DNA of 64,000 nt from an uncultured Chloroflexia bacterium (GTDB lineage: Bacteria; Chloroflexota; Limnocylindria; Limnocylindrales; CSP1-4), in NCBI GenBank assembly GCA_963828165.1, contig CAWHDR010000001.1, positions 1,440,001 through 1,504,000 on the forward strand. Direction: 5' to 3'. Each line of letters opens with the position of its first letter. Within the stretch, counting starts at the first letter, position 1. The position numbers and the translations under genes are program-made. The notes beneath the pieces were generated by a model that saw nothing but the letters and a program-made list of their open reading frames with translations, was not told the origin of the DNA and made no database searches. This document shows, one piece after another, positions 1 to 64,000 of this stretch.

Positions 1-1
1 T

Positions 2-238
2 GGCGAGCTGCCCGAGCACAGCACGTGGAGCCGGCGCGACGGGCCCTTCCTGAGCCAGGATTTCAAGGTTCGGGTGGTGCATTGCTGGTGGACGTTCGAA
101 TCCATCGAGGCGGCCCGCAGTTTCCTGGAGGACGCGTTCGGGGCGGCGGGACGTTCGCTGGGTGGCCGCTTGACCCGGCCCCGCGTGTCCTACAACCTCG
201 CGATCTATCACCGCACCTTCGGGGAGGCACAGGCATGA
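2..238 (+). CDS. 3' end of a gene entering the window (hypothetical, possibly methyltransferase-like)
   Basis: Frame 2 is open from the edge (GELPEHSTW...WWTFESIEAARSFLEDAFG...YNLAIYHRTFGEAQA*); TGA overlaps the next ATG (ATGA). Confidence 0.6.
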   Translation, partial: GELPEHSTWSRRDGPFLSQDFKVRVVHCWWTFESIEAARSFLEDAFGAAGRSLGGRLTRPRVSYNLAIYHRTFGEAQA

Positions 239-624
239 CCGACCGGACGCGCCGGCCACCGGTGGATCGACGCCCGGACCCTTCGGGGCGGCCCGGTTCC
301 GCGCCGACCACGTCCGCCGGACGACGGATCTCGCCGGGTCTCGTCTTCCTCGTGCTGGCGATCGTCGGCTCGATCGCCTACATGGCCTACACCATCACCG
401 TTCGCGACACCTCGCAGATCCCGTTGCTCGCGTCCGGGGCCGTGGTCCTGGCCATCGTGTTCGGGGCACTTGCGGCGTACTGCCTCCGGTCGATCTGGCG
501 TTCCGGGACGGACGGGCGTGGCGGCCGGACCATCCTCGTTGCCCTGGTCGGCGGCGGTGCGGCGATCGCCGCCGCGGGCTTCGCGGCCGGCGCGGTCATC
601 CTGTTCCAGGTCGCGAGCGGGTAA
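235..624 (+). CDS. Small membrane protein (about 3 TM helices), unknown function
   Basis: ATG 235 after GGAGG; three hydrophobic segments. Confidence 0.7.
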   Translation: MTDRTRRPPVDRRPDPSGRPGSAPTTSAGRRISPGLVFLVLAIVGSIAYMAYTITVRDTSQIPLLASGAVVLAIVFGALAAYCLRSIWRSGTDGRGGRTILVALVGGGAAIAAAGFAAGAVILFQVASG

Positions 625-695
625 CGCCGGGACGGCCGTCGCACCTGGGTCGCTCGGGGACCCTCTGCTAGACTCGGGCCTCGGCGCGCCAGCGT

Positions 696-772
696 GCCCC
701 CATCGTCTAGAGGCCTAGGACGCCACCCTTTCAAGGTGGAGATCAGGGGTTCGAATCCCCTTGGGGGTACCA
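696..772 (+). tRNA. tRNA-Glu(TTC)
   Basis: Acceptor GCCCCCA/TGGGGGT, anticodon arm CCACC-CTTTCAA-GGTGG, GGTTCGAATC T-arm, encoded CCA; TAGACT -10 at 669-674. Confidence 0.97.
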
Positions 773-942
773 CCTCCGCCCTTGGTCGTGCCCGGCGGGT
801 CCTATCCCCGGACGGTGGCCCGGCCTCCGGTCGCTGCGGCGCATGCGCCTGACGCTCCCTCCGCCGGACGCGGCCCGGTGCCACCCGCCGACCCTGGCCT
901 GGCCTCGGGTCCGCGGCCACCCTGCCTGCTACCATCGGTCGC

Positions 943-1323
943 GTGGAGATCATGGGCGTCCGGATCCGGACGATCATCAGTGACAACGTCGCGAAGCGCT
1001 GCGACGGTTGTGGCCAGATCATCGAGGGCACGCCGTGGCGCGTGAACCTCCTCGACATCGTCACCGCCGAGACACCGGTCTCCTGGACGGCGAGGCCTGC
1101 GATCAACCCGGGCCCGTTCCAGTTCCATGGCGATGCTGCCTGCGTCCGCCTCTGGATGGCGGCGCGCGGCTACCTGTTCTGCCGTCGCGGCGAGGTCCGC
1201 GAGATCATGCGCCCGGTGCCCATTCCAGGCTCCGACGAAGCGGACGGTGAAGCCGCGGCGCTCGGAGCCCTGGGTCTGTGCGATGGCATCCATCGCGACG
1301 ATCACGAGTTCGTCCCCGCCTGA
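943..1323 (+). CDS. Cys/His-rich hypothetical protein (putative metal-binding)
   Basis: CDGC, HGDAAC, FC and CDGIH motifs; TACCAT 7 nt upstream of GTG 943 (alternative ATG 952). Confidence 0.7.
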   Translation: MEIMGVRIRTIISDNVAKRCDGCGQIIEGTPWRVNLLDIVTAETPVSWTARPAINPGPFQFHGDAACVRLWMAARGYLFCRRGEVREIMRPVPIPGSDEADGEAAALGALGLCDGIHRDDHEFVPA

Positions 1324-1340
1324 GCCCGGCCACGACTGGA

Positions 1341-1934
1341 TCACGGAGCAGCGGGGGCAAGGTCCGCATAAGTGGGCGTTGTCAGGACGCCGAACGCGTC
1401 CAGCGGCCAATAGCGAAGCCACGCACGCCCGATGAGCTGGCCTGTCTTGACCGGCCCGAAGGTGCGCGAATCCGCCGAGTTGGATCGATGGTCGCCCATC
1501 AGGAAGAGCTCGCCGTTCGCGATCGACCAGCTCGACTGATCCTGGGCGGCGGTCGTGGCCGGTGCCCCGTCGTCGCTGAGGACGTACGGCTCATCAAGCG
1601 GCCGATCATCGATGTAGACGAGTCCGTCGTCGCGGATCTCGACGGTGTCGCCGGCCACGCCGATCACGCGCTTGATGTATGGCGTGCCGTCGCTGTCGAC
1701 CCAGTCCGCCGGTGGCGTGAACACGACGATGTCACCCCGTTCGTATGCGTCGAACCGAGGGGTAAGCTTGTCCACCAGCACGTACTGCTCAGGCTCCAGG
1801 GTGTGCTGCATGGACTTCAGCTTGACCTGATACGGCTGAGCGATGAAGTTCTGGATCACGACGAAGATGATCAGTGTCAGTACGAGGGTCTCGACGATCT
1901 CGAAAAGACACCCGACTGCGGGTCGTTTGGTCAC
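1341..1934 (-). CDS. lepB: Signal peptidase I
   Basis: N-terminal TM, SMQHTL (catalytic Ser), YIKRVIG (Lys), GDHRSNSADSR. Confidence 0.95.
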   Translation of the reverse strand: MTKRPAVGCLFEIVETLVLTLIIFVVIQNFIAQPYQVKLKSMQHTLEPEQYVLVDKLTPRFDAYERGDIVVFTPPADWVDSDGTPYIKRVIGVAGDTVEIRDDGLVYIDDRPLDEPYVLSDDGAPATTAAQDQSSWSIANGELFLMGDHRSNSADSRTFGPVKTGQLIGRAWLRYWPLDAFGVLTTPTYADLAPAAP

Positions 1935-1991
1935 AGGTCCGGGAGTATAGGGCGGTCCTTTCGCTGGCCCGACCCACGCGAAATCCCACGT

Positions 1992-2066
1992 TTGACACCC
2001 CGAGTCGAGCGGTCCTATCCTCCGCTCGCCGGGCCGACATCTCGGTACCTAGATTTACCCAGATTT
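1992..2066 (+). promoter_or_regulatory. Sigma70-type promoter plus downstream AGATTT direct repeat (putative operator)
   Basis: TTGACA 1992-1997, 18-nt spacer, TATCCT 2016-2021; AGATTT at 2051 and 2061. Confidence 0.6.
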
Positions 2067-2146
2067 CTCATGCCGACCGGCCGCCCAGTCGTCCTCCCCC
2101 ACGGCCGAGCCGTTCGTCGGCGCCACTCCGTCGCCCCGAGGTCAGC

Positions 2147-2830
2147 GTGCCCGACGTCACCGCAACCGCCACCCACGACGATCGCTGGTTATCGCTCGGC
2201 CCGGCCAGTCGGCTCCTCGGCATCGACCCCGACACCCTTCGCCGCTGGGCCGACGAAGGACGGGTCGAGGCCTGGACAACGCCCGGCGGCCACCGGCGAT
2301 TCGACCGGCGTGCCCTGGAACGGATGGCGACGGACCGTCGGCGCGGCGTCGGCCGGCCACTGGCCAGCATGGGCGCCTCGCCGGAGCGGCTCAACCGGGT
2401 CTATCGGCGGCACTACGCCGCTGATGCGAGCGCGGGCCTGCAGGTGTCCTCACCACGCGACGTTGCGGATCGGGAGGCGTATCGCCAGGACGGGCGGCGC
2501 CTGATCGCTGCGCTCATCGATTTCCTCGACAGCGATGCCAACGCTGCCCCGACCCGAGAGCTCCTTGAAGACGAGGCGCGCGCGATCGTCGACGACCAGG
2601 CCATTCGGATGGCCGCGGCCGGAAGCAGCCTGACCGAGGCGGTCTCGAGCTTCGTGGCAGGGCGCCAGCCGTTCCTGGCCGAGCTTGCCGGGCTCGGCCG
2701 GAGTCGATCGCTGGATCCGACCCGCCTGGCGGCGCTCTACGGCGACGCGTCCGCGATCCTCGATCGCCTGCTGCTGCGCTTCATCGCCACCCACCAGCGA
2801 CCCGGCGCGACCGGGCCGACATCGGGCTGA
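2147..2830 (+). CDS. BldC/excisionase-type (MerR-like) HTH regulator with helical C-terminal domain, paralog 1
   Basis: WLSLGPASRLLGIDPDTLRRWADEGRVEAWTTPGGHRRF motif; GTG 2147 after GAGG. Confidence 0.85.
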   Translation: MPDVTATATHDDRWLSLGPASRLLGIDPDTLRRWADEGRVEAWTTPGGHRRFDRRALERMATDRRRGVGRPLASMGASPERLNRVYRRHYAADASAGLQVSSPRDVADREAYRQDGRRLIAALIDFLDSDANAAPTRELLEDEARAIVDDQAIRMAAAGSSLTEAVSSFVAGRQPFLAELAGLGRSRSLDPTRLAALYGDASAILDRLLLRFIATHQRPGATGPTSG

Positions 2831-2833
2831 CCA

Positions 2834-3940
2834 GTGGACGCCAGCATCGTCCTCCCCGCGATCACGTCCGTGCTCGCCCTCGTCTTCAGCGTCGGGCTGT
2901 TCGACCAGTGGCGCGTACGTCGTGGCAGCTTCCAGCTCATCTGGGGCTTCGGGATGCTGTTCTACGGCATCGCGGCGGGCGCGGAGGCGCTCGCGGGATT
3001 CGGCGGCTGGAACGAGGGCCTGTACCGCACGTGGTACCTGACCGGCGCCGTCTGGACGGCGGGTTGGCTCGGTCTCGGGACGGCATTCCTGCTCGGCCGG
3101 ACGCGGTTCGGCTACAGCTTCGCATTGTGCCTGCTCCTGGCAGGCATCTTCACGCTGCTGACACAGCGCCGGTACGACTACCCGGGCGCCGGCTCGGCGC
3201 CGATCCTCTATCTCATCGCCGCGATCATCCTCGCCATCGCCGTCGCGGTCGAGACCTACTTCCAGAACGAGCGCTGGCCGGTCCTCGCGGCGGGAGCCGT
3301 GGTCGGTGCGACCGTCCTGTCGGCCGTGTTGATGTTGACGGTCGCGATCGCGCCGCCCGGGTATGCGCTCGACCCTCGGACCGCGATGCCCATCGGGGAC
3401 TTGTTTCCTGGCACGCTGCGCCTGCTGACGCCCTTCCTGAACATCACCGGCGCGCTTGCCCTGGTCCTGGGGGCGATCTTCAGTACGTACGTGTTCATGC
3501 CCAAGAAGCGGGTGCTGCCCTACTCGCTCGATCCCAACCAGCCTGGCGATGAGTTCCTCTTCAACCTGCTCATCGCCCCCGTGGCGATCCTCGTGAACTT
3601 CGTCGCCTCCCTGCCCGGCGCCGTTCGGGCGCTGGTGACGGGTCGCATCCACAGTCGCGTCCCGGCGACGATCCTCATCGCCATCGGCGGGTTCATCCCG
3701 GCGATCACCGATTCGCTCAACAGGTTCGGCTCGACCGAGCTGTTCCAGCTCGGCAAGTTCCTCGGCGTGCTCTTCCTGTTCGCCGGGTTCCTCGTCTCGA
3801 TCGAGGTGTTTCGCGAGATCCGGGTCCCGTTCACCGGGATCCAGCTTGGCGGGACGCGCCGGGAACCTCGCGGTGTGACGCCGTCGGATGCGGTGGATGC
3901 GCCCGGCGGTCGTCACGCGGGCACGGCGCACCCGCGCTGA
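2834..3940 (+). CDS. Polytopic membrane protein of unknown function
   Basis: About 9-10 hydrophobic segments; starts 3 nt after the HTH gene stop. Confidence 0.85.
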   Translation: MDASIVLPAITSVLALVFSVGLFDQWRVRRGSFQLIWGFGMLFYGIAAGAEALAGFGGWNEGLYRTWYLTGAVWTAGWLGLGTAFLLGRTRFGYSFALCLLLAGIFTLLTQRRYDYPGAGSAPILYLIAAIILAIAVAVETYFQNERWPVLAAGAVVGATVLSAVLMLTVAIAPPGYALDPRTAMPIGDLFPGTLRLLTPFLNITGALALVLGAIFSTYVFMPKKRVLPYSLDPNQPGDEFLFNLLIAPVAILVNFVASLPGAVRALVTGRIHSRVPATILIAIGGFIPAITDSLNRFGSTELFQLGKFLGVLFLFAGFLVSIEVFREIRVPFTGIQLGGTRREPRGVTPSDAVDAPGGRHAGTAHPR

Positions 3941-3986
3941 GGGCTCGCACGGGCGGGGGAGCGGGCTGCGGCCCTACCATGACCGG

Positions 3987-5000
3987 GTGTCCAGCCCCAC
4001 CGTAAGCCCCTCGGCGCGCGTCGCGCCGGTCGTCGACTCCACCGCGCGGCCGCCCATGGTCGGATTCGGCATCGTCATCGGTGCCGCGGCGCTCTTCGGG
4101 ACGCTCGGACCGCTGGCGCGGTTCGCCTACGACGCCGGGATGGAGCCCGCTGGGTTCGTCGCCTGGCGCGCGTTGATCGCCCTCATCGGCACGAGCGTCT
4201 ATGTCGCCTGGCGTGTCCGGCGCGGCTCGACGCGGTTGGTCCGCCTGAGCGAACTGCGAGCGCGGAGCCGGATGCTGTTGCTGCTCGCGGCGGTCATGGG
4301 CTTCACCCTCAATCTGTTCATGTTCATCGCCTTCGATCGGATCACCATCGCGCTCGCCTTGCTCGGCTTCTACACCTACCCGGCGATGGTCGCGGTCGCG
4401 AATGTCGCTTTGGGGCGGGAGGCCCTCGATCGCACGCGCGTCATCGCCTTGGGGCTGGCGGTCCTGGGCATGATCGCGGTCGTAGCGTCGCAATTGGATC
4501 CGGCGGGAGCGATCCGGCTGGACGCGATCGGCATCGGCCTCGCCCTCGGTGCGGCAGTCAGCCAGACCGTGTTCGTGGTCATCAGCCGCGACGGCTACTC
4601 CGAGGTCCCGACAGATCAGGCGATGGCGATCGTGCTGCTGGTCACGGTGCTGGGTTCCGTCGCTCTGGCGGTCTTCAGCGGGGCCCTGCCTTCGCTCGTG
4701 TATCCGGTGGAGTCTCCGGACGTGTTGCCGCTGCTGCTGTTCACGGGCATCTTCGCAGCGGCCATCCCGTCACTCGGGTTCCTGACCGGGATCCGCGCGA
4801 TCGGTGGGACGCGGGCCGGCATCCTGATGCTGTTCGAGCCGGTCGTCGGTGTCGCACTCGCGGCCTGGCTCCTCAGCGAAGACCTGGCGCCCGTCCAGCT
4901 CGTGGGCGCGGCAGCCATCCTGGCCGCGGCCCTGCTCCTCCAGCGCTCGGCGAGCGGGCCTGACACGGACCGCGTGCCGGTCGTTCCCGGCGGACCCTAG
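3987..5000 (+). CDS. EamA/DMT family transporter
   Basis: Two repeats of about 5 TM; YTYPAMV and LFEPVVGVALAAWLLSE motifs. Confidence 0.9.
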   Translation: MSSPTVSPSARVAPVVDSTARPPMVGFGIVIGAAALFGTLGPLARFAYDAGMEPAGFVAWRALIALIGTSVYVAWRVRRGSTRLVRLSELRARSRMLLLLAAVMGFTLNLFMFIAFDRITIALALLGFYTYPAMVAVANVALGREALDRTRVIALGLAVLGMIAVVASQLDPAGAIRLDAIGIGLALGAAVSQTVFVVISRDGYSEVPTDQAMAIVLLVTVLGSVALAVFSGALPSLVYPVESPDVLPLLLFTGIFAAAIPSLGFLTGIRAIGGTRAGILMLFEPVVGVALAAWLLSEDLAPVQLVGAAAILAAALLLQRSASGPDTDRVPVVPGGP

Positions 5001-5017
5001 GTCGGACGGACCAACCA

Positions 5018-5704
5018 ATGCCGCCCAGAGCCGCACCGATCCGGATCCTGCTCGTTGACGACCACGCGATGGTTCGTCGCGGGATGCGCGATTTCCTGGC
5101 GTTGCACGAGGACCTCGAGATCGTGGGCGAGGCCGCCGACGGGGCGGCCGCGATCGAGCAGGCCGCCGTGCTCCGGCCCGACGTCGTCGTCATGGACCTG
5201 CTGATGCCCGGGGTCGACGGCATCGATGCGACCGCCCGCATCAGGGCCGCGGACCCCGACATCGAGATCGTCGCGATCACGAGCTTCATCGAGGAGGGGC
5301 GGATCGTGGCGGCCCTCGAGGCCGGTGCGTCCGGGTTCCTGCTGAAGGACGCCGAGGCCGATGAGCTGGCGGCGGCGATCCGCGCCGCGGCGTCCGGCGA
5401 GGTGCATCTGGACCCGGCGGTGGCCGGGATCGTCGCACGCCGGATGCGCAGCCGGGCGGGCGGGGCCACGGGCACCGGCGTCGGCTCGGACGGGGACGCG
5501 CTGGGCGGCCTCACGGCGCGCGAGCGGGACGTGCTCAGCGCCGTCGCGCGTGGGCTATCGAACCGGGCGATCGCGAACGAGCTCGGCATCACGGAGCGGA
5601 CCGCGCGCACCCACGTGTCGAACATCCTGGCCAAGCTCGGCCTCGCGAGCCGGACGCAGGCCGCCCTGCTCGCGGTCCAGCACGGCCTGGATCGCCCCAC
5701 GTGA
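5018..5704 (+). CDS. NarL/LuxR family response regulator
   Basis: ILLVDDH...MDLLMPG receiver; LTARERDVL...GLSNRAIA HTH. Confidence 0.95.
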   Translation: MPPRAAPIRILLVDDHAMVRRGMRDFLALHEDLEIVGEAADGAAAIEQAAVLRPDVVVMDLLMPGVDGIDATARIRAADPDIEIVAITSFIEEGRIVAALEAGASGFLLKDAEADELAAAIRAAASGEVHLDPAVAGIVARRMRSRAGGATGTGVGSDGDALGGLTARERDVLSAVARGLSNRAIANELGITERTARTHVSNILAKLGLASRTQAALLAVQHGLDRPT

Positions 5705-6534
5705 GCGAAAGCGCCTACGACATCGACGGACCCGCCGACGGGCCTCCGATCGTCTTCGTCCACGGGACTCGGTTGAGCCGCACGATGTGGCGCGCCCAGA
5801 TGGACGACCTGCGAGACACCTATCGCGTGGTCGCCGTCGATCTCCCCGGGCACGGCCGGCTCGCCGACCGCCGCTTCACTGTCGCGGGGGCAGCCGACGC
5901 GGTCGCTGACGCCATCGAGACCGCGGGCGGCGGGCATGCCGTCGTCGTCGGCCTGTCGCTCGGGGGCTACGTCGCGATGGACCTGGCGGCTCGTCGTTCC
6001 GAGCTCATCCGCGGCCTCGTCCTGTCCGGGGCGACCGCCGAACCGGTCGGGGCGCTCGCCACGCCGTTTCGGGCCCTCGCCTGGGTCATGGATCGGTTCG
6101 ACGGCCCCGCGCTCGATGCATTCAATGCCTGGTTCTTCCGGACGCGGTTCTCCCCGGCGATCGCCGAGCCGGTCGTCGCCGGCGGCTTCTGGACGGCCGG
6201 CGGTGCGCAGGCCCTGCGAGCCATCGTCGGCGAGCGCTTCAAGCCGCGTCTTGCCGAGTATCCCGGATCCACCCTCATCCTCAACGGCGAATGGGACCCG
6301 CTCTTCCGGCCGGGTGCGGGCGCCTTCGCTCGCGCCGCCGCGGATGCTCGCCGGGTGCGGCTGCGGGGCGCCACCCACCTCGCAAACCTCGACCGGCCAG
6401 GGGCGTTCAGCCTCGCCGTACGTCGCTTCGTGGAGTCGCTCCCCCCGCTCGTTCGAGCCGTCGGCGAACCCGGCGTCCACCGGCGTGGAGAAGGTCCGGT
6501 GCTAGACTTGGCCGACTCACCCCGCGTCCCCTGA
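5701..6534 (+). CDS. Alpha/beta hydrolase
   Basis: FVHG, DLPGHG, GLSLGG nucleophile elbow, C-terminal His. Confidence 0.9.
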   Translation: MSESAYDIDGPADGPPIVFVHGTRLSRTMWRAQMDDLRDTYRVVAVDLPGHGRLADRRFTVAGAADAVADAIETAGGGHAVVVGLSLGGYVAMDLAARRSELIRGLVLSGATAEPVGALATPFRALAWVMDRFDGPALDAFNAWFFRTRFSPAIAEPVVAGGFWTAGGAQALRAIVGERFKPRLAEYPGSTLILNGEWDPLFRPGAGAFARAAADARRVRLRGATHLANLDRPGAFSLAVRRFVESLPPLVRAVGEPGVHRRGEGPVLDLADSPRVP

Positions 6535-6555
6535 CACCCTACCGACCGAGGTTCG

Positions 6556-7434
6556 ATGCGCGTCCGTAAAGCCGTTTTCCCTGCCGCCGGCTGGGGCACC
6601 CGCTTCCTGCCTGCGACCAAAGCGCAGCCAAAAGAGATGCTGCCGCTGGTCGATAAGCCGATCATCCAGTACGGCGTCGAAGAGGCGGTGGCCGCCGGGA
6701 TCGAGCAGATCATCATCGTGACCTCGACCCACAAGGGCGCGATCGAGGACCACTTCGACCTCAACTACGAGCTCGAGCACCTGCTCGAGGAGAAGGGCGA
6801 GATCGAGAAGCTCCGCCAGGTTCGGGCGATCACTGACCTGGCCCAGCTCGCCTATGTCCGACAGAAGGAACAGCTCGGCCTGGGGCATGCGGTGCTCATG
6901 GCCAAGGACCTGATCGGCCACGAGCCGTTCGCGGTCATCCTGCCCGACGACGTGTGCATCGGGGAGCGTCCGGTCATCGGCCAGCTCATCCACGCGTACC
7001 ACCAGACCCACGGTTCGGTGGTCGCGGTCATGGAGGTCCCGCCCGAGGAGACGAGCCGCTACGGCGTCATCGCCAGCGAGCCGACGGAGGACCCCCTCGA
7101 CCATGGGCGGTTGCACAGGGTCACGCGGCTCGTCGAGAAGCCGGCCCCCAAGGACGCGCCGTCCAACCTCGGGATCATCGGCCGCTACGTCCTGACGCCA
7201 AAGATCTTCGACAAGCTCGAGCAGACGCAGCGCGGTGCCGGTGGCGAGATCCAGCTCACCGATGCGATCCAGGCCCTCATGGAGGAGCAGCAGGTCTTCG
7301 CCTACGCGTTCGAGGGCGTCCGCTACGACGCGGGCACCACGATGGGCTGGCTGAAGGCCTCGGTCGAGCTGGCCCTCCAGCGACCCGAGCTCGGTCCGGA
7401 ATTCCGGACGTACCTGGCGGGCCTCCAGACCTAG
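6556..7434 (+). CDS. galU: UTP--glucose-1-phosphate uridylyltransferase
   Basis: KAVFPAAGWGTRFLPATKAQPKEMLP, VEKP, GEIQLTDAI. Confidence 0.97.
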   Translation: MRVRKAVFPAAGWGTRFLPATKAQPKEMLPLVDKPIIQYGVEEAVAAGIEQIIIVTSTHKGAIEDHFDLNYELEHLLEEKGEIEKLRQVRAITDLAQLAYVRQKEQLGLGHAVLMAKDLIGHEPFAVILPDDVCIGERPVIGQLIHAYHQTHGSVVAVMEVPPEETSRYGVIASEPTEDPLDHGRLHRVTRLVEKPAPKDAPSNLGIIGRYVLTPKIFDKLEQTQRGAGGEIQLTDAIQALMEEQQVFAYAFEGVRYDAGTTMGWLKASVELALQRPELGPEFRTYLAGLQT

Positions 7435-7477
7435 CCGCGCGCGCGGCGTCCATCGGGGCGTTTGCGAGACTTTTGCG

Positions 7478-7707
7478 GTGACGCCCGAGATCCTCGTGAT
7501 CGCCGCGATCCGCATCGCGGCGTCGTCGCGGCGGTCGGCCCGGCCCGGGCGGCCGGCTGGTCGCGTGCTCGGCTGGCGGCGGTGCTGCTCGTCCTGACCC
7601 TCGCGAAGGAGGCGCAGGAGTGGGCGATCCATGGCCGCCGCCTCTTCGACGGGATCAGCTCGCTCGAGTTCCTGGACCTCGTTCGCCGGGCCCTGACCGG
7701 CGGCTGA
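7478..7707 (+). pseudogene. Probable internally deleted membrane-protein gene
   Basis: GTG 7478 gives MTPEILVIAAIRIAAS; the protein-like C-terminus (LAAVLLVLTLAKEAQEWAIHG...) is in another frame. Confidence 0.35.
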
Positions 7708-7784
7708 TCGTGCCCCCGTGGGGTACGATGCGGGCCGGAGCGCGTCGCGAACGGCGGCGCGCCGAACCTTGTCGAGGGGCACGT

Positions 7785-9458
7785 TTGGCCGAGATCGGGA
7801 CCATCTTTGGCGGCCGCTACCGACTCGTGGAGCTGCTGGGCCAGGGTGGCATGGCGACCATCTTCCGCGCGCTCGACACGCAGCTTGGGCGCGAGGTCGC
7901 GGTCAAGCTGTTGCGGCCCGAGTACCTGCGCGATCCCGACTTCTCGTCGCGCTTCCGCCAGGAGGCGCAGAACGCCGCTTCACTGAGCCACCCGAACGTC
8001 GTCACCGTGTACGAATACGGCGAGGACCCCGCCGGGCCGTTCATCGTCATGGAGTACGTCGACGGCGAGGACCTGGCATCGATCCTGCGCCGGAATGGCG
8101 CCCTGCCGCCGACCCAGGCGGCACGTATCGCCGCCGGCGTCGCCCGCGCCCTCGCGGCGAGTCATGCCCGAGGGATCGTTCATCGAGATGTGAAGCCCGG
8201 CAACGTGCTGATCGCGCGGGACGGCCGGGTGAAGGTCGTCGACTTCGGGATCGCCCGGGCCATCGCCGAGGCGCAGATGACGATGCCTGGGACGACCCTG
8301 GGCTCGGTCCACTACTTCAGCCCGGAGCAGGCGCGCGGCGAGCTGGCGACCAGCGAGTCCGACATCTTCTCGCTGGGAATCGTGCTCTACGAGATGCTGA
8401 CCGGCAGCCGGCCGTGGGAGGGCGACAGCGCGGCCGGCGTGGCGCTCGCCCGACTCAGCGGGCCGATCCCCGATCCCGCACTCGTTCGTGGGTCGATCCC
8501 GCCGGATCTCGCGGCGATCACGCGCAAGGCCCTGGCCCGGCTGCCGAGCGATCGCTTCGCCTCGGCGGCTGCGATGGCCGACGCCCTCGAGTCGTCACGA
8601 AGCTCGGCGGGCGCGTCGGCGGCCGCCGGGGGAGCAGCGGCAGCGGGTGGCATCGCACGGTCGAACCCGACCGTGGTCTCGTATCCGCCTGACGCCTACG
8701 CCGGCTCCGACGACGCCCGGGCCGCAGGGGCGCGCCCCGTCGCCGACCGATCACGCGCTCCGATCGGACCAGACGAGGAGCCGCCGGGCGGCACGAGCCC
8801 CGTCGTATGGCTGGCCGGGCTCATCGCCATCGCGCTGCTTGCGGCCGTTGCCTTCCTCGTCTTCCAGCTGCTGTCCGGTCCGCCGACGAACGAAACGACC
8901 GACGTGGAAGTCCCGCAGTTCGTCGGCACACTGATCGCCGACGCGACCCGGGAGGCGGACGGTCTGGGCCTGATCCTCGAGCCGGTCAACGTGCCGTCCG
9001 ACCAGCCGGTGGGGACGATCCTCACCCAGGACCCGCCGGAGGGAACGGTGGTCGCGCCGGGCGCCACCGTCAACGTGACGGTCGCCCAGGGTCTCGAGAC
9101 GGTCCCGACGCCGAACCTGCGCAACAAGACGGAGGCCCAGGCGGTCCAGGAGATCGTGACGGCCGGCCTCGTGCCGGGGACGAAGACCGAGGCCTTCGAC
9201 GCCACCGTGCCCGAGGGCCTCGTCGCGGCGCAGAACCCGGCGCCCGGTGTCGTCGTCGCGAAGGGATCGCCGGTCGACTACACGGTCTCGCAGGGTCAGG
9301 AGCCAAGCCCGACACCAAGCCCGACGCCGACGCCGACGCCGACGCCCACGCCGACTCCCACGCCCACGCCCACACCCACGCCGACTCCCACACCCACACC
9401 GACACCGACGCCGGAGGTCAGCGAGCCGCCACCATCCTTGGAGCCGCCACCGGCGTGA
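7785..9458 (+). CDS. PASTA-domain Ser/Thr protein kinase (PknB/Stk1-like)
   Basis: GQGGMA, VAVK, HRDVKPGN, DFG motifs; TM; two PASTA repeats; Pro-Thr tail; TTG start after GAGGGG. Confidence 0.93.
   Translation: MAEIGTIFGGRYRLVELLGQGGMATIFRALDTQLGREVAVKLLRPEYLRDPDFSSRFRQEAQNAASLSHPNVVTVYEYGEDPAGPFIVMEYVDGEDLASILRRNGALPPTQAARIAAGVARALAASHARGIVHRDVKPGNVLIARDGRVKVVDFGIARAIAEAQMTMPGTTLGSVHYFSPEQARGELATSESDIFSLGIVLYEMLTGSRPWEGDSAAGVALARLSGPIPDPALVRGSIPPDLAAITRKALARLPSDRFASAAAMADALESSRSSAGASAAAGGAAAAGGIARSNPTVVSYPPDAYAGSDDARAAGARPVADRSRAPIGPDEEPPGGTSPVVWLAGLIAIALLAAVAFLVFQLLSGPPTNETTDVEVPQFVGTLIADATREADGLGLILEPVNVPSDQPVGTILTQDPPEGTVVAPGATVNVTVAQGLETVPTPNLRNKTEAQAVQEIVTAGLVPGTKTEAFDATVPEGLVAAQNPAPGVVVAKGSPVDYTVSQGQEPSPTPSPTPTPTPTPTPTPTPTPTPTPTPTPTPTPTPEVSEPPPSLEPPPA
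9303..9413 (+). repeat. Coding (CCN-ACN)n hexamer repeat encoding a Pro-Thr tail
   Basis: PSPTPSPTPTPT... with varied third codon positions. Confidence 0.85.
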
Positions 9459-9503
9459 CCCTTCGGGCTCCGTGCCCGACGGGCCCGCTGCGCCGGGACG
9501 CGT

Positions 9504-9965
9504 CTACCGGTCGGGGTCGCCCCACAGGCTCCAGCCTGGTTCGCCGGCCGGCGGCAGTGGAGGCGGGACGAACGCCGGCGAGTCGGAACTCGGTGCGGTC
9601 GCCTCCAGGTCCGGCCCCGCGGGTTCGATGCTCGCCACGGGAGGCTGCGCTGCCTGCAGACCGTGGACCTCGATGAACTCGAGCGGTGCCGGACGACCCG
9701 GTGGCGGTGCCTCGTCGTCCGTCGTCCGGGTCGACGCCACGAGCGGCGCGCCCGCGCCGCCGGCCGCTGCCTCCCAGCACGCCCGGATCTCATCGCCGGT
9801 CAGCGGCTGGCGCCGACGATCGAGGCCGCAGTAGCCGAGTGAGCCCGCCACCGACCGGCGGAAGCTGCGACAGGTGCCACAGGCGGTGGAGGACCGTCGG
9901 CAGACCCAGCACCTGGCCGTCTCGGCCTGGGGGGTCCCGCAATGCGGACAACGCCACATCGGCAT
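9504..9965 (-). CDS. Cys-rich putative zinc-finger protein
   Basis: CPHC, CWVC, CGTC plus two further Cys; TACCAT 6 nt upstream of ATG. Confidence 0.75.
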   Translation of the reverse strand: MPMWRCPHCGTPQAETARCWVCRRSSTACGTCRSFRRSVAGSLGYCGLDRRRQPLTGDEIRACWEAAAGGAGAPLVASTRTTDDEAPPPGRPAPLEFIEVHGLQAAQPPVASIEPAGPDLEATAPSSDSPAFVPPPLPPAGEPGWSLWGDPDR

Positions 9966-10024
9966 GGCTGGATGGTAGTCTGCGATCGGGAGGCCTGTCG
10001 AGCATCCTCGGGGAGGGGTGGCGC

Positions 10025-11224
10025 CTACTTCTTGACGGTGAGGGCGGTCTCGTCCGTGGTTCGTCCGAAGTCCTCGGTCTGGACGAGGACGCCGGCCGGG
10101 CCGGATCCGCGGGTCGCGCCACGCGGGATCGTCGTTTCGAAGACCGCACGGCCGTTCGCATCCGTCGTGGCGTCGCCGGTAACAGGCCGAACCCCTGGGA
10201 TGGTGAGCGTGAACGTGACTCGCGCGCCGGAGAGCGGTTTCCCATCTGGATCGTCGACGGTGACCGTGAGCCGGATCGCCTGCGGCAGGTTGGCCTGGCT
10301 GATCGAGTACGCGGAGGCGCTCAGCGAGGCACGCAACCGGCCGGAGCCGCGAGTGACGGTCAGCTCGAGCTCGTTGACGTTGCCCGCCGGGTCGGTCGCC
10401 GTGAGCTTGAGTGGGTTCGCGCCCTTCGCGATCGGCAGCGTCAGCTCGAACGTGCCGTCGTTCGCGGCGGTCCCGGATACGGAGTCGCCCGTCTCCTGGT
10501 TGCGAACGATGAGCGTCGTCCGCCCCTGGGTACGACCTTCGAGCGTGACCGCCTTGCGATTGATCACGGCCTCGTGCCGCGGGGAGTTCAAGCGGATGGC
10601 CGGCTTGCTCAGGTCGAGGATCCAGCGGACCAGCGGCGACGACTCCGATTCGCCGCCGGGCCCCACGATCGTCACGCTGAAATCGTTGGTGCCCTTCGTC
10701 AGCGTCACGGGGATGATCGTCCGCTGGCCGGCGCCCAGCGGCGCCTCCTGGATGGGGGCCGGCGCCTGGTCCTTCAAGGCGAGATACACCCGCAGCCGGT
10801 GTTTCGCATCGCCGGCCAGGTCGCTCGGAACGATCACGACCAGGTCGACCGATTCCTGGTTCGTGTATGGCTCGCTCGGGGCCTCGATGCTGGGCGCCTG
10901 GTTCGTGACGACCGGCGTCGCCGCCGGGACCGGTGTCGCGGTCACGCCCGCGATGAAGTCCGAGACGGTGGAGCCCAGGGCACCGGCAACGGTCCCGAGC
11001 CCACCGGCTCCGAGGTAGATGACCCCGGCGCCGACCGCGAAGATCCCCGCCGCGAGCGCGATGCGACCGATGAGCGGGATGCCTCGGCTGCGCCGGATCG
11101 GGGTGCGAACCGACAGCCGGCCGGGTGCCGGCGCTCGAGGCCGGACCTTCACCGGCGCGGGTCGGCCGCTGGACGGAGGGCGTGGCCGAACGTGCGTGGG
11201 GCGCGATCCGCGCCGACTCGTCAT
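10025..11224 (-). CDS. Membrane-anchored protein with tandem bacterial Ig-like domains
   Basis: Basic N-terminus, one TM, beta-rich repeats (LTATDPAGN, VTVDDPDGKPLSGARVTF). Confidence 0.85.
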   Translation of the reverse strand: MTSRRGSRPTHVRPRPPSSGRPAPVKVRPRAPAPGRLSVRTPIRRSRGIPLIGRIALAAGIFAVGAGVIYLGAGGLGTVAGALGSTVSDFIAGVTATPVPAATPVVTNQAPSIEAPSEPYTNQESVDLVVIVPSDLAGDAKHRLRVYLALKDQAPAPIQEAPLGAGQRTIIPVTLTKGTNDFSVTIVGPGGESESSPLVRWILDLSKPAIRLNSPRHEAVINRKAVTLEGRTQGRTTLIVRNQETGDSVSGTAANDGTFELTLPIAKGANPLKLTATDPAGNVNELELTVTRGSGRLRASLSASAYSISQANLPQAIRLTVTVDDPDGKPLSGARVTFTLTIPGVRPVTGDATTDANGRAVFETTIPRGATRGSGPAGVLVQTEDFGRTTDETALTVKK

Positions 11225-11377
11225 CGGGCGGATTGTCGCACGCCGGTCCCGCGCTCGATTCCGATGGTGAAGGACGACGGCCCGTCCGCGTTTCAGTGAG
11301 CGTGTCGGAACGTGGCAGTGCGTTGTACTCTGGCGCGGTCGCGCGTGCCGCTGGCGCGCGCCGCAGCAGGAGTACGA

Positions 11378-11911
11378 GTGCAGGCCCGCGACCCTCGGAC
11401 CGGACGCGTACCCGGTGGCTATCAACAGGGTCAGCCGTCGCGCGCCCCGGAGCGTCGGTCCGGCGGTGGGCCCGGTGGCAACGCCGACGGCGGGACCGGC
11501 GGCGCGTCTGGGGGCGGGACCGGTGGCGGCCGGGGGGCCGGTGGCGGAAGCCGCCCGCCGAGCGGGCGCCCGGCCTTCGGGCTGGGGCCCATCGCACGCG
11601 TGACTCCTTCGCCCCTGGCCGAACGGAATGCCGCGTCGTTACCGACGATGCCCATGGGTCCGCGCGTCGGCTTCGGCCTGCCGAACCTGCGGCGCAACGT
11701 CTGCCCGCATTTCTACATGACGGGCTCGCGCGGCGCCATCCCCATCCAGGCGCCGCACCTGCTCAAGGCGCTGATCCGCCAGGATGCGAACGTGTCGCGC
11801 TGCCAGTTGCGCGGTGGCGTCCACCTCGACCAGGGCTACGTCAACGACGTGTGCCTGACGCCCCGCTTCAACCAGTGCGTCTTCTACGAGGACGAGCTGA
11901 CCCGCGAGTGA
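11378..11911 (+). CDS. Hypothetical protein, Gly-rich N-terminus and four-Cys C-terminal domain
   Basis: AGGAG RBS before GTG 11378; stop overlaps the folC start (GTGA). Confidence 0.7.
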   Translation: MQARDPRTGRVPGGYQQGQPSRAPERRSGGGPGGNADGGTGGASGGGTGGGRGAGGGSRPPSGRPAFGLGPIARVTPSPLAERNAASLPTMPMGPRVGFGLPNLRRNVCPHFYMTGSRGAIPIQAPHLLKALIRQDANVSRCQLRGGVHLDQGYVNDVCLTPRFNQCVFYEDELTRE

Positions 11912-13281
11912 CCGATCCTGGCCCGCCATCGCCCCACCGCCCGGTAGCGCTCGACTACCACGAAGCCCTCGCCGCGCTCGCCGCTCGCGGCCGGTTCGGG
12001 ATCCGGATGGGCCTCGGCCGCACCCGGGCGCTCCTGCGGGCCGTCGGAGACCCGCAGCTCGCCGTTCGCGGGGCGCTGGTCGCCGGCACGAACGGTAAGG
12101 GCAGCGTGCTGGCCCTCGCGGGCAGCGCCCTGCGGGCCGCGGGGCTGCGCGTCGGCGAGACCCCCAAACCCCACCTCGTCACGTATCGCGAGCGCGTCGT
12201 CATCGACGGGCGGCCGATCGGGGTCGACGACTTCACCCGAAACGTGGAGGCCGTCCTCGCCGTTGCGGACCGGGTCGCACGCCGCCACGGCGACCCGACG
12301 GAGTTCGAGCTCCTGACGGCCGTGGTCTTCCGCCACTTCGCGGAGTCGGACCTCGATCTTGCGCTCGTGGAGGTTGGGCTGGGCGGCCGGCTCGATGCGA
12401 CTCATGCGTGGGACGGCGGCGTCGCGGTCGTCACCAACGTCGATCTCGATCACACGGACCGACTGGGGTCCACGATCGCGGCCATCGCGAAGGAGAAGGC
12501 CGCCATCATCGAGCGTGGCGATATCGCGGTCACGGGCGCGACCGGCGAAGCGCTCGAGATCATCGGGCGTCGCGCCCGACGGATGGCGGCGCCGCTGACG
12601 GTCGTAGAGCCGGCCACCCTGCTCGGATGGGACCGCGACGGCATCGACGTGGAGTTGCCGGGACTCGGCCCGACCCGGGTCGGTCTCCGCGGCCGGCACC
12701 AGGCGGCGAATGTCGCCGTCGCCGACGCCCTCCTCGACGCGCTCGGGGAGGCGGGCATCGCGGTCGTGGACCCGGATGCCCGGCGTCACGGGTATGCGAC
12801 CGCGGTCTGGCCGGGTCGTCTGGAGCTATTGGAGCTGGAGGACGGTCGTGAGGTCCTGCTCGACGGGGCGCACAACCCGGCCGGCGCCGCCGCGCTCGCA
12901 CGAGCGCTCGACGATCTGCGGCCGCACCTCACATCCGGGCCGTTGACCCTGGTCACGGCGTCCATGGCCGACAAGGACGTCGATGGTGTCGTGACGGCGC
13001 TCGGCGCGGCAGCGGCGCTTCGCGAGGCATCGGTGATCGCGACGAGCGTCGACGCCCCGCGCGCCATGCCGGCGCCTGAGCTCGCCGAGCGGTGGCGAAT
13101 CCTCACGGGCGCTGCCAGTGTGACCGCGGTCCCCGATCCGCTCGAGGCCCTCGAGGCGGCCATGACGGGACCCGGCACGACGGTCGTGGCCGGCTCGCTC
13201 TATCTTGTGGGCGCGGTCCGTGCCCATCTCGTCGACGACCCCGATCTGCGCGACCCCGATCCTGGAGCCCCAGCTCGATGA
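11908..13281 (+). CDS. folC: Folylpolyglutamate synthase/dihydrofolate synthase
   Basis: VAGTNGKGS, EVGLGGRLDAT, WPGRLE, LDGAHNPAG, GSLYLVG. Confidence 0.95.
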   Translation: MTDPGPPSPHRPVALDYHEALAALAARGRFGIRMGLGRTRALLRAVGDPQLAVRGALVAGTNGKGSVLALAGSALRAAGLRVGETPKPHLVTYRERVVIDGRPIGVDDFTRNVEAVLAVADRVARRHGDPTEFELLTAVVFRHFAESDLDLALVEVGLGGRLDATHAWDGGVAVVTNVDLDHTDRLGSTIAAIAKEKAAIIERGDIAVTGATGEALEIIGRRARRMAAPLTVVEPATLLGWDRDGIDVELPGLGPTRVGLRGRHQAANVAVADALLDALGEAGIAVVDPDARRHGYATAVWPGRLELLELEDGREVLLDGAHNPAGAAALARALDDLRPHLTSGPLTLVTASMADKDVDGVVTALGAAAALREASVIATSVDAPRAMPAPELAERWRILTGAASVTAVPDPLEALEAAMTGPGTTVVAGSLYLVGAVRAHLVDDPDLRDPDPGAPAR

Positions 13282-14189
13282 CAGCCGCCCGACGGACGAT
13301 CAGCGCCGACCCCGCCCCGATCCGGATCGGCCCCGTCACGTTCGCCTGGGGCCGCCGCACGTACGTGATGGGCATCCTCAATGTCACGCCGGATTCGTTC
13401 TCGGGCGACGGGCTCCTCGAGGGAACCGATCCCGTCGAGCGTGCCGTGGCGACCGCGCTCCGGATGGTTGCCGAAGGCGCCGACCTCCTCGACATCGGGG
13501 GCGAATCGACCCGGCCCGGACATGTCTCCGTCGACGCGACCGAGGAGATGCGCCGCGTGATCCCGGTCATCACCGCCGTGGCCGCGGCCCTGCCGGACAC
13601 GCCGATCAGCGTCGATACCGCCAAGCCGGAGGTCGCCGAGGCGGCCCTGAGCGCTGGCGCCCACCTGTTGAACGACGTGTGGGGCACGGGCCCTGACGTC
13701 GGAGAGATGGCCGCCGTGGCCGCGGGCGCCGGGGTGCCGCTGATCGTGATGCACAACCGTCCCGAGGCGCACTACGAGCGCAACGTCGTCACCGAAGTGG
13801 TCGCGGACCTGGGCGCGGCGCTGGACCGGGCCATCGCTGCCGGAGTGCCGGAAGATGACCTCATCGTCGATCCCGGCATCGGCTTCGGGAAGACGGCGGA
13901 CCACAACATCTCGGTGCTGTGCCACCTCGGGGCGCTGTCGACGCTGGGCCGTCCGGTGCTGCTGGGCACGTCGCGCAAGTCAACGCTCGGGCGCATCCTG
14001 GACCTGCCGGTCGAGGAACGGCTCGAAGCGACCCTGGCCACGACCGCGCTCGGCATCGCCGCCGGCGTCGACCTCGTCCGCGTGCACGACGTCGCCCCCA
14101 ACGTCCGGGTCGCCCGGGTCAGCGACGCCATCGTGCGGGGTCACTGGCGCGAGCACGCCGACACGCCGACGGGAGCTCGTGATGAGTGA
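13278..14189 (+). CDS. folP: Dihydropteroate synthase
   Basis: MGILNVTPDSFSGDG, GGESTRPG, DPGIGFGK, SRKS, RVHDV. Confidence 0.97.
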   Translation: MTAARRTISADPAPIRIGPVTFAWGRRTYVMGILNVTPDSFSGDGLLEGTDPVERAVATALRMVAEGADLLDIGGESTRPGHVSVDATEEMRRVIPVITAVAAALPDTPISVDTAKPEVAEAALSAGAHLLNDVWGTGPDVGEMAAVAAGAGVPLIVMHNRPEAHYERNVVTEVVADLGAALDRAIAAGVPEDDLIVDPGIGFGKTADHNISVLCHLGALSTLGRPVLLGTSRKSTLGRILDLPVEERLEATLATTALGIAAGVDLVRVHDVAPNVRVARVSDAIVRGHWREHADTPTGARDE

Positions 14190-14550
14190 CCGCATCGTCC
14201 TGCGGAACATGCAGTTCCAAGGCCGGCATGGCTACTACGAGCACGAGCTCACCAGCGCGCAGCCCTTCGAAGTCGACGTCGAACTCGTGCTGAACCTTCA
14301 GCCAGCAGGTGAGGACGACGACCTCGAGAAGACCGTCGACTACGGCCGGGTGTACGCCATCGCCCGTCAGATCGTGGAGTCCACGTCCTACCGCCTGCTC
14401 GAGGCCATCGCAGAAGCGATCAGCCACGAGATCCTCACCGAGTTCGAGGTCACCGAGGTCGGCGTGCGGGTGCGCAAGCCGGCGGTCCAGCTCGGCGGCC
14501 CGCTCGACTACGCGGCGGTCGAGATCTGGCGGCGCCGCTCGGAGCGCTAG
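14182..14550 (+). CDS. folB: Dihydroneopterin aldolase
   Basis: MSDRIVLRNMQFQGRHG, TVDYG, LLEAIAE, VRKP. Confidence 0.95.
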   Translation: MSDRIVLRNMQFQGRHGYYEHELTSAQPFEVDVELVLNLQPAGEDDDLEKTVDYGRVYAIARQIVESTSYRLLEAIAEAISHEILTEFEVTEVGVRVRKPAVQLGGPLDYAAVEIWRRRSER

Positions 14551-15977
14551 AGGTCGGGGCGCGTCGCCAGGGTGAGTGACACGGTCTGCGTCTGGCCGTC
14601 GCGCAGCACTTCGACCGAGATCGTGTCGCCCGGCGCGAACTCGCTCAGCGTCGCGTCCAGCGGGTGGTCGCCGTCGATCGGCTGGGCGTTGACCTTGACG
14701 ATGATGTCGCCATCCCGCAGGCCCGCCGACTCCGCCGGGCTGCCCGGGACCACGGCCGGCGTCGGCGAGTCGGGGCCACCGCCCGGGATGATCAGCGCGC
14801 CCTCGTTCACCGGGAGGTCGTTCGCCGTGGCGTACTGGAGGTCGAGCGCGCGGTAGACGACGCCCATGTACGGACGGGCCAGGGGCTCGCCTGCCACCGC
14901 CTGCTCCATGATCGGGCGGGCGATGTCGATGGGGATCGCAAAGCCGATGCCGTTGCTGTCGGCCGCGATCGCGGTGTTGATCCCGACGACGTTGCCGCCC
15001 GCGTCCAGCAGCGGGCCACCCGAATTGCCGGGGTTGATCGCCGCATCGGTCTGGATGAGGTTGTTGAGGTTGTCGTTGCCGTCGGCGGTGATCGTGCGGC
15101 CCTTGGCCGACACGATCCCACTCGTGACGGAGTTCGAGTACGTGCCCAGTGGGCTGCCGATCGCGATGACGAGCTGGCCGACCTTGAGCGCGCTCGAGTC
15201 GCCGAGCGATGCCGTCGGAAGCCCGCTGCCCTCGACCTTGACGATCGCGAGGTCGGTCAGCGTATCGATGCCGTAGACGGTGCCGTCGAGCACCCGGCCG
15301 TCGTTGAGCTCGACCGCGAGGCTGTCGCTGCCCTCCACGACGTGACGGTTCGTGAGGATCCAGCCGGCGCCGTCGTAGATCACGCCCGACCCGACGCCGG
15401 TCTCGGGGATGATGCCGGTCGACGTATCGACGTTGCTCCCGGTCGTGATCCGGACGACCGCCGGGCTGACCGCGGCCGCGACGTCGATGGTCGCTGAGCT
15501 CTCAGTGATCGGTCGATTGCTGGCACCGACCGTGGTGCCGGTCGGACCGGCCTGGACCGGCGCAGGGCGATCCAGCACGCCGCTCGCGCGCAGGGCCAGG
15601 ACCGTCCCGCTCGACGCCAGCACGGCGGACAAGAGGGATGCGGCCACCAGGGTGGCGAGGCCACCTCGCCCCGACCTGCCGGAGTCGCTTACCGCGGGCC
15701 TGACCGGTGTCGTCGGGGCGGTGCCCGGCACGACGGCCGGCTCGTACCAACGCTCGGGTGTGGTGGCTGGCCCGAGATCGCCCTCGTGCCGCGACCAGTC
15801 GTTCCGCGGCTCGGACGGAGGGGAGTAGCGTTCCACGGCGGGAGAACCGGGCTCGCCCGTCGCGGGCGTCCCCGGCGTCGCAGTGGTCCCTGCGGTCGCC
15901 GGCCATGCCGGCGGTTCGGCCGGCACCTCGTGCCGCCGCGTGATGTCGGTGTCGTCCGGGTGTTGCTGATCCGTCAT
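14547..15977 (-). CDS. htrA: HtrA/DegP-family serine protease with PDZ domain
   Basis: GSGVI, TNRHVV, DLAIVK, QTDAAINPGNSGGPL; TM; PDZ. Confidence 0.93.
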   Translation of the reverse strand: MTDQQHPDDTDITRRHEVPAEPPAWPATAGTTATPGTPATGEPGSPAVERYSPPSEPRNDWSRHEGDLGPATTPERWYEPAVVPGTAPTTPVRPAVSDSGRSGRGGLATLVAASLLSAVLASSGTVLALRASGVLDRPAPVQAGPTGTTVGASNRPITESSATIDVAAAVSPAVVRITTGSNVDTSTGIIPETGVGSGVIYDGAGWILTNRHVVEGSDSLAVELNDGRVLDGTVYGIDTLTDLAIVKVEGSGLPTASLGDSSALKVGQLVIAIGSPLGTYSNSVTSGIVSAKGRTITADGNDNLNNLIQTDAAINPGNSGGPLLDAGGNVVGINTAIAADSNGIGFAIPIDIARPIMEQAVAGEPLARPYMGVVYRALDLQYATANDLPVNEGALIIPGGGPDSPTPAVVPGSPAESAGLRDGDIIVKVNAQPIDGDHPLDATLSEFAPGDTISVEVLRDGQTQTVSLTLATRPDL

Positions 15978-16047
15978 CGTCGGGATGGTTCCTTGAAGAC
16001 CTGGCTGATCGACCGGTAGTGAGCGACCGGTCCGGGATACGTCCTGT

Positions 16048-17718
16048 TCAGGGTGCCGAAGCGGGGTTCAAACCCGACGCGTCGGACGGTGAAGTTTCCG
16101 TCACGTTCGCGCCAGCTTCATCCGCGCGCTCCGTGGGCGATCGGACACCCGCCTCGTCGGCCGCCGCGGCTGCCGCGATCCGCTCGGACCCCTCGGCGGC
16201 GCTGGCCACGTCCGCTCGTGACGCCGCCGGCGTGCCGGCGACCACGCGAGGGTCACCCGGCAGGTGCACCGTGAACCGGCTGCCGCGCTCGGGTCCCGTC
16301 TCGACTTCGATCGTCCCGCCGTGCATGTCGACGATGGAGCGCACGATGGCCAGGCCGAGCCCGCTCCCACTGCCCCGGGCCTCGTTCGCGCGCGATCCGC
16401 GATAGAAGCGCTCGAAGATGTGGGGCAGCTCGGCAGCATCGATGCCGACGCCGGTATCGGTGACGTCGATCCGTGAACCGTCGTCGGTCGGCACGACGGC
16501 GACCCGCACCGAGCCGCCGCGTGGCGTGAACTTGATCGCATTGCCCACGAGGTTCGCGACGACCTGGCCGATGCGCGGCGGATCGTGGCGGATCCGAATC
16601 GGTGCGTCCGGAAGGTCGACCGTGACGCGAACGCCGCGACGAGCGGCGGCCGAGTCGTGCTGGTGAGCCGCCGATTCGACCGCGGCCCGCAGGTCGTCGG
16701 GCCGCAGGTCCAGCAGGACCAGGCCGGAGTCGAGCTTCGAAAGCTCGAGCAGGTTCTGGGCGAGCCAATCGAGTCGCTCGATCTGACCCGCACTTGATTC
16801 GAGGAACTCGGCGCGCGCTTCCGGGTCGTCCCCGGCGGTCTCCATCAGCAGCTGGTTGAACGTCCGCAGGGCCGCGAGCGGCGTGCGCAATTCGTGCGAC
16901 ACGTCGGCGAGGAAGTCACGGCTCCGATCGCGATCCCGGCGGCTGATCTCGACGCTCTCCTCGAGACGGTCGGCCATCGTGTTGAACTGGACGGCGAGTT
17001 CGCCCAGCTCCGTGGATCCGGCGCGCAACTGGGCGGCCGGCACGCGTCGCGAGAGGTCGCCCTCGGCCAGCGCCCTGGACGCGTCGGTGAGCTGGCGCAA
17101 TGGCGTCGTGAAGCGGCGCGTCAGGGCGGCCGACACCACGACCGCGAGACCCAGCGCGAACAGGGCGATCGCCGCGAGGAGGCCGGTGAGGTTCGCGATG
17201 GCCGAGGCGCGGAAGGTCGATGGATTGGCCAGCGTGATCTCAAGCGCGTAGCGCTGGAAGGTCTCGCCGCCACCGTAGCGCTGCGTCACGAACGTGTTCT
17301 CGCGCGTCTGGCCGGCTCGCGGCGGAGCCTGCAGGTTCATCTGAAACGTCCCGTTGGGGGCGGGGATGAACATCGTCCGGTCGCCGGTCGTCACGTTGAT
17401 CCCGAAGCGGGCGATGACGTCGGCCTGACCCAACCGATCGGTGATGAAGGCCTGGCGCGTCGGGGTGTTGAGGATCTCGACGACATCCTCATCGAGGAAG
17501 CCATCGGCACCGACGACCGGGGAACGTCCCGCGGCGGCTTCCGCCTGGCTCCGGATGAAGCCGCTCACCGTGGTCGAACGTTCGCGCAGGTCGGCATCCT
17601 GTTGTTGCGCGAAATACGCATCGAGGCGGTTGAGGACGAGCACCGAGACGAGGCTCAGCGTGAGCGCGATGACGGCGACGAACGCGACGGTCAGTCGGCC
17701 TCCGAACGTCCGGGGCAT
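16048..17718 (-). CDS. HAMP-domain sensor histidine kinase
   Basis: 2 TM, HAMP, SHELRTPL, NAIKF, DTGVG, GSGLGLAIV; start uncertain. Confidence 0.93.
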   Translation of the reverse strand: MPRTFGGRLTVAFVAVIALTLSLVSVLVLNRLDAYFAQQQDADLRERSTTVSGFIRSQAEAAAGRSPVVGADGFLDEDVVEILNTPTRQAFITDRLGQADVIARFGINVTTGDRTMFIPAPNGTFQMNLQAPPRAGQTRENTFVTQRYGGGETFQRYALEITLANPSTFRASAIANLTGLLAAIALFALGLAVVVSAALTRRFTTPLRQLTDASRALAEGDLSRRVPAAQLRAGSTELGELAVQFNTMADRLEESVEISRRDRDRSRDFLADVSHELRTPLAALRTFNQLLMETAGDDPEARAEFLESSAGQIERLDWLAQNLLELSKLDSGLVLLDLRPDDLRAAVESAAHQHDSAAARRGVRVTVDLPDAPIRIRHDPPRIGQVVANLVGNAIKFTPRGGSVRVAVVPTDDGSRIDVTDTGVGIDAAELPHIFERFYRGSRANEARGSGSGLGLAIVRSIVDMHGGTIEVETGPERGSRFTVHLPGDPRVVAGTPAASRADVASAAEGSERIAAAAAADEAGVRSPTERADEAGANVTETSPSDASGLNPASAP

Positions 17719-17767
17719 GAGCCGGCGGAGGCGGCGCGCGGGACGGGCTCGCCGGACCACCGGCCGC

Positions 17768-18466
17768 TCAGCGCTCGGCGAACGCGTAGCCCACGCCACG
17801 CACGGTCAGGACGAAGGCCGGTGTCGCCGGATCGTCCTCGATCTTCTCGCGCAGGTGGCTGACGTGGACGTTGATGGTCTTCTCGTCCTGGTCGAGGGCC
17901 TCGTAGTCGCGCAGCAGCTCCAGGAGCTCGCCACGCGTGTAAACGCGGCCCGGCCGCGACGCGAGGTGCCGCAGGATCTCGAACTCCGTGGGCGTGAGAC
18001 TGATCCGCCGGGCGCCGCGTTGCACCCGCCGACGCTCCAGGTCGATGATCAGGTCGTTGTGGCGGATCACCCGCCCGCCTGCTGCGTCGGCTAGATCGCC
18101 GTAGGAGCGCCGCAGGAGCGCCTTGATCCTGCTCAGGAGCTCCCGCAAGCCGAAGGGTTTCGTGAGGTAATCGTCCGCACCGAGCTCGAGACCGATGACC
18201 TTGTCGACCTCGTCGTCGCGGGCGGTCAGCACGAGGATCGGCATCTTTGCACCGGCCGCGCGGATGCGGCGCAGCGCCTCGAAGCCGTCGATCCCCGGCA
18301 GGCGCACGTCCAGCACGACCAGGTCCGGAGCCTCGCGGGTCGCGATCTCCAACCCCTCTTCGCCGGATCGGGCGACGCCGACGTCGTACCCCTCCTGCTG
18401 CAGGGCGTACTGGATCCCGCGCGCGACGGCGTGCTCGTCTTCGACGATCAGGATGGTGGCGGCCAC
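17768..18466 (-). CDS. OmpR-family response regulator
   Basis: ILIVEDE, GADDYLTKPF, winged helix ending TVRGVGY. Confidence 0.95.
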   Translation of the reverse strand: MAATILIVEDEHAVARGIQYALQQEGYDVGVARSGEEGLEIATREAPDLVVLDVRLPGIDGFEALRRIRAAGAKMPILVLTARDDEVDKVIGLELGADDYLTKPFGLRELLSRIKALLRRSYGDLADAAGGRVIRHNDLIIDLERRRVQRGARRISLTPTEFEILRHLASRPGRVYTRGELLELLRDYEALDQDEKTINVHVSHLREKIEDDPATPAFVLTVRGVGYAFAER

Positions 18467-18654
18467 GCTCCGATGCTACACCGGCCGCGGCGGATGCCCT
18501 GTTTGCCGGCACTTCCCCGGCAGGTCGCGCTGATCGAACGAGCGCGCCTCTCGTGGTACCCTACGCTCCCGCTCCGGGCGCCTCGCCATCACCGGCCCCG
18601 CCGGCGAGCCGCGGCCCGACATCAATGAACCACCAACCCTGAGGTCCACATCGC

Positions 18655-19356
18655 ATGGCCACCGCCCGTCCCACACTCGCCGCCGAGCACCGTGAGGTCA
18701 CCGGCAAGAAGGTGAACCACCTGCGTAAAGCCGGGAAGCTGCCGGCCGTGGTCTACGGGCACGGCGTCGACTCCACACCGGTGACGGTCGATGCCCATGA
18801 CTTCGACCTCCTGCGCCGGCACACGGGCCCCAACGCCCTCGTGGATCTCTCGGTCGACGGCGAGAAGGCACAGCCGGTCCTGATCAACCAGGTCCAGATC
18901 CATCCGGTCCATCGCCGGCCGCTCCACGCGGACCTGTTCCTCGTGCGGATGACCGAGGAGCTCACCGTCGACGTGCCCCTCGCCGCCACCGGCATCTCCT
19001 ATGCGGTCGACCAGCTCGGCGGGACGGTCCTCCATCCGACGGAGACCGTCCGCATCCGGGCACTTCCCGATCACCTGCCGCAGTCGATCGAGTACTCCAT
19101 CGAATCGCTCGTCGACTTCGACGTCTCACTCCACGTTCGCGACCTGACCATCCCGTCCGATGTGACGCTCCTGACCGACGCCGATGAGATCATCGCGAAG
19201 GTCCAGGCACCGCGTGTCGAGGTCGAGGAGGAGCCGGAGGTCGTCGAGGGCGAGGAGGGCGTCGAGGGCGAAGAGGCCGCCGAGGGCGAGGAAGCTGCCG
19301 AGGGTGGCGCCACGGACTCAGGCGGCGGCGACAGCGGGTCGTCCGAGGAGAGCTAG
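18655..19356 (+). CDS. rplY: 50S ribosomal protein L25/Ctc
   Basis: LRKAGKLPAVVYG, QIHPV..PLHADLF, acidic tail. Confidence 0.95.
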   Translation: MATARPTLAAEHREVTGKKVNHLRKAGKLPAVVYGHGVDSTPVTVDAHDFDLLRRHTGPNALVDLSVDGEKAQPVLINQVQIHPVHRRPLHADLFLVRMTEELTVDVPLAATGISYAVDQLGGTVLHPTETVRIRALPDHLPQSIEYSIESLVDFDVSLHVRDLTIPSDVTLLTDADEIIAKVQAPRVEVEEEPEVVEGEEGVEGEEAAEGEEAAEGGATDSGGGDSGSSEES

Positions 19357-19390
19357 GAACTCGTCGCTTCGAGCCCGCGATCGAACGTCG

Positions 19391-20215
19391 TCAGCCGTCC
19401 GAGCGTCGGCCTGAGGCGTACACGATCGGCACCCGGAAGGTCAGCTCGTCAGGCTGCAGCGCCATCAGGCGCTCGCGGAACTGTTGCAGGAACTTCCGGC
19501 GCTCCGTACGGCCCATCTCTGCGAAGAGGCTCTCTTCGTCGAACTCGGTCAGGAACGAGATGTAGCGGTCAACCGTGAAGGCGTACTCCAGCATGTCCCC
19601 GTGAGCGACCACGTCCCGGAAGCCGGCGCTACGTAGCTCCCCGGCGGCGCGCTCGACAGAGGGGATGTCGCCATGGCGATTGGGATCCTCGTCGTTCTCG
19701 AACCCATACTCCTCGAGCAGTCGATCGAAGATGCGATCGGGCGCGAACGCCCGGTCGTCGGCGATCCAGGTGACGTGGGCGAACAGGCCACCGGGCCGCA
19801 GGACCCGCCGGATGTCGCGGAGCGCCGCGGGCCGGCTCGGCACGAGCTGCAGCACGAACGACGACATCGCGGCATCGAAGGTCCCCTCGTCGAACGGGAG
19901 TTCCGCGGCGAAGGCCACGCGACCCTCGAAACGATCCCGTGCGGTCGGCACCCGCTCGTCGACCAGCGCTTCGACCGCACGGACCATCTCGCGCGAGGCG
20001 TCGATAGCGGTGACACGGACCTCCGGCCAGCGGTGCAGGGCGGCGATCGACAGATTGCCGGTACCGACGCCCACGTCCAGCACCGTGCGCGCGCCCTCGG
20101 CCACGGCGCCGTCGAGGCGATCGAGGAGGGCGACGGCACTGCGCGCCAGCACCGGCGCCCACCAGCGGTCGTAGCCGGCGGCGATCCGGTCGTATCGTTC
20201 AGCCGTCTCCGTCAC
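19391..20215 (-). CDS. Class I SAM-dependent methyltransferase
   Basis: VLDVGVGTG, LPFDEGTFD, RVLRPGG. Confidence 0.9.
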   Translation of the reverse strand: MTETAERYDRIAAGYDRWWAPVLARSAVALLDRLDGAVAEGARTVLDVGVGTGNLSIAALHRWPEVRVTAIDASREMVRAVEALVDERVPTARDRFEGRVAFAAELPFDEGTFDAAMSSFVLQLVPSRPAALRDIRRVLRPGGLFAHVTWIADDRAFAPDRIFDRLLEEYGFENDEDPNRHGDIPSVERAAGELRSAGFRDVVAHGDMLEYAFTVDRYISFLTEFDEESLFAEMGRTERRKFLQQFRERLMALQPDELTFRVPIVYASGRRSDG

Positions 20216-20246
20216 CCGCCCATGGTGCCACGCGCGGGTGACCGGA

Positions 20247-21209
20247 TCATCCCGGCAGCGGTGCGTCGCCGGTGCGCCGGCGGCCGATGAGCCCCAGCCG
20301 TCGTCCGGCCCACACGACGATCGCGATGATCGCGCCGAGCACGAGCAGCAGCGGCAGCCACACGATCGCGAACCAGATCCCGGCCGTCGTCAGCGCCTGC
20401 AGGACGTTCACCAGGCTGGCGGTCGCCTCGTCGACGACCGTGCGCGGCTGCCAGTCCTTGGCCGCGACGTCGACCGCGATGACCGGGACGCTGAAGGTCG
20501 CCGTCAGGGTCGCGAACCCGGCGCGGTCTTCGAGGTCCGCGAGGGCGGCGCTGAGTTGTTCGATCTGGCCGCGGACGTTGGTGAGCTGGTTCTGGACTTC
20601 CAGCACGTCGGTGATCCGCGTCGCCGTGCTCGCGATCTCCTGGAGCGCTGTCTCGCTGGCGCGCAGGTTGCGGATCCGGGCCTCGAGGTCGATGACCTGG
20701 CCCGTCACCTCGACCGCCTGGGTCTGTTCGCCGACGACCTTCGAGGTCAACCCGTTGAGGCCGCGCAGCAGGTCGAGCGCGTCTTCCCAGCGGTCCGCAG
20801 GGATCCGATAGGTGATCGTGGCGTACGGCTGGTCTTCGACGTTCTCCGTCTGGGACGCGCCCACGTACCCGCCCATCGCGCGGATCCCGTTGCGGGCCGC
20901 GACCAAGGCCGCGGGGACATCCGTGACCTCGAGCTGGATGGTCCCGGTCCGGATGATCTTCGCGTCGTCGACGGCCGCTCCGACGCCGTCCTCCGTGATG
21001 GGTGGGGCCGGCGCCGCGGTGGCAGCGGGATCGCCCCCGCCCTGGCCGGAGAGCCGTCCTGGCTCGACCAGAGCGTTTCCGTTGTCGCCGACGCCGCCCC
21101 CGACGGGACTGAGGTTCGGGGCCGAGGCACTTCCGCCACAGGCGGCCAGGAAGACTCCGATGGCAGCGATCAGCGCGACCCGCGCGATCGATGGACGGAC
21201 GGTGCGCAT
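20247..21209 (-). CDS. DUF4349-type lipoprotein
   Basis: Lipobox LAAC, KIIRTGTIQLEV, coiled coil, C-terminal TM. Confidence 0.85.
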   Translation of the reverse strand: MRTVRPSIARVALIAAIGVFLAACGGSASAPNLSPVGGGVGDNGNALVEPGRLSGQGGGDPAATAAPAPPITEDGVGAAVDDAKIIRTGTIQLEVTDVPAALVAARNGIRAMGGYVGASQTENVEDQPYATITYRIPADRWEDALDLLRGLNGLTSKVVGEQTQAVEVTGQVIDLEARIRNLRASETALQEIASTATRITDVLEVQNQLTNVRGQIEQLSAALADLEDRAGFATLTATFSVPVIAVDVAAKDWQPRTVVDEATASLVNVLQALTTAGIWFAIVWLPLLLVLGAIIAIVVWAGRRLGLIGRRRTGDAPLPG

Positions 21210-21363
21210 GTTGATGGACCTCCGTGGTGCCCACGATCCGATGGATCGCGCGGCATCCGCCCCGACGCGCCCGACGGGGCCACGGTTCCGGTGGGAGGCG
21301 CCGACGCCACACGCGCACGGTCGGAGCCGTCCCAGCCCCGACCGCGCACCCCGAGGAGAACCC

Positions 21364-22860
21364 ATGGATCGTTCACTGGCCCGCCGCATCCTGCTCGCCG
21401 CATTTGCGATCGGCGTCCTCGCCGACATCGCCTTGGACGGACCGGCCATCGGCCTCAATCTGGCCGTCCTCACGGCGGCCATGCTGGCCACGGCCTGGCT
21501 CCTGCGTCGTCCCGGGCGCGCGCCGGACCCACTCGATGCGTGGCTCCCCGTTTCGGCGCTGGTCCTCGCCGCGCTCGTCGCGGTGCGCGCGGATCCGTTC
21601 GTGACGTTCCTCGACCTCGCAGGTGCGGCGGTGTTCACGGGCGCCTCGGCGGCGGCGTTCTCAGGGCTGGCCGTGACGCGGCGATCCGCGACGGCCGTCA
21701 TGGCCGCGGGAGCGTGGGTCCTCGAAGCGGTGCTCGCCGGAACGGGCCGTGCACTTCGCGCCGCGCGACCGGCGCCGACGGACGGTCCCAGGCACGCTCC
21801 GGCGTGGTTCGGGCCCGTGGGACGAGGGCTCGTCCTGGCGATCCCGCTCGTCATGATCTTCGCGGTCCTGTTCGCCTCAGCGGATCCGATCTTCAACCGC
21901 GGTTTCCAGGACCTGACGCACTTCAGCATCGATCTTGGCGACCTCCCGGGTCGGGTCATCTTCTTGCTGGCGATCGCCTGGCTTGCTGGTGGCCTGCTGA
22001 CGGTCGCGGCCAACGGGATCCCGGCCCTGGAACGCGCGTCGCTTGGTGCCGCGACGCGTTCCGCGTCCGTGATCCCGGAGCGGTTGCTCGGCACGACCGA
22101 AGCGCTGGTCGTCCTCGTCGCGATCGACCTCATCGTGGGTCTCTTCGTCGGCCTGCAGCTCGCCTATCTGTTCGGCGGGCTCGACACGCTCGCCGCGGCC
22201 GGCATGAAATACAGCGACTACGCGCGACGCGGGTACTTCGAGCTCGTCGCAGCCGCAGCGCTGGCGGGCGGCATCCTGGTGGCCCTGGAATACGGGGTTA
22301 CCCGCCGAAGCCGCCCCTACGTCGCCCTGGCGATCGGGCTGGTCGGCCTGACGATCGTGGTCCTCGCCTCGGCAGCGCTTCGGCTCCAGCTCTACCAGGA
22401 GGCCTACGGCTGGACCGAGCTGCGCCTGTACGTCGCGGTGTCGATCACGGCGATGGCGGTCACGCTGGCCGCCCTTTCGGCCTTCCTCGCCACCGATCGG
22501 ACGCGCTGGCTCGGGCACGCGATGGTGGCGATCGGGCTCGTCTCGCTCATCGTCCTCAACCTGCTCGCGCCGGCGGCGTTCGTCGCGGAGCGCAATCTCG
22601 CCCGGGTCATCGATCCGACCCTGGTGCCGCCCGACGGCGAGGCATCCCTCGACGCCGACTACCTCGGGGTCCTGCCCGACGATGCCATCCCGGCCCTGGT
22701 GGCCGCGTTGCCGAGCCTGCCAGCGCAGGAACGCGCGCGGGTCCTGCGGCTCCTGTATGAGCGCCGTTTCGAACTGTCCAAGGACGCCGCCTACGCGTCG
22801 CCGTTCGCCTGGAACCTCGGCCGCGAGCGGGCCAAGGCTGCGCTCGCGACACTACCGTGA
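21364..22860 (+). CDS. DUF4153/DUF4173-type membrane protein
   Basis: LFASADPIF, YSDYARRGYFEL, YQEAYGWTELRLY; AGGAG RBS. Confidence 0.85.
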   Translation: MDRSLARRILLAAFAIGVLADIALDGPAIGLNLAVLTAAMLATAWLLRRPGRAPDPLDAWLPVSALVLAALVAVRADPFVTFLDLAGAAVFTGASAAAFSGLAVTRRSATAVMAAGAWVLEAVLAGTGRALRAARPAPTDGPRHAPAWFGPVGRGLVLAIPLVMIFAVLFASADPIFNRGFQDLTHFSIDLGDLPGRVIFLLAIAWLAGGLLTVAANGIPALERASLGAATRSASVIPERLLGTTEALVVLVAIDLIVGLFVGLQLAYLFGGLDTLAAAGMKYSDYARRGYFELVAAAALAGGILVALEYGVTRRSRPYVALAIGLVGLTIVVLASAALRLQLYQEAYGWTELRLYVAVSITAMAVTLAALSAFLATDRTRWLGHAMVAIGLVSLIVLNLLAPAAFVAERNLARVIDPTLVPPDGEASLDADYLGVLPDDAIPALVAALPSLPAQERARVLRLLYERRFELSKDAAYASPFAWNLGRERAKAALATLP

Positions 22861-22882
22861 GCGGCTGACCTACACTCCGGCG

Positions 22883-23980
22883 ATGGCCCTCCAGCTGCCG
22901 ATCGAGCCGCCCCTCGAACCGATGCTCGCGAAGGCGACCGACTCGCTGCCCGACGGAGACGGCTGGCTGTTCGAGCCCAAGTGGGACGGCTTTCGTGCCC
23001 TCGTCTTTCGTGACGGCGACGAGGTCTACACGCAGTCGCGCGACCTCAAACCCCTCGACCGGTACTTCCCGGAGCTCGCGGACCCGCTGCGCGCGGCCCT
23101 GCCCGAACGTTGCGTGCTCGATGGCGAGGTCGTCATCGCGACCGACGGCGGGCTCGATTTCGAGGCGCTCCTGCTGCGCATCCATCCCGCTGCATCCCGC
23201 GTGAAGATGCTCGCCGCGGAGTCGCCGGCGTCGTTCGTGGCCTGGGACCTGCTGGCGCTCGGCGACGAGGATCTGCGCGAGACGCCGCAGGGTGAGCGTC
23301 GCGCCCGGCTCGAAGCGGTGCTCGGTGGCGTCGAGCCGCCCGTGCACCTGACGCCGGCGACCCAGGATCGCGCGACCGCGGCCGACTGGTTCGACCGCTT
23401 CGAGGGTGCTGGGCTGGACGGCGTGGTCGCGAAGCGGCTCGATGCCCCCTACCAGCCTGGCAAGCGAGCGATGCTCAAGATCAAGCACCAGCGCACGGCT
23501 GATTGCGTCGTCGCGGGGTTCCGCTGGCACAAGAACGGTCCGGGCACGCATGTCGGATCACTGTTGCTGGGCCTGTTCGACGACGAAGGCGTGCTCCATC
23601 ACGTGGGCGTCACCTCGTCATTCACCTGGGACAAGCGGGCGGCACTCGCCGAGGAGCTCGCGTCGTTGCGCGAGCGAGCCCTCGAGGGACATCCGTGGCG
23701 TGAGTGGGCCGAATGGGCTACGACCGGCGACACCGATGCATCCGGCCAGCGCCTGCCCGGGGCCACATCAAGGTGGAACCGTGGCAAGGACCTGTCATGG
23801 GAGCCGCTCCGGGCGGAACGCGTCGCCGAGGTCGCGTACGACCACCTCCAGGGAACCCGGTTCCGCCACGGGACGACGTTCAAGCGCTGGCGACCGGACA
23901 AGCCCCCGGCGGCGTGCCGTTACGACCAGCTGGAGACCACGACGCCGTACCTGCTCGAGGCGATCTTCGGCGATCGCTGA
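22883..23980 (+). CDS. ligC: ATP-dependent DNA ligase, LigC type
   Basis: PMLAK, EPKWDGFR (catalytic Lys), LDGEVV, KIKHQRTADCVV, WRPDK. Confidence 0.9.
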   Translation: MALQLPIEPPLEPMLAKATDSLPDGDGWLFEPKWDGFRALVFRDGDEVYTQSRDLKPLDRYFPELADPLRAALPERCVLDGEVVIATDGGLDFEALLLRIHPAASRVKMLAAESPASFVAWDLLALGDEDLRETPQGERRARLEAVLGGVEPPVHLTPATQDRATAADWFDRFEGAGLDGVVAKRLDAPYQPGKRAMLKIKHQRTADCVVAGFRWHKNGPGTHVGSLLLGLFDDEGVLHHVGVTSSFTWDKRAALAEELASLRERALEGHPWREWAEWATTGDTDASGQRLPGATSRWNRGKDLSWEPLRAERVAEVAYDHLQGTRFRHGTTFKRWRPDKPPAACRYDQLETTTPYLLEAIFGDR

Positions 23981-24115
23981 GCCGGGTGGTGCGTGGCCGC
24001 ACACCCAACCGTCCCGGTTTGGGCCTCCGATCGCCCGGACCTTCGGTGCATTGGGAAACCGGCAATGGTTCCGTAGAGTCGGGTATCGGGACATCTGCCG
24101 TCAACGGAGGCCAGC

Positions 24116-25954
24116 GTGTTCGGCACGCATCCCAGGTTGTCGAGACCGACGCTGCTCATCCTCGTCTTCGGCGCGTTCATCGCACTGGTCGGAATCACGG
24201 CCGCGGCGCAGGCCTACATGGTCGGGGCGCACTTCTCGGCCGCGACCCTCAACGACGTGGTCAGCAGCGATGCGGCCACGACGCGGGCCTTCGTCAACGC
24301 CTACGTCCAACCGGCGGATCTCGCGAAGGACACCGCGATCCCCGACCCCGGCACGGCTCCCACCAAGCTCGAAGGACAGCTCGCGACCCTGACGCGCCCG
24401 CACGAGATCCTGCGGGTCGAGCTCCGTCGGACGGACGGCACGATCGTGGCGGCGAACGACCCGTCGATCCGCGGCACGATCGTCCCGGTCGATGGTGAAT
24501 TCGCGCTGGCCGCAGGCGGAACTCCCAGGGCGGAGATCCTCCCGGCCGAAACGGCTGGGGCCGGGCCCGGTGGACTCGGCACGCCGATCCTCCTGCGCGA
24601 GTACCTGCCGATCAGCGTCGAGGGCGAGGTGCTGGGCGTCGTCGCGATCTGGCGCGATGCGGTCCCGGTCCTCGATCGCCTCGCGCTCGTTCGTCGAGAC
24701 GTCGTGCTCGTCACGCTGTCTGCCGCGCTGATCGCTGCGGCGCTCCTCTTCCTGATCTTCCGCGCCGCCCAACGGCGCCTGACGCGACAGACCGCAGAGC
24801 TGATGGAGTCGACCAGGCGCGATCCCCTCACGGGGACGCTCAACCACGGCGCGGTGGTCGGTCACCTCGCGATGGAGACCGAGGCGGCACGCGCGGCGGG
24901 TGTGCCCGTGACGGTCGCGCTCATCGACATCGACAACTTCCGATTGCTCAACGAGAACCACGGACATCCGGCAGGGGATCAGGCCCTGCTGGCCGTCGCC
25001 GGGCTGCTTCTGGGCGAGGTGGTCGAGCCCATGGTCCTGGGCCGCTCCGGCCCGGACGAGTTCCTGATCATCGCGCCGCCAGCCGTCGCGTTCGAGCTGG
25101 AGCCACTCGTGACCCGTCTCCAGACTGGCCTCGTCGACCTCAGCCTGCAGTTCGAGACGACCGAGCGGCTGCCGATCACGGTCAGCGTCGGGATCGCGAC
25201 CTACCCTGAGCATGCCGCCTCCGCGACCGCCCTCCTGTCGACGGCGACGATGGTTCTCGAGGAGGCCAAGGCCAGCGGCGGTGACACGGTGCGCCTGGCG
25301 AGCAGTGCCTCGATGGAGGAGTCGTCTGCCGCCTCGACGTTCAACGTGCTCGAGGGCCTGATCCTCGCGGTCGACACGAAGGACCGCTACACGAAGCGCC
25401 ACTCCGAGGATGTGGCGCGCTACGCGATGTTCCTCGCCGCGCGCCTGGGGCTCGACGCCGACGAGATGCGGGTCATCCAGACGGCGGGTCTGCTCCACGA
25501 CGTCGGCAAGATCGGAATCCCGGATCAGATCCTGCGCAAGCCCGGCAAGCTCACCGAGGTGGAGTTCGACATCGTCAAGCAGCACGTGGCGCTCGGCGAC
25601 ATGATCGTGCGCGACCTCCCGGACCTCGACCAGGTCCGCGCCGGCATCCGCCACCACCACGAGCGGTGGGACGGCGACGGCTACCTCGAACGACTCGCGG
25701 GCGAGGACATCCCGCAGATCGCGCGCATCCTGGCCGTCGCCGACACCTTCTCGGCCATGACGACGACCCGGCCTTATCGAAAGGCGCTCGACGTGCGTGA
25801 GGCCCTGACCCGACTGGGCGATGCAGCCGGGTCCCAGCTCGAGGAGCGACTCGTCGTCGCGTTCGTGGAGGGCATGGAGACCGCGGCCGACGCCCCGATC
25901 CCGGGCACCGAGGCCCCGGGCACGCTCTGGACCCCGGGGCGGCTCGTCGCGTGA
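24116..25954 (+). CDS. Membrane GGDEF-like + HD-GYP c-di-GMP enzyme
   Basis: 2 TM flanking an extracellular domain; DPLTG, DIDNF, GPDEF; HDVGKIG, HHERWDGDGY. Confidence 0.9.
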   Translation: MFGTHPRLSRPTLLILVFGAFIALVGITAAAQAYMVGAHFSAATLNDVVSSDAATTRAFVNAYVQPADLAKDTAIPDPGTAPTKLEGQLATLTRPHEILRVELRRTDGTIVAANDPSIRGTIVPVDGEFALAAGGTPRAEILPAETAGAGPGGLGTPILLREYLPISVEGEVLGVVAIWRDAVPVLDRLALVRRDVVLVTLSAALIAAALLFLIFRAAQRRLTRQTAELMESTRRDPLTGTLNHGAVVGHLAMETEAARAAGVPVTVALIDIDNFRLLNENHGHPAGDQALLAVAGLLLGEVVEPMVLGRSGPDEFLIIAPPAVAFELEPLVTRLQTGLVDLSLQFETTERLPITVSVGIATYPEHAASATALLSTATMVLEEAKASGGDTVRLASSASMEESSAASTFNVLEGLILAVDTKDRYTKRHSEDVARYAMFLAARLGLDADEMRVIQTAGLLHDVGKIGIPDQILRKPGKLTEVEFDIVKQHVALGDMIVRDLPDLDQVRAGIRHHHERWDGDGYLERLAGEDIPQIARILAVADTFSAMTTTRPYRKALDVREALTRLGDAAGSQLEERLVVAFVEGMETAADAPIPGTEAPGTLWTPGRLVA

Positions 25955-27294
25955 TGAGGCTGCAGCGGCTGATCGCGCTGCTTGCGGTCATGCTGATCGT
26001 GGCGGCTTTGACGGCGCCCGTCGCCACGGCCGCACTGCTGGTGACGGCCCGCGATGATGCCTACACGGCCGTCCACTCTCGGCCGTTGGTCGTGAGCGCC
26101 GCCAACGGCGTCCTCGACAACGACTCCGGGGTCGGCATCACCGCAGCGCGCCTCACGAATCCCGCACACGGGACCGTGACCGTCAACAGCAACGGCGGCT
26201 TCACCTACCGGCCTGATGCGGGCTACGTCGGCGCCGATTCGTTCACGTACGAAGCTCGCGTGCTGAGCCTGGGCATCCTCCTCACGGATGCAGCCGTCGT
26301 CAGGTTGACGGTCACGAACGCCGCACCGTCCGCGGCCAACAACTCGTACAACGCCACGACCGGCGTCCAGCTCTCGGTCCCGGCCTCGGGTGTCCTGGGC
26401 AACGACTCGGACCCCGACGGGGACAGCCTGACCGCCACGCTCGTCGATGGCGGGGGCAATGGATCCCTGGATCTCAACGCGAACGGCAGCTTCACGTTCA
26501 AGTCGGGTGGGTCGTTCACCGGGAGCCGGACCTTCACGTATCGGGCCTCCGACGGGATCGCGAATTCGAACACCGCCACGGTCACGATCAACGTATCCGC
26601 GCCTGCACCGACCCCGGCTCCAACGCCGACGCCCGCACCGACCCCGACGCCGACCGCGGCGCCCACGGCGGCCCCGACCGCGTCGCCCACCGCGACGCCG
26701 CGGCCGACGCCGACCCCGACGCCTCGGCCGACGGCCACGCCGATCATCCCGCTCCCGACCCTGCCGCCGCTATTCCCGACACCGACGCCCCGGGTGACGC
26801 CGGCACCGACCCCACGAGCCACCGTGACCCCGGGCGCCACCCCCACGGCGACACCGACGCCCAGCGCCGGGGCGACGGCGAGTCCGACACCCACGCCGTC
26901 GCCGACCGCCGGCGTGGCGACGACGGCGCCCCCGGGATCGGGAGCGAGCCCCACACCCTCGCCCGCCGGCGCTGCCACCGATGCGCCCGGCACAGGCGCG
27001 GGCACCGTCGGCGGTAACGGTGACGGTGATGGCGGTACCGGCCTCGGCGCGGCACCTGGCGACCGCTTCCTGCTTCCGACGTTCGACCAACCGGGGATCG
27101 ACGCGATCATCGACGGCTCGTTCAGTGGCTTCGGCAATATCGAATGGGCCGTCCCGGCATTCGCCCTGGGCATGCCCGGACTGCTCCTGATGGTCGCAGT
27201 CGGGCTCCAGGCGATCGTCGGGGTCGCGTGGCTACCCTTCGTCCGGCGCTGGCTGGGCGGCTTCGGGGTACGCCGGCGCCAGCAGTCCGCGTAG
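25951..27294 (+). CDS. Surface protein: two Ig-like/cadherin-type repeats, Pro-Thr stalk, C-terminal TM anchor
   Basis: Signal peptide; GVLDND/GVLGNDSDPDGD and DSFTY/TFTY repeats; PT-rich linker; TM plus basic tail. Confidence 0.85.
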   Translation: MMRLQRLIALLAVMLIVAALTAPVATAALLVTARDDAYTAVHSRPLVVSAANGVLDNDSGVGITAARLTNPAHGTVTVNSNGGFTYRPDAGYVGADSFTYEARVLSLGILLTDAAVVRLTVTNAAPSAANNSYNATTGVQLSVPASGVLGNDSDPDGDSLTATLVDGGGNGSLDLNANGSFTFKSGGSFTGSRTFTYRASDGIANSNTATVTINVSAPAPTPAPTPTPAPTPTPTAAPTAAPTASPTATPRPTPTPTPRPTATPIIPLPTLPPLFPTPTPRVTPAPTPRATVTPGATPTATPTPSAGATASPTPTPSPTAGVATTAPPGSGASPTPSPAGAATDAPGTGAGTVGGNGDGDGGTGLGAAPGDRFLLPTFDQPGIDAIIDGSFSGFGNIEWAVPAFALGMPGLLLMVAVGLQAIVGVAWLPFVRRWLGGFGVRRRQQSA

Positions 27295-27316
27295 CGCCGA
27301 ACGCCGGCGCGCTTCG

Positions 27317-28783
27317 TCAGCTCGCGGGTTTCTTCTTGCGCGGCGCACGTTCCAGCTGTCCGGCCCGGTCGGGCCATTCGAAACCCGCCCAGGGGTCGTA
27401 ATCCGGATCGAGCGCCTCCTGGGCGGGTCGGTCGTCATCAGCGACGTGGGTGAGGTTGACCCGGACGCGGTACCACAGCGACGAGCGGCCGCGCATGCCA
27501 TCGACCAGTATGTCGGCGGGCTCGAGGGCGTCCGCAGCCTTCGGATGACGCGCTTTCCAGCGCTCCAGCCCTTCGAGCGCCTCCGCCTTGGACGCAGCAC
27601 GCGAGATCTCGATGACCGGGATGTTGGTCTTCCGCCGGCCCGTCGGCGTCGGGCGTGTGCCTTCCCACTCGGTCGGCAGGCCGGCGTTCGGGTCGCCGGC
27701 CGCAACGGCAGCCGCCCGTGCCGCAGCAACCTCCGGCGGGGGACCGCCGGACTCGCCCCGACCCTTCTCGTACTCCGAGTCCGGCCGGCGCTTCCGTGAC
27801 GGCTGGACCCGTGGTGGCTCACCGGCCTGCTTCGCGTAGTTCGGCGGCCACGGGGCGTCACCCTCCCCTTCGGCCTCGTGCTTGCGGGACAGCTCCAGGA
27901 GCGCGGCGAGGGACCCGACCGCATCGTCGATGCCGGCCCCCGGGTCACCGATCTGCGCGAATCGCGCTGGCACGGTCGCGATCGTGAACGCCTCGGCCTC
28001 GACGGTCGGCACCTCGTCCCAGGTCAGTGGCGTCGAGACGCGGGCGTCCGGAAGTGGCCGGACGGAGTACGCCGACGCCACGGTGCGGTCCTTGGCGTTC
28101 TGGTTGTAGTCCAGGAACACCCCGTGGCGTTCCTCTTTCCACCACTTCGAGGTCGCGGCATCGGGCACGCGACGCTCCACGTCCCGTGCGAGCGCCAGGG
28201 CGGCGCGCCGGACCTCCGGGTAGGTCCATTCGCGGGCGATCCGGACGTTGATGTGGATCCCGCGGGAACCGGAGGTCTTGGGCCAGCCGACGAGCCCCAC
28301 GGCTTCCAGCGCCTCGCGGCACGCCAGGGCGACCTCGCGGATCTGCGGCCACTCGACCCCCGGGACGGGGTCCAGGTCGACCCGTAGCTCGTCGGGATGG
28401 TCAAGGTCGTCGGCGCGGACGGGATGCGGGTTCAGGTCGATGCAGCCCAGGTTGACGATCCAGGCCAGCGCGGCGGCTTCGTCGACCACGATCTCATCGG
28501 CGGTTCGGCCCGAGGGGAAGGTCAGCTCGGCGGTGCGGATCCAGTCCGGGGTGTTGTCCGGAGCTCGTTTCTGAAAGAACGGTTCCTTCGTGATGCCGTC
28601 CACGAAGCGCTTCAGCGCCATCGGCCGGCCGCGAATGCCCATCAGCGCCCCGTCCGCGACCGCAAGGTAGTAGTGGACGAGGTCGAGCTTCGTGTATCCG
28701 GCGTCCGGGAAGTACACCTTTTGCGGGTTGGAGATCGAGACCTCGCGCCCATCGACCTCGAGGATCTCCTTCGGCGTCGCCAT
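27317..28783 (-). CDS. Stand-alone LigD-type primase-polymerase (Prim-PolC-like) with C-terminal extension
   Basis: TKLDLVHYY, FFQKRAP, LRVDLDP, KTSGSRGIH, DYNQNAKDRT, YSVRP. Confidence 0.9.
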   Translation of the reverse strand: MATPKEILEVDGREVSISNPQKVYFPDAGYTKLDLVHYYLAVADGALMGIRGRPMALKRFVDGITKEPFFQKRAPDNTPDWIRTAELTFPSGRTADEIVVDEAAALAWIVNLGCIDLNPHPVRADDLDHPDELRVDLDPVPGVEWPQIREVALACREALEAVGLVGWPKTSGSRGIHINVRIAREWTYPEVRRAALALARDVERRVPDAATSKWWKEERHGVFLDYNQNAKDRTVASAYSVRPLPDARVSTPLTWDEVPTVEAEAFTIATVPARFAQIGDPGAGIDDAVGSLAALLELSRKHEAEGEGDAPWPPNYAKQAGEPPRVQPSRKRRPDSEYEKGRGESGGPPPEVAAARAAAVAAGDPNAGLPTEWEGTRPTPTGRRKTNIPVIEISRAASKAEALEGLERWKARHPKAADALEPADILVDGMRGRSSLWYRVRVNLTHVADDDRPAQEALDPDYDPWAGFEWPDRAGQLERAPRKKKPAS

Positions 28784-28857
28784 GCCCGAAAGCGTACGCC
28801 GCGACCGCCAGACGCGGTGCGAGGTGACGGCGCGGGGTAGATTGGGCGAACGACGCC

Positions 28858-28885
28858 GTCGATTTCGACCGCGGCCGTTCGTCGT
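28858..28885 (+). promoter_or_regulatory. Putative ECF42-type promoter of the yciI-sigma operon
   Basis: GTCGATTTCG-N7-CCGTTCGTCGT; the same arms recur at 57748-57775 (minus). Confidence 0.7.
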
Positions 28886-28936
28886 GCTGGTGAAGGCGGC
28901 GCTATGACGCCGCCAGAGCCAGCGCTGGAGGACACG

Positions 28937-29326
28937 ATGCAGTACGCCCTGTTGATCTATACCGAGGAACCAGCCGAAGCTCCACCGGACGATGAGGCCA
29001 TGGCCCAGATGGAGGCCTACAACGCGTTCGGTCAACACATCACCGATCGCGGCGCAATGAAGGGCGGGGAAGCGCTCGCACCAACGGCGACGGCGACGAC
29101 CGTCCGCGTCCGCGACGGCAAGACGATCTCCACGGACGGCCCGTTCGCCGAGACCAAGGAGGTCCTCGGCGGGTTCTACCTCGTGGAAGCGGCCGATCTC
29201 GACGAAGCGATCGGCTACGCCGCGATGATCCCGGGCGCGAAGTACGGCTCGGTGGAGGTGCGTCCGGTCTGGGACTTCACCAACGCACCGTCGGGGGCCC
29301 TTGCCGAAGCGGTCGTCGCCGACTGA
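28937..29326 (+). CDS. YciI/DGPF-family protein
   Basis: TDGPFAETKEVLGGFYLVEA, SVEVRPV; GGAGG RBS. Confidence 0.93.
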   Translation: MQYALLIYTEEPAEAPPDDEAMAQMEAYNAFGQHITDRGAMKGGEALAPTATATTVRVRDGKTISTDGPFAETKEVLGGFYLVEAADLDEAIGYAAMIPGAKYGSVEVRPVWDFTNAPSGALAEAVVAD

Positions 29327-30641
29327 CGCCGACTGCCGCCACCAGCGAGGTCGTCGACCGCCTGTTCCGCGAGGAATCGGGCCGCGCGGTCGCGACGCTC
29401 ATCCGCGTCCTCGGCGACTTCGATCTCGCCGAGGAAGCCGTCCAGGAGGCGTTCGTCACGGCGCTCGAGGTGTGGCCGTCCCGCGGCATACCGGACAACC
29501 CGGGCGCCTGGATCACGACGACCGCACGCAACCGGGCGATCGACCGATTGCGCCGCCGGAGGCGGCTTCGGGACAAGACCGACGAGCTCACGCGCGAGGC
29601 CGCCATCGAAGCGGACCTGGCCGCGATCGAGCCCGAAGCTGGCGGCGCTGGGGCGGCGGACGACGACATGGACGACCGACTGCGCCTGATCTTCACCTGC
29701 TGCCATCCGGCTTTGCCGATGGACGGCCGCATCGCGCTCACGCTCCGGACGCTCGGCGGCCTGACGACACCGGAGATCGCCCGAGCCTTCCTCGTCCCGG
29801 AAGCGACGCTCGCCCAGCGGCTCGTCCGGGCCAAGCGCAAGATCCACGATGCCGGCATCCCGTACCGCGTACCGCCACGTGACCTGCTGCCCGAGCGTCT
29901 CGACGGTGTCCTCAAGGTTCTCTACCTGGTCTACAACGAGGGCTACGCGGCCTCATCTGGCGACGCCCTGATCCGGCGCGAGCTGAGTGCCGAGGCGATC
30001 CGGCTGACACGGACGGTGGTCTCGCTGCTCCCCGACGAGCCGGAGGCCGCCGGGTTGCTGGCACTGATGCTGCTCCACGACGCACGGCGGGATGCGCGGG
30101 TGGGACCCGACGGCGAGCTCGTCCTGCTCGAGGACCAGGACCGGTCTCGCTGGGACCAGGCCGCGATCGCAGAGGGCAGGACGCTCGTCCAGGCGGTCCT
30201 GCCGACCCGTCGCGTCGGGCCGTACCAGCTGCAGGCCGCCATCGCCGCCCTCCACGATGAGGCGCCCGATGCCGCCGCGACGGACTGGGCCCAGATCGCC
30301 ACGCTATATCAGCCCTGGTCGACCTCGATCCCACGCCGGTGGTCCGCCTCAACCATGCAGTGGCCGTCGCGTTCGCCGACGGTCCGGCGGTCGGTCTGGC
30401 GATGATGGACGGACTCGCCGATGAGGGTGCGCTCGCGAACTACCCGTACCTGTATGCGGCGCGCGCCGACCTGCTGCGACGACTCGGGCGCGGTTCCGAG
30501 GCCGCCTCGGCGTACCGGCACGCCCTGGAGCTCACCTCGAACCGCCCGGAGCGCGCCTTCCTGGAACGTCGACTCCGGGAAGTCGGACGGGAAGGCGAGG
30601 CGGCGGCCGGCCAAAGACGGTCGGGCCTGCGCCCTTCCTGA
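29323..30641 (+). pseudogene. ECF42-type sigma factor with C-terminal extension; 1-nt frameshift near 30312 (pseudogene or sequence error)
   Basis: DFDLAEEAVQEAF, DDRLRLIFTCCHPAL, LLEDQDRSRW, GPYQLQAAIAA; homology continues in another frame (VVRLNHAVAVA...ARADLLRRLGR). Confidence 0.8.
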
Positions 30642-30686
30642 CGCGGCGCGGTGACCGCATCGCCCCCGGCGAGGGTAGGCTTGGCC

Positions 30687-31451
30687 GTGCCCGCCCGTCG
30701 TGCAAGGGAGATCGTCATCCTCCGCGGCCTCAAACGACTCCTCCGGCCGCTACGACCCATCCTCGTGCCGATCTGGCGCTCATTGCGCGGCCTCGTCGCG
30801 GCGGCGTCGGCGGCTGTCGCGCGCGCCCGAGCCCTGCACTCGCGACCGGGCTCCATCACGCCGGGGCCAGCGGGCGGGATCCGGGCGATGACCAAGCCCG
30901 AGTTCGAGGCGATGGTGGCCAGGTTCCCGTACTACAAGAACCGCTGGGGCTACATGTCGGCGGCGCTCTCGCAGGCGACGGTGTTGATCGGGCGACATGG
31001 ACTTCGAACGGCGCTCGAGCTCGGAGCGCCGGTCCTGCCGATCATCGTCGGGGCCGACGTCATGGACAAGAAGGCCCGCCCGGAGCTCGATCCGAGCGTG
31101 TCGATCCGGGTCTTCGATGCGACGGAGGTCCCCTGGCCGGTCGATGACAAGGCCTACGACCTGTTCATGGCGCTCCAGGTCTTCGAGCACCTGACGGATC
31201 GGCAGCGCGAGGCCTTCCTCGAAGTCCGCCGGATCGCGCGCCACGCCATCATCTCGCTGCCGATCGATTGGGTCATGGAGGATCCGCGCAACTGCCACCA
31301 CCAGATCTCGAACGAGCGGGTGCTGTCGTGGTTCGCCCCGATCGTGCCGACCCGGATCATCCAGGGGACGGGCGGGCATCGTCGCCGCCTGATCTATGTG
31401 TTCGAGGATCTGCCCGCCCCGCCTGAAGCCCGCCAGCTGCTCAGGGCCTGA
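30687..31451 (+). CDS. Hypothetical protein, methyltransferase-like fold
   Basis: ALELGA, YDLFMALQVFEHL motifs; start uncertain (ATG 30888 alternative). Confidence 0.65.
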   Translation: MPARRAREIVILRGLKRLLRPLRPILVPIWRSLRGLVAAASAAVARARALHSRPGSITPGPAGGIRAMTKPEFEAMVARFPYYKNRWGYMSAALSQATVLIGRHGLRTALELGAPVLPIIVGADVMDKKARPELDPSVSIRVFDATEVPWPVDDKAYDLFMALQVFEHLTDRQREAFLEVRRIARHAIISLPIDWVMEDPRNCHHQISNERVLSWFAPIVPTRIIQGTGGHRRRLIYVFEDLPAPPEARQLLRA

Positions 31452-32091
31452 GCCGGAGCACCCGCACCGTCTTGGTCGTGACGTCCTCCAAATCCTCGAT
31501 CGTCGGCACCTCGTAGCGGGCGAGCTCGTCGAGGCCGTCGACCGGCAGGTGGGCTCGGCCGGGATCGCCGGTCAGGACGTCGGCGCCGCGCGCGGCCAGT
31601 TCGCGCAGCCACGGCGCCATGCGCGCGGCGAGCTCGGGCTCGTACCAGAGGTCGCCGACGAGCACGACGTGCCAGCCGGCGTCGGTGCCGATCGGATCGG
31701 CCTCCTCGAGGTCCAGGGTCACGCCGTTGGCGCTCGCGTTCAACCGGCTGGCCTCGATGGCGAAGACCTCGAGGTCGATGGCGGTGACGCTCGCGGCTCC
31801 CGCCATGGCCGCAGCGATGGCCACGATCCCGCCGCCGCAGCCGATGTCAGCGACGCGCCGTCCACGGACCAGCTCGGGGTGGTCCAGCACATGTCGCGCG
31901 AGTGCCTGCCCACCGGCCCACGCCCACGCCCAGTACGGCGGTGGCACCGCCGGGCGCGCGTCCGTCAGTGCAGCGGCCTCCCACAGCGGCATCGAGAGGC
32001 CACCGGTCCGCATGGTGATCTCCGGCACCAACGGGGCCGGCGCTGCGATCGTATTGGCGAGGATGAAGGCCTGGCGCTCGGCGGGGATCAC
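31441..32091 (-). CDS. Lysine/protein methyltransferase (Methyltransf_16/PrmA-like)
   Basis: PPPYWAWAWAGGQALAR, VADIGCGGG, GDLWYE, GDPGRAHLP. Confidence 0.88.
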   Translation of the reverse strand: MIPAERQAFILANTIAAPAPLVPEITMRTGGLSMPLWEAAALTDARPAVPPPYWAWAWAGGQALARHVLDHPELVRGRRVADIGCGGGIVAIAAAMAGAASVTAIDLEVFAIEASRLNASANGVTLDLEEADPIGTDAGWHVVLVGDLWYEPELAARMAPWLRELAARGADVLTGDPGRAHLPVDGLDELARYEVPTIEDLEDVTTKTVRVLRLRP

Positions 32092-32153
32092 GGGCCAAGT
32101 CTGATGGTTGCGCCCGAGGTCAGGGCGGCGCGCCTCGCGGCTACCATCGCGAC

Positions 32154-32888
32154 GTGAATGTGCGATGGACCGAGCTGTTCGACCGCCCGTCCATGGCGCT
32201 CGCCGCATCCGCGGCGACCCTGCTGCTGCCGGTCCTGTTCGTGCTCGCCATCCCGAACCCGCTCGAGCAGGCGCCCGGGATCGATTTCGCCCTCTACCGC
32301 GACGTGGCTGCACGCTGGGTCGACGGCGGACCGTTCTACGAGCCACGCCAGCTCTCCGGGCCGTACGAGGTCGCCCACGGCGACGTGCTCTACCCGCCCG
32401 TCGGGCTGTGGTTGTTCGTCCCGTTCACGGTCCTTCCGGCCGTGCTCTGGTGGGGCATCCCCGCCGCGCTGACGATCTGGGCCGTATGGCGCGTGCGTCC
32501 GCGGCCGGCAGTCTGGCCGCTCATGGCGCTCTGCCTGGCGTGGCCGACCACGCCGCTCAAGATCTGGACGGGCAACCCGGTCATCTGGTGCATGGCGGCC
32601 ATGTCGATCGCCATCGTCTACCGCTGGGCCGCGCCCTTCGTGCTCCTGAAACCCAGCCTGTTCCCGTTCGCCTTGTTCGGGTTCCGAGAGCGCTCGTGGT
32701 GGATCGGGCTGGTCGTGTTCGTGGCGCTGTGCGTGCCGTTCGGAGCGCTGTGGGCCGACTGGGTCGCCTCGGTCCTCAATTCCCGTGGCAGCGGGCCGCT
32801 CTACTCCGTGCTGGAGGCGCCGATGCTGCTCTTTCCGCTGATCGCCTGGGCGGGTGCGACCCGTGGGAGGCGCCGGTCGGACTCGTGA
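32154..32888 (+). CDS. Membrane protein, GT87/DUF2029-like glycosyltransferase
   Basis: DFALY..RWVDGGPFY, LYPPVGLWLFVPF, GN, LLKP; multiple TM. Confidence 0.65.
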   Translation: MNVRWTELFDRPSMALAASAATLLLPVLFVLAIPNPLEQAPGIDFALYRDVAARWVDGGPFYEPRQLSGPYEVAHGDVLYPPVGLWLFVPFTVLPAVLWWGIPAALTIWAVWRVRPRPAVWPLMALCLAWPTTPLKIWTGNPVIWCMAAMSIAIVYRWAAPFVLLKPSLFPFALFGFRERSWWIGLVVFVALCVPFGALWADWVASVLNSRGSGPLYSVLEAPMLLFPLIAWAGATRGRRRSDS

Positions 32889-32970
32889 TATGCCCCAAGG
32901 CGTTGCAGACGTGCGACAAGCGGCCCCAAAGGGTGGCCCAGAGAGTCAATGCCCCATACACTGCCAGCCG

Positions 32971-34191
32971 ATGACCGAGCTTGCGCGCGACCCGGCGGGT
33001 GCCGGCCGCGCCGATCCGATCCTGCGCCTCGTCGAATCGCTGGCCACACGCCGCGACTCGAGCGATACGGGTTCGGCCGACGCGGACCGGTACCGCGCGT
33101 TCCTCGAGGCCCTGGGCGTCGCGGTCTACACCACCGACGCGGACGGCCGGATCACGTTCTACAACGAGGCCGCGGCAGAACTGTGGGGACGCCGGCCCGA
33201 GCTTGGCGAGGAGTGGTGCGGCTCCTTCCGGTTGTTCTGGACTGACGGAACGCCGCTGGCCCACGGTGACTGCCCCATGGCGATCGCCCTGAAGGAAGGT
33301 CGCTCGGTCCGCGGCTTCACCGCGATCGCCGAGCGCCAGGACGGCAGCCGGGTCGATTTCCAGCCCTACCCGACCCCGCTCTACGACCAGGGCGGACGGA
33401 TGATCGGCGCCGTGAACGTCCTGGTCGATATCACCGAACGGCGCCGCATGGAGGACGACCTCCGGGCGTCGGCCGAGGCGCTCGCTGCGTCCAACAGCGT
33501 GAAGGACGACTTCGTCGGGTTGATCTCCCATGAGCTGCGGACCCCGGTGACGACGATCTACGGCAACGCCCAGCTGCTGCGAGATCGTGTCGACCGCCTG
33601 CCAGAGGAGACCCGCGACGCGATGGTCGTCGACATCGCCGAGGATTCCGAGCGCCTCCTCGAGATCATCGAGAACCTGCTGCTGCTCTCCCGGATGCAGG
33701 CGGGCACGTCCGCGGAGCTGGAGCCGCAGGTCCTGACCCACGTGATCCGGCACGAGATCGGGGCCTTCTCGCGGCGACATCCGCACCGCGACATCCGGTT
33801 CGTGGGGATCCCCGGACACCACGTCGTCGTCGAGGCGGACCGCACGCACCTCGTCCTCCTGCTGCAGAACCTCCTCACGAACGCCCACAAGTACGGTGGC
33901 CCCGACGGCGCGATCGACGTGACGCTCGAGACGGTGGACCGCGAGGCGCTCGTCCGCGTGCTCGACCGGGGCCTCGGCCTCGACGACACCGATGCCGCCC
34001 GACTGTTCTCGCCGTTCTATCGCAGCACGGAGGCGCAGCGGACGGCCAGCGGCCTGGGTCTCGGGCTACCCGTCTGCGAGCGGATCGTCACGGCGCTGGG
34101 CGGGCGCCTGTGGGCCTCTCCACGGGAGGGCGGTGGCGCCGAGTTCGGGTTCGCGCTGCCGCTGGCACCGGCGCTCGGCGAGAGCGAGTAG
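32971..34191 (+). CDS. Cytoplasmic PAS sensor histidine kinase
   Basis: PAS (VYTTDADGRITFYNEAA), SHELRTP, NAHKY, GLGLGL. Confidence 0.92.
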   Translation: MTELARDPAGAGRADPILRLVESLATRRDSSDTGSADADRYRAFLEALGVAVYTTDADGRITFYNEAAAELWGRRPELGEEWCGSFRLFWTDGTPLAHGDCPMAIALKEGRSVRGFTAIAERQDGSRVDFQPYPTPLYDQGGRMIGAVNVLVDITERRRMEDDLRASAEALAASNSVKDDFVGLISHELRTPVTTIYGNAQLLRDRVDRLPEETRDAMVVDIAEDSERLLEIIENLLLLSRMQAGTSAELEPQVLTHVIRHEIGAFSRRHPHRDIRFVGIPGHHVVVEADRTHLVLLLQNLLTNAHKYGGPDGAIDVTLETVDREALVRVLDRGLGLDDTDAARLFSPFYRSTEAQRTASGLGLGLPVCERIVTALGGRLWASPREGGGAEFGFALPLAPALGESE

Positions 34192-34205
34192 CACCGGCGG
34201 CCCGC

Positions 34206-34487
34206 ATGAAAGGCGATCGCGTCGAGGCGTTGGTCGATACCGGCGGCGGCGTGCAGACGTTCGACATCGTCGCCACCAAGGCAGGCCGGCGGATCGAGGT
34301 CAATAGCGCGCGCGGTGTCGTGGAAGTCACCGAGGTCACCAGATCCGGCAAGACCGTGCGGACCGGCCGGTTCATGGCCAACCGGCTCGTCGCCCTGATC
34401 GAACATCCGGCCGAAGGGCCGAGCAGCGCCTCGGTCGAGGTCTCCGAGCGCCGCCGGCTTCGGCCGGGCGACGGTTCGGCCGGGTGA
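34206..34487 (+). CDS. Small beta-rich hypothetical protein
   Basis: 93-aa ORF with typical codon usage directly after the kinase. Confidence 0.65.
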   Translation: MKGDRVEALVDTGGGVQTFDIVATKAGRRIEVNSARGVVEVTEVTRSGKTVRTGRFMANRLVALIEHPAEGPSSASVEVSERRRLRPGDGSAG

Positions 34488-34606
34488 ACGCGAGGCGGAC
34501 CCGGCTTGCCGCGGTCGCGCCCGAAGAACGCCCCGAGGCTGCGCTCGTCGCCGTGGAGCGCGGTGACGCCGTCTTCCAGGCCGCGGCGTGACGTATGGAG
34601 GTGGGC

Positions 34607-34966
34607 ATGGCGACGTCGCCGGAGGTCAACGCCTGGTTCGAGCGATACGACAACCCGATGAAACCCGTGGTCCTGCGAATCCGGGAGATCGTGCTCGAGG
34701 CGGATCCGCGGATCACTGAAACCGTGAAATGGCAGGCGCCGACATTCACCTACAAGGGCAACCTGGCCAGCTTTTACCCCAAGAGCCGGCAACACGCCAG
34801 CCTGTTGTTCCACCTGGGTGCGAAGATCCCGGGCGAGCATCCGCGCCTCGAAGGGACTGGCGACACGTCCCGGGTGATGAAGATCCGGAGCCTGGACGAG
34901 GTCGAGGCCGCTCGGACGGAGCTGGCTGCGATCGTCAAGGCGTGGTGCGATTGGCGCGAAGGCTGA
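34607..34966 (+). CDS. DUF1801 (YdhG-like) protein
   Basis: IREIVLEADPRITETVKWQAPTFTY; GGAGG RBS. Confidence 0.85.
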   Translation: MATSPEVNAWFERYDNPMKPVVLRIREIVLEADPRITETVKWQAPTFTYKGNLASFYPKSRQHASLLFHLGAKIPGEHPRLEGTGDTSRVMKIRSLDEVEAARTELAAIVKAWCDWREG

Positions 34967-34989
34967 CGACCGTATGGGTCGGCGGCAGC

Positions 34990-35174
34990 GGGTCGATCCG
35001 CCTGCTTCGACTGGGACGACGGCAGCCGCGTGAACGTCACCTTCGGCGCAACCGGCGATGCGATGAGCCCGGTCGCCGTCGAGCATGACACCGGCCCGAC
35101 GCCCGAGCCGCGGCCACCGCAGGGCCTACTGGCGCGACCGCCTGACCGCGCTCAAGACCTTGCTCGAGGGGTGA
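34990..35174 (+). pseudogene. Frameshifted 3' remnant of an SRPBCC-like gene
   Basis: FDWDDGSRVNVTF...VAVEH, then AYWRDRLTALKTLLEG* in another frame; no start. Confidence 0.45.
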
Positions 35175-35178
35175 GCCA

Positions 35179-36255
35179 TCAAGGGCGGGGCCATGCCTGA
35201 TCCCAGCCGTCCGGCCCCAGCTCCCACACGTCGAGCTGGTGGGAACCGCCGGGTTGCGCGATCCCACCGACCAGGACGAGGACTCCCCGTTTGACGTCGA
35301 ACGCCAGGGCGTGCCCGTTCCGGGGCGTGGGGGCCGTCCCCGTGGACACCTTCGACCAGGCGTCCGTCCATCGCCAGGTGTCTGCCGCCATGGGCGTGTC
35401 GAGCCCGGTGCCCCCACCGAACATGACGATGCCGCCGAGTCGGTCGTCCCAGACGCCCGGGGAGTTGACACGCGGACCGGGGCCCTCGGGGTCCGCAACC
35501 TCGAGCCACGCCCCGTCACTCCAGCGCCACGTGTCGGCCAGGAAGTCGCCGTCGTTGCCATCGACCCAGTGACCGCCCTGCAGGAGGATGGCGTCGGTCG
35601 AACGGTCCTCCGTCATCAGGCTGACGAAGCGCGGGCGCGGGCCGACCTCGGCGATCCGCTCCCACTCGCCGCCCTCCCACGCCCACGTGTCCGCTTGCTG
35701 AACAGCGCCGGTCGAGCCGCCGAACAGCACCATCCGGTGTGAGGCGGCGTCAAAAGCGAGGCCGGCGCCCTCGCGCGGACCGGGCCCCGGGGCCGTGGTC
35801 ACCGACCAATCGCGGCCGTCCCATTCGAGGGTCTCGTCGAAGGCTTCGCCACCCCCGTCCACGCCACCGTGGACCACGACGACCTCTCGCTCTGGGTCGC
35901 GCCCGAGCGCGGCGAAGCTGCGCGCCGGGGGTCCCGCGGCGTCAAGGAGCTCCCATCCCTCGCCGCTCCAGCGCCACAGCTCCGTCGGCCGATCGGGACC
36001 GTTCTCGGTCGCGCCGTTGACAAGGACGACCCCCTCGAGCCGAGGATCGTAGAAGAGGCCGAACGTCTGGCCAAGCACCAGGCCGGCGACGCGGCCCGAG
36101 GGCGCGGGACTGCCGGATCCTGATGCCTCCGGCGCTGGTATTCCGTCCGAAGGAGGCGGCTCGCCCCGTAGCGGTGCCGCGGTGTCGGCAGGAGGGCCAC
36201 CGCAGGCGACGATGACGATGAGCGTTGCCACCACGAACAGACAGCGACCGGGCAT
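35179..36255 (-). CDS. Kelch-repeat (beta-propeller) lipoprotein
   Basis: Lipobox IVAC; repeated LFGG...DTWxW motifs; AGGAG RBS. Confidence 0.85.
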   Translation of the reverse strand: MPGRCLFVVATLIVIVACGGPPADTAAPLRGEPPPSDGIPAPEASGSGSPAPSGRVAGLVLGQTFGLFYDPRLEGVVLVNGATENGPDRPTELWRWSGEGWELLDAAGPPARSFAALGRDPEREVVVVHGGVDGGGEAFDETLEWDGRDWSVTTAPGPGPREGAGLAFDAASHRMVLFGGSTGAVQQADTWAWEGGEWERIAEVGPRPRFVSLMTEDRSTDAILLQGGHWVDGNDGDFLADTWRWSDGAWLEVADPEGPGPRVNSPGVWDDRLGGIVMFGGGTGLDTPMAADTWRWTDAWSKVSTGTAPTPRNGHALAFDVKRGVLVLVGGIAQPGGSHQLDVWELGPDGWDQAWPRP

Positions 36256-36415
36256 GCGGGGACTCCTGCGAGGTCAGTCGTGGCGGTAGTACACCGGCCG
36301 GGGCTTGATGGTTCCGGTCGGACGAAACACCGCAGTCGAGCGAGCGTGTCAGTTTTCTATCGCGCAACGACGGCGTCCCCGCCATGTGCGAAAGACGCCG
36401 TGGCCGTCACCGATG

Positions 36416-36575
36416 TCAGGGACAGTAGTACGGGGCCAGGTCCACGCCGTCGGCAGGATGCGGCCCGTTAACGCTGAGCACGTTGCCGGACTCGTCGAAC
36501 ACGATGCGACCAGCGTCGCGGATCCGAACGCCATTTGGCCCGATGAGATGGATGGGCTTGCCAACCACCGTGCGC
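36416..36575 (-). pseudogene. 3' remnant of a secreted-type protein gene
   Basis: GKPIHLIGPNGVRIRDAGRIVFDESGNVLSVNGPHP...YYCP*; no plausible 5' part. Confidence 0.35.
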
Positions 36576-36579
36576 GTCC

Positions 36580-36802
36580 CGTCCGCAGGCTGACGCGCCT
36601 TACGGAGCGCGAGCGCGAAGCCCTCGGGCAGATCGCCGAGGGACGCTCCAACCGGCCGATCGCCGAGCGACTCGGGATCACGACGAAGACGCTCGAGGGG
36701 ATGAGCGGCACGATCTTTGGCAAGCTCGGGCTCGAAGACGACCCGGACGTCAACCGTCGCGTGCTGGCCGTGCTGCTCTATCTCGACGGAGCCGGTGAGT
36801 AG
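36580..36802 (+). pseudogene. LuxR HTH fragment (truncated response regulator)
   Basis: LTEREREALGQIAEGRSN...IFGKLGL...NRRVLAVLLYL without a receiver domain. Confidence 0.65.
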
Positions 36803-36816
36803 CGGACCGACCTTCG

Positions 36817-38154
36817 TCAGGCGGCCGGCGCCTCGACCTTGGCCTGCCCGACGGGCTCGTTCGCCGCGGCGGCGTACCGGCTCGAAAGCGTTCGGTACGG
36901 GCCGGAACGCAGCGCAAGGAGCGTCACGAGCAGCCCGATGGTGCCGGCGATGATGAAGATCAGCGCCATGCCACGATCGGGCCCGGTGCCGAACCACGAC
37001 CCGATGCTGTCGGCAAGCGCGCCGCCGGTCATGGACGGGATCACCCAGAACTGCGCGATGGGACCGATGAGGAACGCGGTGATCGGTGAGGCTGCGGTCT
37101 CGAGGGTCTGCGCGAAACCGAAGACCCGGCCCTGCTCCCCGAAGGGCACGACCTTCTGGATGACCGTCTGCTCCGATGCCTCCGCGACCGGGGCGAGGAA
37201 CAGGTAGACGAAGAACCCGATCGCGAGCGGCAGGATCTCGGAGCGGATGGGAAAGATGATCGTCACGCTCCACATCACGACGTTCGCGAGCAACAGCGTC
37301 CTGACCGGGTTGACACCCAGCCCGCGTCGGGCGACGAAGATCCCGCCGACGATGAACCCGAGGCTGGTGAAGGCGATCAGGAAGCCCCATGCCTCGACCG
37401 ACATCAGGGTCAGTCCGTAGGGGTCCATCAGCGACATGAACACGCCGCCCAGGAAATTGTTGAACATCGAGAAGAGCAGCAGCCCGAGCAGCCCGGGGAC
37501 GAGCCCGACCGCCCGGATCGCGCCCGCGATGTCGATCATTCGAGGCGAATCGGCGCTCGGCGTGGGCGCCTCCTCCTCGATGCGGATCGTCATGAGATGC
37601 GCCGCAGCGAGGGCCGTGACGACCACGGCGATGAGCACGCACGCGCCCATCCCGAGCTGACCGACGGCCAGACCGCTGAACACCGAGGTCAGGGCGAATG
37701 CGACCCCATTCGCCGTCCCCACCAGCCCGTTCGCACGATCGCGGCCCTCCTCCGGGACCAGGAGCGTGACCGTGGTCGAGAGGGCGACGGATCGCAGGTT
37801 GCCGGCGATGGCACCGCCCAGCACGAGTGCGATGAACGCCCAGAAGGCGGGGTGGCTGAGATCCCGCAGCGCCGAAGCCGGCGCGACGACGAAGACCACG
37901 CCGGCGAGCGCGAAGGCCGAGAGCGAGAGCCCGCTCGAGAGCAGCATCGACGTCCGTCGAAGGTGCCGATCGACGAAGGTCCCGAAGAACATCGCCGAGA
38001 GGGCGACCAGCAGCATGTACCCGCCGCCGATGATCGCCGTGGCCAGGACGGAGCGGGTCTCGATGTAGACCCAGAACGTCAGCGCGAACCACAGGAAGTT
38101 ATTCGTGACGTTGGCCACGAGCGTGTTTGCGACGAGCAGATGGAACGTACGCAT
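36817..38154 (-). CDS. MFS transporter (DHA3-like)
   Basis: About 12 TM; GTFVDRHLRR motif A-like; QGRVFG. Confidence 0.9.
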   Translation of the reverse strand: MRTFHLLVANTLVANVTNNFLWFALTFWVYIETRSVLATAIIGGGYMLLVALSAMFFGTFVDRHLRRTSMLLSSGLSLSAFALAGVVFVVAPASALRDLSHPAFWAFIALVLGGAIAGNLRSVALSTTVTLLVPEEGRDRANGLVGTANGVAFALTSVFSGLAVGQLGMGACVLIAVVVTALAAAHLMTIRIEEEAPTPSADSPRMIDIAGAIRAVGLVPGLLGLLLFSMFNNFLGGVFMSLMDPYGLTLMSVEAWGFLIAFTSLGFIVGGIFVARRGLGVNPVRTLLLANVVMWSVTIIFPIRSEILPLAIGFFVYLFLAPVAEASEQTVIQKVVPFGEQGRVFGFAQTLETAASPITAFLIGPIAQFWVIPSMTGGALADSIGSWFGTGPDRGMALIFIIAGTIGLLVTLLALRSGPYRTLSSRYAAAANEPVGQAKVEAPAA

Positions 38155-38244
38155 CAGGTCACCAGCATGACGGCGCTACGGTCGGGGTCTGGGTCGTCCA
38201 CCGTCGCGCACCGTCGAGCAGGGCCCTGGAGCCCACGGGAACGG

Positions 38245-38289
38245 TGGAGCCGACACGCGGATTCTATCCGAGGCCTCGCTGTTTGCGAA
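38245..38289 (-). repeat. Degenerate copy of the 3' part of tRNA-Thr(CGT) (att-like site)
   Basis: 37/45 ungapped identity to 54193-54237 (manual count), same orientation. Confidence 0.85.
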
Positions 38290-38424
38290 GTCGGCATCCC
38301 AAAAGGGGGCGGAGCGGACCCCGACGGGCCGGCTCCCAGGTCGAGCGGCCTGGTTTCCGACTTCTAGCGTGGCGGTCGACGTTGGGGGAACGACGGACTC
38401 GCGCAGGAATCCTCGCGTCCGAAA

Positions 38425-38472
38425 TGGTAAAGTGAGCGAGTCAGCTACGTTCTGGTAGATTTGAGTAGGTTT
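38425..38472 (+). promoter_or_regulatory. Extended -10 promoter plus 10-bp-periodic direct repeats (putative operator)
   Basis: TGgTAAAGT 38425-38433; TACGTTC 38446, TAGATTT 38456, TAGGTTT 38466. Confidence 0.6.
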
Positions 38473-39171
38473 GTGACTCGATCAGCGTCCCGCGACCCCG
38501 ACTGGGTGGGCCTCTCGGAGGCAAGCCGCGTGCTCGGCGTCTCACCTGCCACGCTCCGCCGCTGGAGCGATGCCGGCCGCCTTCGGGTGTTCACGACACC
38601 TGGCGGCCACCGGCGGTTCTCCCGATCTGCCCTCGAACGCCTCCTCCCGGCGGACAGATCTCGACGCCCATCGATCGGTGGCGCCGGCCTGTCGCCGAGC
38701 CGGATCGCACGGAGCTACCGGCGGGCGAGCCGCGAGGCGGCGCCGGAGCTCCCCTGGGTCCTGACCCTGACCGACGAGCAGCGCCTCCTGTTCCGGGAGC
38801 GGGGCCACGTCCTCGCCGCGAGCCTCCTCCAGTACCTTGACGCGCCGCAGCCCGAAGCGGCGACGCATCATCTGAAAGAGGCATCCGCCTCGGCCGCCGA
38901 GTACGGCACCGTTGCGGCGGCACTCGGCCTGTCTCTCAGCCAGACGGTCGAGGGCTTCCTCCGCTTCCGCGCGCCGTTCCATCACGAGCTGGCGGTGGCG
39001 GCTCGCCGGCGCGGGTTCGACACGGCCGAGACGACGGACCTGCTCGAGACCGCGGAGCGGGCGATGGATCGGCTGCTGGTGGCCACGATGACGGGCCACA
39101 CTCGAGCCGCTGGCACGGGCGGTCGACCCCGCCCGATAGCGGAGCGGACCGGGAAGGATCGCGAGGCGTGA
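38473..39171 (+). CDS. BldC/excisionase-type HTH regulator with helical C-terminal domain, paralog 2; first gene of the heme operon
   Basis: WVGLSEASRVLGVSPATLRRWSDAGRLRVFTTPGGHRRF; stop overlaps the hemA start. Confidence 0.85.
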   Translation: MTRSASRDPDWVGLSEASRVLGVSPATLRRWSDAGRLRVFTTPGGHRRFSRSALERLLPADRSRRPSIGGAGLSPSRIARSYRRASREAAPELPWVLTLTDEQRLLFRERGHVLAASLLQYLDAPQPEAATHHLKEASASAAEYGTVAAALGLSLSQTVEGFLRFRAPFHHELAVAARRRGFDTAETTDLLETAERAMDRLLVATMTGHTRAAGTGGRPRPIAERTGKDREA

Positions 39172-40328
39172 ACGAGGCACCGTCCGTGCCGATCCTCGCG
39201 CTCGTGACCCATGCGCGTCACGTCCCTGCCATCGAGCGTGAGCGGTTCGCCACGGCCCTTCACCGGGAGTCGACCGGCCGAGCGTTCACGTTGGAGACCT
39301 GCCATCGGGTGGAGGCCTATGTCGGGAACGCCGACGACGCCGCGCGCCTCGCACTGGCACTGCCGGAGGGTGCTCGAACGTTGACCGGCGAGCAGGCGGT
39401 TCACCACGCGATGACCGTGGCCGTCGGGCGCGATTCAGTCGTCGTCGGCGAGGATCAGATCCTTCACCAGCTTCGGGCTTCGGTGGACGCGGCCCGCGCC
39501 GCCGGTACGCTCGACCCGGCGCTCGAACGCCTCTTCGCTTTTGCACTCCAGGCGGGGCGTCGGGCGAGGTCGTGGCGCCAGGGCCCAGGACGCTCGCTTG
39601 CAGAAGTCGCCCTTGCGTCGATCGAGCGCGAGGTGGGCACGCTCCGGGGCCACGAGATCCTCGTCGTCGGAGCCGGCAGGATGGGGCGGATGGCGGCACG
39701 TGCTGCGGTCGCCGCCGGAGCTTCCGTCGCTGTCGCGAACCGATCGGCCGACGGCGCCGCAGCGCTCGCCGCTTCGACTGGCGCCCGATTCGAGATGTTC
39801 GACCCCGACGCCCGGATCCGCGGGTTCGCCGGCGTCGTCGTGGCGCTCGCGGGGCCGTGGCCGATCGGGGCCGCCACGATCGATGCGCTGGCCGGGAGCG
39901 CGACCGTCGTGGTCGATCTCTCCGTGCCGGCGGCGATCCCCGTCTCGCTCGCGGAGATCCTTGGCGAGCGTCTCATCACGGCCGATGCTCTCGCCCTTGC
40001 CGACATCGGCCCTGCGGCGCAGGACGGTTCGGTAGCTCGACTCGACGCGCTCATCGAGCGCTCGACATTGGAGTTCCTGGCCTGGCTCCAGGGACGTGAC
40101 GGGCGGTCGGCCGCCGAGGCCCTGAAGCAGCGCGCGGATCGTGAGCGCGAGGCCGAGCTCGCGGCACTCTGGCGGCGGTTGCCTGGTCTCGAACCCGAGG
40201 CACGCACCGCGATCGAAGGAATGACCCGGCATCTCGCCGATCGGCTTCTTCGCGAACCACTCGAGCGCCTTGGTCGGGACACCGACGGCCGTGACGGGCG
40301 GGCGATCCGGGACATCTTCGCCCTGTGA
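39168..40328 (+). CDS. hemA: Glutamyl-tRNA reductase (divergent, shortened)
   Basis: TCHRVE (catalytic Cys), DSVVVGEDQILHQ, GAGRMG, VANRS, DLSVP. Confidence 0.85.
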   Translation: MNEAPSVPILALVTHARHVPAIERERFATALHRESTGRAFTLETCHRVEAYVGNADDAARLALALPEGARTLTGEQAVHHAMTVAVGRDSVVVGEDQILHQLRASVDAARAAGTLDPALERLFAFALQAGRRARSWRQGPGRSLAEVALASIEREVGTLRGHEILVVGAGRMGRMAARAAVAAGASVAVANRSADGAAALAASTGARFEMFDPDARIRGFAGVVVALAGPWPIGAATIDALAGSATVVVDLSVPAAIPVSLAEILGERLITADALALADIGPAAQDGSVARLDALIERSTLEFLAWLQGRDGRSAAEALKQRADREREAELAALWRRLPGLEPEARTAIEGMTRHLADRLLREPLERLGRDTDGRDGRAIRDIFAL

Positions 40329-42022
40329 ACGGCTCAGAGGTCGCTATCGGATCGAGGGGCAGCGTGCTGGCGCTGGCTCAGGCGCGGCTGGTCTACGAGG
40401 CCCTGGAGCGGGAGGGCCATGCGAGCCGAGTCGTGGTCATCGAGACCGAGGGCGACCGCCGGGCGCCGGACACCGCGTGGGGCGAGGGAGCCTTCGTCGC
40501 CGCGATCGAGCGGGCGTTGCTCGATGGCGCCGTCGACGTCGCGGTCCACAGCGCGAAGGACGTACCGACCGACCAGGATCCACGGCTTTGCATCGCCGCC
40601 TACCTGGCCCGGGCGGACCCGCGTGATGCGCTCGTCGTCCGGACTGACGCGACCGAACGGAAGCTGGTCGACCTGCCGCCGGGATGTCGCGTCGGGACCG
40701 ACAGCCCGAGGCGGACGGGCTTCCTGCTGGCTCAACGGCCGGACCTCGTCGTCCATCAACTCCACGGCAACGTCGACACGCGGCTTCGCCGGCTCGATGC
40801 GGGCGAGACCGATGCGCTGGTGCTCGCGTGCGCGGGACTCGACCGGATCGGGCTCGGCGACCGGATCGCCGAGCGACTCGAGCCCGAGATCGTGCCGCCG
40901 GCTCCTGGGCAGGGTGCCATCGCCGTTCAGGTGCGGTCCGACGACGAGCGCATGCTCGCGGTGGCCGCGGCGATCGACGATCGGCGGACGCACCTGGCGG
41001 TCGATGCCGAGCGCGCCTTCCTGGCCGCGTCCGGGGGAGGCTGCCGCGCCCCGATCGGGGCCCTCGCGACGATCGTTGGCGGCGAACTGGAGCTGGTCGG
41101 GGGCTATGCCGGCCCGGACGGCGCTGGGCCGGTCTTCGCCCGCGGCCACGGTCCCGTCGCGGCCGGTGAGGATCTCGGCCGTGCGTTAGCGGCCGAGCTC
41201 GACCCGCGGACTCGCATTCGAGCGAGCGTGGGCCACGTCGATCCGGATCGGGAGTGGCCGACCGCCCCTCGCGTTCTGGTCACCCGAGCGGCCGAGCAGG
41301 CGGCCGATCTCCTGGCGGCGCTGCGAGACGCGGGCGTCGACCCCGTCCCCGTCCCGGCGATCGCGGTGGAGTTCGACGAACCGCGGGGAGACCTTGACGC
41401 CGTAGCCCGCCTCCTGCCCACATACGCGTGGGTCGTTGTCACGAGCGCAAACGGCGCCCGCGCCCTGCTCAAGGCGGCCGAGCGAGTGTTCACCGCGCTC
41501 GAGACGTCGAAGGTTGCGGCGATCGGCCCGGTTACTCGAGATGTCCTTGAGCGCGAGGGGATCGGAGTCGACTATCAGCCACTTGAAGCCAGCGCGACGG
41601 CCATGGCCGTCGGCCTCCCGTTCGATCCCGGCGATCGCCTGGTAGTCGTGCGCGGCGATCTTGCCGACGGCGAGATGGCGGCCACACTGCGGGCACGGGG
41701 GGCCCTGGTCGACGACCTGATCGCCTATCGGACGCGCGAGGCGCCGGAGCGTTCACGCGCACTCCTCAGAACCGCAGCAGCGGATGGACCGATCGCCGCC
41801 GCAGTGTTCACGAGTGGCTCGACAGTCCGAGGCCTGGTGTCGCTCGGGAATGCCACATCAGTCGACGTCCGGTCGTTCCCGGCGGTGTGCATCGGTCCCG
41901 AGACCGCTGACGAGGCCCGCGCGGCGGGTTTCCGGATCCTCGCGGTCTCCCTGACACCGGACTCGGCGGCGCTCGCCGCGACCACCGCACGGGCGCTTGG
42001 CTCTCCAGCCACAGGAGATCTC
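40325..42022 (+). CDS. hemC: Hydroxymethylbilane synthase-uroporphyrinogen III synthase fusion (HemC-HemD); reads in frame into hemB as given
   Basis: GSRGSVLALAQA, VHSAKDVP, GNVDTRL, PAPGQGA, GGGCRAPIG; then RVLVTRA, TSANG, FTSGSTV, CIGPETA. Confidence 0.9.
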
Positions 42023-43054
42023 ATGACACTCGACATCGAAGCACCGCCATCGCCCGGGCCGACCGCGCCTGCGACGTCGCTGCCCGTCCGACCCCGTCGG
42101 ATGCGGCGCACGCCGGCCCTGCGGGCGCTGGTCCGCGAGACCCACCTCCATCCCTCGATGCTCATCGCGCCCCTGTTCGTGCAGCCGGGCATAGGCCGCC
42201 GCGATCCGATCGGCTCAATGCCGGGTCAAGCCCGGCTCTCGCCCGATGTTGCCGCCGAGGAAGCGACGCGCCTGGCCGAGATCGGAATCGGCGGGGTCAT
42301 CCTCTTCGGCCTGCCAGGGGCGAAGGACGCGCTCGGCTCCGAGGCCTCCGACGACGACGGGATCGTCCAGGACGCGTTCCGCCGGATCCGGGCCCTCGAG
42401 CTGCCGCTCGCGACGATCGCCGACACGTGTCTATGCGAATACACCGACCACGGTCACTGCGGGCCGCTCGCTGCCGACGGATCGGTCGACAACGACGCCG
42501 CGCTCGTGCGGCTTGCCGAGACGGCCGTAGCCCAGGCGCGGGCGGGCGCCGATATCGTGGCGCCGAGCGCGATGATGGATGGCCAGGTCGGCGCAATTCG
42601 GGCGGCCCTCGACGCCGAGGGTTTCGGGCAGACCGCGATCATGGCCTACGCGTCGAAGCATGCCTCAGCCTTCTACGGCCCGTTCCGCGAAGCCGCCGAC
42701 AGCGCTCCGGCGTTCGGCGACCGGCGGGGCTACCAGATGGACCCGGCCAATGGCCGCGAGGCGCTCCGCGAGATGCAGCTCGACGTCGCCGAGGGCGCCG
42801 ACATCCTGCTCGTCAAACCGGCTCTGCCGGGACTGGACCTCATTGCTGCGGCACGGGCGCGGTTCGACGTCCCGATCGCCGCCTTCCAGGTGTCGGGCGA
42901 GTTTGCGATGTTCGCCGCCGCGGCGGAACGCGGTTGGCTGGACGGGCGGCGGGCGATGACCGAGGCGGTCACGGCGATCGTCCGGGCGGGTGCCGGGATC
43001 GTGATCACCTATGCCGCGGCGGACCTCGCGAGCTGGCTCCGGGAGGAGCGGTGA
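42023..43054 (+). CDS. hemB: Porphobilinogen synthase (ALA dehydratase)
   Basis: RPRRMR, CLCEYTDHGHC Zn site, SAMMDG, FYGPFREA, VKP; own AGGAG RBS. Confidence 0.95.
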   Translation: MTLDIEAPPSPGPTAPATSLPVRPRRMRRTPALRALVRETHLHPSMLIAPLFVQPGIGRRDPIGSMPGQARLSPDVAAEEATRLAEIGIGGVILFGLPGAKDALGSEASDDDGIVQDAFRRIRALELPLATIADTCLCEYTDHGHCGPLAADGSVDNDAALVRLAETAVAQARAGADIVAPSAMMDGQVGAIRAALDAEGFGQTAIMAYASKHASAFYGPFREAADSAPAFGDRRGYQMDPANGREALREMQLDVAEGADILLVKPALPGLDLIAAARARFDVPIAAFQVSGEFAMFAAAAERGWLDGRRAMTEAVTAIVRAGAGIVITYAAADLASWLREER

Positions 43055-43740
43055 GCGCCGACGAGCAACTCTACATCCAGGCCCTCGGCCTCGGGCTCGA
43101 TCCGGCCTGGCGGCGCCGGACGGACGAGGAACGTCACGACGATGGCTCCCACTTCGGCGAGGCGGTCGCGTCGACCGAGCTCGTCGGGGTGCGGAATATC
43201 AGCTACTCGTCGATCGGCATAGAGCCCGGGGTCGACCTGCTGTTCTGGCGGATGGCTCCGAGTATCGACGCCCTGGAGTCGTCGGCGGCCGCCCTCCTGC
43301 GCGCCGGCCTGGGCCGCTGGCTGACCGTGACCTACTCGCTCATCGGCCGGATCGGACCGTCGCAGTACGTGCGCAAGCCGACCGACCAGGATCAGTCGCT
43401 CTTCAGCGGCGAGCGCTCCCGCTACCTCGTCGTGTATCCGTTCACGAAGAGCACCGACTGGTACCTCCTCTCGAAGGATGCCCGCCAGGGGGTGATGAAC
43501 GAGCACATGCGGGTCGGCCACGACTACCCGACGATCCGCCAGGCCCTGGCGTACTCGTTCGGGCTCGACTCGCAGGACTTCGTCGTTGCCTACGAAACTG
43601 ATGACCTCGTCGCGTTCGGTGACCTGGTCCGGGCGCTCCGTTCGACAGAGAGCCGGCGGTCGACAGTCAGCGACACCCCGATCCTTCTCGGCGTCCATCG
43701 TCCGATCGACGAGATCCTCAGCCTGCTGGGGGCCGGCTGA
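43051..43740 (+). CDS. chdC: Coproheme decarboxylase (chlorite dismutase-like family)
   Basis: YPFTKSTDWYLL, MNEHMRVG (proximal His), YSFGLDSQDFVVAYE; operon context. Confidence 0.85.
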   Translation: MSADEQLYIQALGLGLDPAWRRRTDEERHDDGSHFGEAVASTELVGVRNISYSSIGIEPGVDLLFWRMAPSIDALESSAAALLRAGLGRWLTVTYSLIGRIGPSQYVRKPTDQDQSLFSGERSRYLVVYPFTKSTDWYLLSKDARQGVMNEHMRVGHDYPTIRQALAYSFGLDSQDFVVAYETDDLVAFGDLVRALRSTESRRSTVSDTPILLGVHRPIDEILSLLGAG

Positions 43741-45038
43741 TGGCCGGCACAGCCGCGGGTACCCGGACCGCCTCACTCGTCGAGCGGGCCGAACGGCTGT
43801 TCCCGGGCGGTGTCAACAGCCCCGTGCGCGCATTCCGCGCCATCGGCCGGCCACCGCTCGTCCTCGAGCGCGGCGAAGGACCGTACGTCTGGGATGCCGA
43901 CGGTCGCCGTTATCTCGACTTCGTCGGAGCATGGGGGCCGGCGATCCTCGGCCACGCCCACCCCAAGGTCATCGACGCGATCGTCGCCGCCGCGGCGAAT
44001 GGTTTGGCCCTCGGTGCCACGAATCCGCTCGAGATCGAGCTCGGCGAGGCGATCCAAGCGGCCATGCCGTCGATGGAGCGTCTCCGCTTCACGTCGTCGG
44101 GCACCGAGGCGGTGATGAGCGCGTTGCGGTTGGCGCGGGCGGCGACTGGTCGGGATCTCGTGGTGAAGTTCGCGGGCGCCTATCACGGGCACTCGGACAG
44201 CCTCCTCGTGGAGGCCGGCTCCGGAGTCGCCACCCTGGCGATCGCGGGTAGCGCCGGCGTGCCCGATGCGGTCGCCGCCACGACGATCGTGCTGCCGTAC
44301 AACGACCCTGCATCGGTCACGCTGGCCTTCGCCGACCATGCCGGCCGGATCGCGGCGGTGATCGTCGAGCCGGTGGCAGCGAACAGCGGGGTCATCCCGC
44401 CGGCACCGGGGTTTCTCGAGCACCTGCGGGAGACGACCGATGCGGACGGCGCCCTCCTTGTGTTCGATGAGGTCATCACCGGCTTCCGTGTCGAGCGCGG
44501 CGGCGCGCAGGCGCGGTTCGGTATCGAGCCGGACCTGAGCACGCTGGGCAAGGTCATCGGTGGCGGGATGCCGATCGGTGCCTACGGTGGCCGGGCCGAC
44601 CTCATGGAGCTCGTCGCACCGGCGGGTCCCGTCTACCAGGCGGGCACCCTGTCGGGCCATCCGCTGTCGATGGCCGCCGGGATCGCCACCCTGGCGGAGC
44701 TGACGCCCGATCGCTACGTCGCCCTCGAGGAGTCCGTCTCCGAGCTCGCGGCTGGCCTGGCCGATGCCGCGACGGCTGCGCAAGGCCCGGTCGCGGTCGC
44801 GAGGGTGGGCCCACTCCTGACGGTCTTCTTCCGACCGAGCGTGCCGACCGATGCCGCCGAAGCTCTCACCGCGGACCGCGCGGCGTATGCCCGCTTCTTC
44901 GGCTCGATGCTGGATCAGGGCGTCTGCTTGCCGCCGTCCCAGTTCGAGGCTTGGTTCCCATCGATGGCGCACGGCCGGGCCGAGATCGACGAGACGATCG
45001 CGGCAGCCCGAGTCGCGTTCGGCGAGGGTGCCGCATGA
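43740..45038 (+). CDS. hemL: Glutamate-1-semialdehyde 2,1-aminomutase
   Basis: PGGVNSPVRAF, SGTEA, FDEVITGFR, LGKVIGGG, PPSQFE. Confidence 0.97.
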   Translation: MAGTAAGTRTASLVERAERLFPGGVNSPVRAFRAIGRPPLVLERGEGPYVWDADGRRYLDFVGAWGPAILGHAHPKVIDAIVAAAANGLALGATNPLEIELGEAIQAAMPSMERLRFTSSGTEAVMSALRLARAATGRDLVVKFAGAYHGHSDSLLVEAGSGVATLAIAGSAGVPDAVAATTIVLPYNDPASVTLAFADHAGRIAAVIVEPVAANSGVIPPAPGFLEHLRETTDADGALLVFDEVITGFRVERGGAQARFGIEPDLSTLGKVIGGGMPIGAYGGRADLMELVAPAGPVYQAGTLSGHPLSMAAGIATLAELTPDRYVALEESVSELAAGLADAATAAQGPVAVARVGPLLTVFFRPSVPTDAAEALTADRAAYARFFGSMLDQGVCLPPSQFEAWFPSMAHGRAEIDETIAAARVAFGEGAA

Positions 45039-46081
45039 GCGACCGCTTCGTGCGCGCCTGTCGGCTCGAGCCGGTCGACGCGACACCGATCTGGTTCATG
45101 CGCCAGGCCGGCCGCTCCTTCGCCGCCTACCGGAAGCTCCGCGAGCGCTACGGGATCCTGGAGCTCGCCAAGAACCCCGAGCTTTGCGCCGAGGTCACGT
45201 TGATGCCGGTTCGAGAGCTGGGGGTCGACGCGGCCGTCCTCTTCGCCGACATCATGCTGCCGCTCGAGCCGATGGGGGTCGGTCTCCGGATCGAGCCGGA
45301 GGTCGGGCCGATCATCAACCGACCGATCCGCTCGGCGGCCGACGTCGCCGCGCTCGGACCGTTCGACTCCGCCGAGGTGTCGTTCACCCTCGACGCCATC
45401 CGCCTGGTCAGGGGCGAGCTCGACGGCGCGGCCGGCGTCATCGGCTTCTCGGGTGCGCCGTTCACCCTCGCCTGCTACCTCATCGAGGGCCGCCCGTCGC
45501 GAGACTTCGCAACGGCCAAGGCCTTCATGTACCGCGAGCCGACGGCCTGGCATGACCTGATGGAGCGGCTGTCGACCATGGTCGTCGCGTATCTCCGTGC
45601 ACAGGTCGATGCCGGCGCCGACGTCGTCCAGTTGTTCGACAGCTGGGTCGGCGGGCTCGGCCCGGCGGACTACCGGGAGTTCGTCCAGCCCCATGTCGCG
45701 CGGATCTTCGCGGCTGTCCGCGATGTGCCGACGATCCATTTCGGGACCGGCACGGCGGCGCTGCTCGAACTCCTGGCCGAGGCCGGCGGTGACGTCATCG
45801 GGCTCGACCACCGGGTCTCGCTGGCCGACGCCTGGCGGCTCGTCGGCCATGATCGCGGCGTCCAGGGCAACCTCGATTCGGCCCGCCTGCTCGCGGGCTG
45901 GGAGGCGACGCGTCAGGGCGCTCTGGCCGTCCTCGACGAGGCGGCCGGTCGGCCCGGCCACGTGTTCAACCTCGGCCACGGCGTGCTGCCCGCGACCGAC
46001 ACGGACCTGCTGCGCCGGCTCGTTGCCCTGGTCCACGAGCAAACTGCTCGGACCGATCTCGTCACCGAGGTCGTCGCGTGA
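45035..46081 (+). CDS. hemE: Uroporphyrinogen decarboxylase
   Basis: PIWFMRQAGR, GAPFTLACY, QLFDSW, QGNLD, FNLGHG. Confidence 0.97.
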   Translation: MSDRFVRACRLEPVDATPIWFMRQAGRSFAAYRKLRERYGILELAKNPELCAEVTLMPVRELGVDAAVLFADIMLPLEPMGVGLRIEPEVGPIINRPIRSAADVAALGPFDSAEVSFTLDAIRLVRGELDGAAGVIGFSGAPFTLACYLIEGRPSRDFATAKAFMYREPTAWHDLMERLSTMVVAYLRAQVDAGADVVQLFDSWVGGLGPADYREFVQPHVARIFAAVRDVPTIHFGTGTAALLELLAEAGGDVIGLDHRVSLADAWRLVGHDRGVQGNLDSARLLAGWEATRQGALAVLDEAAGRPGHVFNLGHGVLPATDTDLLRRLVALVHEQTARTDLVTEVVA

Positions 46082-47034
46082 GCGGCTCGGATCGGCCCGG
46101 CGTGCTGCTCATGACCTACGGCTCGCCGGCCTCGCTTGAGCGCAAGGACATCCGGGAGTACCTCGCTCGCGTCCGTGGGGGACGGGAGCCGGATCCGGAC
46201 CTCGTCGACGAGTTCACCCGACGCTACCGGGTCATCGGTGGCTCGCCGCTGATCGAGATTACTCGCGCTCAGGCCAGCGCCGTCGCGGGTGCGCTCGGTT
46301 GGCCCGTCCAAATCGGCATGCGCTTCTCCGAACCATCGATCCTTGCGGGGCTGTCGGCGCTCGCGGAGGCCGGCGTCTCGAAGGTCGCTGCGATCATCCT
46401 CTCGCCGCAGTACTCACCGCTCTTGATGAGCGGCTACGTCCGGGCGATCGATGACGCGCGCGCGACGCTGGGCGATGGAGCGCCGGACGTCGTCGTCGCC
46501 AGTGCGTGGCACGACGAATCAGCGTTCGTCGCCGCGCTCGCGGGTCGCGTCGTCGATGCGCTCGCCCGGCTGTCACCCGAAGACCGCGTGACGGTCCACG
46601 TCCTGATGACCGCGCACAGCCTGCCAAAGCGGGTAGCCGAGCAGGAGCCGGACTACCTTGGACAGCTGCGGGCGACCGCCGAGGCCGTTGCCGTGAATGC
46701 TGGGCTGTCGGATCGGCACTGGACCTTCTGCTGGCAGAGTGCCGGCCATGAGCCCGGCGAATGGATGAAGCCCGATTTCGCGGACCTGATGCCGGAGATC
46801 GCCGCCCAAGGCGGGCGCTCGGTGCTCGTCGTCCCCGTGCAGTTCCTCGCGGACCACCTCGAGATCCTCTACGACGTCGACGTCGGGGCCCGAGAGCAGG
46901 CTGAGCGACGCGGCTTGAGCTTCCTGCGAATCGCGTCGCTCAATGCCGATGCTGACCTGGTCGAGGCGCTGGCCGCTGTGGTGCGTCGGACGCTGAAAAC
47001 GGGCGACCCGGCCGTCCTGGCCCAGCCATCCTGA
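46078..47034 (+). CDS. hemH: Coproporphyrin ferrochelatase (CpfC/HemH)
   Basis: LLMTYGSP, GGSPL, PQYS, TAHSLP, WQS, FLADHLEILYDVD. Confidence 0.95.
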   Translation: MSGSDRPGVLLMTYGSPASLERKDIREYLARVRGGREPDPDLVDEFTRRYRVIGGSPLIEITRAQASAVAGALGWPVQIGMRFSEPSILAGLSALAEAGVSKVAAIILSPQYSPLLMSGYVRAIDDARATLGDGAPDVVVASAWHDESAFVAALAGRVVDALARLSPEDRVTVHVLMTAHSLPKRVAEQEPDYLGQLRATAEAVAVNAGLSDRHWTFCWQSAGHEPGEWMKPDFADLMPEIAAQGGRSVLVVPVQFLADHLEILYDVDVGAREQAERRGLSFLRIASLNADADLVEALAAVVRRTLKTGDPAVLAQPS

Positions 47035-47447
47035 GCGTGATCGGGAGAGCCCAGTCGGCATGGAGTTGAGCTTGGATCGGACCCGCGCGCCTGATAGGTG
47101 ATCAAGCGATCAAGGCCGCAACCTGCTGCGTCCGATGACAGCAGGTCTAGCGGGCTCTGACTGTGGATCCTCGGCTTCGCCGTGATGCTCGGCGAGCGCC
47201 GGACGTTGAGGTCTGACCCCGCAGAATTGCTCAGTCGGCAGTCTTCAGCGTCGTGGCACTTGGGTTGTGACGAGATTCGCGGCCACACCGGCTCATCCTG
47301 CTGTTACGAACCAGATGGTTCGTACGATCAAGCGCCGAGGCGCGATCGATCTGTCATCCGACGGTCACCGGCTCGTCACGCGCAGCGCCCAACCTTGTCC
47401 GCCAGCGGCGCCCACCTTCCAGGGCGCCCTAGACGGAGGACTGCGCC

Positions 47448-47828
47448 ATGCGCAAGCTCGTCGGGCTGGCTTTTGCCGGTCTGCTCGCATTGACCATCGC
47501 CGCTCCAGCGACCGCGAAGGCGTTCGGCACGATCTACGTGGACGACGTGGCGTACCGAACGTTCGCGAACCCGGCGAACGTGCCCGCCGGGACCGGTCGC
47601 GACCCGATCGCATCCTTCACCAACTTCGAGCAGGGCGGCGTCGCCCAGTTCGCTCCCGGTCGCGGATCGCATGGTGGCCGCTGGCAGGTCTGGACGGCGA
47701 CCTGGACCGACCTGGCGGACGCCCGCCTCCTCACATCGTGGGATGCCGTCATGGCGGAGGTCGACGCAGGCAACCTGACGTTGACGCGAGCACCTGAGGC
47801 GGACTTCCGCTGTCCCATCCTCCCGTAG
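47448..47828 (+). CDS. Small secreted hypothetical protein
   Basis: GGAGG RBS, signal peptide, GGRWQV motif, FRCPILP end. Confidence 0.8.
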   Translation: MRKLVGLAFAGLLALTIAAPATAKAFGTIYVDDVAYRTFANPANVPAGTGRDPIASFTNFEQGGVAQFAPGRGSHGGRWQVWTATWTDLADARLLTSWDAVMAEVDAGNLTLTRAPEADFRCPILP

Positions 47829-48173
47829 ACCATTCGGGTCTCACGGCCGCCGGATGATGTGACCGGTGGCCGTTGAGGCCGGCCGTCCGGCAGACGCCCA
47901 CCAACGGTGGGAGGTCTCGGTGGTGACCCTTCACAAACGATTTGCGGAATCGGGAGCCATGTACACACGGCCGAGTTGACGATGGCAGTACCGCCCCCGG
48001 ATCCTCGCTAAGGCAACTATCCAGAAGTAGGGACGTGTACGGCGTCGCTCGACGTCATACCGCGGACATCGTCCTGTCACATTGCGGTGGCAGGCTCGAC
48101 TCCGGATCTGCGCCCATCGCCTGGACGCGAGCAAGATCAGGCCCGGGTTGATCGGAAGGGAAGCGGGCAGCTG

Positions 48174-49238
48174 ATGAAGCGAACTTTGGCCCTCGCGGCG
48201 GTCGCCCTTGCGGTCGCCCTTGGCTCGATTCCGAGTGCCCTCGCGGCCAACGGGACCGCTGGCACCTGGACCCCCACAGGCAGCATGGCCGTCCCCCGCG
48301 CCGACGTGACGGCGACGCGGCTCGCTAGCGGCCGCGTCCTCGTGGTCGGCGGCGTCAACGAGCCCACGACCGAGCTGTATGACCCGGCAACCGGCGCCTG
48401 GCTCTCTGGCGGGACCCTGAACCAGCCGCGCTGGCTGCACGCCGCCACGGGCCTGGCCGACGGGCGGGTGCTCGTTGCCGGCGGCGGCGCCTACACCTCC
48501 ACAGCCGAGCTCTATGACCCGGCTACGAACCGGTGGACGTCGACCGGGAGCATGAGCGTCGACCGCTACGGGTTCACGGCGACACTGCTCCGCGATGGTC
48601 GGGTGCTGGTCGTTGGCGGGTTCTCGCTCAGTGGCACGCAGGCGACCGCCGAGCTCTTCGATCCGGCGACCGGTCGCTGGACCCGGACTGCGAGCCTCCG
48701 GGCGGCACGCCGGAACCACACCGCAACCCTGTTGCCGGATGGCCGGGTCCTGGTCGCGGGAGGCTTCAGCTCCGCTGGCTGGCTGCGCAGCGCCGAGGTG
48801 TTCGACCCCAGCCGCGGTCGGTGGACTCGAGCGGCGGACTTGACGACCGCTCGGGAGCACGCCACGGGGACCCTGCTCGGCAACGGGCGGGTGCTCGTGG
48901 CCGGCGGCGGCAACCCGAGCGCGACACGGTCGGCCGAGCTCTATGACCCGGCCTCGAACCGATGGACCCCGACGGGCAGCATGACTGGCTATGGCGGCAC
49001 CGCGGTCCTCCTCGCCGACGGCCGCGTCCTCAACGCCGGCAGCGGCACCGGCGACGTCTACGCACCCGCCACCGGCACCTGGACCCCGAGCGGCCCGATG
49101 GTCTTCCCCTACGCTTCCGCCGGCGCGGCCCTGCTCGCCAGCGGGCAAGTCCTCTACGTCGGCGGCACCAAGGTCAAGTACTGCGGCCAATACTCCTGTG
49201 ACGAGCCAGTTGCTGATGCCGAGCTCTACACCCCGTAG
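48174..49238 (+). CDS. Secreted Kelch-repeat beta-propeller protein
   Basis: Signal peptide; about 6 repeats of ATLLxDGRVLVAGG...AELYDPATxxW. Confidence 0.9.
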   Translation: MKRTLALAAVALAVALGSIPSALAANGTAGTWTPTGSMAVPRADVTATRLASGRVLVVGGVNEPTTELYDPATGAWLSGGTLNQPRWLHAATGLADGRVLVAGGGAYTSTAELYDPATNRWTSTGSMSVDRYGFTATLLRDGRVLVVGGFSLSGTQATAELFDPATGRWTRTASLRAARRNHTATLLPDGRVLVAGGFSSAGWLRSAEVFDPSRGRWTRAADLTTAREHATGTLLGNGRVLVAGGGNPSATRSAELYDPASNRWTPTGSMTGYGGTAVLLADGRVLNAGSGTGDVYAPATGTWTPSGPMVFPYASAGAALLASGQVLYVGGTKVKYCGQYSCDEPVADAELYTP

Positions 49239-49272
49239 CGGCCGATATCCGGCTCAGCCGTCCGCGCCGCGC

Positions 49273-49908
49273 GTGGGCGGACGGGATCACGCGGCCGCCT
49301 TGTCCGGCGGAACACGAAGAGCCGCGCGTTGGGCCCTGGTGGCTGCACTCGTCGCCGCCTGTGCGGGCCCGATCTCGACGCCGTCATCGGTCCGGGTCGA
49401 GTCCTCGGCCGCTCCATCGCGGTCCGCCGAGCCTGGCGAGGGGAGCCCTGCCGCGCCCTCGATTATCGACGCCGCATGGGCCCGGACCGATCTGACCGAT
49501 GTCGCAACGGGCGAGTCGTTCCGGATCGCCGACCTCGGTGGCCGCGTCGTCATCGTCGAGCCGATGGCGATCTGGTGCGTCAAGTGCCTGGCGCAGCAGC
49601 GCGAGGTGTATGCGGCGCTGGCCGAGCTCGACCCGGAGCTCGTCTCGTACATTCTCATCGACGTGGATCCGAATGAGACCGCCCCGGCGCTCGCGGAGTA
49701 TCGCTCGCGGAACGGGTTCACAGGCACATACGTTGTCGCCGGCAGCGAGACGGCCCGGGCGCTGGCCGCCGACTTCGGTGACCAGGTGCTCAACCCGCCG
49801 AGCACGCCGATGATCCTCATCGGCACCGACGGACGGATCACCATGACCGATCTCGGGCACAAGTCGGCTGGTGTCGTCGCGGAGCTCGCCCGCGACCACG
49901 GCGCGTAG
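49273..49908 (+). CDS. TlpA/ResA-like thioredoxin-fold lipoprotein
   Basis: VAAC lipobox, WCVKC, STP cis-Pro; adjacent to ccdA; start uncertain. Confidence 0.75.
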   Translation: MGGRDHAAALSGGTRRAARWALVAALVAACAGPISTPSSVRVESSAAPSRSAEPGEGSPAAPSIIDAAWARTDLTDVATGESFRIADLGGRVVIVEPMAIWCVKCLAQQREVYAALAELDPELVSYILIDVDPNETAPALAEYRSRNGFTGTYVVAGSETARALAADFGDQVLNPPSTPMILIGTDGRITMTDLGHKSAGVVAELARDHGA

Positions 49909-49927
49909 GCCCTCAGGTCCGCCCGGC

Positions 49928-50602
49928 GTGGACGGCCTCTGGCTCTCGTTCTCATTGGGTGTCGCGAGCGCAGCGAGCCCGTGCCTGTTGCCGCTCTACC
50001 CGAGCTTCCTCGCGTATCTCGCGGCGAACGCGGGCGCCCTTTCGGGCCGACGCGGCACCGGCCTGCTCGGATTCCTCATCCTCGGCGGCGTCCTCACGAC
50101 GATGCTCGGGGTTGCCGTTGTACTCGTGGCTGTTTCGGTCCCGATCGGGTCCCTGCTCGGCTATGCGATCCCACTGGTCGATTCGCTCCTGATCGTTCTG
50201 GGGCTGCTGCTCCTTGCCGGGCGGAACCCGTTCGAGCGACTTCCCGGCGCCCGCGTCCCGATCGTCGGCAACCCCTTTGGCCAGGCGTACCTCTACGGCG
50301 TGATGCTCGGTCCGCTCGCGCTACCGTGTGCCGGCGCATTCGCGCTCTCGCTCATCGCGTATTCGGTCGGGCTCGCCGAAACCCTGCCGCGGATCGGGAC
50401 GTTCATCGCCTACGGCCTCGGGTTCGGGCTGCCGCTCGTGGTGCTGTCGCTGATCGCCGGTACGAGCCGCGAGCGACTGGTGCGGTTCGTGGTCAGGCAC
50501 CACCGTCCCATCGAGGTCGCCGGCGGCGCGCTGCTCGTCGCGGTCGGTGCGTGGGACTTCGCGACGAACCTGGAAAGCATCCGGCTCACGTTCGGCATTT
50601 GA
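49928..50602 (+). CDS. ccdA: Cytochrome c biogenesis protein CcdA (DsbD-beta type)
   Basis: SPCLLPLYP and LPCAG Cys motifs, YGLGFGLP; 6 TM. Confidence 0.88.
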   Translation: MDGLWLSFSLGVASAASPCLLPLYPSFLAYLAANAGALSGRRGTGLLGFLILGGVLTTMLGVAVVLVAVSVPIGSLLGYAIPLVDSLLIVLGLLLLAGRNPFERLPGARVPIVGNPFGQAYLYGVMLGPLALPCAGAFALSLIAYSVGLAETLPRIGTFIAYGLGFGLPLVVLSLIAGTSRERLVRFVVRHHRPIEVAGGALLVAVGAWDFATNLESIRLTFGI

Positions 50603-50762
50603 GCTCGCCAGTCCGCGGCTTTGACTTCACGGCCACGTCCCGGCGATCGAGGCGGAGGCCGCCGGCGATGACGAGCACGACGCTAGCGACCGCCAGGATA
50701 TCCAGGCGTCGCTGCCCGCTCTCCGCCTGCCAGGGAGCCTCGCCGACGATTGCCTGAGCCCC

Positions 50763-52139
50763 CTAAGGGGTGGGGCAGATCCACGGGTCGCCGCAGAACG
50801 CCGCACTCCCGCCGACGATGGTCGCCGCGACGGTCATGGCCCGGATCTCGTCTGGGGAGGCGGTGGTGACGTCGCCACTCAGGATCGTGACGTCGCCGAG
50901 CGTGCCAGGTGCGAGGTGGCCCCGCCGAGCGTCGTCGCCCAGCATCCACGCCGCATCGAGCGTGACGCTCCGCAACGCCTGCTCGGCGGTCAGCAGCTGG
51001 TCCCGCAGCCACGATGGGGTCTCGGGCTGCGATCGCAGGCGCCCGTCAATCCCCGCGGCGGTGTGCTCCACAGGGCGCCCGAGTTCATCGGTCAGCTTGA
51101 GGTCCGGAAACGTCCACGGCGCATCGGTCGCCGAGGCGACGTGGAGCCCTGCGTCCACGAAGTCGCGCCAGCGGGCGAACTGGTCGGCCGCCTCGCCGGG
51201 GTCGTCGCGGTCGAACTCGGCGATGACGCGCGGGTCGAGGATCCAATCGGACGCTCCGTCGAGGTGGATCACGGCCCCGATGTCCATGGCCACCAGGCGG
51301 GCCAGCTGGTCGTCGGTCACCTGCATCGCGTGCTCGACCCGATGGTGGAGCCGATTCGGCCCGGTCGGGCCGATCGCCGCCTCGAAGGCGTCGAGGACCA
51401 GCTCCTGAGCGGCCGCGCTCATGGCATGGGCCGAGACCTGCCAGCCCGCGGCGTCCGCCCGGCTGATGGCGGCGGTGAGGTCCGCCGGCCCCCAGTTGAT
51501 GACCTTGCCCAACCCGTCGTCCAGATGGAGCTTCAGCCCCTGGACCCGGAGGCGGTCATCGACGGGGCCAGGCTCGCGGTCCGTGTACCAGTCCCCGAAG
51601 AACTCGCGGTCGTAGTTCAGCGCCAGGTAGGCGTCGACACGAAGCGGCAGGGCGTCGTCGGCGGCCAGTCGGGTTAGCTCATCAATCCGCTCCTGGTTCA
51701 CCCACTGTTCGGAGATCGAGGTCCATCCGCGGCGGACGACCGCGTCGATGGCCGCCTCCGCGGTGTCGATGCCGTAGTAGTCGCGATCTCCGATCCAGTG
51801 GGCATGGGCGTCGATGAACCCGGGGTACCCGACGCTGTCGCCGATGTCGACGACGGGGATGCCGTCGCCGGCGGCTGCCAGGACATCGTCCGGGGTGCCG
51901 ACCGAGACGACCATGCCGTCCTCGATGAAGACGGCCTCCGCGATCGGCGGATCGTCCATCGTGATGATCCGTCCGACAAGGACAAGGCTGCCGCTGTCGG
52001 GCGCGATGGGGATTCCGGCATCGGACGGCGCGGCGGCGGATCCACTCGGCGGCAATGGGGCGGTGGCGTTCGGCGAGCAGGCGACGAGCGCGCAGAGACC
52101 GGCCAAGCTGATGGCGCGAATCAGGCGTTCGGCGATCAT
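50763..52139 (-). CDS. Amidohydrolase (Amidohydro_3/YtcJ-like) lipoprotein
   Basis: LVAC lipobox, PGFIDAHAH, SAHAM, RVEHA, TDAP. Confidence 0.88.
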   Translation of the reverse strand: MIAERLIRAISLAGLCALVACSPNATAPLPPSGSAAAPSDAGIPIAPDSGSLVLVGRIITMDDPPIAEAVFIEDGMVVSVGTPDDVLAAAGDGIPVVDIGDSVGYPGFIDAHAHWIGDRDYYGIDTAEAAIDAVVRRGWTSISEQWVNQERIDELTRLAADDALPLRVDAYLALNYDREFFGDWYTDREPGPVDDRLRVQGLKLHLDDGLGKVINWGPADLTAAISRADAAGWQVSAHAMSAAAQELVLDAFEAAIGPTGPNRLHHRVEHAMQVTDDQLARLVAMDIGAVIHLDGASDWILDPRVIAEFDRDDPGEAADQFARWRDFVDAGLHVASATDAPWTFPDLKLTDELGRPVEHTAAGIDGRLRSQPETPSWLRDQLLTAEQALRSVTLDAAWMLGDDARRGHLAPGTLGDVTILSGDVTTASPDEIRAMTVAATIVGGSAAFCGDPWICPTP

Positions 52140-52376
52140 GGCGCGCCTCCTGGTCGGTTCAGCGTTTCGAGCAGGGTGTCCTCGGCGGCCGCGGCATCCG
52201 CGGAGCTGAGGTATTCGACGTTCGGGTCCCCGTCGACCGGCGGGTGAACCCCGGCCTCTGGGCCCTCGGCCTCGAGCGCCGGTCTTGTCCCATCTTCGTG
52301 ACAGCGAGAGCGGGCGGCCGTCGAGGCCGCCCGCTCAGCGGATCCGATCAGGCACTCGCCGGTGGCGAGGGACAAG

Positions 52377-53216
52377 CTACGGGGAGGGCGACGGACTTCG
52401 GTCGACGGCGTCCTCCGGATGCAGTTGCATGGTGGCAAGGACCTCCTCGAACCACGCCCTGTCGAATGGAGCGACGGCTGCTGGATCGTCCTGGGACACG
52501 CGAAGCGAGATCCAGTAGCCGCGGCCGGCGGTTGTGACGACCGCGAGGAGGTCGCAACCCTCGGACCCGATCAGTCCGGACGCCTCGCCCACCATGATCG
52601 GCTCGGTTGCCGTGCATTCCGGCGATTCCGCCATCTGCTCCGCGATCCAATCCTCCGGCGTGGAGTCCCCGATCGGCTGTGAGGTGATGGTCAGGAACAG
52701 ATGGTCCGTCAGGGTCGGGTGGGACAGGTGGTCGGCGTGGGGTTCGGTAATGGGATGGGTGGACGGGCCATCCGTCCAGGGCTCGGTTGCCGCTTCAGCG
52801 GTCCAGCCCTCGGGGTGCGCCACGGAGAATCCGTGCAGCGTCGAGGTGAATTGCTGGGTCAGTGGCGGAGCGGCAATTGGCGACGGGGATGGGTCGGAGG
52901 TGGCGGTCGGCGCAGGCGTGAGCGACGGCGATGCCGAAGGGGCGCCACCGACGCCGTCGGTCGCGGGCGGACCGAGCACCTGGGCACCGATGACGAGGGC
53001 CGCGACCACGGCAGCGGCGCCGAGGCCAAGGGAGACGATCTTGTTCATGAAGGGGAACCTCCGCGCCAGCCACCATGGGCTTCGGCGCTGTGGGGTCGTG
53101 TGCAGCAGGTCAAGGACCGTGCCCGCAACGCGGGAGACGTCTTCGTGACGGTCCTCGCGAAGCCACGACCGGATGACGCGGTCGACGTTCCGATCGGAAG
53201 ATCCACGTTCGTTCAT
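52377..53216 (-). CDS. Single-TM protein, putative anti-sigma factor
   Basis: Overlaps the ECF stop; short cytoplasmic part (RSWL...TTPQRR), TM, PS/PT linker, extracellular domain. Confidence 0.7.
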   Translation of the reverse strand: MNERGSSDRNVDRVIRSWLREDRHEDVSRVAGTVLDLLHTTPQRRSPWWLARRFPFMNKIVSLGLGAAAVVAALVIGAQVLGPPATDGVGGAPSASPSLTPAPTATSDPSPSPIAAPPLTQQFTSTLHGFSVAHPEGWTAEAATEPWTDGPSTHPITEPHADHLSHPTLTDHLFLTITSQPIGDSTPEDWIAEQMAESPECTATEPIMVGEASGLIGSEGCDLLAVVTTAGRGYWISLRVSQDDPAAVAPFDRAWFEEVLATMQLHPEDAVDRSPSPSP

Positions 53217-53761
53217 CGAACCCCCTCCCGGGCCGTCGGCTGCGCGTCGTCGACGAGCGCGGTGCGCAGCTGCCGCGTGGCGTAATGCAGTCTCGAGCCC
53301 ACCGTCCCGAGCGGCGCGCCGACGATGTCGGCGATCCGGTCGAGCGGCAGGTCCAGATAGTGGTGCAGCACCACCACCGTCCGATGGTCCGTGGAGAGAC
53401 GCCGAAACGCGCGCTCGAGCTCGTCGCGATCGACGACCGCACCCGTGCCATCAACCACCATCGGTTCGTCGACCGCCAGCAGCCGCACGTTCGGCGCCCA
53501 GCGGCGCGACTTCCGGCCCTCGGCGTAGCAGGCGCGCACGAGGAGCCGGTACGACCAGGCCTCGAAGCGGGCCGGGTCGCGGAGCTGGGGCAGGTCCTGC
53601 CAGATGCTGAGCAGCGCCTGCTGCGTGGCATCCTCGGCAAGCGAGATGTCGCTCAGGATCCGGTGCGACACCGCCAGGAACCGATCCGCGATGGCATAGA
53701 CCAGGTCGGCAAATGCCTCCTGGTCGCCGCCCTGTGCACGTACCACGAGATCGGTGTCCAT
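53213..53761 (-). CDS. ECF RNA polymerase sigma factor
   Basis: LVVRAQGGDQEAF, AEDATQ, FEAWSYR, GTVGSRLHYA. Confidence 0.92.
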   Translation of the reverse strand: MDTDLVVRAQGGDQEAFADLVYAIADRFLAVSHRILSDISLAEDATQQALLSIWQDLPQLRDPARFEAWSYRLLVRACYAEGRKSRRWAPNVRLLAVDEPMVVDGTGAVVDRDELERAFRRLSTDHRTVVVLHHYLDLPLDRIADIVGAPLGTVGSRLHYATRQLRTALVDDAQPTAREGVR

Positions 53762-54192
53762 GGCCCTTCCCGGGTGCGGCGACGGGTACCTCCCGACGCT
53801 ACATACGGTATGGGTGCCCGAGGGTCGCGTTTTTTTCAGTTGGGCTCGAAGCGGCCCCGGGTCGCGCATGTTCGGAAGCTGCCGCCACGCGCCGGACGCC
53901 GTTCTTTCGTGAGCGAGCGCGAGCGCGTGGGGGGCCCGGTCGGCCGCCACAAATGTCGTTCACTGGCCGCGCACTCCCGTTCACATGGACCTGCTGTGTG
54001 GACAGCAGGTCTTGAGGAGCATCTACGACGGGGCATCCGCCTCGCTGCTTGGGCCAGGGCCGCTCGTGAATCGCCACGTTGCGCCGGAGAACCCGTCCAG
54101 TTAGCAGGTCTTCGTCAGTTAGCAGGGATTCGCCAGCCGGGAGGACCGAGCTAACTCCGGACAGGTGCCCTTAGTAGGCACGAAAAAGGGAG

Positions 54193-54267
54193 TGGAGCCG
54201 ACACTCGGATTTGAACCGAGGACCTGCTGTTTACGAAACAGCTGCTCTACCGCTGAGCTATGTCGGC
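54193..54267 (-). tRNA. tRNA-Thr(CGT)
   Basis: GCCGACA..TGTCGGC acceptor, GCTGT-TTCGTAA-ACAGC anticodon arm, GGTTCAAATC, encoded CCA. Confidence 0.97.
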
Positions 54268-54557
54268 GCCGCACGAGTATAGGCGACGCTCGATAGACAT
54301 CTGCTGAACGTGATACCAGCGCTCGCGCAAATCGTGCGTAGACCGGTGGCACAGCGCTGGTACAGCTGCGCGTTGCGCGGCGGCTGGTCGCCCCAGGCCA
54401 CCGGACTCGAACGGCGGCGCGCCGCTGCCGTTCAGATCAACGACGACGCAATTTGCCACGTTCTTGCAACCAACCTGTGACGCCAGCCGGACGACGCCAT
54501 CGTCGGCCGTTAGCCCTCCCGTGCGACCGTTCGAGGTCGAACAAGGAGGTGGCTCCC

Positions 54558-54728
54558 ATGCCCCAGAAGGAACATCTTCCGAGCGTGAGCTCCAAAGAGC
54601 AGCGCATGTACGAACACATCAAAGCCAGCGAGCGCAAGGACGGCCGCTCGCTGAAGCGCGCGAAGGCGATCGCCGCGGCGACTGTGGTCAAGCACCACAA
54701 CGAGGAGCGTCACCCGAAGTCGAAGTAG
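54558..54728 (+). CDS. Small basic protein (56 aa)
   Basis: Strong AAGGAGGT RBS; RMYEHIKASE...AKAIAAATV. Confidence 0.8.
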   Translation: MPQKEHLPSVSSKEQRMYEHIKASERKDGRSLKRAKAIAAATVVKHHNEERHPKSK

Positions 54729-54918
54729 GCCACAGATCCATCGACTGGAGGATGACGATGCCAGCGACGATCGAGCAAATGACGAGCTCGACTCTGATCG
54801 ACGCTCTCCCATCGACCGCGCCTGGAGAGCCATCGCCCACACCCACTGGAGCGATGTTTCCGGCAGGCCGGACGCACCCGGCAACTACCAGCAACTCGAG
54901 CGCTAGGGCGTCCGTTCG

Positions 54919-55311
54919 ATGATAAGTCTTCGACGTCTGCTCGTGCTCGAGGCCGTCGCCTTCGCGATCGCTTCGATCGTCCATTCGGGCGTCCTCACAA
55001 AGGTTTCGGTGGATCCCGGCGCCAACATCGCGGAGGGCGTGATCGCCGCCGTCCTGGCGGTGGCCGCTGTCGTGTCCTGGCTCCGACCGGCATGGACTCG
55101 CATCGCGGCCGGCCTGGCGCAGGGCTTCGGCCTGGCCGGATCGTTGATCGGCACATACCTGGCCTTCCGGGGCCTTGGTCCGAGCACGGTGCCGGACCTG
55201 ATCTTCCACGTCGCGGTCGTAGTCACGCTTGCGACAGGCCTCGCGGCGGCCATCCGGGGGCCGGGCGGAGGACCTTCCCCGCAGCAAGCGCGAAGCGCAT
55301 GGCAACGGTGA
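54919..55311 (+). CDS. Small 4-TM membrane protein
   Basis: Hydrophobic segments; stop overlaps the next start. Confidence 0.7.
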   Translation: MISLRRLLVLEAVAFAIASIVHSGVLTKVSVDPGANIAEGVIAAVLAVAAVVSWLRPAWTRIAAGLAQGFGLAGSLIGTYLAFRGLGPSTVPDLIFHVAVVVTLATGLAAAIRGPGGGPSPQQARSAWQR

Positions 55312-55832
55312 TGGACCCGAACGTCGTGGACCAGAAGAACCTGGATATCTACGGGCACGAGCCGATCCCGTGGTCGCGACCGCTCGCCGAGCTCGAGAAG
55401 CTCGTGACCGGTCCGGGCTCGAGCGCCTGGATCGCAACGACCCGCCCCGATGGGCGTCCACATGTTGCCGGGGTCGGTGCCGTCTGGCACGACGGCAGGT
55501 TCTATGTCGTGAGCGGGCCTGGCACGCGCAAGAGCCGGAACCTCGCCGAGAACCCCAACTGCGTGATCTCGGTCGGCCTCCCGGGGATCGACCTCGTCGT
55601 CGAGGGCACGGTCGAGCGCGTCACCGATGCGGCCAAACTCCAGCGCGTCGCCGACGAGTACAACGCCCAAGGTTGGGATCCCAAGGTGAAGGACGGCGCG
55701 TTCACCGCCCCATACAGCGCGCCGAGCGCGGGGCCGCCCCCGTGGGACCTGTACGAAATCACCCCGACGACCGCGTTCGGCGTGGCCACTGACGACCCGC
55801 AAGGCGCGACCCGCTGGCGCTTCAAGGACTGA
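55311..55832 (+). CDS. Pyridoxamine 5'-phosphate oxidase-like (FMN/F420 split-barrel) protein
   Basis: WIATTRPDGRPH, TRKSRNLAENP, VVEG, ATRWRF. Confidence 0.9.
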   Translation: MDPNVVDQKNLDIYGHEPIPWSRPLAELEKLVTGPGSSAWIATTRPDGRPHVAGVGAVWHDGRFYVVSGPGTRKSRNLAENPNCVISVGLPGIDLVVEGTVERVTDAAKLQRVADEYNAQGWDPKVKDGAFTAPYSAPSAGPPPWDLYEITPTTAFGVATDDPQGATRWRFKD

Positions 55833-55881
55833 GCGGCGCGACGCCCTGGAGCCACGCCCTCGAAGGGAAGGTGATTCAGCG

Positions 55882-56025
55882 CCCGGCATCTACGCCGCGG
55901 AAGACGTGTGACAGCGCTCGATGAAGCGCGTGACTGCCGCAGTCGGCGAAGGTGCCACGACCCTCCGCCAGATCCACGAGTCCCTCAGCGAGTCGGAGCC
56001 AGCAGCTGTAGCAGGCGCTCGGTAG
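55882..56025 (+). pseudogene. 3' remnant of a thioredoxin reductase-like gene
   Basis: PGIYAAEDV*QRSMKRVTAAVGEGATTLRQIHE with an internal TGA at 55909. Confidence 0.7.
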
Positions 56026-56176
56026 AACGCCCCTGGTCCGGCGAGGTCCTTTCTCGCCGGCCTACGATGGCGGTCGGTCGCCACTGTGTAGGCGCCCGTT
56101 GCGACGCTGGTTCGCAGGGTCCGTCGTATGGTTCGCGTGTCCGCTGCGGACTCGTACGAGATCGAGGACAGCGTCT

Positions 56177-57142
56177 ATGAACGTGCCCACCACCCACTCG
56201 AGGATGTGGCGCGTTCTTGTGCTCGCCACGGCCGGTCTGCTTGGCCTGTCCGCTTGTACCGGAGGTGCGGTCGCGACCATGCTGGTCGCCTCGCCGTCGG
56301 CGCCGGCCGCTCCTGCGTCGGCTCCTGCCGCTGTCACCTCAGACCCTGCCGGGTCTGCCTCGGCATCGGCCGCGTCCGGCTCCGTGCCAGTTCCGCTGGA
56401 CGTCCTCGTCAACGGGATGAGGATCAAGGGCAGATGCTTTGGCGAGCGGCCGCCCGGTGCGCCGGCCGTCGTGCTATCCCATGGGATCGGTGGCGATCAC
56501 ACCGAGATGCAGGTGGTGGAAGACCATCTCCGGGGACGGACGATGGTGTGCGGCTATTCGCGGGCGGGTGTCGGCGATAGTGATCCGCCGGCGAGATCGC
56601 CGCGGCCGATCGCCGACGTCGTCGCGGAGATGCACGGCGTGCTGACCGAGGCGGCGATCCCACCGCCGTACTTCCTGGTCGGGTTCTCCGGCGGCGGGGC
56701 TCTGGTGATGATGTACGCGGAGGCACACCCGGACGACGTCGTCGGGTTCGTGTCGATCAACCCGGTTCCGTCGTACGACCACTGGATCGACCTGGCCCGA
56801 GAGGTGTGGACGCCCGAAGAGCTCCAGGCCAACGAGATCGACTGGTATGAAGGCGGAAACCTGGAGAAGATCGACATGACGGGCAACGCCAGCATGCTGG
56901 AGGATCCCCTTCCGCCCGACATGCCATACGCCGTGATGTTCGACGAGGATTGCGGCGGCGACACGGCATTCTGTGACCGGATCTTCGAGCCGCTCTCAGA
57001 GACGACCAAGGCACTCGCGCAACATGGCGAGGGCGGCCGGTTCGAGTGGGTCAAGGGAGCGGGCCACGACATCGACCTCAAGGAGCCCGAACGCGTTCGC
57101 GCTACCCTCGACGAGATCTGGGACGAGGCCACGCGGCCCTGA
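56177..57142 (+). CDS. Alpha/beta hydrolase lipoprotein
   Basis: LSAC lipobox, SHG, GFSGGG, GAGH. Confidence 0.85.
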   Translation: MNVPTTHSRMWRVLVLATAGLLGLSACTGGAVATMLVASPSAPAAPASAPAAVTSDPAGSASASAASGSVPVPLDVLVNGMRIKGRCFGERPPGAPAVVLSHGIGGDHTEMQVVEDHLRGRTMVCGYSRAGVGDSDPPARSPRPIADVVAEMHGVLTEAAIPPPYFLVGFSGGGALVMMYAEAHPDDVVGFVSINPVPSYDHWIDLAREVWTPEELQANEIDWYEGGNLEKIDMTGNASMLEDPLPPDMPYAVMFDEDCGGDTAFCDRIFEPLSETTKALAQHGEGGRFEWVKGAGHDIDLKEPERVRATLDEIWDEATRP

Positions 57143-57288
57143 TGACCTGCGACGGGTCGCAGTTCGTCATCGGGCCCGCCCTCCTGCGCCTGGTGCTGAT
57201 GGGCCGGGACCTCGCGCCGACCGACATGGCGAGGATCGTGGAGCGGCCCATCGAGGCGCTCCGACCCGCCGGCCATTGACGACCGCGA

Positions 57289-57320
57289 AGCGGCGGCCGG
57301 AAGCGCAGCCGGCCGCCGCT
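57289..57320. terminator. 12-bp GC-rich hairpin between convergent genes
   Basis: AGCGGCGGCCGG-N8-CCGGCCGCCGCT; no U-tract. Confidence 0.5.
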
Positions 57321-57347
57321 GCATGATCGGGCCGCGCCCGAGCGGGC

Positions 57348-57695
57348 CTACTCGGTCAGGCCGACGACGTGGCCCTCGGAGTCGGCGACGAGCGCGAGCT
57401 GGGCCGATCCATCGGGGCTGAACCTGGGCATGATCACCGAGCCGCCGAGCTCGGAAGCGCGGGCCAGCGTGGCGTCGATGTCGGCGACCTTGACATAGCC
57501 GGTGACATGGCCGGCGGAGCCGTCTGGCGTGCCACCGATCCCGACGACGATGCCGGTGTCCTCGTGGTTGGTCATGCCATAGCCGCCGGGGGCGCTGGTG
57601 TCGAGCTTCCAGCCGAACAGGTCGCTCCAGTAGCGCTGCAGGGCCTGCTGATCCTTGCCGACGATCTCGAAGTGGATGACGTTCGGTGCTGTCAT
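57348..57695 (-). CDS. VOC/glyoxalase family protein
   Basis: VIHFEI, YVKVADIDATL, DSEGHVVGL; AGGAGG RBS. Confidence 0.92.
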   Translation of the reverse strand: MTAPNVIHFEIVGKDQQALQRYWSDLFGWKLDTSAPGGYGMTNHEDTGIVVGIGGTPDGSAGHVTGYVKVADIDATLARASELGGSVIMPRFSPDGSAQLALVADSEGHVVGLTE

Positions 57696-57747
57696 GGTTG
57701 ACCTCCTGTCGGGACAGAGGTCATGCGCCTCTCGGTCCCTTGCCCGG

Positions 57748-57776
57748 ACGACGAACGGGCAACGCCGAAATCGACA
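57748..57776 (-). promoter_or_regulatory. Putative ECF42-type promoter of the VOC gene
   Basis: TGTCGATTTCG-N7-CCGTTCGTCGT on the minus strand. Confidence 0.7.
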
Positions 57777-57905
57777 TCCCGCGATTCGATCACCGCGAGG
57801 GGTTTCTGAGCAGACGCGGGCGAGGGCGCGAGCGCCGGTATCATTGGGGAAACCTCCCGCCATACGACCGGCCTCGGGCTCGAGGCTGCCAGGAGAGCCC
57901 CACCG

Positions 57906-58961
57906 TTGGACCTGATCGTCCTGTTCATCGCGCTCGTCGTCATCCTGATCGGCGCGGAGCTGTTCACCAACGGGATCGAGTGGTTCGGTCGCTCCCTGAA
58001 CCTGGCGGAAGGAGCGGTCGGCTCCGTGCTCGCCGCGGTCGGCACCGCGCTCCCCGAGACCCTGATCCCGATCATCGCGATCGTCTTCGCGACCGGCGCT
58101 TCGTCCGATGAGATCGGCGTCGGCGCGATCCTCGGGGCCCCGTTCATGCTCTCGACGCTGGCGATGTTCGTGACAGGTGTCGCGATCCTGGCCTTCCGGC
58201 GCCGCCGCGCGACGGGCGGCGAGCTACGCATCGACGCGGGCGTGCTCGCCCACGACATGCGCTACTTCGCGATCGCCTATGGACTCGCCATCGGATCCGC
58301 GTTCCTGCCGCAGGAACCGGCCTGGATCCGCTGGATCGCCGCGGCTGGCCTGATCGGGATCTACGCCTGGTATGTGCGAGGCCACCTGCGTGCCGATGCT
58401 CCCGAGGAGGAAGAGGAGCTCGCCCCGCTGCGGTTCCGGCGCGTCGATGTCCGAGCCCACCGCAACGATCCCGCGATCCCTCGTCTGCGCGCCATCAACC
58501 TGCAGGTGCTGGTCGCCCTCGGCTTCATCATCGTGGGCGCCGTCTTCTTCGTCGACGCGGTCGAGCATCTCGCATCGTCGATCGGCGTCAGCGAGGTGCT
58601 CCTCGCGCTCGTGATCGCGCCCGTGGCGACCGAGCTTCCCGAGAAGTTCAATTCGATCATCTGGGTGCGCCAGAACAAGGACACGCTCGCGATGGGCAAC
58701 ATCACGGGCGCGATGGTCTTCCAGTCGTGCATCCCGACCGTGGTCGGCCTGGTGCTCGCATCGGAAGCGTGGACGATCCGCGAGGGGTCGTACACGGCGT
58801 TCGCATCCGCCGGGATCGCGTTCGCTGCGTCGGCGGCGATCTTCCTGCCCATGGTGCGGCGGGGCGGGCTCCACGGCCGCCACCTACTGATCGGCGGCGT
58901 GTTCTATCTCGCCTATCTCGCCCTGGTGGTCGTGGTCGTGAGCGGCAGCGTACCCGCCTGA
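57906..58961 (+). CDS. Sodium/calcium exchanger (CaCA) family antiporter
   Basis: GTALPE and ATELPE alpha repeats, GNITGA. Confidence 0.92.
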   Translation: MDLIVLFIALVVILIGAELFTNGIEWFGRSLNLAEGAVGSVLAAVGTALPETLIPIIAIVFATGASSDEIGVGAILGAPFMLSTLAMFVTGVAILAFRRRRATGGELRIDAGVLAHDMRYFAIAYGLAIGSAFLPQEPAWIRWIAAAGLIGIYAWYVRGHLRADAPEEEEELAPLRFRRVDVRAHRNDPAIPRLRAINLQVLVALGFIIVGAVFFVDAVEHLASSIGVSEVLLALVIAPVATELPEKFNSIIWVRQNKDTLAMGNITGAMVFQSCIPTVVGLVLASEAWTIREGSYTAFASAGIAFAASAAIFLPMVRRGGLHGRHLLIGGVFYLAYLALVVVVVSGSVPA

Positions 58962-59065
58962 TAACGCGCACACACCCGCTGGGCTAACAGCATCACGGCC
59001 GCGGTCCCGTACGAATCGGTCATGGCGTGACGCACACCCGACCTCGGTACGGTGCAGTTCACCGT

Positions 59066-61609
59066 ATGTCACCGCACCTCACTCTCCCGGCCACGCTTCG
59101 ATCTGCCGTCCGCGGCCGTCCTCGTCCGGGCCTCCGCACGGTCGTCGTTGCCCCCGCGGTCGCGGTCATCGTCGGCATGGCGATCGTGGTATCGAACAGC
59201 GTCGCCGATGAGCTTCGTCGCAGCGCGACGGAGTCGGCGGTCCACAGCGTCGAAGCGATCGTGCGCGGCTACGTGGACCCATCGCTACAGGAAACGAGCC
59301 TCGACCTCGGGGCGCCTGTGGACCCAGCGATCGACGCCCAGCTCGAGCAGCTGACGCTGTCAGGCGAGATCCGCCGGATCAACATGTGGTCGCGGGACGG
59401 TCGCATCGTCTATTCGAGCGCCCCACAGCTCCGCGGCCGGCGCTTCTCGATCGGATCCACGATCGCGAGCGCCTACTCCGGCGAGAGCAGCGCGCGCTAC
59501 GCCGATGAGGGCGGGGCGGGCGAAGGGAACGACGGAGCCGACGAGGCGGTCGAAGGGGTTGCCCCGATGTCCGGTCATTTCCTCGAGCTGTACGTCCCGA
59601 TCCGGGGTGCCGTCGACGGAAACCCGATCGGCGTCTACGAGCTGTACCAGGACGCCCGGCTCATCGAACAACGCATCGACGGCACGAGATCCGGCGTGTT
59701 CATCGTCGCGATCGTGGCTTCGACCTTGTTGGTCGCCCTCCTCTGGCTCGCCTTTGGCGGCGCATCGCGGGTGCTCGCAGGTCAGAACCGCCGCCTCCAG
59801 GAGCAGGCCACGACCGAGCGACTCCTGCTCGTCGACATGCAACGCAAGGAGGAGCGATTCCGATCGCTCGTCCAGAATGCATCCGACGGGGTCGTCGTGT
59901 TGGGCGAGGATGGGCTGATCCGCTACGAGAGCCCGGCCGTCGAACGCATCCTCGGGCGACACGCGGGGGAGCGGGTCGGCCAACCGGTCGGCACCGACAT
60001 CCATCCCGACGACCGCGTCTCCGTGGAGCGCGGGTTGGCTGACGTCGCGGCCGCGGGCGGTTCCGAGGCCCGGGCGGAGTTCCGCGCCCGCCACGCCGAC
60101 GGCTCGTGGCGAACACTCGAGGCGATCGCCAAGAACCTCCTCGACGATCCAGCGGTGGGCGGCGTGGTCGTCAACTACCGCGACATCACCGAGCGCAAGA
60201 TCCTCGAGGAACAGCTCCGTCACCAGGCGTTCCACGACGTCTTGACCGGCCTCGAGAACCGCTTCCTGTTCCTCGATCGACTCGGTCACGCGCTGGCTCG
60301 GGCCGGCCGCGGGGGGCGACCGACCGCCGTCCTCTTTCTGGACCTCGACGATTTCAAGGCGGTCAACGACCGGCTCGGTCACGCCGAGGGCGACAAGCTG
60401 CTCGTGGCCGTCGCGCAACGGCTCAAGATCGTCACTCGCGACAGCGACACCGTCGCCAGGCTCGGTGGCGACGAGTTCGCGATCATCGTCGAGGAGACCG
60501 ATCCAGCGGAAGCCGAACAGGCCGCGGCTCGCATCCTCGCGACCCTCACGCCTCCCTTCGAGCTCGGGGAGCGACCGATCGCCGTTCGCGTGAGCATCGG
60601 GATCGCGATGCAATCGATCGACGGCGCTGACGCCGACGAGCTGCTTCGTCGCGCCGACATCGCGATGTACGCGGCCAAGGCCGCCGGCGGCAATCGCCAT
60701 GTCGCCTACGAGCCGCACCTCTACGACGCGACCGTGGCCCGGATGGAGTTGAAGGCCGACCTGCGCGGGGCCCTCGAGCGGGGCGAGCTGCACATCGCCT
60801 ATCAGCCCATCGTCGACCTCGCCACCGCCGAGATCCTCGGCTCGGAAGCGCTCATGCGCTGGAACCACCCGAAACACGGACCGGTCCCGCCGATGGACTT
60901 CATCCCGCTCGCGGAGGAGAACGGACTCATCCTCGAGCTGGGCCGTTGGATCCTCGAGACGGCGTGCCATCAGACCCGGGCGTGGCAAGCGGCCACCGGG
61001 CGCGCGGGGCTGTCGATCAGCGTCAACCTGTCGGGGCGACAGATCCTCGATCGGGACCTGGTCCCGGACGTCCACCGCATCCTGTCCGAGTCAGGCCTCG
61101 CCCCAAGCGCCCTGACCCTGGAGATGACCGAGAGCGTGCTCGTCCAGGATGTGGATGCGACCGTCGCCACACTCGGGGCGCTCAAGGCCATCGGCGTCCG
61201 CCTGGCCATCGATGACTTCGGGACCGGCTATTCGTCCCTCAGTTACCTGCGCCAGTTTCCGATCGACATCCTCAAGATCGACCGGTCGTTCGTCGCGAGC
61301 CTCGATGGCAGCATGGACTCGACTGCGCTCGTTCGCTCCATCCTCGATCTCAGCACGACCCTGCGCCTCGATACCGTGGCCGAGGGCATCGAGGAATCCG
61401 GGCAGCGCGACGTCCTGCGCGACCTCGGCGCCCAACAGGGCCAGGGTTACCTCTTCGCTCGCCCGATGGGGCCCGAGGACCTGGCCGATCTGCTCGCCGG
61501 CGCAGATGCCGCCGGCGACGCGCGAAACGGGTCGTCAACGCCTCCCATGGCGGCAACGCGCACGACCCGGTCCGCTCACCGGAACCCACCCACCGAAGCG
61601 CTCCGCTGA
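59066..61609 (+). CDS. Membrane sensor PAS-GGDEF-EAL protein
   Basis: 2 TM, PAS, RDSD I-site plus GGDEF, EALMRW, DDFGTGYSS. Confidence 0.95.
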   Translation: MSPHLTLPATLRSAVRGRPRPGLRTVVVAPAVAVIVGMAIVVSNSVADELRRSATESAVHSVEAIVRGYVDPSLQETSLDLGAPVDPAIDAQLEQLTLSGEIRRINMWSRDGRIVYSSAPQLRGRRFSIGSTIASAYSGESSARYADEGGAGEGNDGADEAVEGVAPMSGHFLELYVPIRGAVDGNPIGVYELYQDARLIEQRIDGTRSGVFIVAIVASTLLVALLWLAFGGASRVLAGQNRRLQEQATTERLLLVDMQRKEERFRSLVQNASDGVVVLGEDGLIRYESPAVERILGRHAGERVGQPVGTDIHPDDRVSVERGLADVAAAGGSEARAEFRARHADGSWRTLEAIAKNLLDDPAVGGVVVNYRDITERKILEEQLRHQAFHDVLTGLENRFLFLDRLGHALARAGRGGRPTAVLFLDLDDFKAVNDRLGHAEGDKLLVAVAQRLKIVTRDSDTVARLGGDEFAIIVEETDPAEAEQAAARILATLTPPFELGERPIAVRVSIGIAMQSIDGADADELLRRADIAMYAAKAAGGNRHVAYEPHLYDATVARMELKADLRGALERGELHIAYQPIVDLATAEILGSEALMRWNHPKHGPVPPMDFIPLAEENGLILELGRWILETACHQTRAWQAATGRAGLSISVNLSGRQILDRDLVPDVHRILSESGLAPSALTLEMTESVLVQDVDATVATLGALKAIGVRLAIDDFGTGYSSLSYLRQFPIDILKIDRSFVASLDGSMDSTALVRSILDLSTTLRLDTVAEGIEESGQRDVLRDLGAQQGQGYLFARPMGPEDLADLLAGADAAGDARNGSSTPPMAATRTTRSAHRNPPTEALR

Positions 61610-61634
61610 CCCGATCCACCAGAGGTTCACCCCG

Positions 61635-62072
61635 ATGCCCATCCTGACTCCCCATCCGACCATCCGCCGCCTCCACCGACTCGCAGTCGCGGCGGCAACG
61701 ATCGCGATCGCGCTGATTGCGCTGACGGCATGCTCGGCGGCCGCGGAACCGGCGAAGACCGTCACGCTGCAGACCCTCAACGGTTCTGGCGTGACGGGGA
61801 CGGTGACCTTCGGCGCGCTCCGGGAAAAGACGGCGGTCGAGATCGCGGTCGAACCAGGCGGCAATCCGGACATGCCCGCGCACATCCACCCAGGCACCTG
61901 CGACGACCTGACGCCGCAACCGAAGTTCCCGCTGGAAAACGTCCGAAACGGGAGCTCGAAGACGGTCGTGCCCGCCTCGGTGCAAGAGCTGTTTGCCGGT
62001 GGCCTGGCCGTCAACATCCACCGCTCCAATGACGACCTGAAGACGTACACGGCGTGCGTGGATCTCCGATAG
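61635..62072 (+). CDS. CHRD/Cu-Zn-SOD-like lipoprotein
   Basis: LTAC lipobox, PAHIHPGTC, VNIHRS, terminal AC. Confidence 0.75.
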   Translation: MPILTPHPTIRRLHRLAVAAATIAIALIALTACSAAAEPAKTVTLQTLNGSGVTGTVTFGALREKTAVEIAVEPGGNPDMPAHIHPGTCDDLTPQPKFPLENVRNGSSKTVVPASVQELFAGGLAVNIHRSNDDLKTYTACVDLR

Positions 62073-62452
62073 CGCGTCCCTTTTCGCGGCTGCTGCTCAT
62101 CGGTGTCGTCGCGCCGTTGGTCCTTGCGTGTGCTGCTGCCGGCCAAGCCACGAGCACGAGCCCAGGCACGACGCTGAACGTGTCGATCAGGACAGCTGTC
62201 GGTGAGACCACGGCCTTCGATCCGGCCGAGACCGTCGTCGCACCCGGAGCTCCGATCTCGATCACCTTCCGAAACGCCTCGAGCCTTCCGCACAACCTGA
62301 CCTTCACCGGGTTCACCGCGGCGACCAGGACGATCGTGGAACCTGGCACCTCCGATGAGCTGGTCCTTTCGCCGCTCGCCGCCGGCGCGTATCCGTTCGT
62401 CTGCACCATCCACGAGGGCATGGCGGGAATCCTGACGATCCGGGCGACCTAG
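62054..62452 (+). CDS. Cupredoxin (type-1 copper) lipoprotein
   Basis: VLAC lipobox, PHN and CTIHEGM ligands. Confidence 0.88.
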   Translation: MRGSPIARPFSRLLLIGVVAPLVLACAAAGQATSTSPGTTLNVSIRTAVGETTAFDPAETVVAPGAPISITFRNASSLPHNLTFTGFTAATRTIVEPGTSDELVLSPLAAGAYPFVCTIHEGMAGILTIRAT

Positions 62453-62514
62453 CGCATCGGCGGGCCACGCCGCCCGCGACCAAGCCTCGCCCGCGACCTG
62501 GCACGGCCCGCGAC

Positions 62515-63231
62515 CTAGCGCGGAACGGCGGCCTCGGCGAAGGACGCCATATCCGGGAACGTGGCATTCGGCGTGGCGACGGCCTCGGGCGTGGCACCCG
62601 AGCCCGGGCGCCCCTGGCGTCGATCGATCCACACCGTCGTCATCCCGAGGCGCTGCGCCGGGGCGTGGTCGTGAAACAGGCTCTGCGCCACATGAAGGAT
62701 GCGGTCCCGCGGCAGCTCGATGCGCCCGAACGCGGCGAGGAAGCCCCGCTCGGCGGGCTTGTACGAACGGACCTGCTGGGCCGTCACGATCCAGTCGAAT
62801 TCGACGCCCAGCCGCTCGTTCGATGCCGCGAACAGGTCGTCGTCGCAGTTGGTGATCACGCCCAGTCGGTATCGCGACTTGAGCCTGGCCAAGGCCTCGG
62901 CTGAATCGGAGAACGCCGGCCAATCGACCACCGAACCGGAGAAGGCCACCGACTCCTCCGTGGACGGCTCGAAGCCGAGCTCGCCCGCGACCCCCCGGAG
63001 CCCCGCGGCGAGGACGTGCCGGTAGGTCTGGTACGGACCGGCCTCCGCAGCCGCCTCGTATCCGGCGAAGCGTCTGAGCACGTCCTCGTCGTCGATCGAC
63101 GCGTTATGGGCCGCGAGGATCGGACGGAAGGCGTCAGCGAGTCCCGCCTCCCAGTCGATGAGGGTGCCGTAGCAATCGAACGTGAGGGCCTCGAACCGCC
63201 CGTAGTCGAGCCCGGGCCTGGGGTGCATCAT
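62515..63231 (-). CDS. HAD-family hydrolase (haloacid dehalogenase type II-like)
   Basis: TFDCYGTLIDWE, ITNCD, SYKP, HVAQSLFHD. Confidence 0.92.
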   Translation of the reverse strand: MMHPRPGLDYGRFEALTFDCYGTLIDWEAGLADAFRPILAAHNASIDDEDVLRRFAGYEAAAEAGPYQTYRHVLAAGLRGVAGELGFEPSTEESVAFSGSVVDWPAFSDSAEALARLKSRYRLGVITNCDDDLFAASNERLGVEFDWIVTAQQVRSYKPAERGFLAAFGRIELPRDRILHVAQSLFHDHAPAQRLGMTTVWIDRRQGRPGSGATPEAVATPNATFPDMASFAEAAVPR

Positions 63232-63319
63232 GTCTCCGAAGCGCAGGGGGAGTTGCGCCCAAGCATCGCATGACGAAGCCGTGCCGGAACTGGCACCGGC
63301 GTGAGGTCGTCCCGGGCCA

Positions 63320-63727
63320 ATGACCATCAACCGCCGAACATCGTCGCTCCTTGCCGTCATGGTCCTCGCCCTCGCTGCATGTTCTCCTGGCGCCCCATCG
63401 CCGGTGGCCGCACCAGGGACCGGCTTGGCGATCACCGCCCTCGCCGGGCCGACCTGTCCCGTAGAAACGATCCCTCCCGACCCTGTGTGCGCGCCTCGGC
63501 CCGTCGCCGGCGCCACGGTCATCGTCCAGGACGGTCAGCACAAGAGCGTCGCGACCGTCGTCCTTGATGCCAGGGGAGCCGCGGTCGTCGCGCTCCCCGT
63601 CGGCGAGTACGTGGTCCAGCCGCAACGGGTGGCCGGCCTGATGGGCACCGCGGCGGCGACCGATGTCACGGTCGTGGACGGAACGCTGACGCCCGTCGTC
63701 CTCTCGTACGACACCGGGATCCGCTAG
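63320..63727 (+). CDS. Lipoprotein with a carboxypeptidase-regulatory-like beta-sandwich
   Basis: LAAC lipobox, AGPTCPVE..C, LPVGEY, YDTGIR. Confidence 0.8.
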   Translation: MTINRRTSSLLAVMVLALAACSPGAPSPVAAPGTGLAITALAGPTCPVETIPPDPVCAPRPVAGATVIVQDGQHKSVATVVLDARGAAVVALPVGEYVVQPQRVAGLMGTAAATDVTVVDGTLTPVVLSYDTGIR

Positions 63728-63818
63728 ACCGCCCGTTCGTACCAATTCGTGGTGCCGCGGGGCACCGTCGCTAGGTTTGCAAGGTGGCTTGTAAGGGACG
63801 GCGACGTATGCTCCGGTC

Positions 63819-64000
63819 ATGTCGAAATCAAAGGGCGTTGGACGCGGGTTGCTTGACCTTCTGTTGCTGGGCGGGCTGATCGTCCTCGTCGCGATGCCTA
63901 CGCTCGCCGCCGAGCCTTCCACGTCTCCCTCCGCCTCCGCACTACCGTCCGCGACGGCCGCCCCGACCGAGGCGCCGACGGCCGCCCCCACCAACGCCCC
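63819..64000 (+). CDS. 5' part of a secreted protein (runs off the window)
   Basis: ATG 63819, signal-like segment, P/S/T/A-rich linker. Confidence 0.6.
   Translation, partial: MSKSKGVGRGLLDLLLLGGLIVLVAMPTLAAEPSTSPSASALPSATAAPTEAPTAAPTNA

Follow-up and report, generated by a model that had tools for sequence, protein, structure and literature searches.

Two paralogous genes of an uncultured Chloroflexota bacterium, RegA and RegB, probably encode local, autoregulated repressors that combine a BldC-type winged helix-turn-helix (wHTH) with a dimeric, non-heme globin-like sensor domain and act on AT-rich direct repeats upstream of their own genes. We give this reading a probability of roughly two in three. 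RegA and RegB would thus be one-component transcription factors from a small family that is so far uncharacterised. In this family, the DNA-binding mode of BldC would be combined with a dimeric sensor domain to give a simple circuit that is local and autoregulated. RegB heads a set of heme biosynthesis genes and may represent a new kind of regulator of the heme pathway; it is the first candidate for control of heme biosynthesis in this abundant but uncultured Chloroflexota class.

The window analysed is a stretch of 64,000 nt of the 3.31-Mb genome, and the coordinates of RegA and RegB are positions in this window. An earlier note on its sequence had described the two genes as full-length paralogs, in agreement with the BLASTP alignment of RegA (2147-2830) with RegB (taken as 38461-39171), in which 41% of 222 columns are identical (E 2e-39). 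They are the only full-length family copies in the genome; two more matches cover the HTH only. The two loci comprise the following features.

1992..2021, plus strand: RegA promoter, TTGACA at 1992-1997, 18-nt spacer, TATCCT at 2016-2021 (10/12 consensus matches)
2047..2066, plus strand: putative RegA operator, direct repeats ACCT-AGATTT and ACCC-AGATTT with period 10 (PWM 27.8 bits, genome rank 2; kept in RegA-type orthologs)
2147..2830, plus strand: RegA, 227 aa, BldC-like wHTH and globin-like sensor domain (GTG start preceded by GAGG)
2834..3940, plus strand: TM368, conserved multi-pass membrane protein, 4 nt downstream of RegA (ortholog behind 16/16 RegA-type copies)
38425..38433, plus strand: inferred extended -10 box of the RegB/heme operon, TGgTAAAGT (first conserved block in an alignment of 11 RegB-type upstream regions)
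38442..38471, plus strand: putative RegB operator, TACGTT at 38446, TAGATT at 38456 and TAGGTT at 38466 with period 10 (PWM 32.0 bits, genome rank 1; invariant alignment columns)
38473..39171, plus strand: RegB, 232 aa, wHTH (~11-58), flexible linker and globin-like sensor/dimerisation domain (~65-214)
39168..40328, plus strand: hemA, glutamyl-tRNA reductase (Pfam GlutR_N, Shikimate_DH, GlutR_dimer)
40325..43054, plus strand: hemC-hemD-hemB fusion gene, 909 aa (a single ORF with Pfam Porphobil_deam, HEM4 and ALAD)
43740..45038, plus strand: hemL-like class-III aminotransferase gene
44951..46081, plus strand: hemE, uroporphyrinogen decarboxylase
46078..47034, plus strand: ferrochelatase family gene (hemH/cpfC), the last recognisable gene of the cluster

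RegB is followed by hemA-hemCDB-hemL-hemE-hemH, and its stop overlaps the start of hemA by 4 nt (39168-39171). Comparison with homologs favours GTG 38473 over TTG 38461 as the RegB start, because the distance from the last repeat to the GTG varies by 1-nt indels in close orthologs and a length of 232 aa prevails among database homologs. The GTG start of RegA is likewise a probable one. Since the listed ORF start of hemE overlaps hemL, the true hemE start is probably located further downstream. TM368, presumably the gene regulated by RegA, matched no Pfam or NCBIfam family; its Atlas neighbours are Chloroflexota hypotheticals and a fold search with its AF2 model (pLDDT 80.7) was uninformative.

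The family is small and its members are known from uncultured MAGs only, labelled mostly Chloroflexota or Limnocylindria. According to a quick IQ-TREE tree it falls into three clades, linked to hemA, to the membrane protein TM368 and to M20 peptidases, respectively. RegA belongs to the TM368-linked clade (support 99), in which a TM368 ortholog lies downstream of the regulator in all 16 rows. In the hemA clade, hemA is found downstream in 23 of 28 rows, and the same link recurs in 52 of the 80 copies of a second homolog set. The proposal that one paralog heads a heme operon is supported, and the link is conserved. In the other two clades the neighbours are not heme genes but the membrane protein in one case and M20 peptidases in the other; many f4-family copies immediately follow an M20 peptidase gene, with no repeats visible. 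The earlier note had not recognised a described regulator here. Consistently, literature searches (BldC/MerR HTH with globin or RsbRD_N, hemA repressor in Chloroflexi, nonheme globin with direct repeats) retrieved no description of this architecture, although supplements or architecture figures on BldC-like proteins might list longer forms, or HTH_17-globin proteins that lack B12 domains.

The C-terminal domain had been suspected to be globin- or RsbR-N-like, and structure prediction, fold search and a weak RsbRD_N signal all point in this direction. AF2 predicts a globin-like fold with high confidence (pLDDT 90.4), preceded by a non-helical linker of lower confidence (residues 58-75). Foldseek search against PDB gave no match at E <= 0.001; the closest folds are non-heme sensors, namely the RsbR N-domain (2bnl), the Moorella stressosome RsbR-like protein (3zta), pXO2-61 (3pmc) and the N-domain of MabR/Rv2242 (9fb1). 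Pfam RsbRD_N (PF14361) matches 10 of 52 members weakly (best E 5e-4). It was detected neither in RegB at E <= 5 nor in RegA at E <= 0.01, and the gathering threshold was not reached. In the same 52 members, no match to phycobilisome or globin Pfam families was found, nor, at E <= 5 among the families listed, to the B12-binding domain (PF02310/PF02607). Atlas look-up with the C-domain yielded scores of at most 0.84, which serve as leads only.

Modelling further predicts that this domain assembles into a symmetric dimer by way of its last two helices (155-178 and 181-210). The homodimer model scored 0.74, compared with 0.00 for the best of three controls. Of 30 proteins solved as pairs of one chain, 20 attained that mark, as against 1 of 23 proteins solved as single chains. 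At least 70% of contacts are shared between runs, and the partner pLDDT is at least 73. The same helix pair forms the N-MabR crystal dimer (PMC11617747), so that resemblance to globin-sensor dimers already solved may account for the dimer score. Among the C-domain residues, the invariant ones (F162, R166, D199 and L202) are positioned in or directly beside the predicted interface. They are consequently no sign of a ligand pocket, and the existence of a ligand is an assumption.

Does RegB sense heme? As the first gene of a heme operon to which its link is conserved, RegB could be a feedback regulator whose globin-like domain binds heme, coproheme or another tetrapyrrole and so sets repression of the operon, end-product feedback being presumably the simplest logic for such a position. 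Repeats located directly before hemA in one relative would suit this reading, and so would the TPGGHRRF wing motif that the family shares with 8jbs, deposited as "putative cobalamin binding protein". We nevertheless regard it as rather doubtful. The earlier note had proposed sensing through a conserved terminal histidine, but this residue (His209, counted from GTG 38473) is present in 65-81% of members per clade and is otherwise W, Y or F, and its surroundings (residues 206-207 and 210) belong to the predicted dimer interface. No invariant His or Cys, and hence no counterpart of the proximal His of globin-coupled sensors, was found in the C-domains of 23 hemA-linked members, where H133 occurs in 48%, H170 in 43% and H209 in 65% (W/Y/F in the remaining 35%). 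Moreover, the TM368-linked and M20-peptidase-linked clades have the same family-invariant residues, and both the sole Pfam signal and the top fold matches are of non-heme type. A variant that we consider similarly doubtful would have the histidine-free RsbR-like domain of RegB bind a tetrapyrrole (heme, coproporphyrin or bilin) non-covalently and so control head-to-tail polymerisation of the BldC-type HTH before hemA, pocket and spacer having been re-tuned in paralog clades into insulated local circuits. If the ligand were indeed a tetrapyrrole, it would be a fourth ligand type for non-heme globins.

The N-terminal domain is a BldC-type wHTH. Six residues by which Streptomyces BldC (6ama, 6amk), itself a MerR-like winged HTH, contacts DNA, i.e. 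R30, W31, G44, H46, R47 and R48 (PMC5859096), are 100% conserved in all three clades. Lys26 of BldC is replaced by Ala, Ser or Asp, and Leu43 of its head-tail core is Pro. The NCBIfam model NF033787 (HTH_BldC) gives 41.7 bits for RegA and 44.5 bits for RegB, below the curated cutoff of 77. BldC sites are AATTxxxx(C) direct repeats (PMC5859096), and those of RegA and RegB resemble them in being AT-rich, in the unit of 9-10 bp and in variable repeat number (2 and 4 at the BldC sites whiI and smeA, 2-4 in the family). According to the same paper, BldC is a wHTH alone, of about 68 residues, without effector, sensor or dimerisation domain, whereas RegA and RegB (227 and 232 aa) carry a folded C-domain of 150 residues.

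The repeats can be read directly in the sequence where the earlier note had placed them, as AGATTT at 2051-2056 and 2061-2066 for RegA and as the three hexamers beginning at 38446, 38456 and 38466 for RegB. Their unit is xxxxAGRTTY with a period of 10 bp in general and 9 bp in one subclade. Consensus scan assigned RegA a promoter with 10/12 matches (shuffles average 0.1 sites), and the TTGACR / TAnnnT arrangement is also visible upstream of RegA-type orthologs. With TATCCT at 2016-2021 as the -10 box, the RegA repeats are placed downstream of it by about 30 nt, 81 nt upstream of the start codon. For RegB the scan detected no canonical -35/-10 pair on that strand, so its -10 box is deduced from conservation: in 11 RegB-type upstream regions only this box and the repeats align, while the sequence upstream of the box does not. 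The RegB operator ends 1 nt before the start codon.

Periodic direct repeats between promoter and start are conserved in orthologs as well. In a first set of loci, 31 of 71 regulator copies have RGRTWY-N3-4-RGRTWY within the 250 nt upstream of them on their own strand, with 36 occurrences in all and none elsewhere in the 367,670 bp. The second set, which shares 7 of its 80 loci with the first, has 44 occurrences upstream of 40 of 80 copies and 4 elsewhere in 394,815 bp. Taken together, 762 kb of related loci contain 80 two-repeat matches just upstream of a regulator gene versus 4 at other places, which makes the repeats a strong phylogenetic footprint. Of these 4, one precedes a truncated regulator copy and another immediately precedes hemA, the order there being reg-hemD-[repeats]-hemA. 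The strict pattern is missing upstream of 40/71 copies in the first set and 40/80 in the second.

A common operator, as the earlier note had it, is thus supported with respect to the AGRTTY core; the spacer, on the other hand, differs by clade. In the sequences compared, it co-varies with residue 26 of the recognition helix, the counterpart of the base-contacting Lys26 of BldC, a relationship resting on few clade-level events and not on many independent ones. Regulators with Asp26 are associated with C-rich spacers (14/16, none G-rich) and those with A, S, G, Q or T at this position with G-rich ones (36/46), the S26 subclade having 3-nt spacers. RegA and RegB would be a natural case of paralogs that have apparently diverged jointly in recognition helix and operator. 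Overall, the earlier interpretation is upheld for the repeats, the globin-like C-domain and the heme operon, and not for heme sensing or a fully common operator.

We propose that these regulators, built of a BldC-type wHTH, a flexible linker and a non-heme RsbR-like globin sensor domain, would bind as BldC does, with HTHs arranged head-to-tail on 2-4 AGRTTY direct repeats 9-10 bp apart, just downstream of the -10 box of their own operon. Assuming that transcription starts from the promoters described above, protein bound at this position most likely blocks transcription, which would make it a local autoregulated repressor. RegB would control regB-hemA-hemCDB-hemL-hemE-hemH and RegA would control regA-TM368, and DNA binding would presumably be switched by a small ligand that the globin domain binds or senses. 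BldC reportedly activates as well as represses, so the position of the repeats is by itself no proof of repression. RegA and RegB might accordingly be activators or dual regulators, bending DNA at a weak promoter devoid of a -35 box. The RegB promoter has no recognisable -35, and BldC strongly distorts DNA (PMC5859096). Still, we hold this to be unlikely, and less probable than heme sensing, as the repeats come after the -10 box in both RegA and RegB types, a position typical of repression, and the near-consensus RegA promoter should need no activator.

That the repeats are not regulator binding sites at all, and instead function as an RNA element of the leader, or as promoter- or -10-like boxes recognised by RNA polymerase or another factor, is highly improbable: TAGATT does fit the TAnnnT form of a -10 box, RegB-type repeats fill the whole presumed 5' leader up to the start codon and the last repeat in some relatives is a ribosome-binding-site-like GGGAGG, but the leaders fold no better than shuffles (z -0.73 and +0.85) and match no Rfam family (two tRNAs are the only Rfam hits in the whole window), the distance from repeats to start codon varies from 1 to ~81 nt while that from the -10 box stays at 12-30 nt, and the pattern is almost confined to the neighbourhood of this one gene family, with a spacer that follows the recognition helix.

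Returning to the repressor reading, its components have counterparts in several known systems. Known heme-pathway regulators (Irr, HrrSA/ChrSA, Rex upstream of hemACD in Streptomyces, HemX and HbrL) control early heme-synthesis genes, and Rex is encoded directly upstream of hemA in actinobacteria. To our knowledge, they belong to unrelated protein families with unrelated operators, none having a BldC-type HTH or a globin-like sensor. Classical MerR proteins (MerR, CueR, SoxR, TipAL) likewise possess an N-terminal MerR-type wHTH and a C-terminal effector domain. RegA and RegB, however, lack the coiled-coil dimerisation helix after the wHTH, and instead of a palindrome inside a 19-20-bp promoter spacer there are direct repeats downstream of the -10 box and, in the RegA promoter, a spacer of 18 bp.

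The domains of RsbR, 3zta, pXO2-61 and MabR (for MabR, PMC11617747) have a globin-like helical fold without proximal His, dimerise through the last two (G/H) helices, a feature only predicted for RegA and RegB, and serve as sensor modules of signalling proteins, in MabR inside a transcription factor. Sequence similarity to them is marginal and their partner domains differ: STAS in RsbR, none in pXO2-61, GGDEF-like plus PucR HTH in MabR, BldC-type wHTH here. Literature searches found no case of a non-heme globin fused to a BldC-type wHTH or tied to heme genes. CarH/LitR, photocobilins and photoglobins (5c8d, 8j2w, 8jbs; PMC10979010, PMC8717448) share the N-terminal MerR-type HTH with C-terminal sensor, and in photocobilins the sensor part includes a globin-like domain that binds biliverdin. 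HTH_17-photoglobin architectures have been recorded, and the photoglobin pocket signature, Asp/Leu/Cys, includes a conserved helix-3 Asp with a hydrophobic helix-4 residue lining the pocket (PMC8717448). These proteins are light sensors with B12-binding domains; no B12 domain was detected in the family described here.

Finally, the genome was scanned for targets. AGRTTY-N4-AGRTTY has exactly two matches on both strands, which are the RegA and RegB sites, and other spacings occur 0-2 times each, i.e. at chance level; the count of two proves little by itself because the pattern was defined from these very sites. More telling are the conservation described above and a PWM built exclusively from other genomes, in which the RegB site ranks first with 32.0 bits and the RegA site second with 27.8 bits (repeats 1-2 of RegB alone give 19.9 bits). 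According to the PWM scan, each regulator would target its own operon only, in contrast to BldC, a pleiotropic developmental regulator (PMC5859096). With operators that are short, highly specific and apparently only two in this genome, and with defined targets, the circuit should lend itself readily to experiment. The third-best PWM match (23.1 bits, minus strand, G000:C1:1366587) was considered as a further regulon site; it is located inside a coding sequence, as is an AGATTC tandem near the same position, and both are attributed to chance. The ORF that holds the third-best match looks HD-GYP-like by eye.

The window encodes two regulators, RegA and RegB, each consisting of a BldC-like winged helix-turn-helix (HTH) and a globin-like C-domain. 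The genes relevant here are:

2147-2830 (+), regulator gene RegA
2834-3940 (+), TM368, membrane-protein gene downstream of RegA
38473-39171 (+), regulator gene RegB, first gene of a heme operon
40325-43054 (+), 909-aa ORF with HemC, HemD and HemB domains in that order

BLASTP comparison of the translations of 2147-2830 and 38461-39171 gave 41% identity over 222 columns (E 2e-39), and the stop codon of RegB overlaps the start of hemA at 39168-39171. The two are thus true paralogs and one of them heads a heme operon, as an earlier note had read from the sequence; the direct repeats it described upstream of both genes are also exactly where it placed them (AGATTT at 2051 and 2061; TACGTT, TAGATT and TAGGTT at 38446, 38456 and 38466). 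The 3.31-Mb assembly contains no full-length copy besides RegA and RegB; its two further matches are HTH-only. RegB is followed by hemA, the 909-aa ORF, a class-III aminotransferase gene (hemL), hemE and a ferrochelatase gene. The fusion unites porphobilinogen deaminase, uroporphyrinogen-III synthase and ALA dehydratase, three heme-pathway steps in one ORF, with HemB out of pathway order. A gap of ~690 nt (43055-43739) separates it from hemL, and the ORFs found there (43011-43601 and 43586-44251) matched no Pfam/NCBIfam family where tested. The start of RegB is placed at GTG 38473; TTG 38461 was rejected because the stretch separating the last repeat from this GTG has 1-nt indels in close orthologs, and a length of 232 aa is shared by most homologs in the databases.

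Homologs at E <= 1e-10 are present in 95 of 121 genomes of the class, the window's own genome counted. With the latter left out, families f1 to f5 of this class yield 24/35, 0/5, 36/39, 33/40 and 1/1, respectively. Within f1, genera g4 (0/7) and g9 (0/3) gave no homolog. Five unpublished genomes (G087, G067, G106, G096, G112) are part of these tallies. Two loci from such genomes, L013 (G087) and L032 (G067), are counted in locus listings, upstream-region views and downstream-gene listings, and were left out of the tree, residue conservation, upstream alignment, position weight matrix (PWM), co-variation and final pattern counts. One near-identical database protein is assigned to a 'Candidatus Limnocylindrales' MAG. 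All 80 named loci retrieved by family-profile search come from uncultured MAGs, labelled mostly as Chloroflexota/Limnocylindria with few others. A search of 1.84 billion representatives with the C-domain only returned 225 proteins at E <= 1e-3 (103 at E <= 1e-10), and a 205-275-aa layout is common to most of the full-length matches.

In a quick ML tree, the 71 copies fall into three groups: a TM368-linked clade (16/16 rows, support 99), an M20-peptidase-linked group and a hemA clade in which 23 of the 28 rows have hemA directly downstream. The heme operon is the putative conserved target of one clade. Among the named MAG loci, hemA lies downstream of 52/80 regulator copies. The sister families f3 and f4 each have a single regulator homolog, tied to M20-family peptidase/amidohydrolase genes. 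In f3 (L025-L033, L068-L072) an M20 amidohydrolase/peptidase gene is found directly 3' of the regulator in 12 rows (Pfam/NCBIfam); in f4 (L054-L067) the regulator is itself directly downstream of a different, ~520-aa M20 peptidase, with M20 matches in two of four upstream ORFs tested and the remaining two probably mis-framed. Of the gene contexts in which the family occurs, the one with peptidases may be the older.

TM368, a membrane protein of ~10 helices, is always directly downstream of RegA-type regulators (in the window and in L034-L049) and is tandemly duplicated in two relatives, L042 and L044. It belongs to no Pfam or NCBIfam family, its relatives are Chloroflexota hypotheticals only, and fold search retrieved generic 7TM-bundle matches only. 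Four hemA-linked regulators from f4 (L008-L010 and L012; genomes G099, G117, G024 and G060), 75-81% identical to that of the window, nest among f1 rows of the tree; operon transfer, mis-binning or a taxonomy issue are possible causes. In L017 and L018 (G038, G005), two paralogs diverge from one ~420-bp spacer, each with repeat-like elements of its own, and hemA follows only one of them.

Further, we examined distribution of the repeats. The pattern RGRTWY-N3-4-RGRTWY was counted on both strands of every fetched locus. Set A comprised 69 loci (367,670 bp; two unpublished-genome loci and two HTH-only loci dropped), set B the 80 named MAG loci (394,815 bp), 7 of which share sequence with set A. 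All 36 matches in set A lie within 250 nt upstream of a regulator gene, on the same strand, at 31/71 copies, and none occurs elsewhere; with L013 and L032 included, there are 38 matches at 33/73 copies. Set B contains 44 matches upstream of 40/80 copies and 4 elsewhere. One of these four lies before a regulator copy that is truncated where its contig ends, another is found 400 bp upstream of a regulator but on the opposite strand, and a third looks like chance. The fourth belongs to L130, where the order regulator, hemD, three AGATTT repeats, hemA puts the repeats directly before hemA and not before the regulator; within L130:1471-3321 they lie at 2186, 2204 and 2214, hemA begins at 2218, and the hemD-like gene, read from its translation, is separate.

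The only occurrences of AGRTTY-N4-AGRTTY in the genome of the window are the RegA and RegB sites. When sites are ranked by a PWM derived from 124 repeat units in other genomes, that of RegB (32.0 bits) comes first and that of RegA (27.8 bits) second, followed by a site inside a coding region (23.1) and the next non-overlapping site (15.4). From this ranking, each regulator seems to target only its own operon. The observation of the earlier note is borne out, and identification of the repeats as operators of the regulators is strongly supported by comparison between genomes.

The RegA promoter is near-consensus (TTGACA, 18 nt, TATCCT), the two repeats lying ~30 nt downstream of the -10 element, and RegA-type orthologs have the same promoter-then-repeats layout. 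Eleven RegB-type upstream regions (protein identity 56-100%) are conserved from a TGgTAnAGT block through three repeats to the start codon and unalignable 5' of this block. We read the block as a putative extended -10 of the RegB operon; scanning that strand for consensus promoters gave no -35/-10 pair. The reading we prefer is that both proteins are local, autoregulated repressors; that they activate their operons instead is possible.

The DNA-binding domain was compared with BldC. According to PMC5859096, BldC contacts DNA through R30, K26, W31, H46, R47 and R48, makes head-to-tail contacts through G44 and a L43/W31/F21 core, and recognizes a 9-bp direct-repeat unit, AATTxxxx(C). R29, R30, W31, G44, G45, H46, R47 and R48 are invariant across all three regulator clades, and Leu43 of BldC is replaced by Pro. 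Position 26, counterpart of the base-contacting Lys26 of BldC (same text), is Ala/Ser in the hemA clade and Asp in the other clades. The operator which the earlier note considered shared by the paralogs is so in its AGRTTY core, common to all clades; the spacer is clade-specific. Proteins with Asp26 have C-rich spacers (ACCC, GCCT; 14/16) and no G-rich ones, those with Ala/Ser/Gly/Gln/Thr26 have mostly G-rich spacers (GAGT, GGGT; 36/46, with 3 C-rich), and in a Ser26 subclade 3-nt spacers give a period of 9. Such co-variation would be expected if the proteins read these repeats; it is supportive rather than statistical, since it rests on few clade-level changes. It also suggests insulation between the paralogs.

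Structure of the C-domain was predicted with AF2 from a 52-sequence alignment (mean pLDDT 90.4). Foldseek with this regulator model found nothing at E <= 0.001; exhaustive VIA search placed residues 65-216 on globin-like sensor domains, in agreement with the globin/RsbR-N-like fold suggested earlier.

Fold matches of the predicted C-domain, with three match values each
Stressosome RsbR-like domain (3zta): 11.9, 3.6 A, 137
MabR/Rv2242 N-domain (9fb1): 11.5, 3.5 A, 139
Photocobilin (8j2w): 10.2, 3.5 A, 118
DosC globin (4zva): 10.2, 3.0 A, 130
RsbR (2bnl): 9.1, 3.3 A, 125

The predicted homodimer received a score of 0.74 (0.00 for the highest-scoring of 3 controls). This mark of 0.74 was reached by 20/30 proteins solved as same-chain pairs and 1/23 solved as single chains; contacts agree between runs to at least 70%, with partner pLDDT of at least 73. 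Helices 155-178 and 181-210 make up the predicted interface. The crystal dimer of N-MabR is held together by the same last-two-helix interface (PMC11617747), so that resemblance to dimers of known structure may account for part of this result. R108, G111, F162, R166 and D199 are invariant family-wide and L202 in two of three clades; R166, D199, L202 and residue 163, beside F162, are inside the predicted interface.

Sensing of heme or a porphyrin, with a conserved terminal His, had been proposed for this domain; we regard such a mechanism as a minority possibility of rather low probability. None of the His or Cys residues of the C-domain is invariant among 23 hemA-linked sequences (H133 48%, H170 43%, H209 65%). 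The terminal His, H209, is replaced by W, Y or F in the remaining hemA-linked sequences, occurs in 81% and 74% of the other two clades, and is surrounded by predicted interface residues (206-207 and 210). Moreover, the invariant C-domain residues are common to clades with unrelated neighbour genes. Neither heme/porphyrin sensing nor a role of the terminal His is thus supported. According to PMC8717448, RsbR-type globins bind a fatty acid via an Arg that occupies the position of the proximal His, and an Asp holds the bilin in photoglobins or phycocyanins.

Action of the repeats at the RNA level is unlikely, as the leaders are not more stably folded than shuffled sequences (z -0.73 and +0.85) and match no Rfam family, and the repeats lie anywhere between 1 and ~81 nt from the start codon.

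Autoregulated repressors of this kind would combine a BldC-type direct-repeat binder with a predicted dimeric non-heme globin sensor. In binding DNA, the family probably follows the mode of BldC; by NCBI definition it is outside the BldC subfamily, and BldC, in contrast, is a small HTH-only protein. MabR is likewise a transcription factor with a non-heme globin sensor, but its DNA-binding domain and domain order are different. CarH, LitR and photocobilin-type proteins share the layout of MerR-type HTH plus sensor, whereas the present family is without B12 domains. In the literature searched, with text passages of PMC8717448 and PMC5859096 included, no paper was found that describes fusion of a BldC-type HTH and a globin-like domain or a regulator of this type at hemA, consistent with the earlier view that this is not a described heme-biosynthesis regulator.

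Several other features of the window were recorded. Kelch-repeat beta-propeller proteins are encoded on both sides of the heme cluster, at 35179-36255 (-) and 48087-49238 (+). A 612-aa ORF at 7620-9458 (+) has, by eye, a Ser/Thr protein kinase-like translation with a long C-terminal Pro-Thr repeat (PTPTPT...). The sole Rfam matches in the window are two tRNA genes, at 696-769 (+) and 54196-54267 (-).
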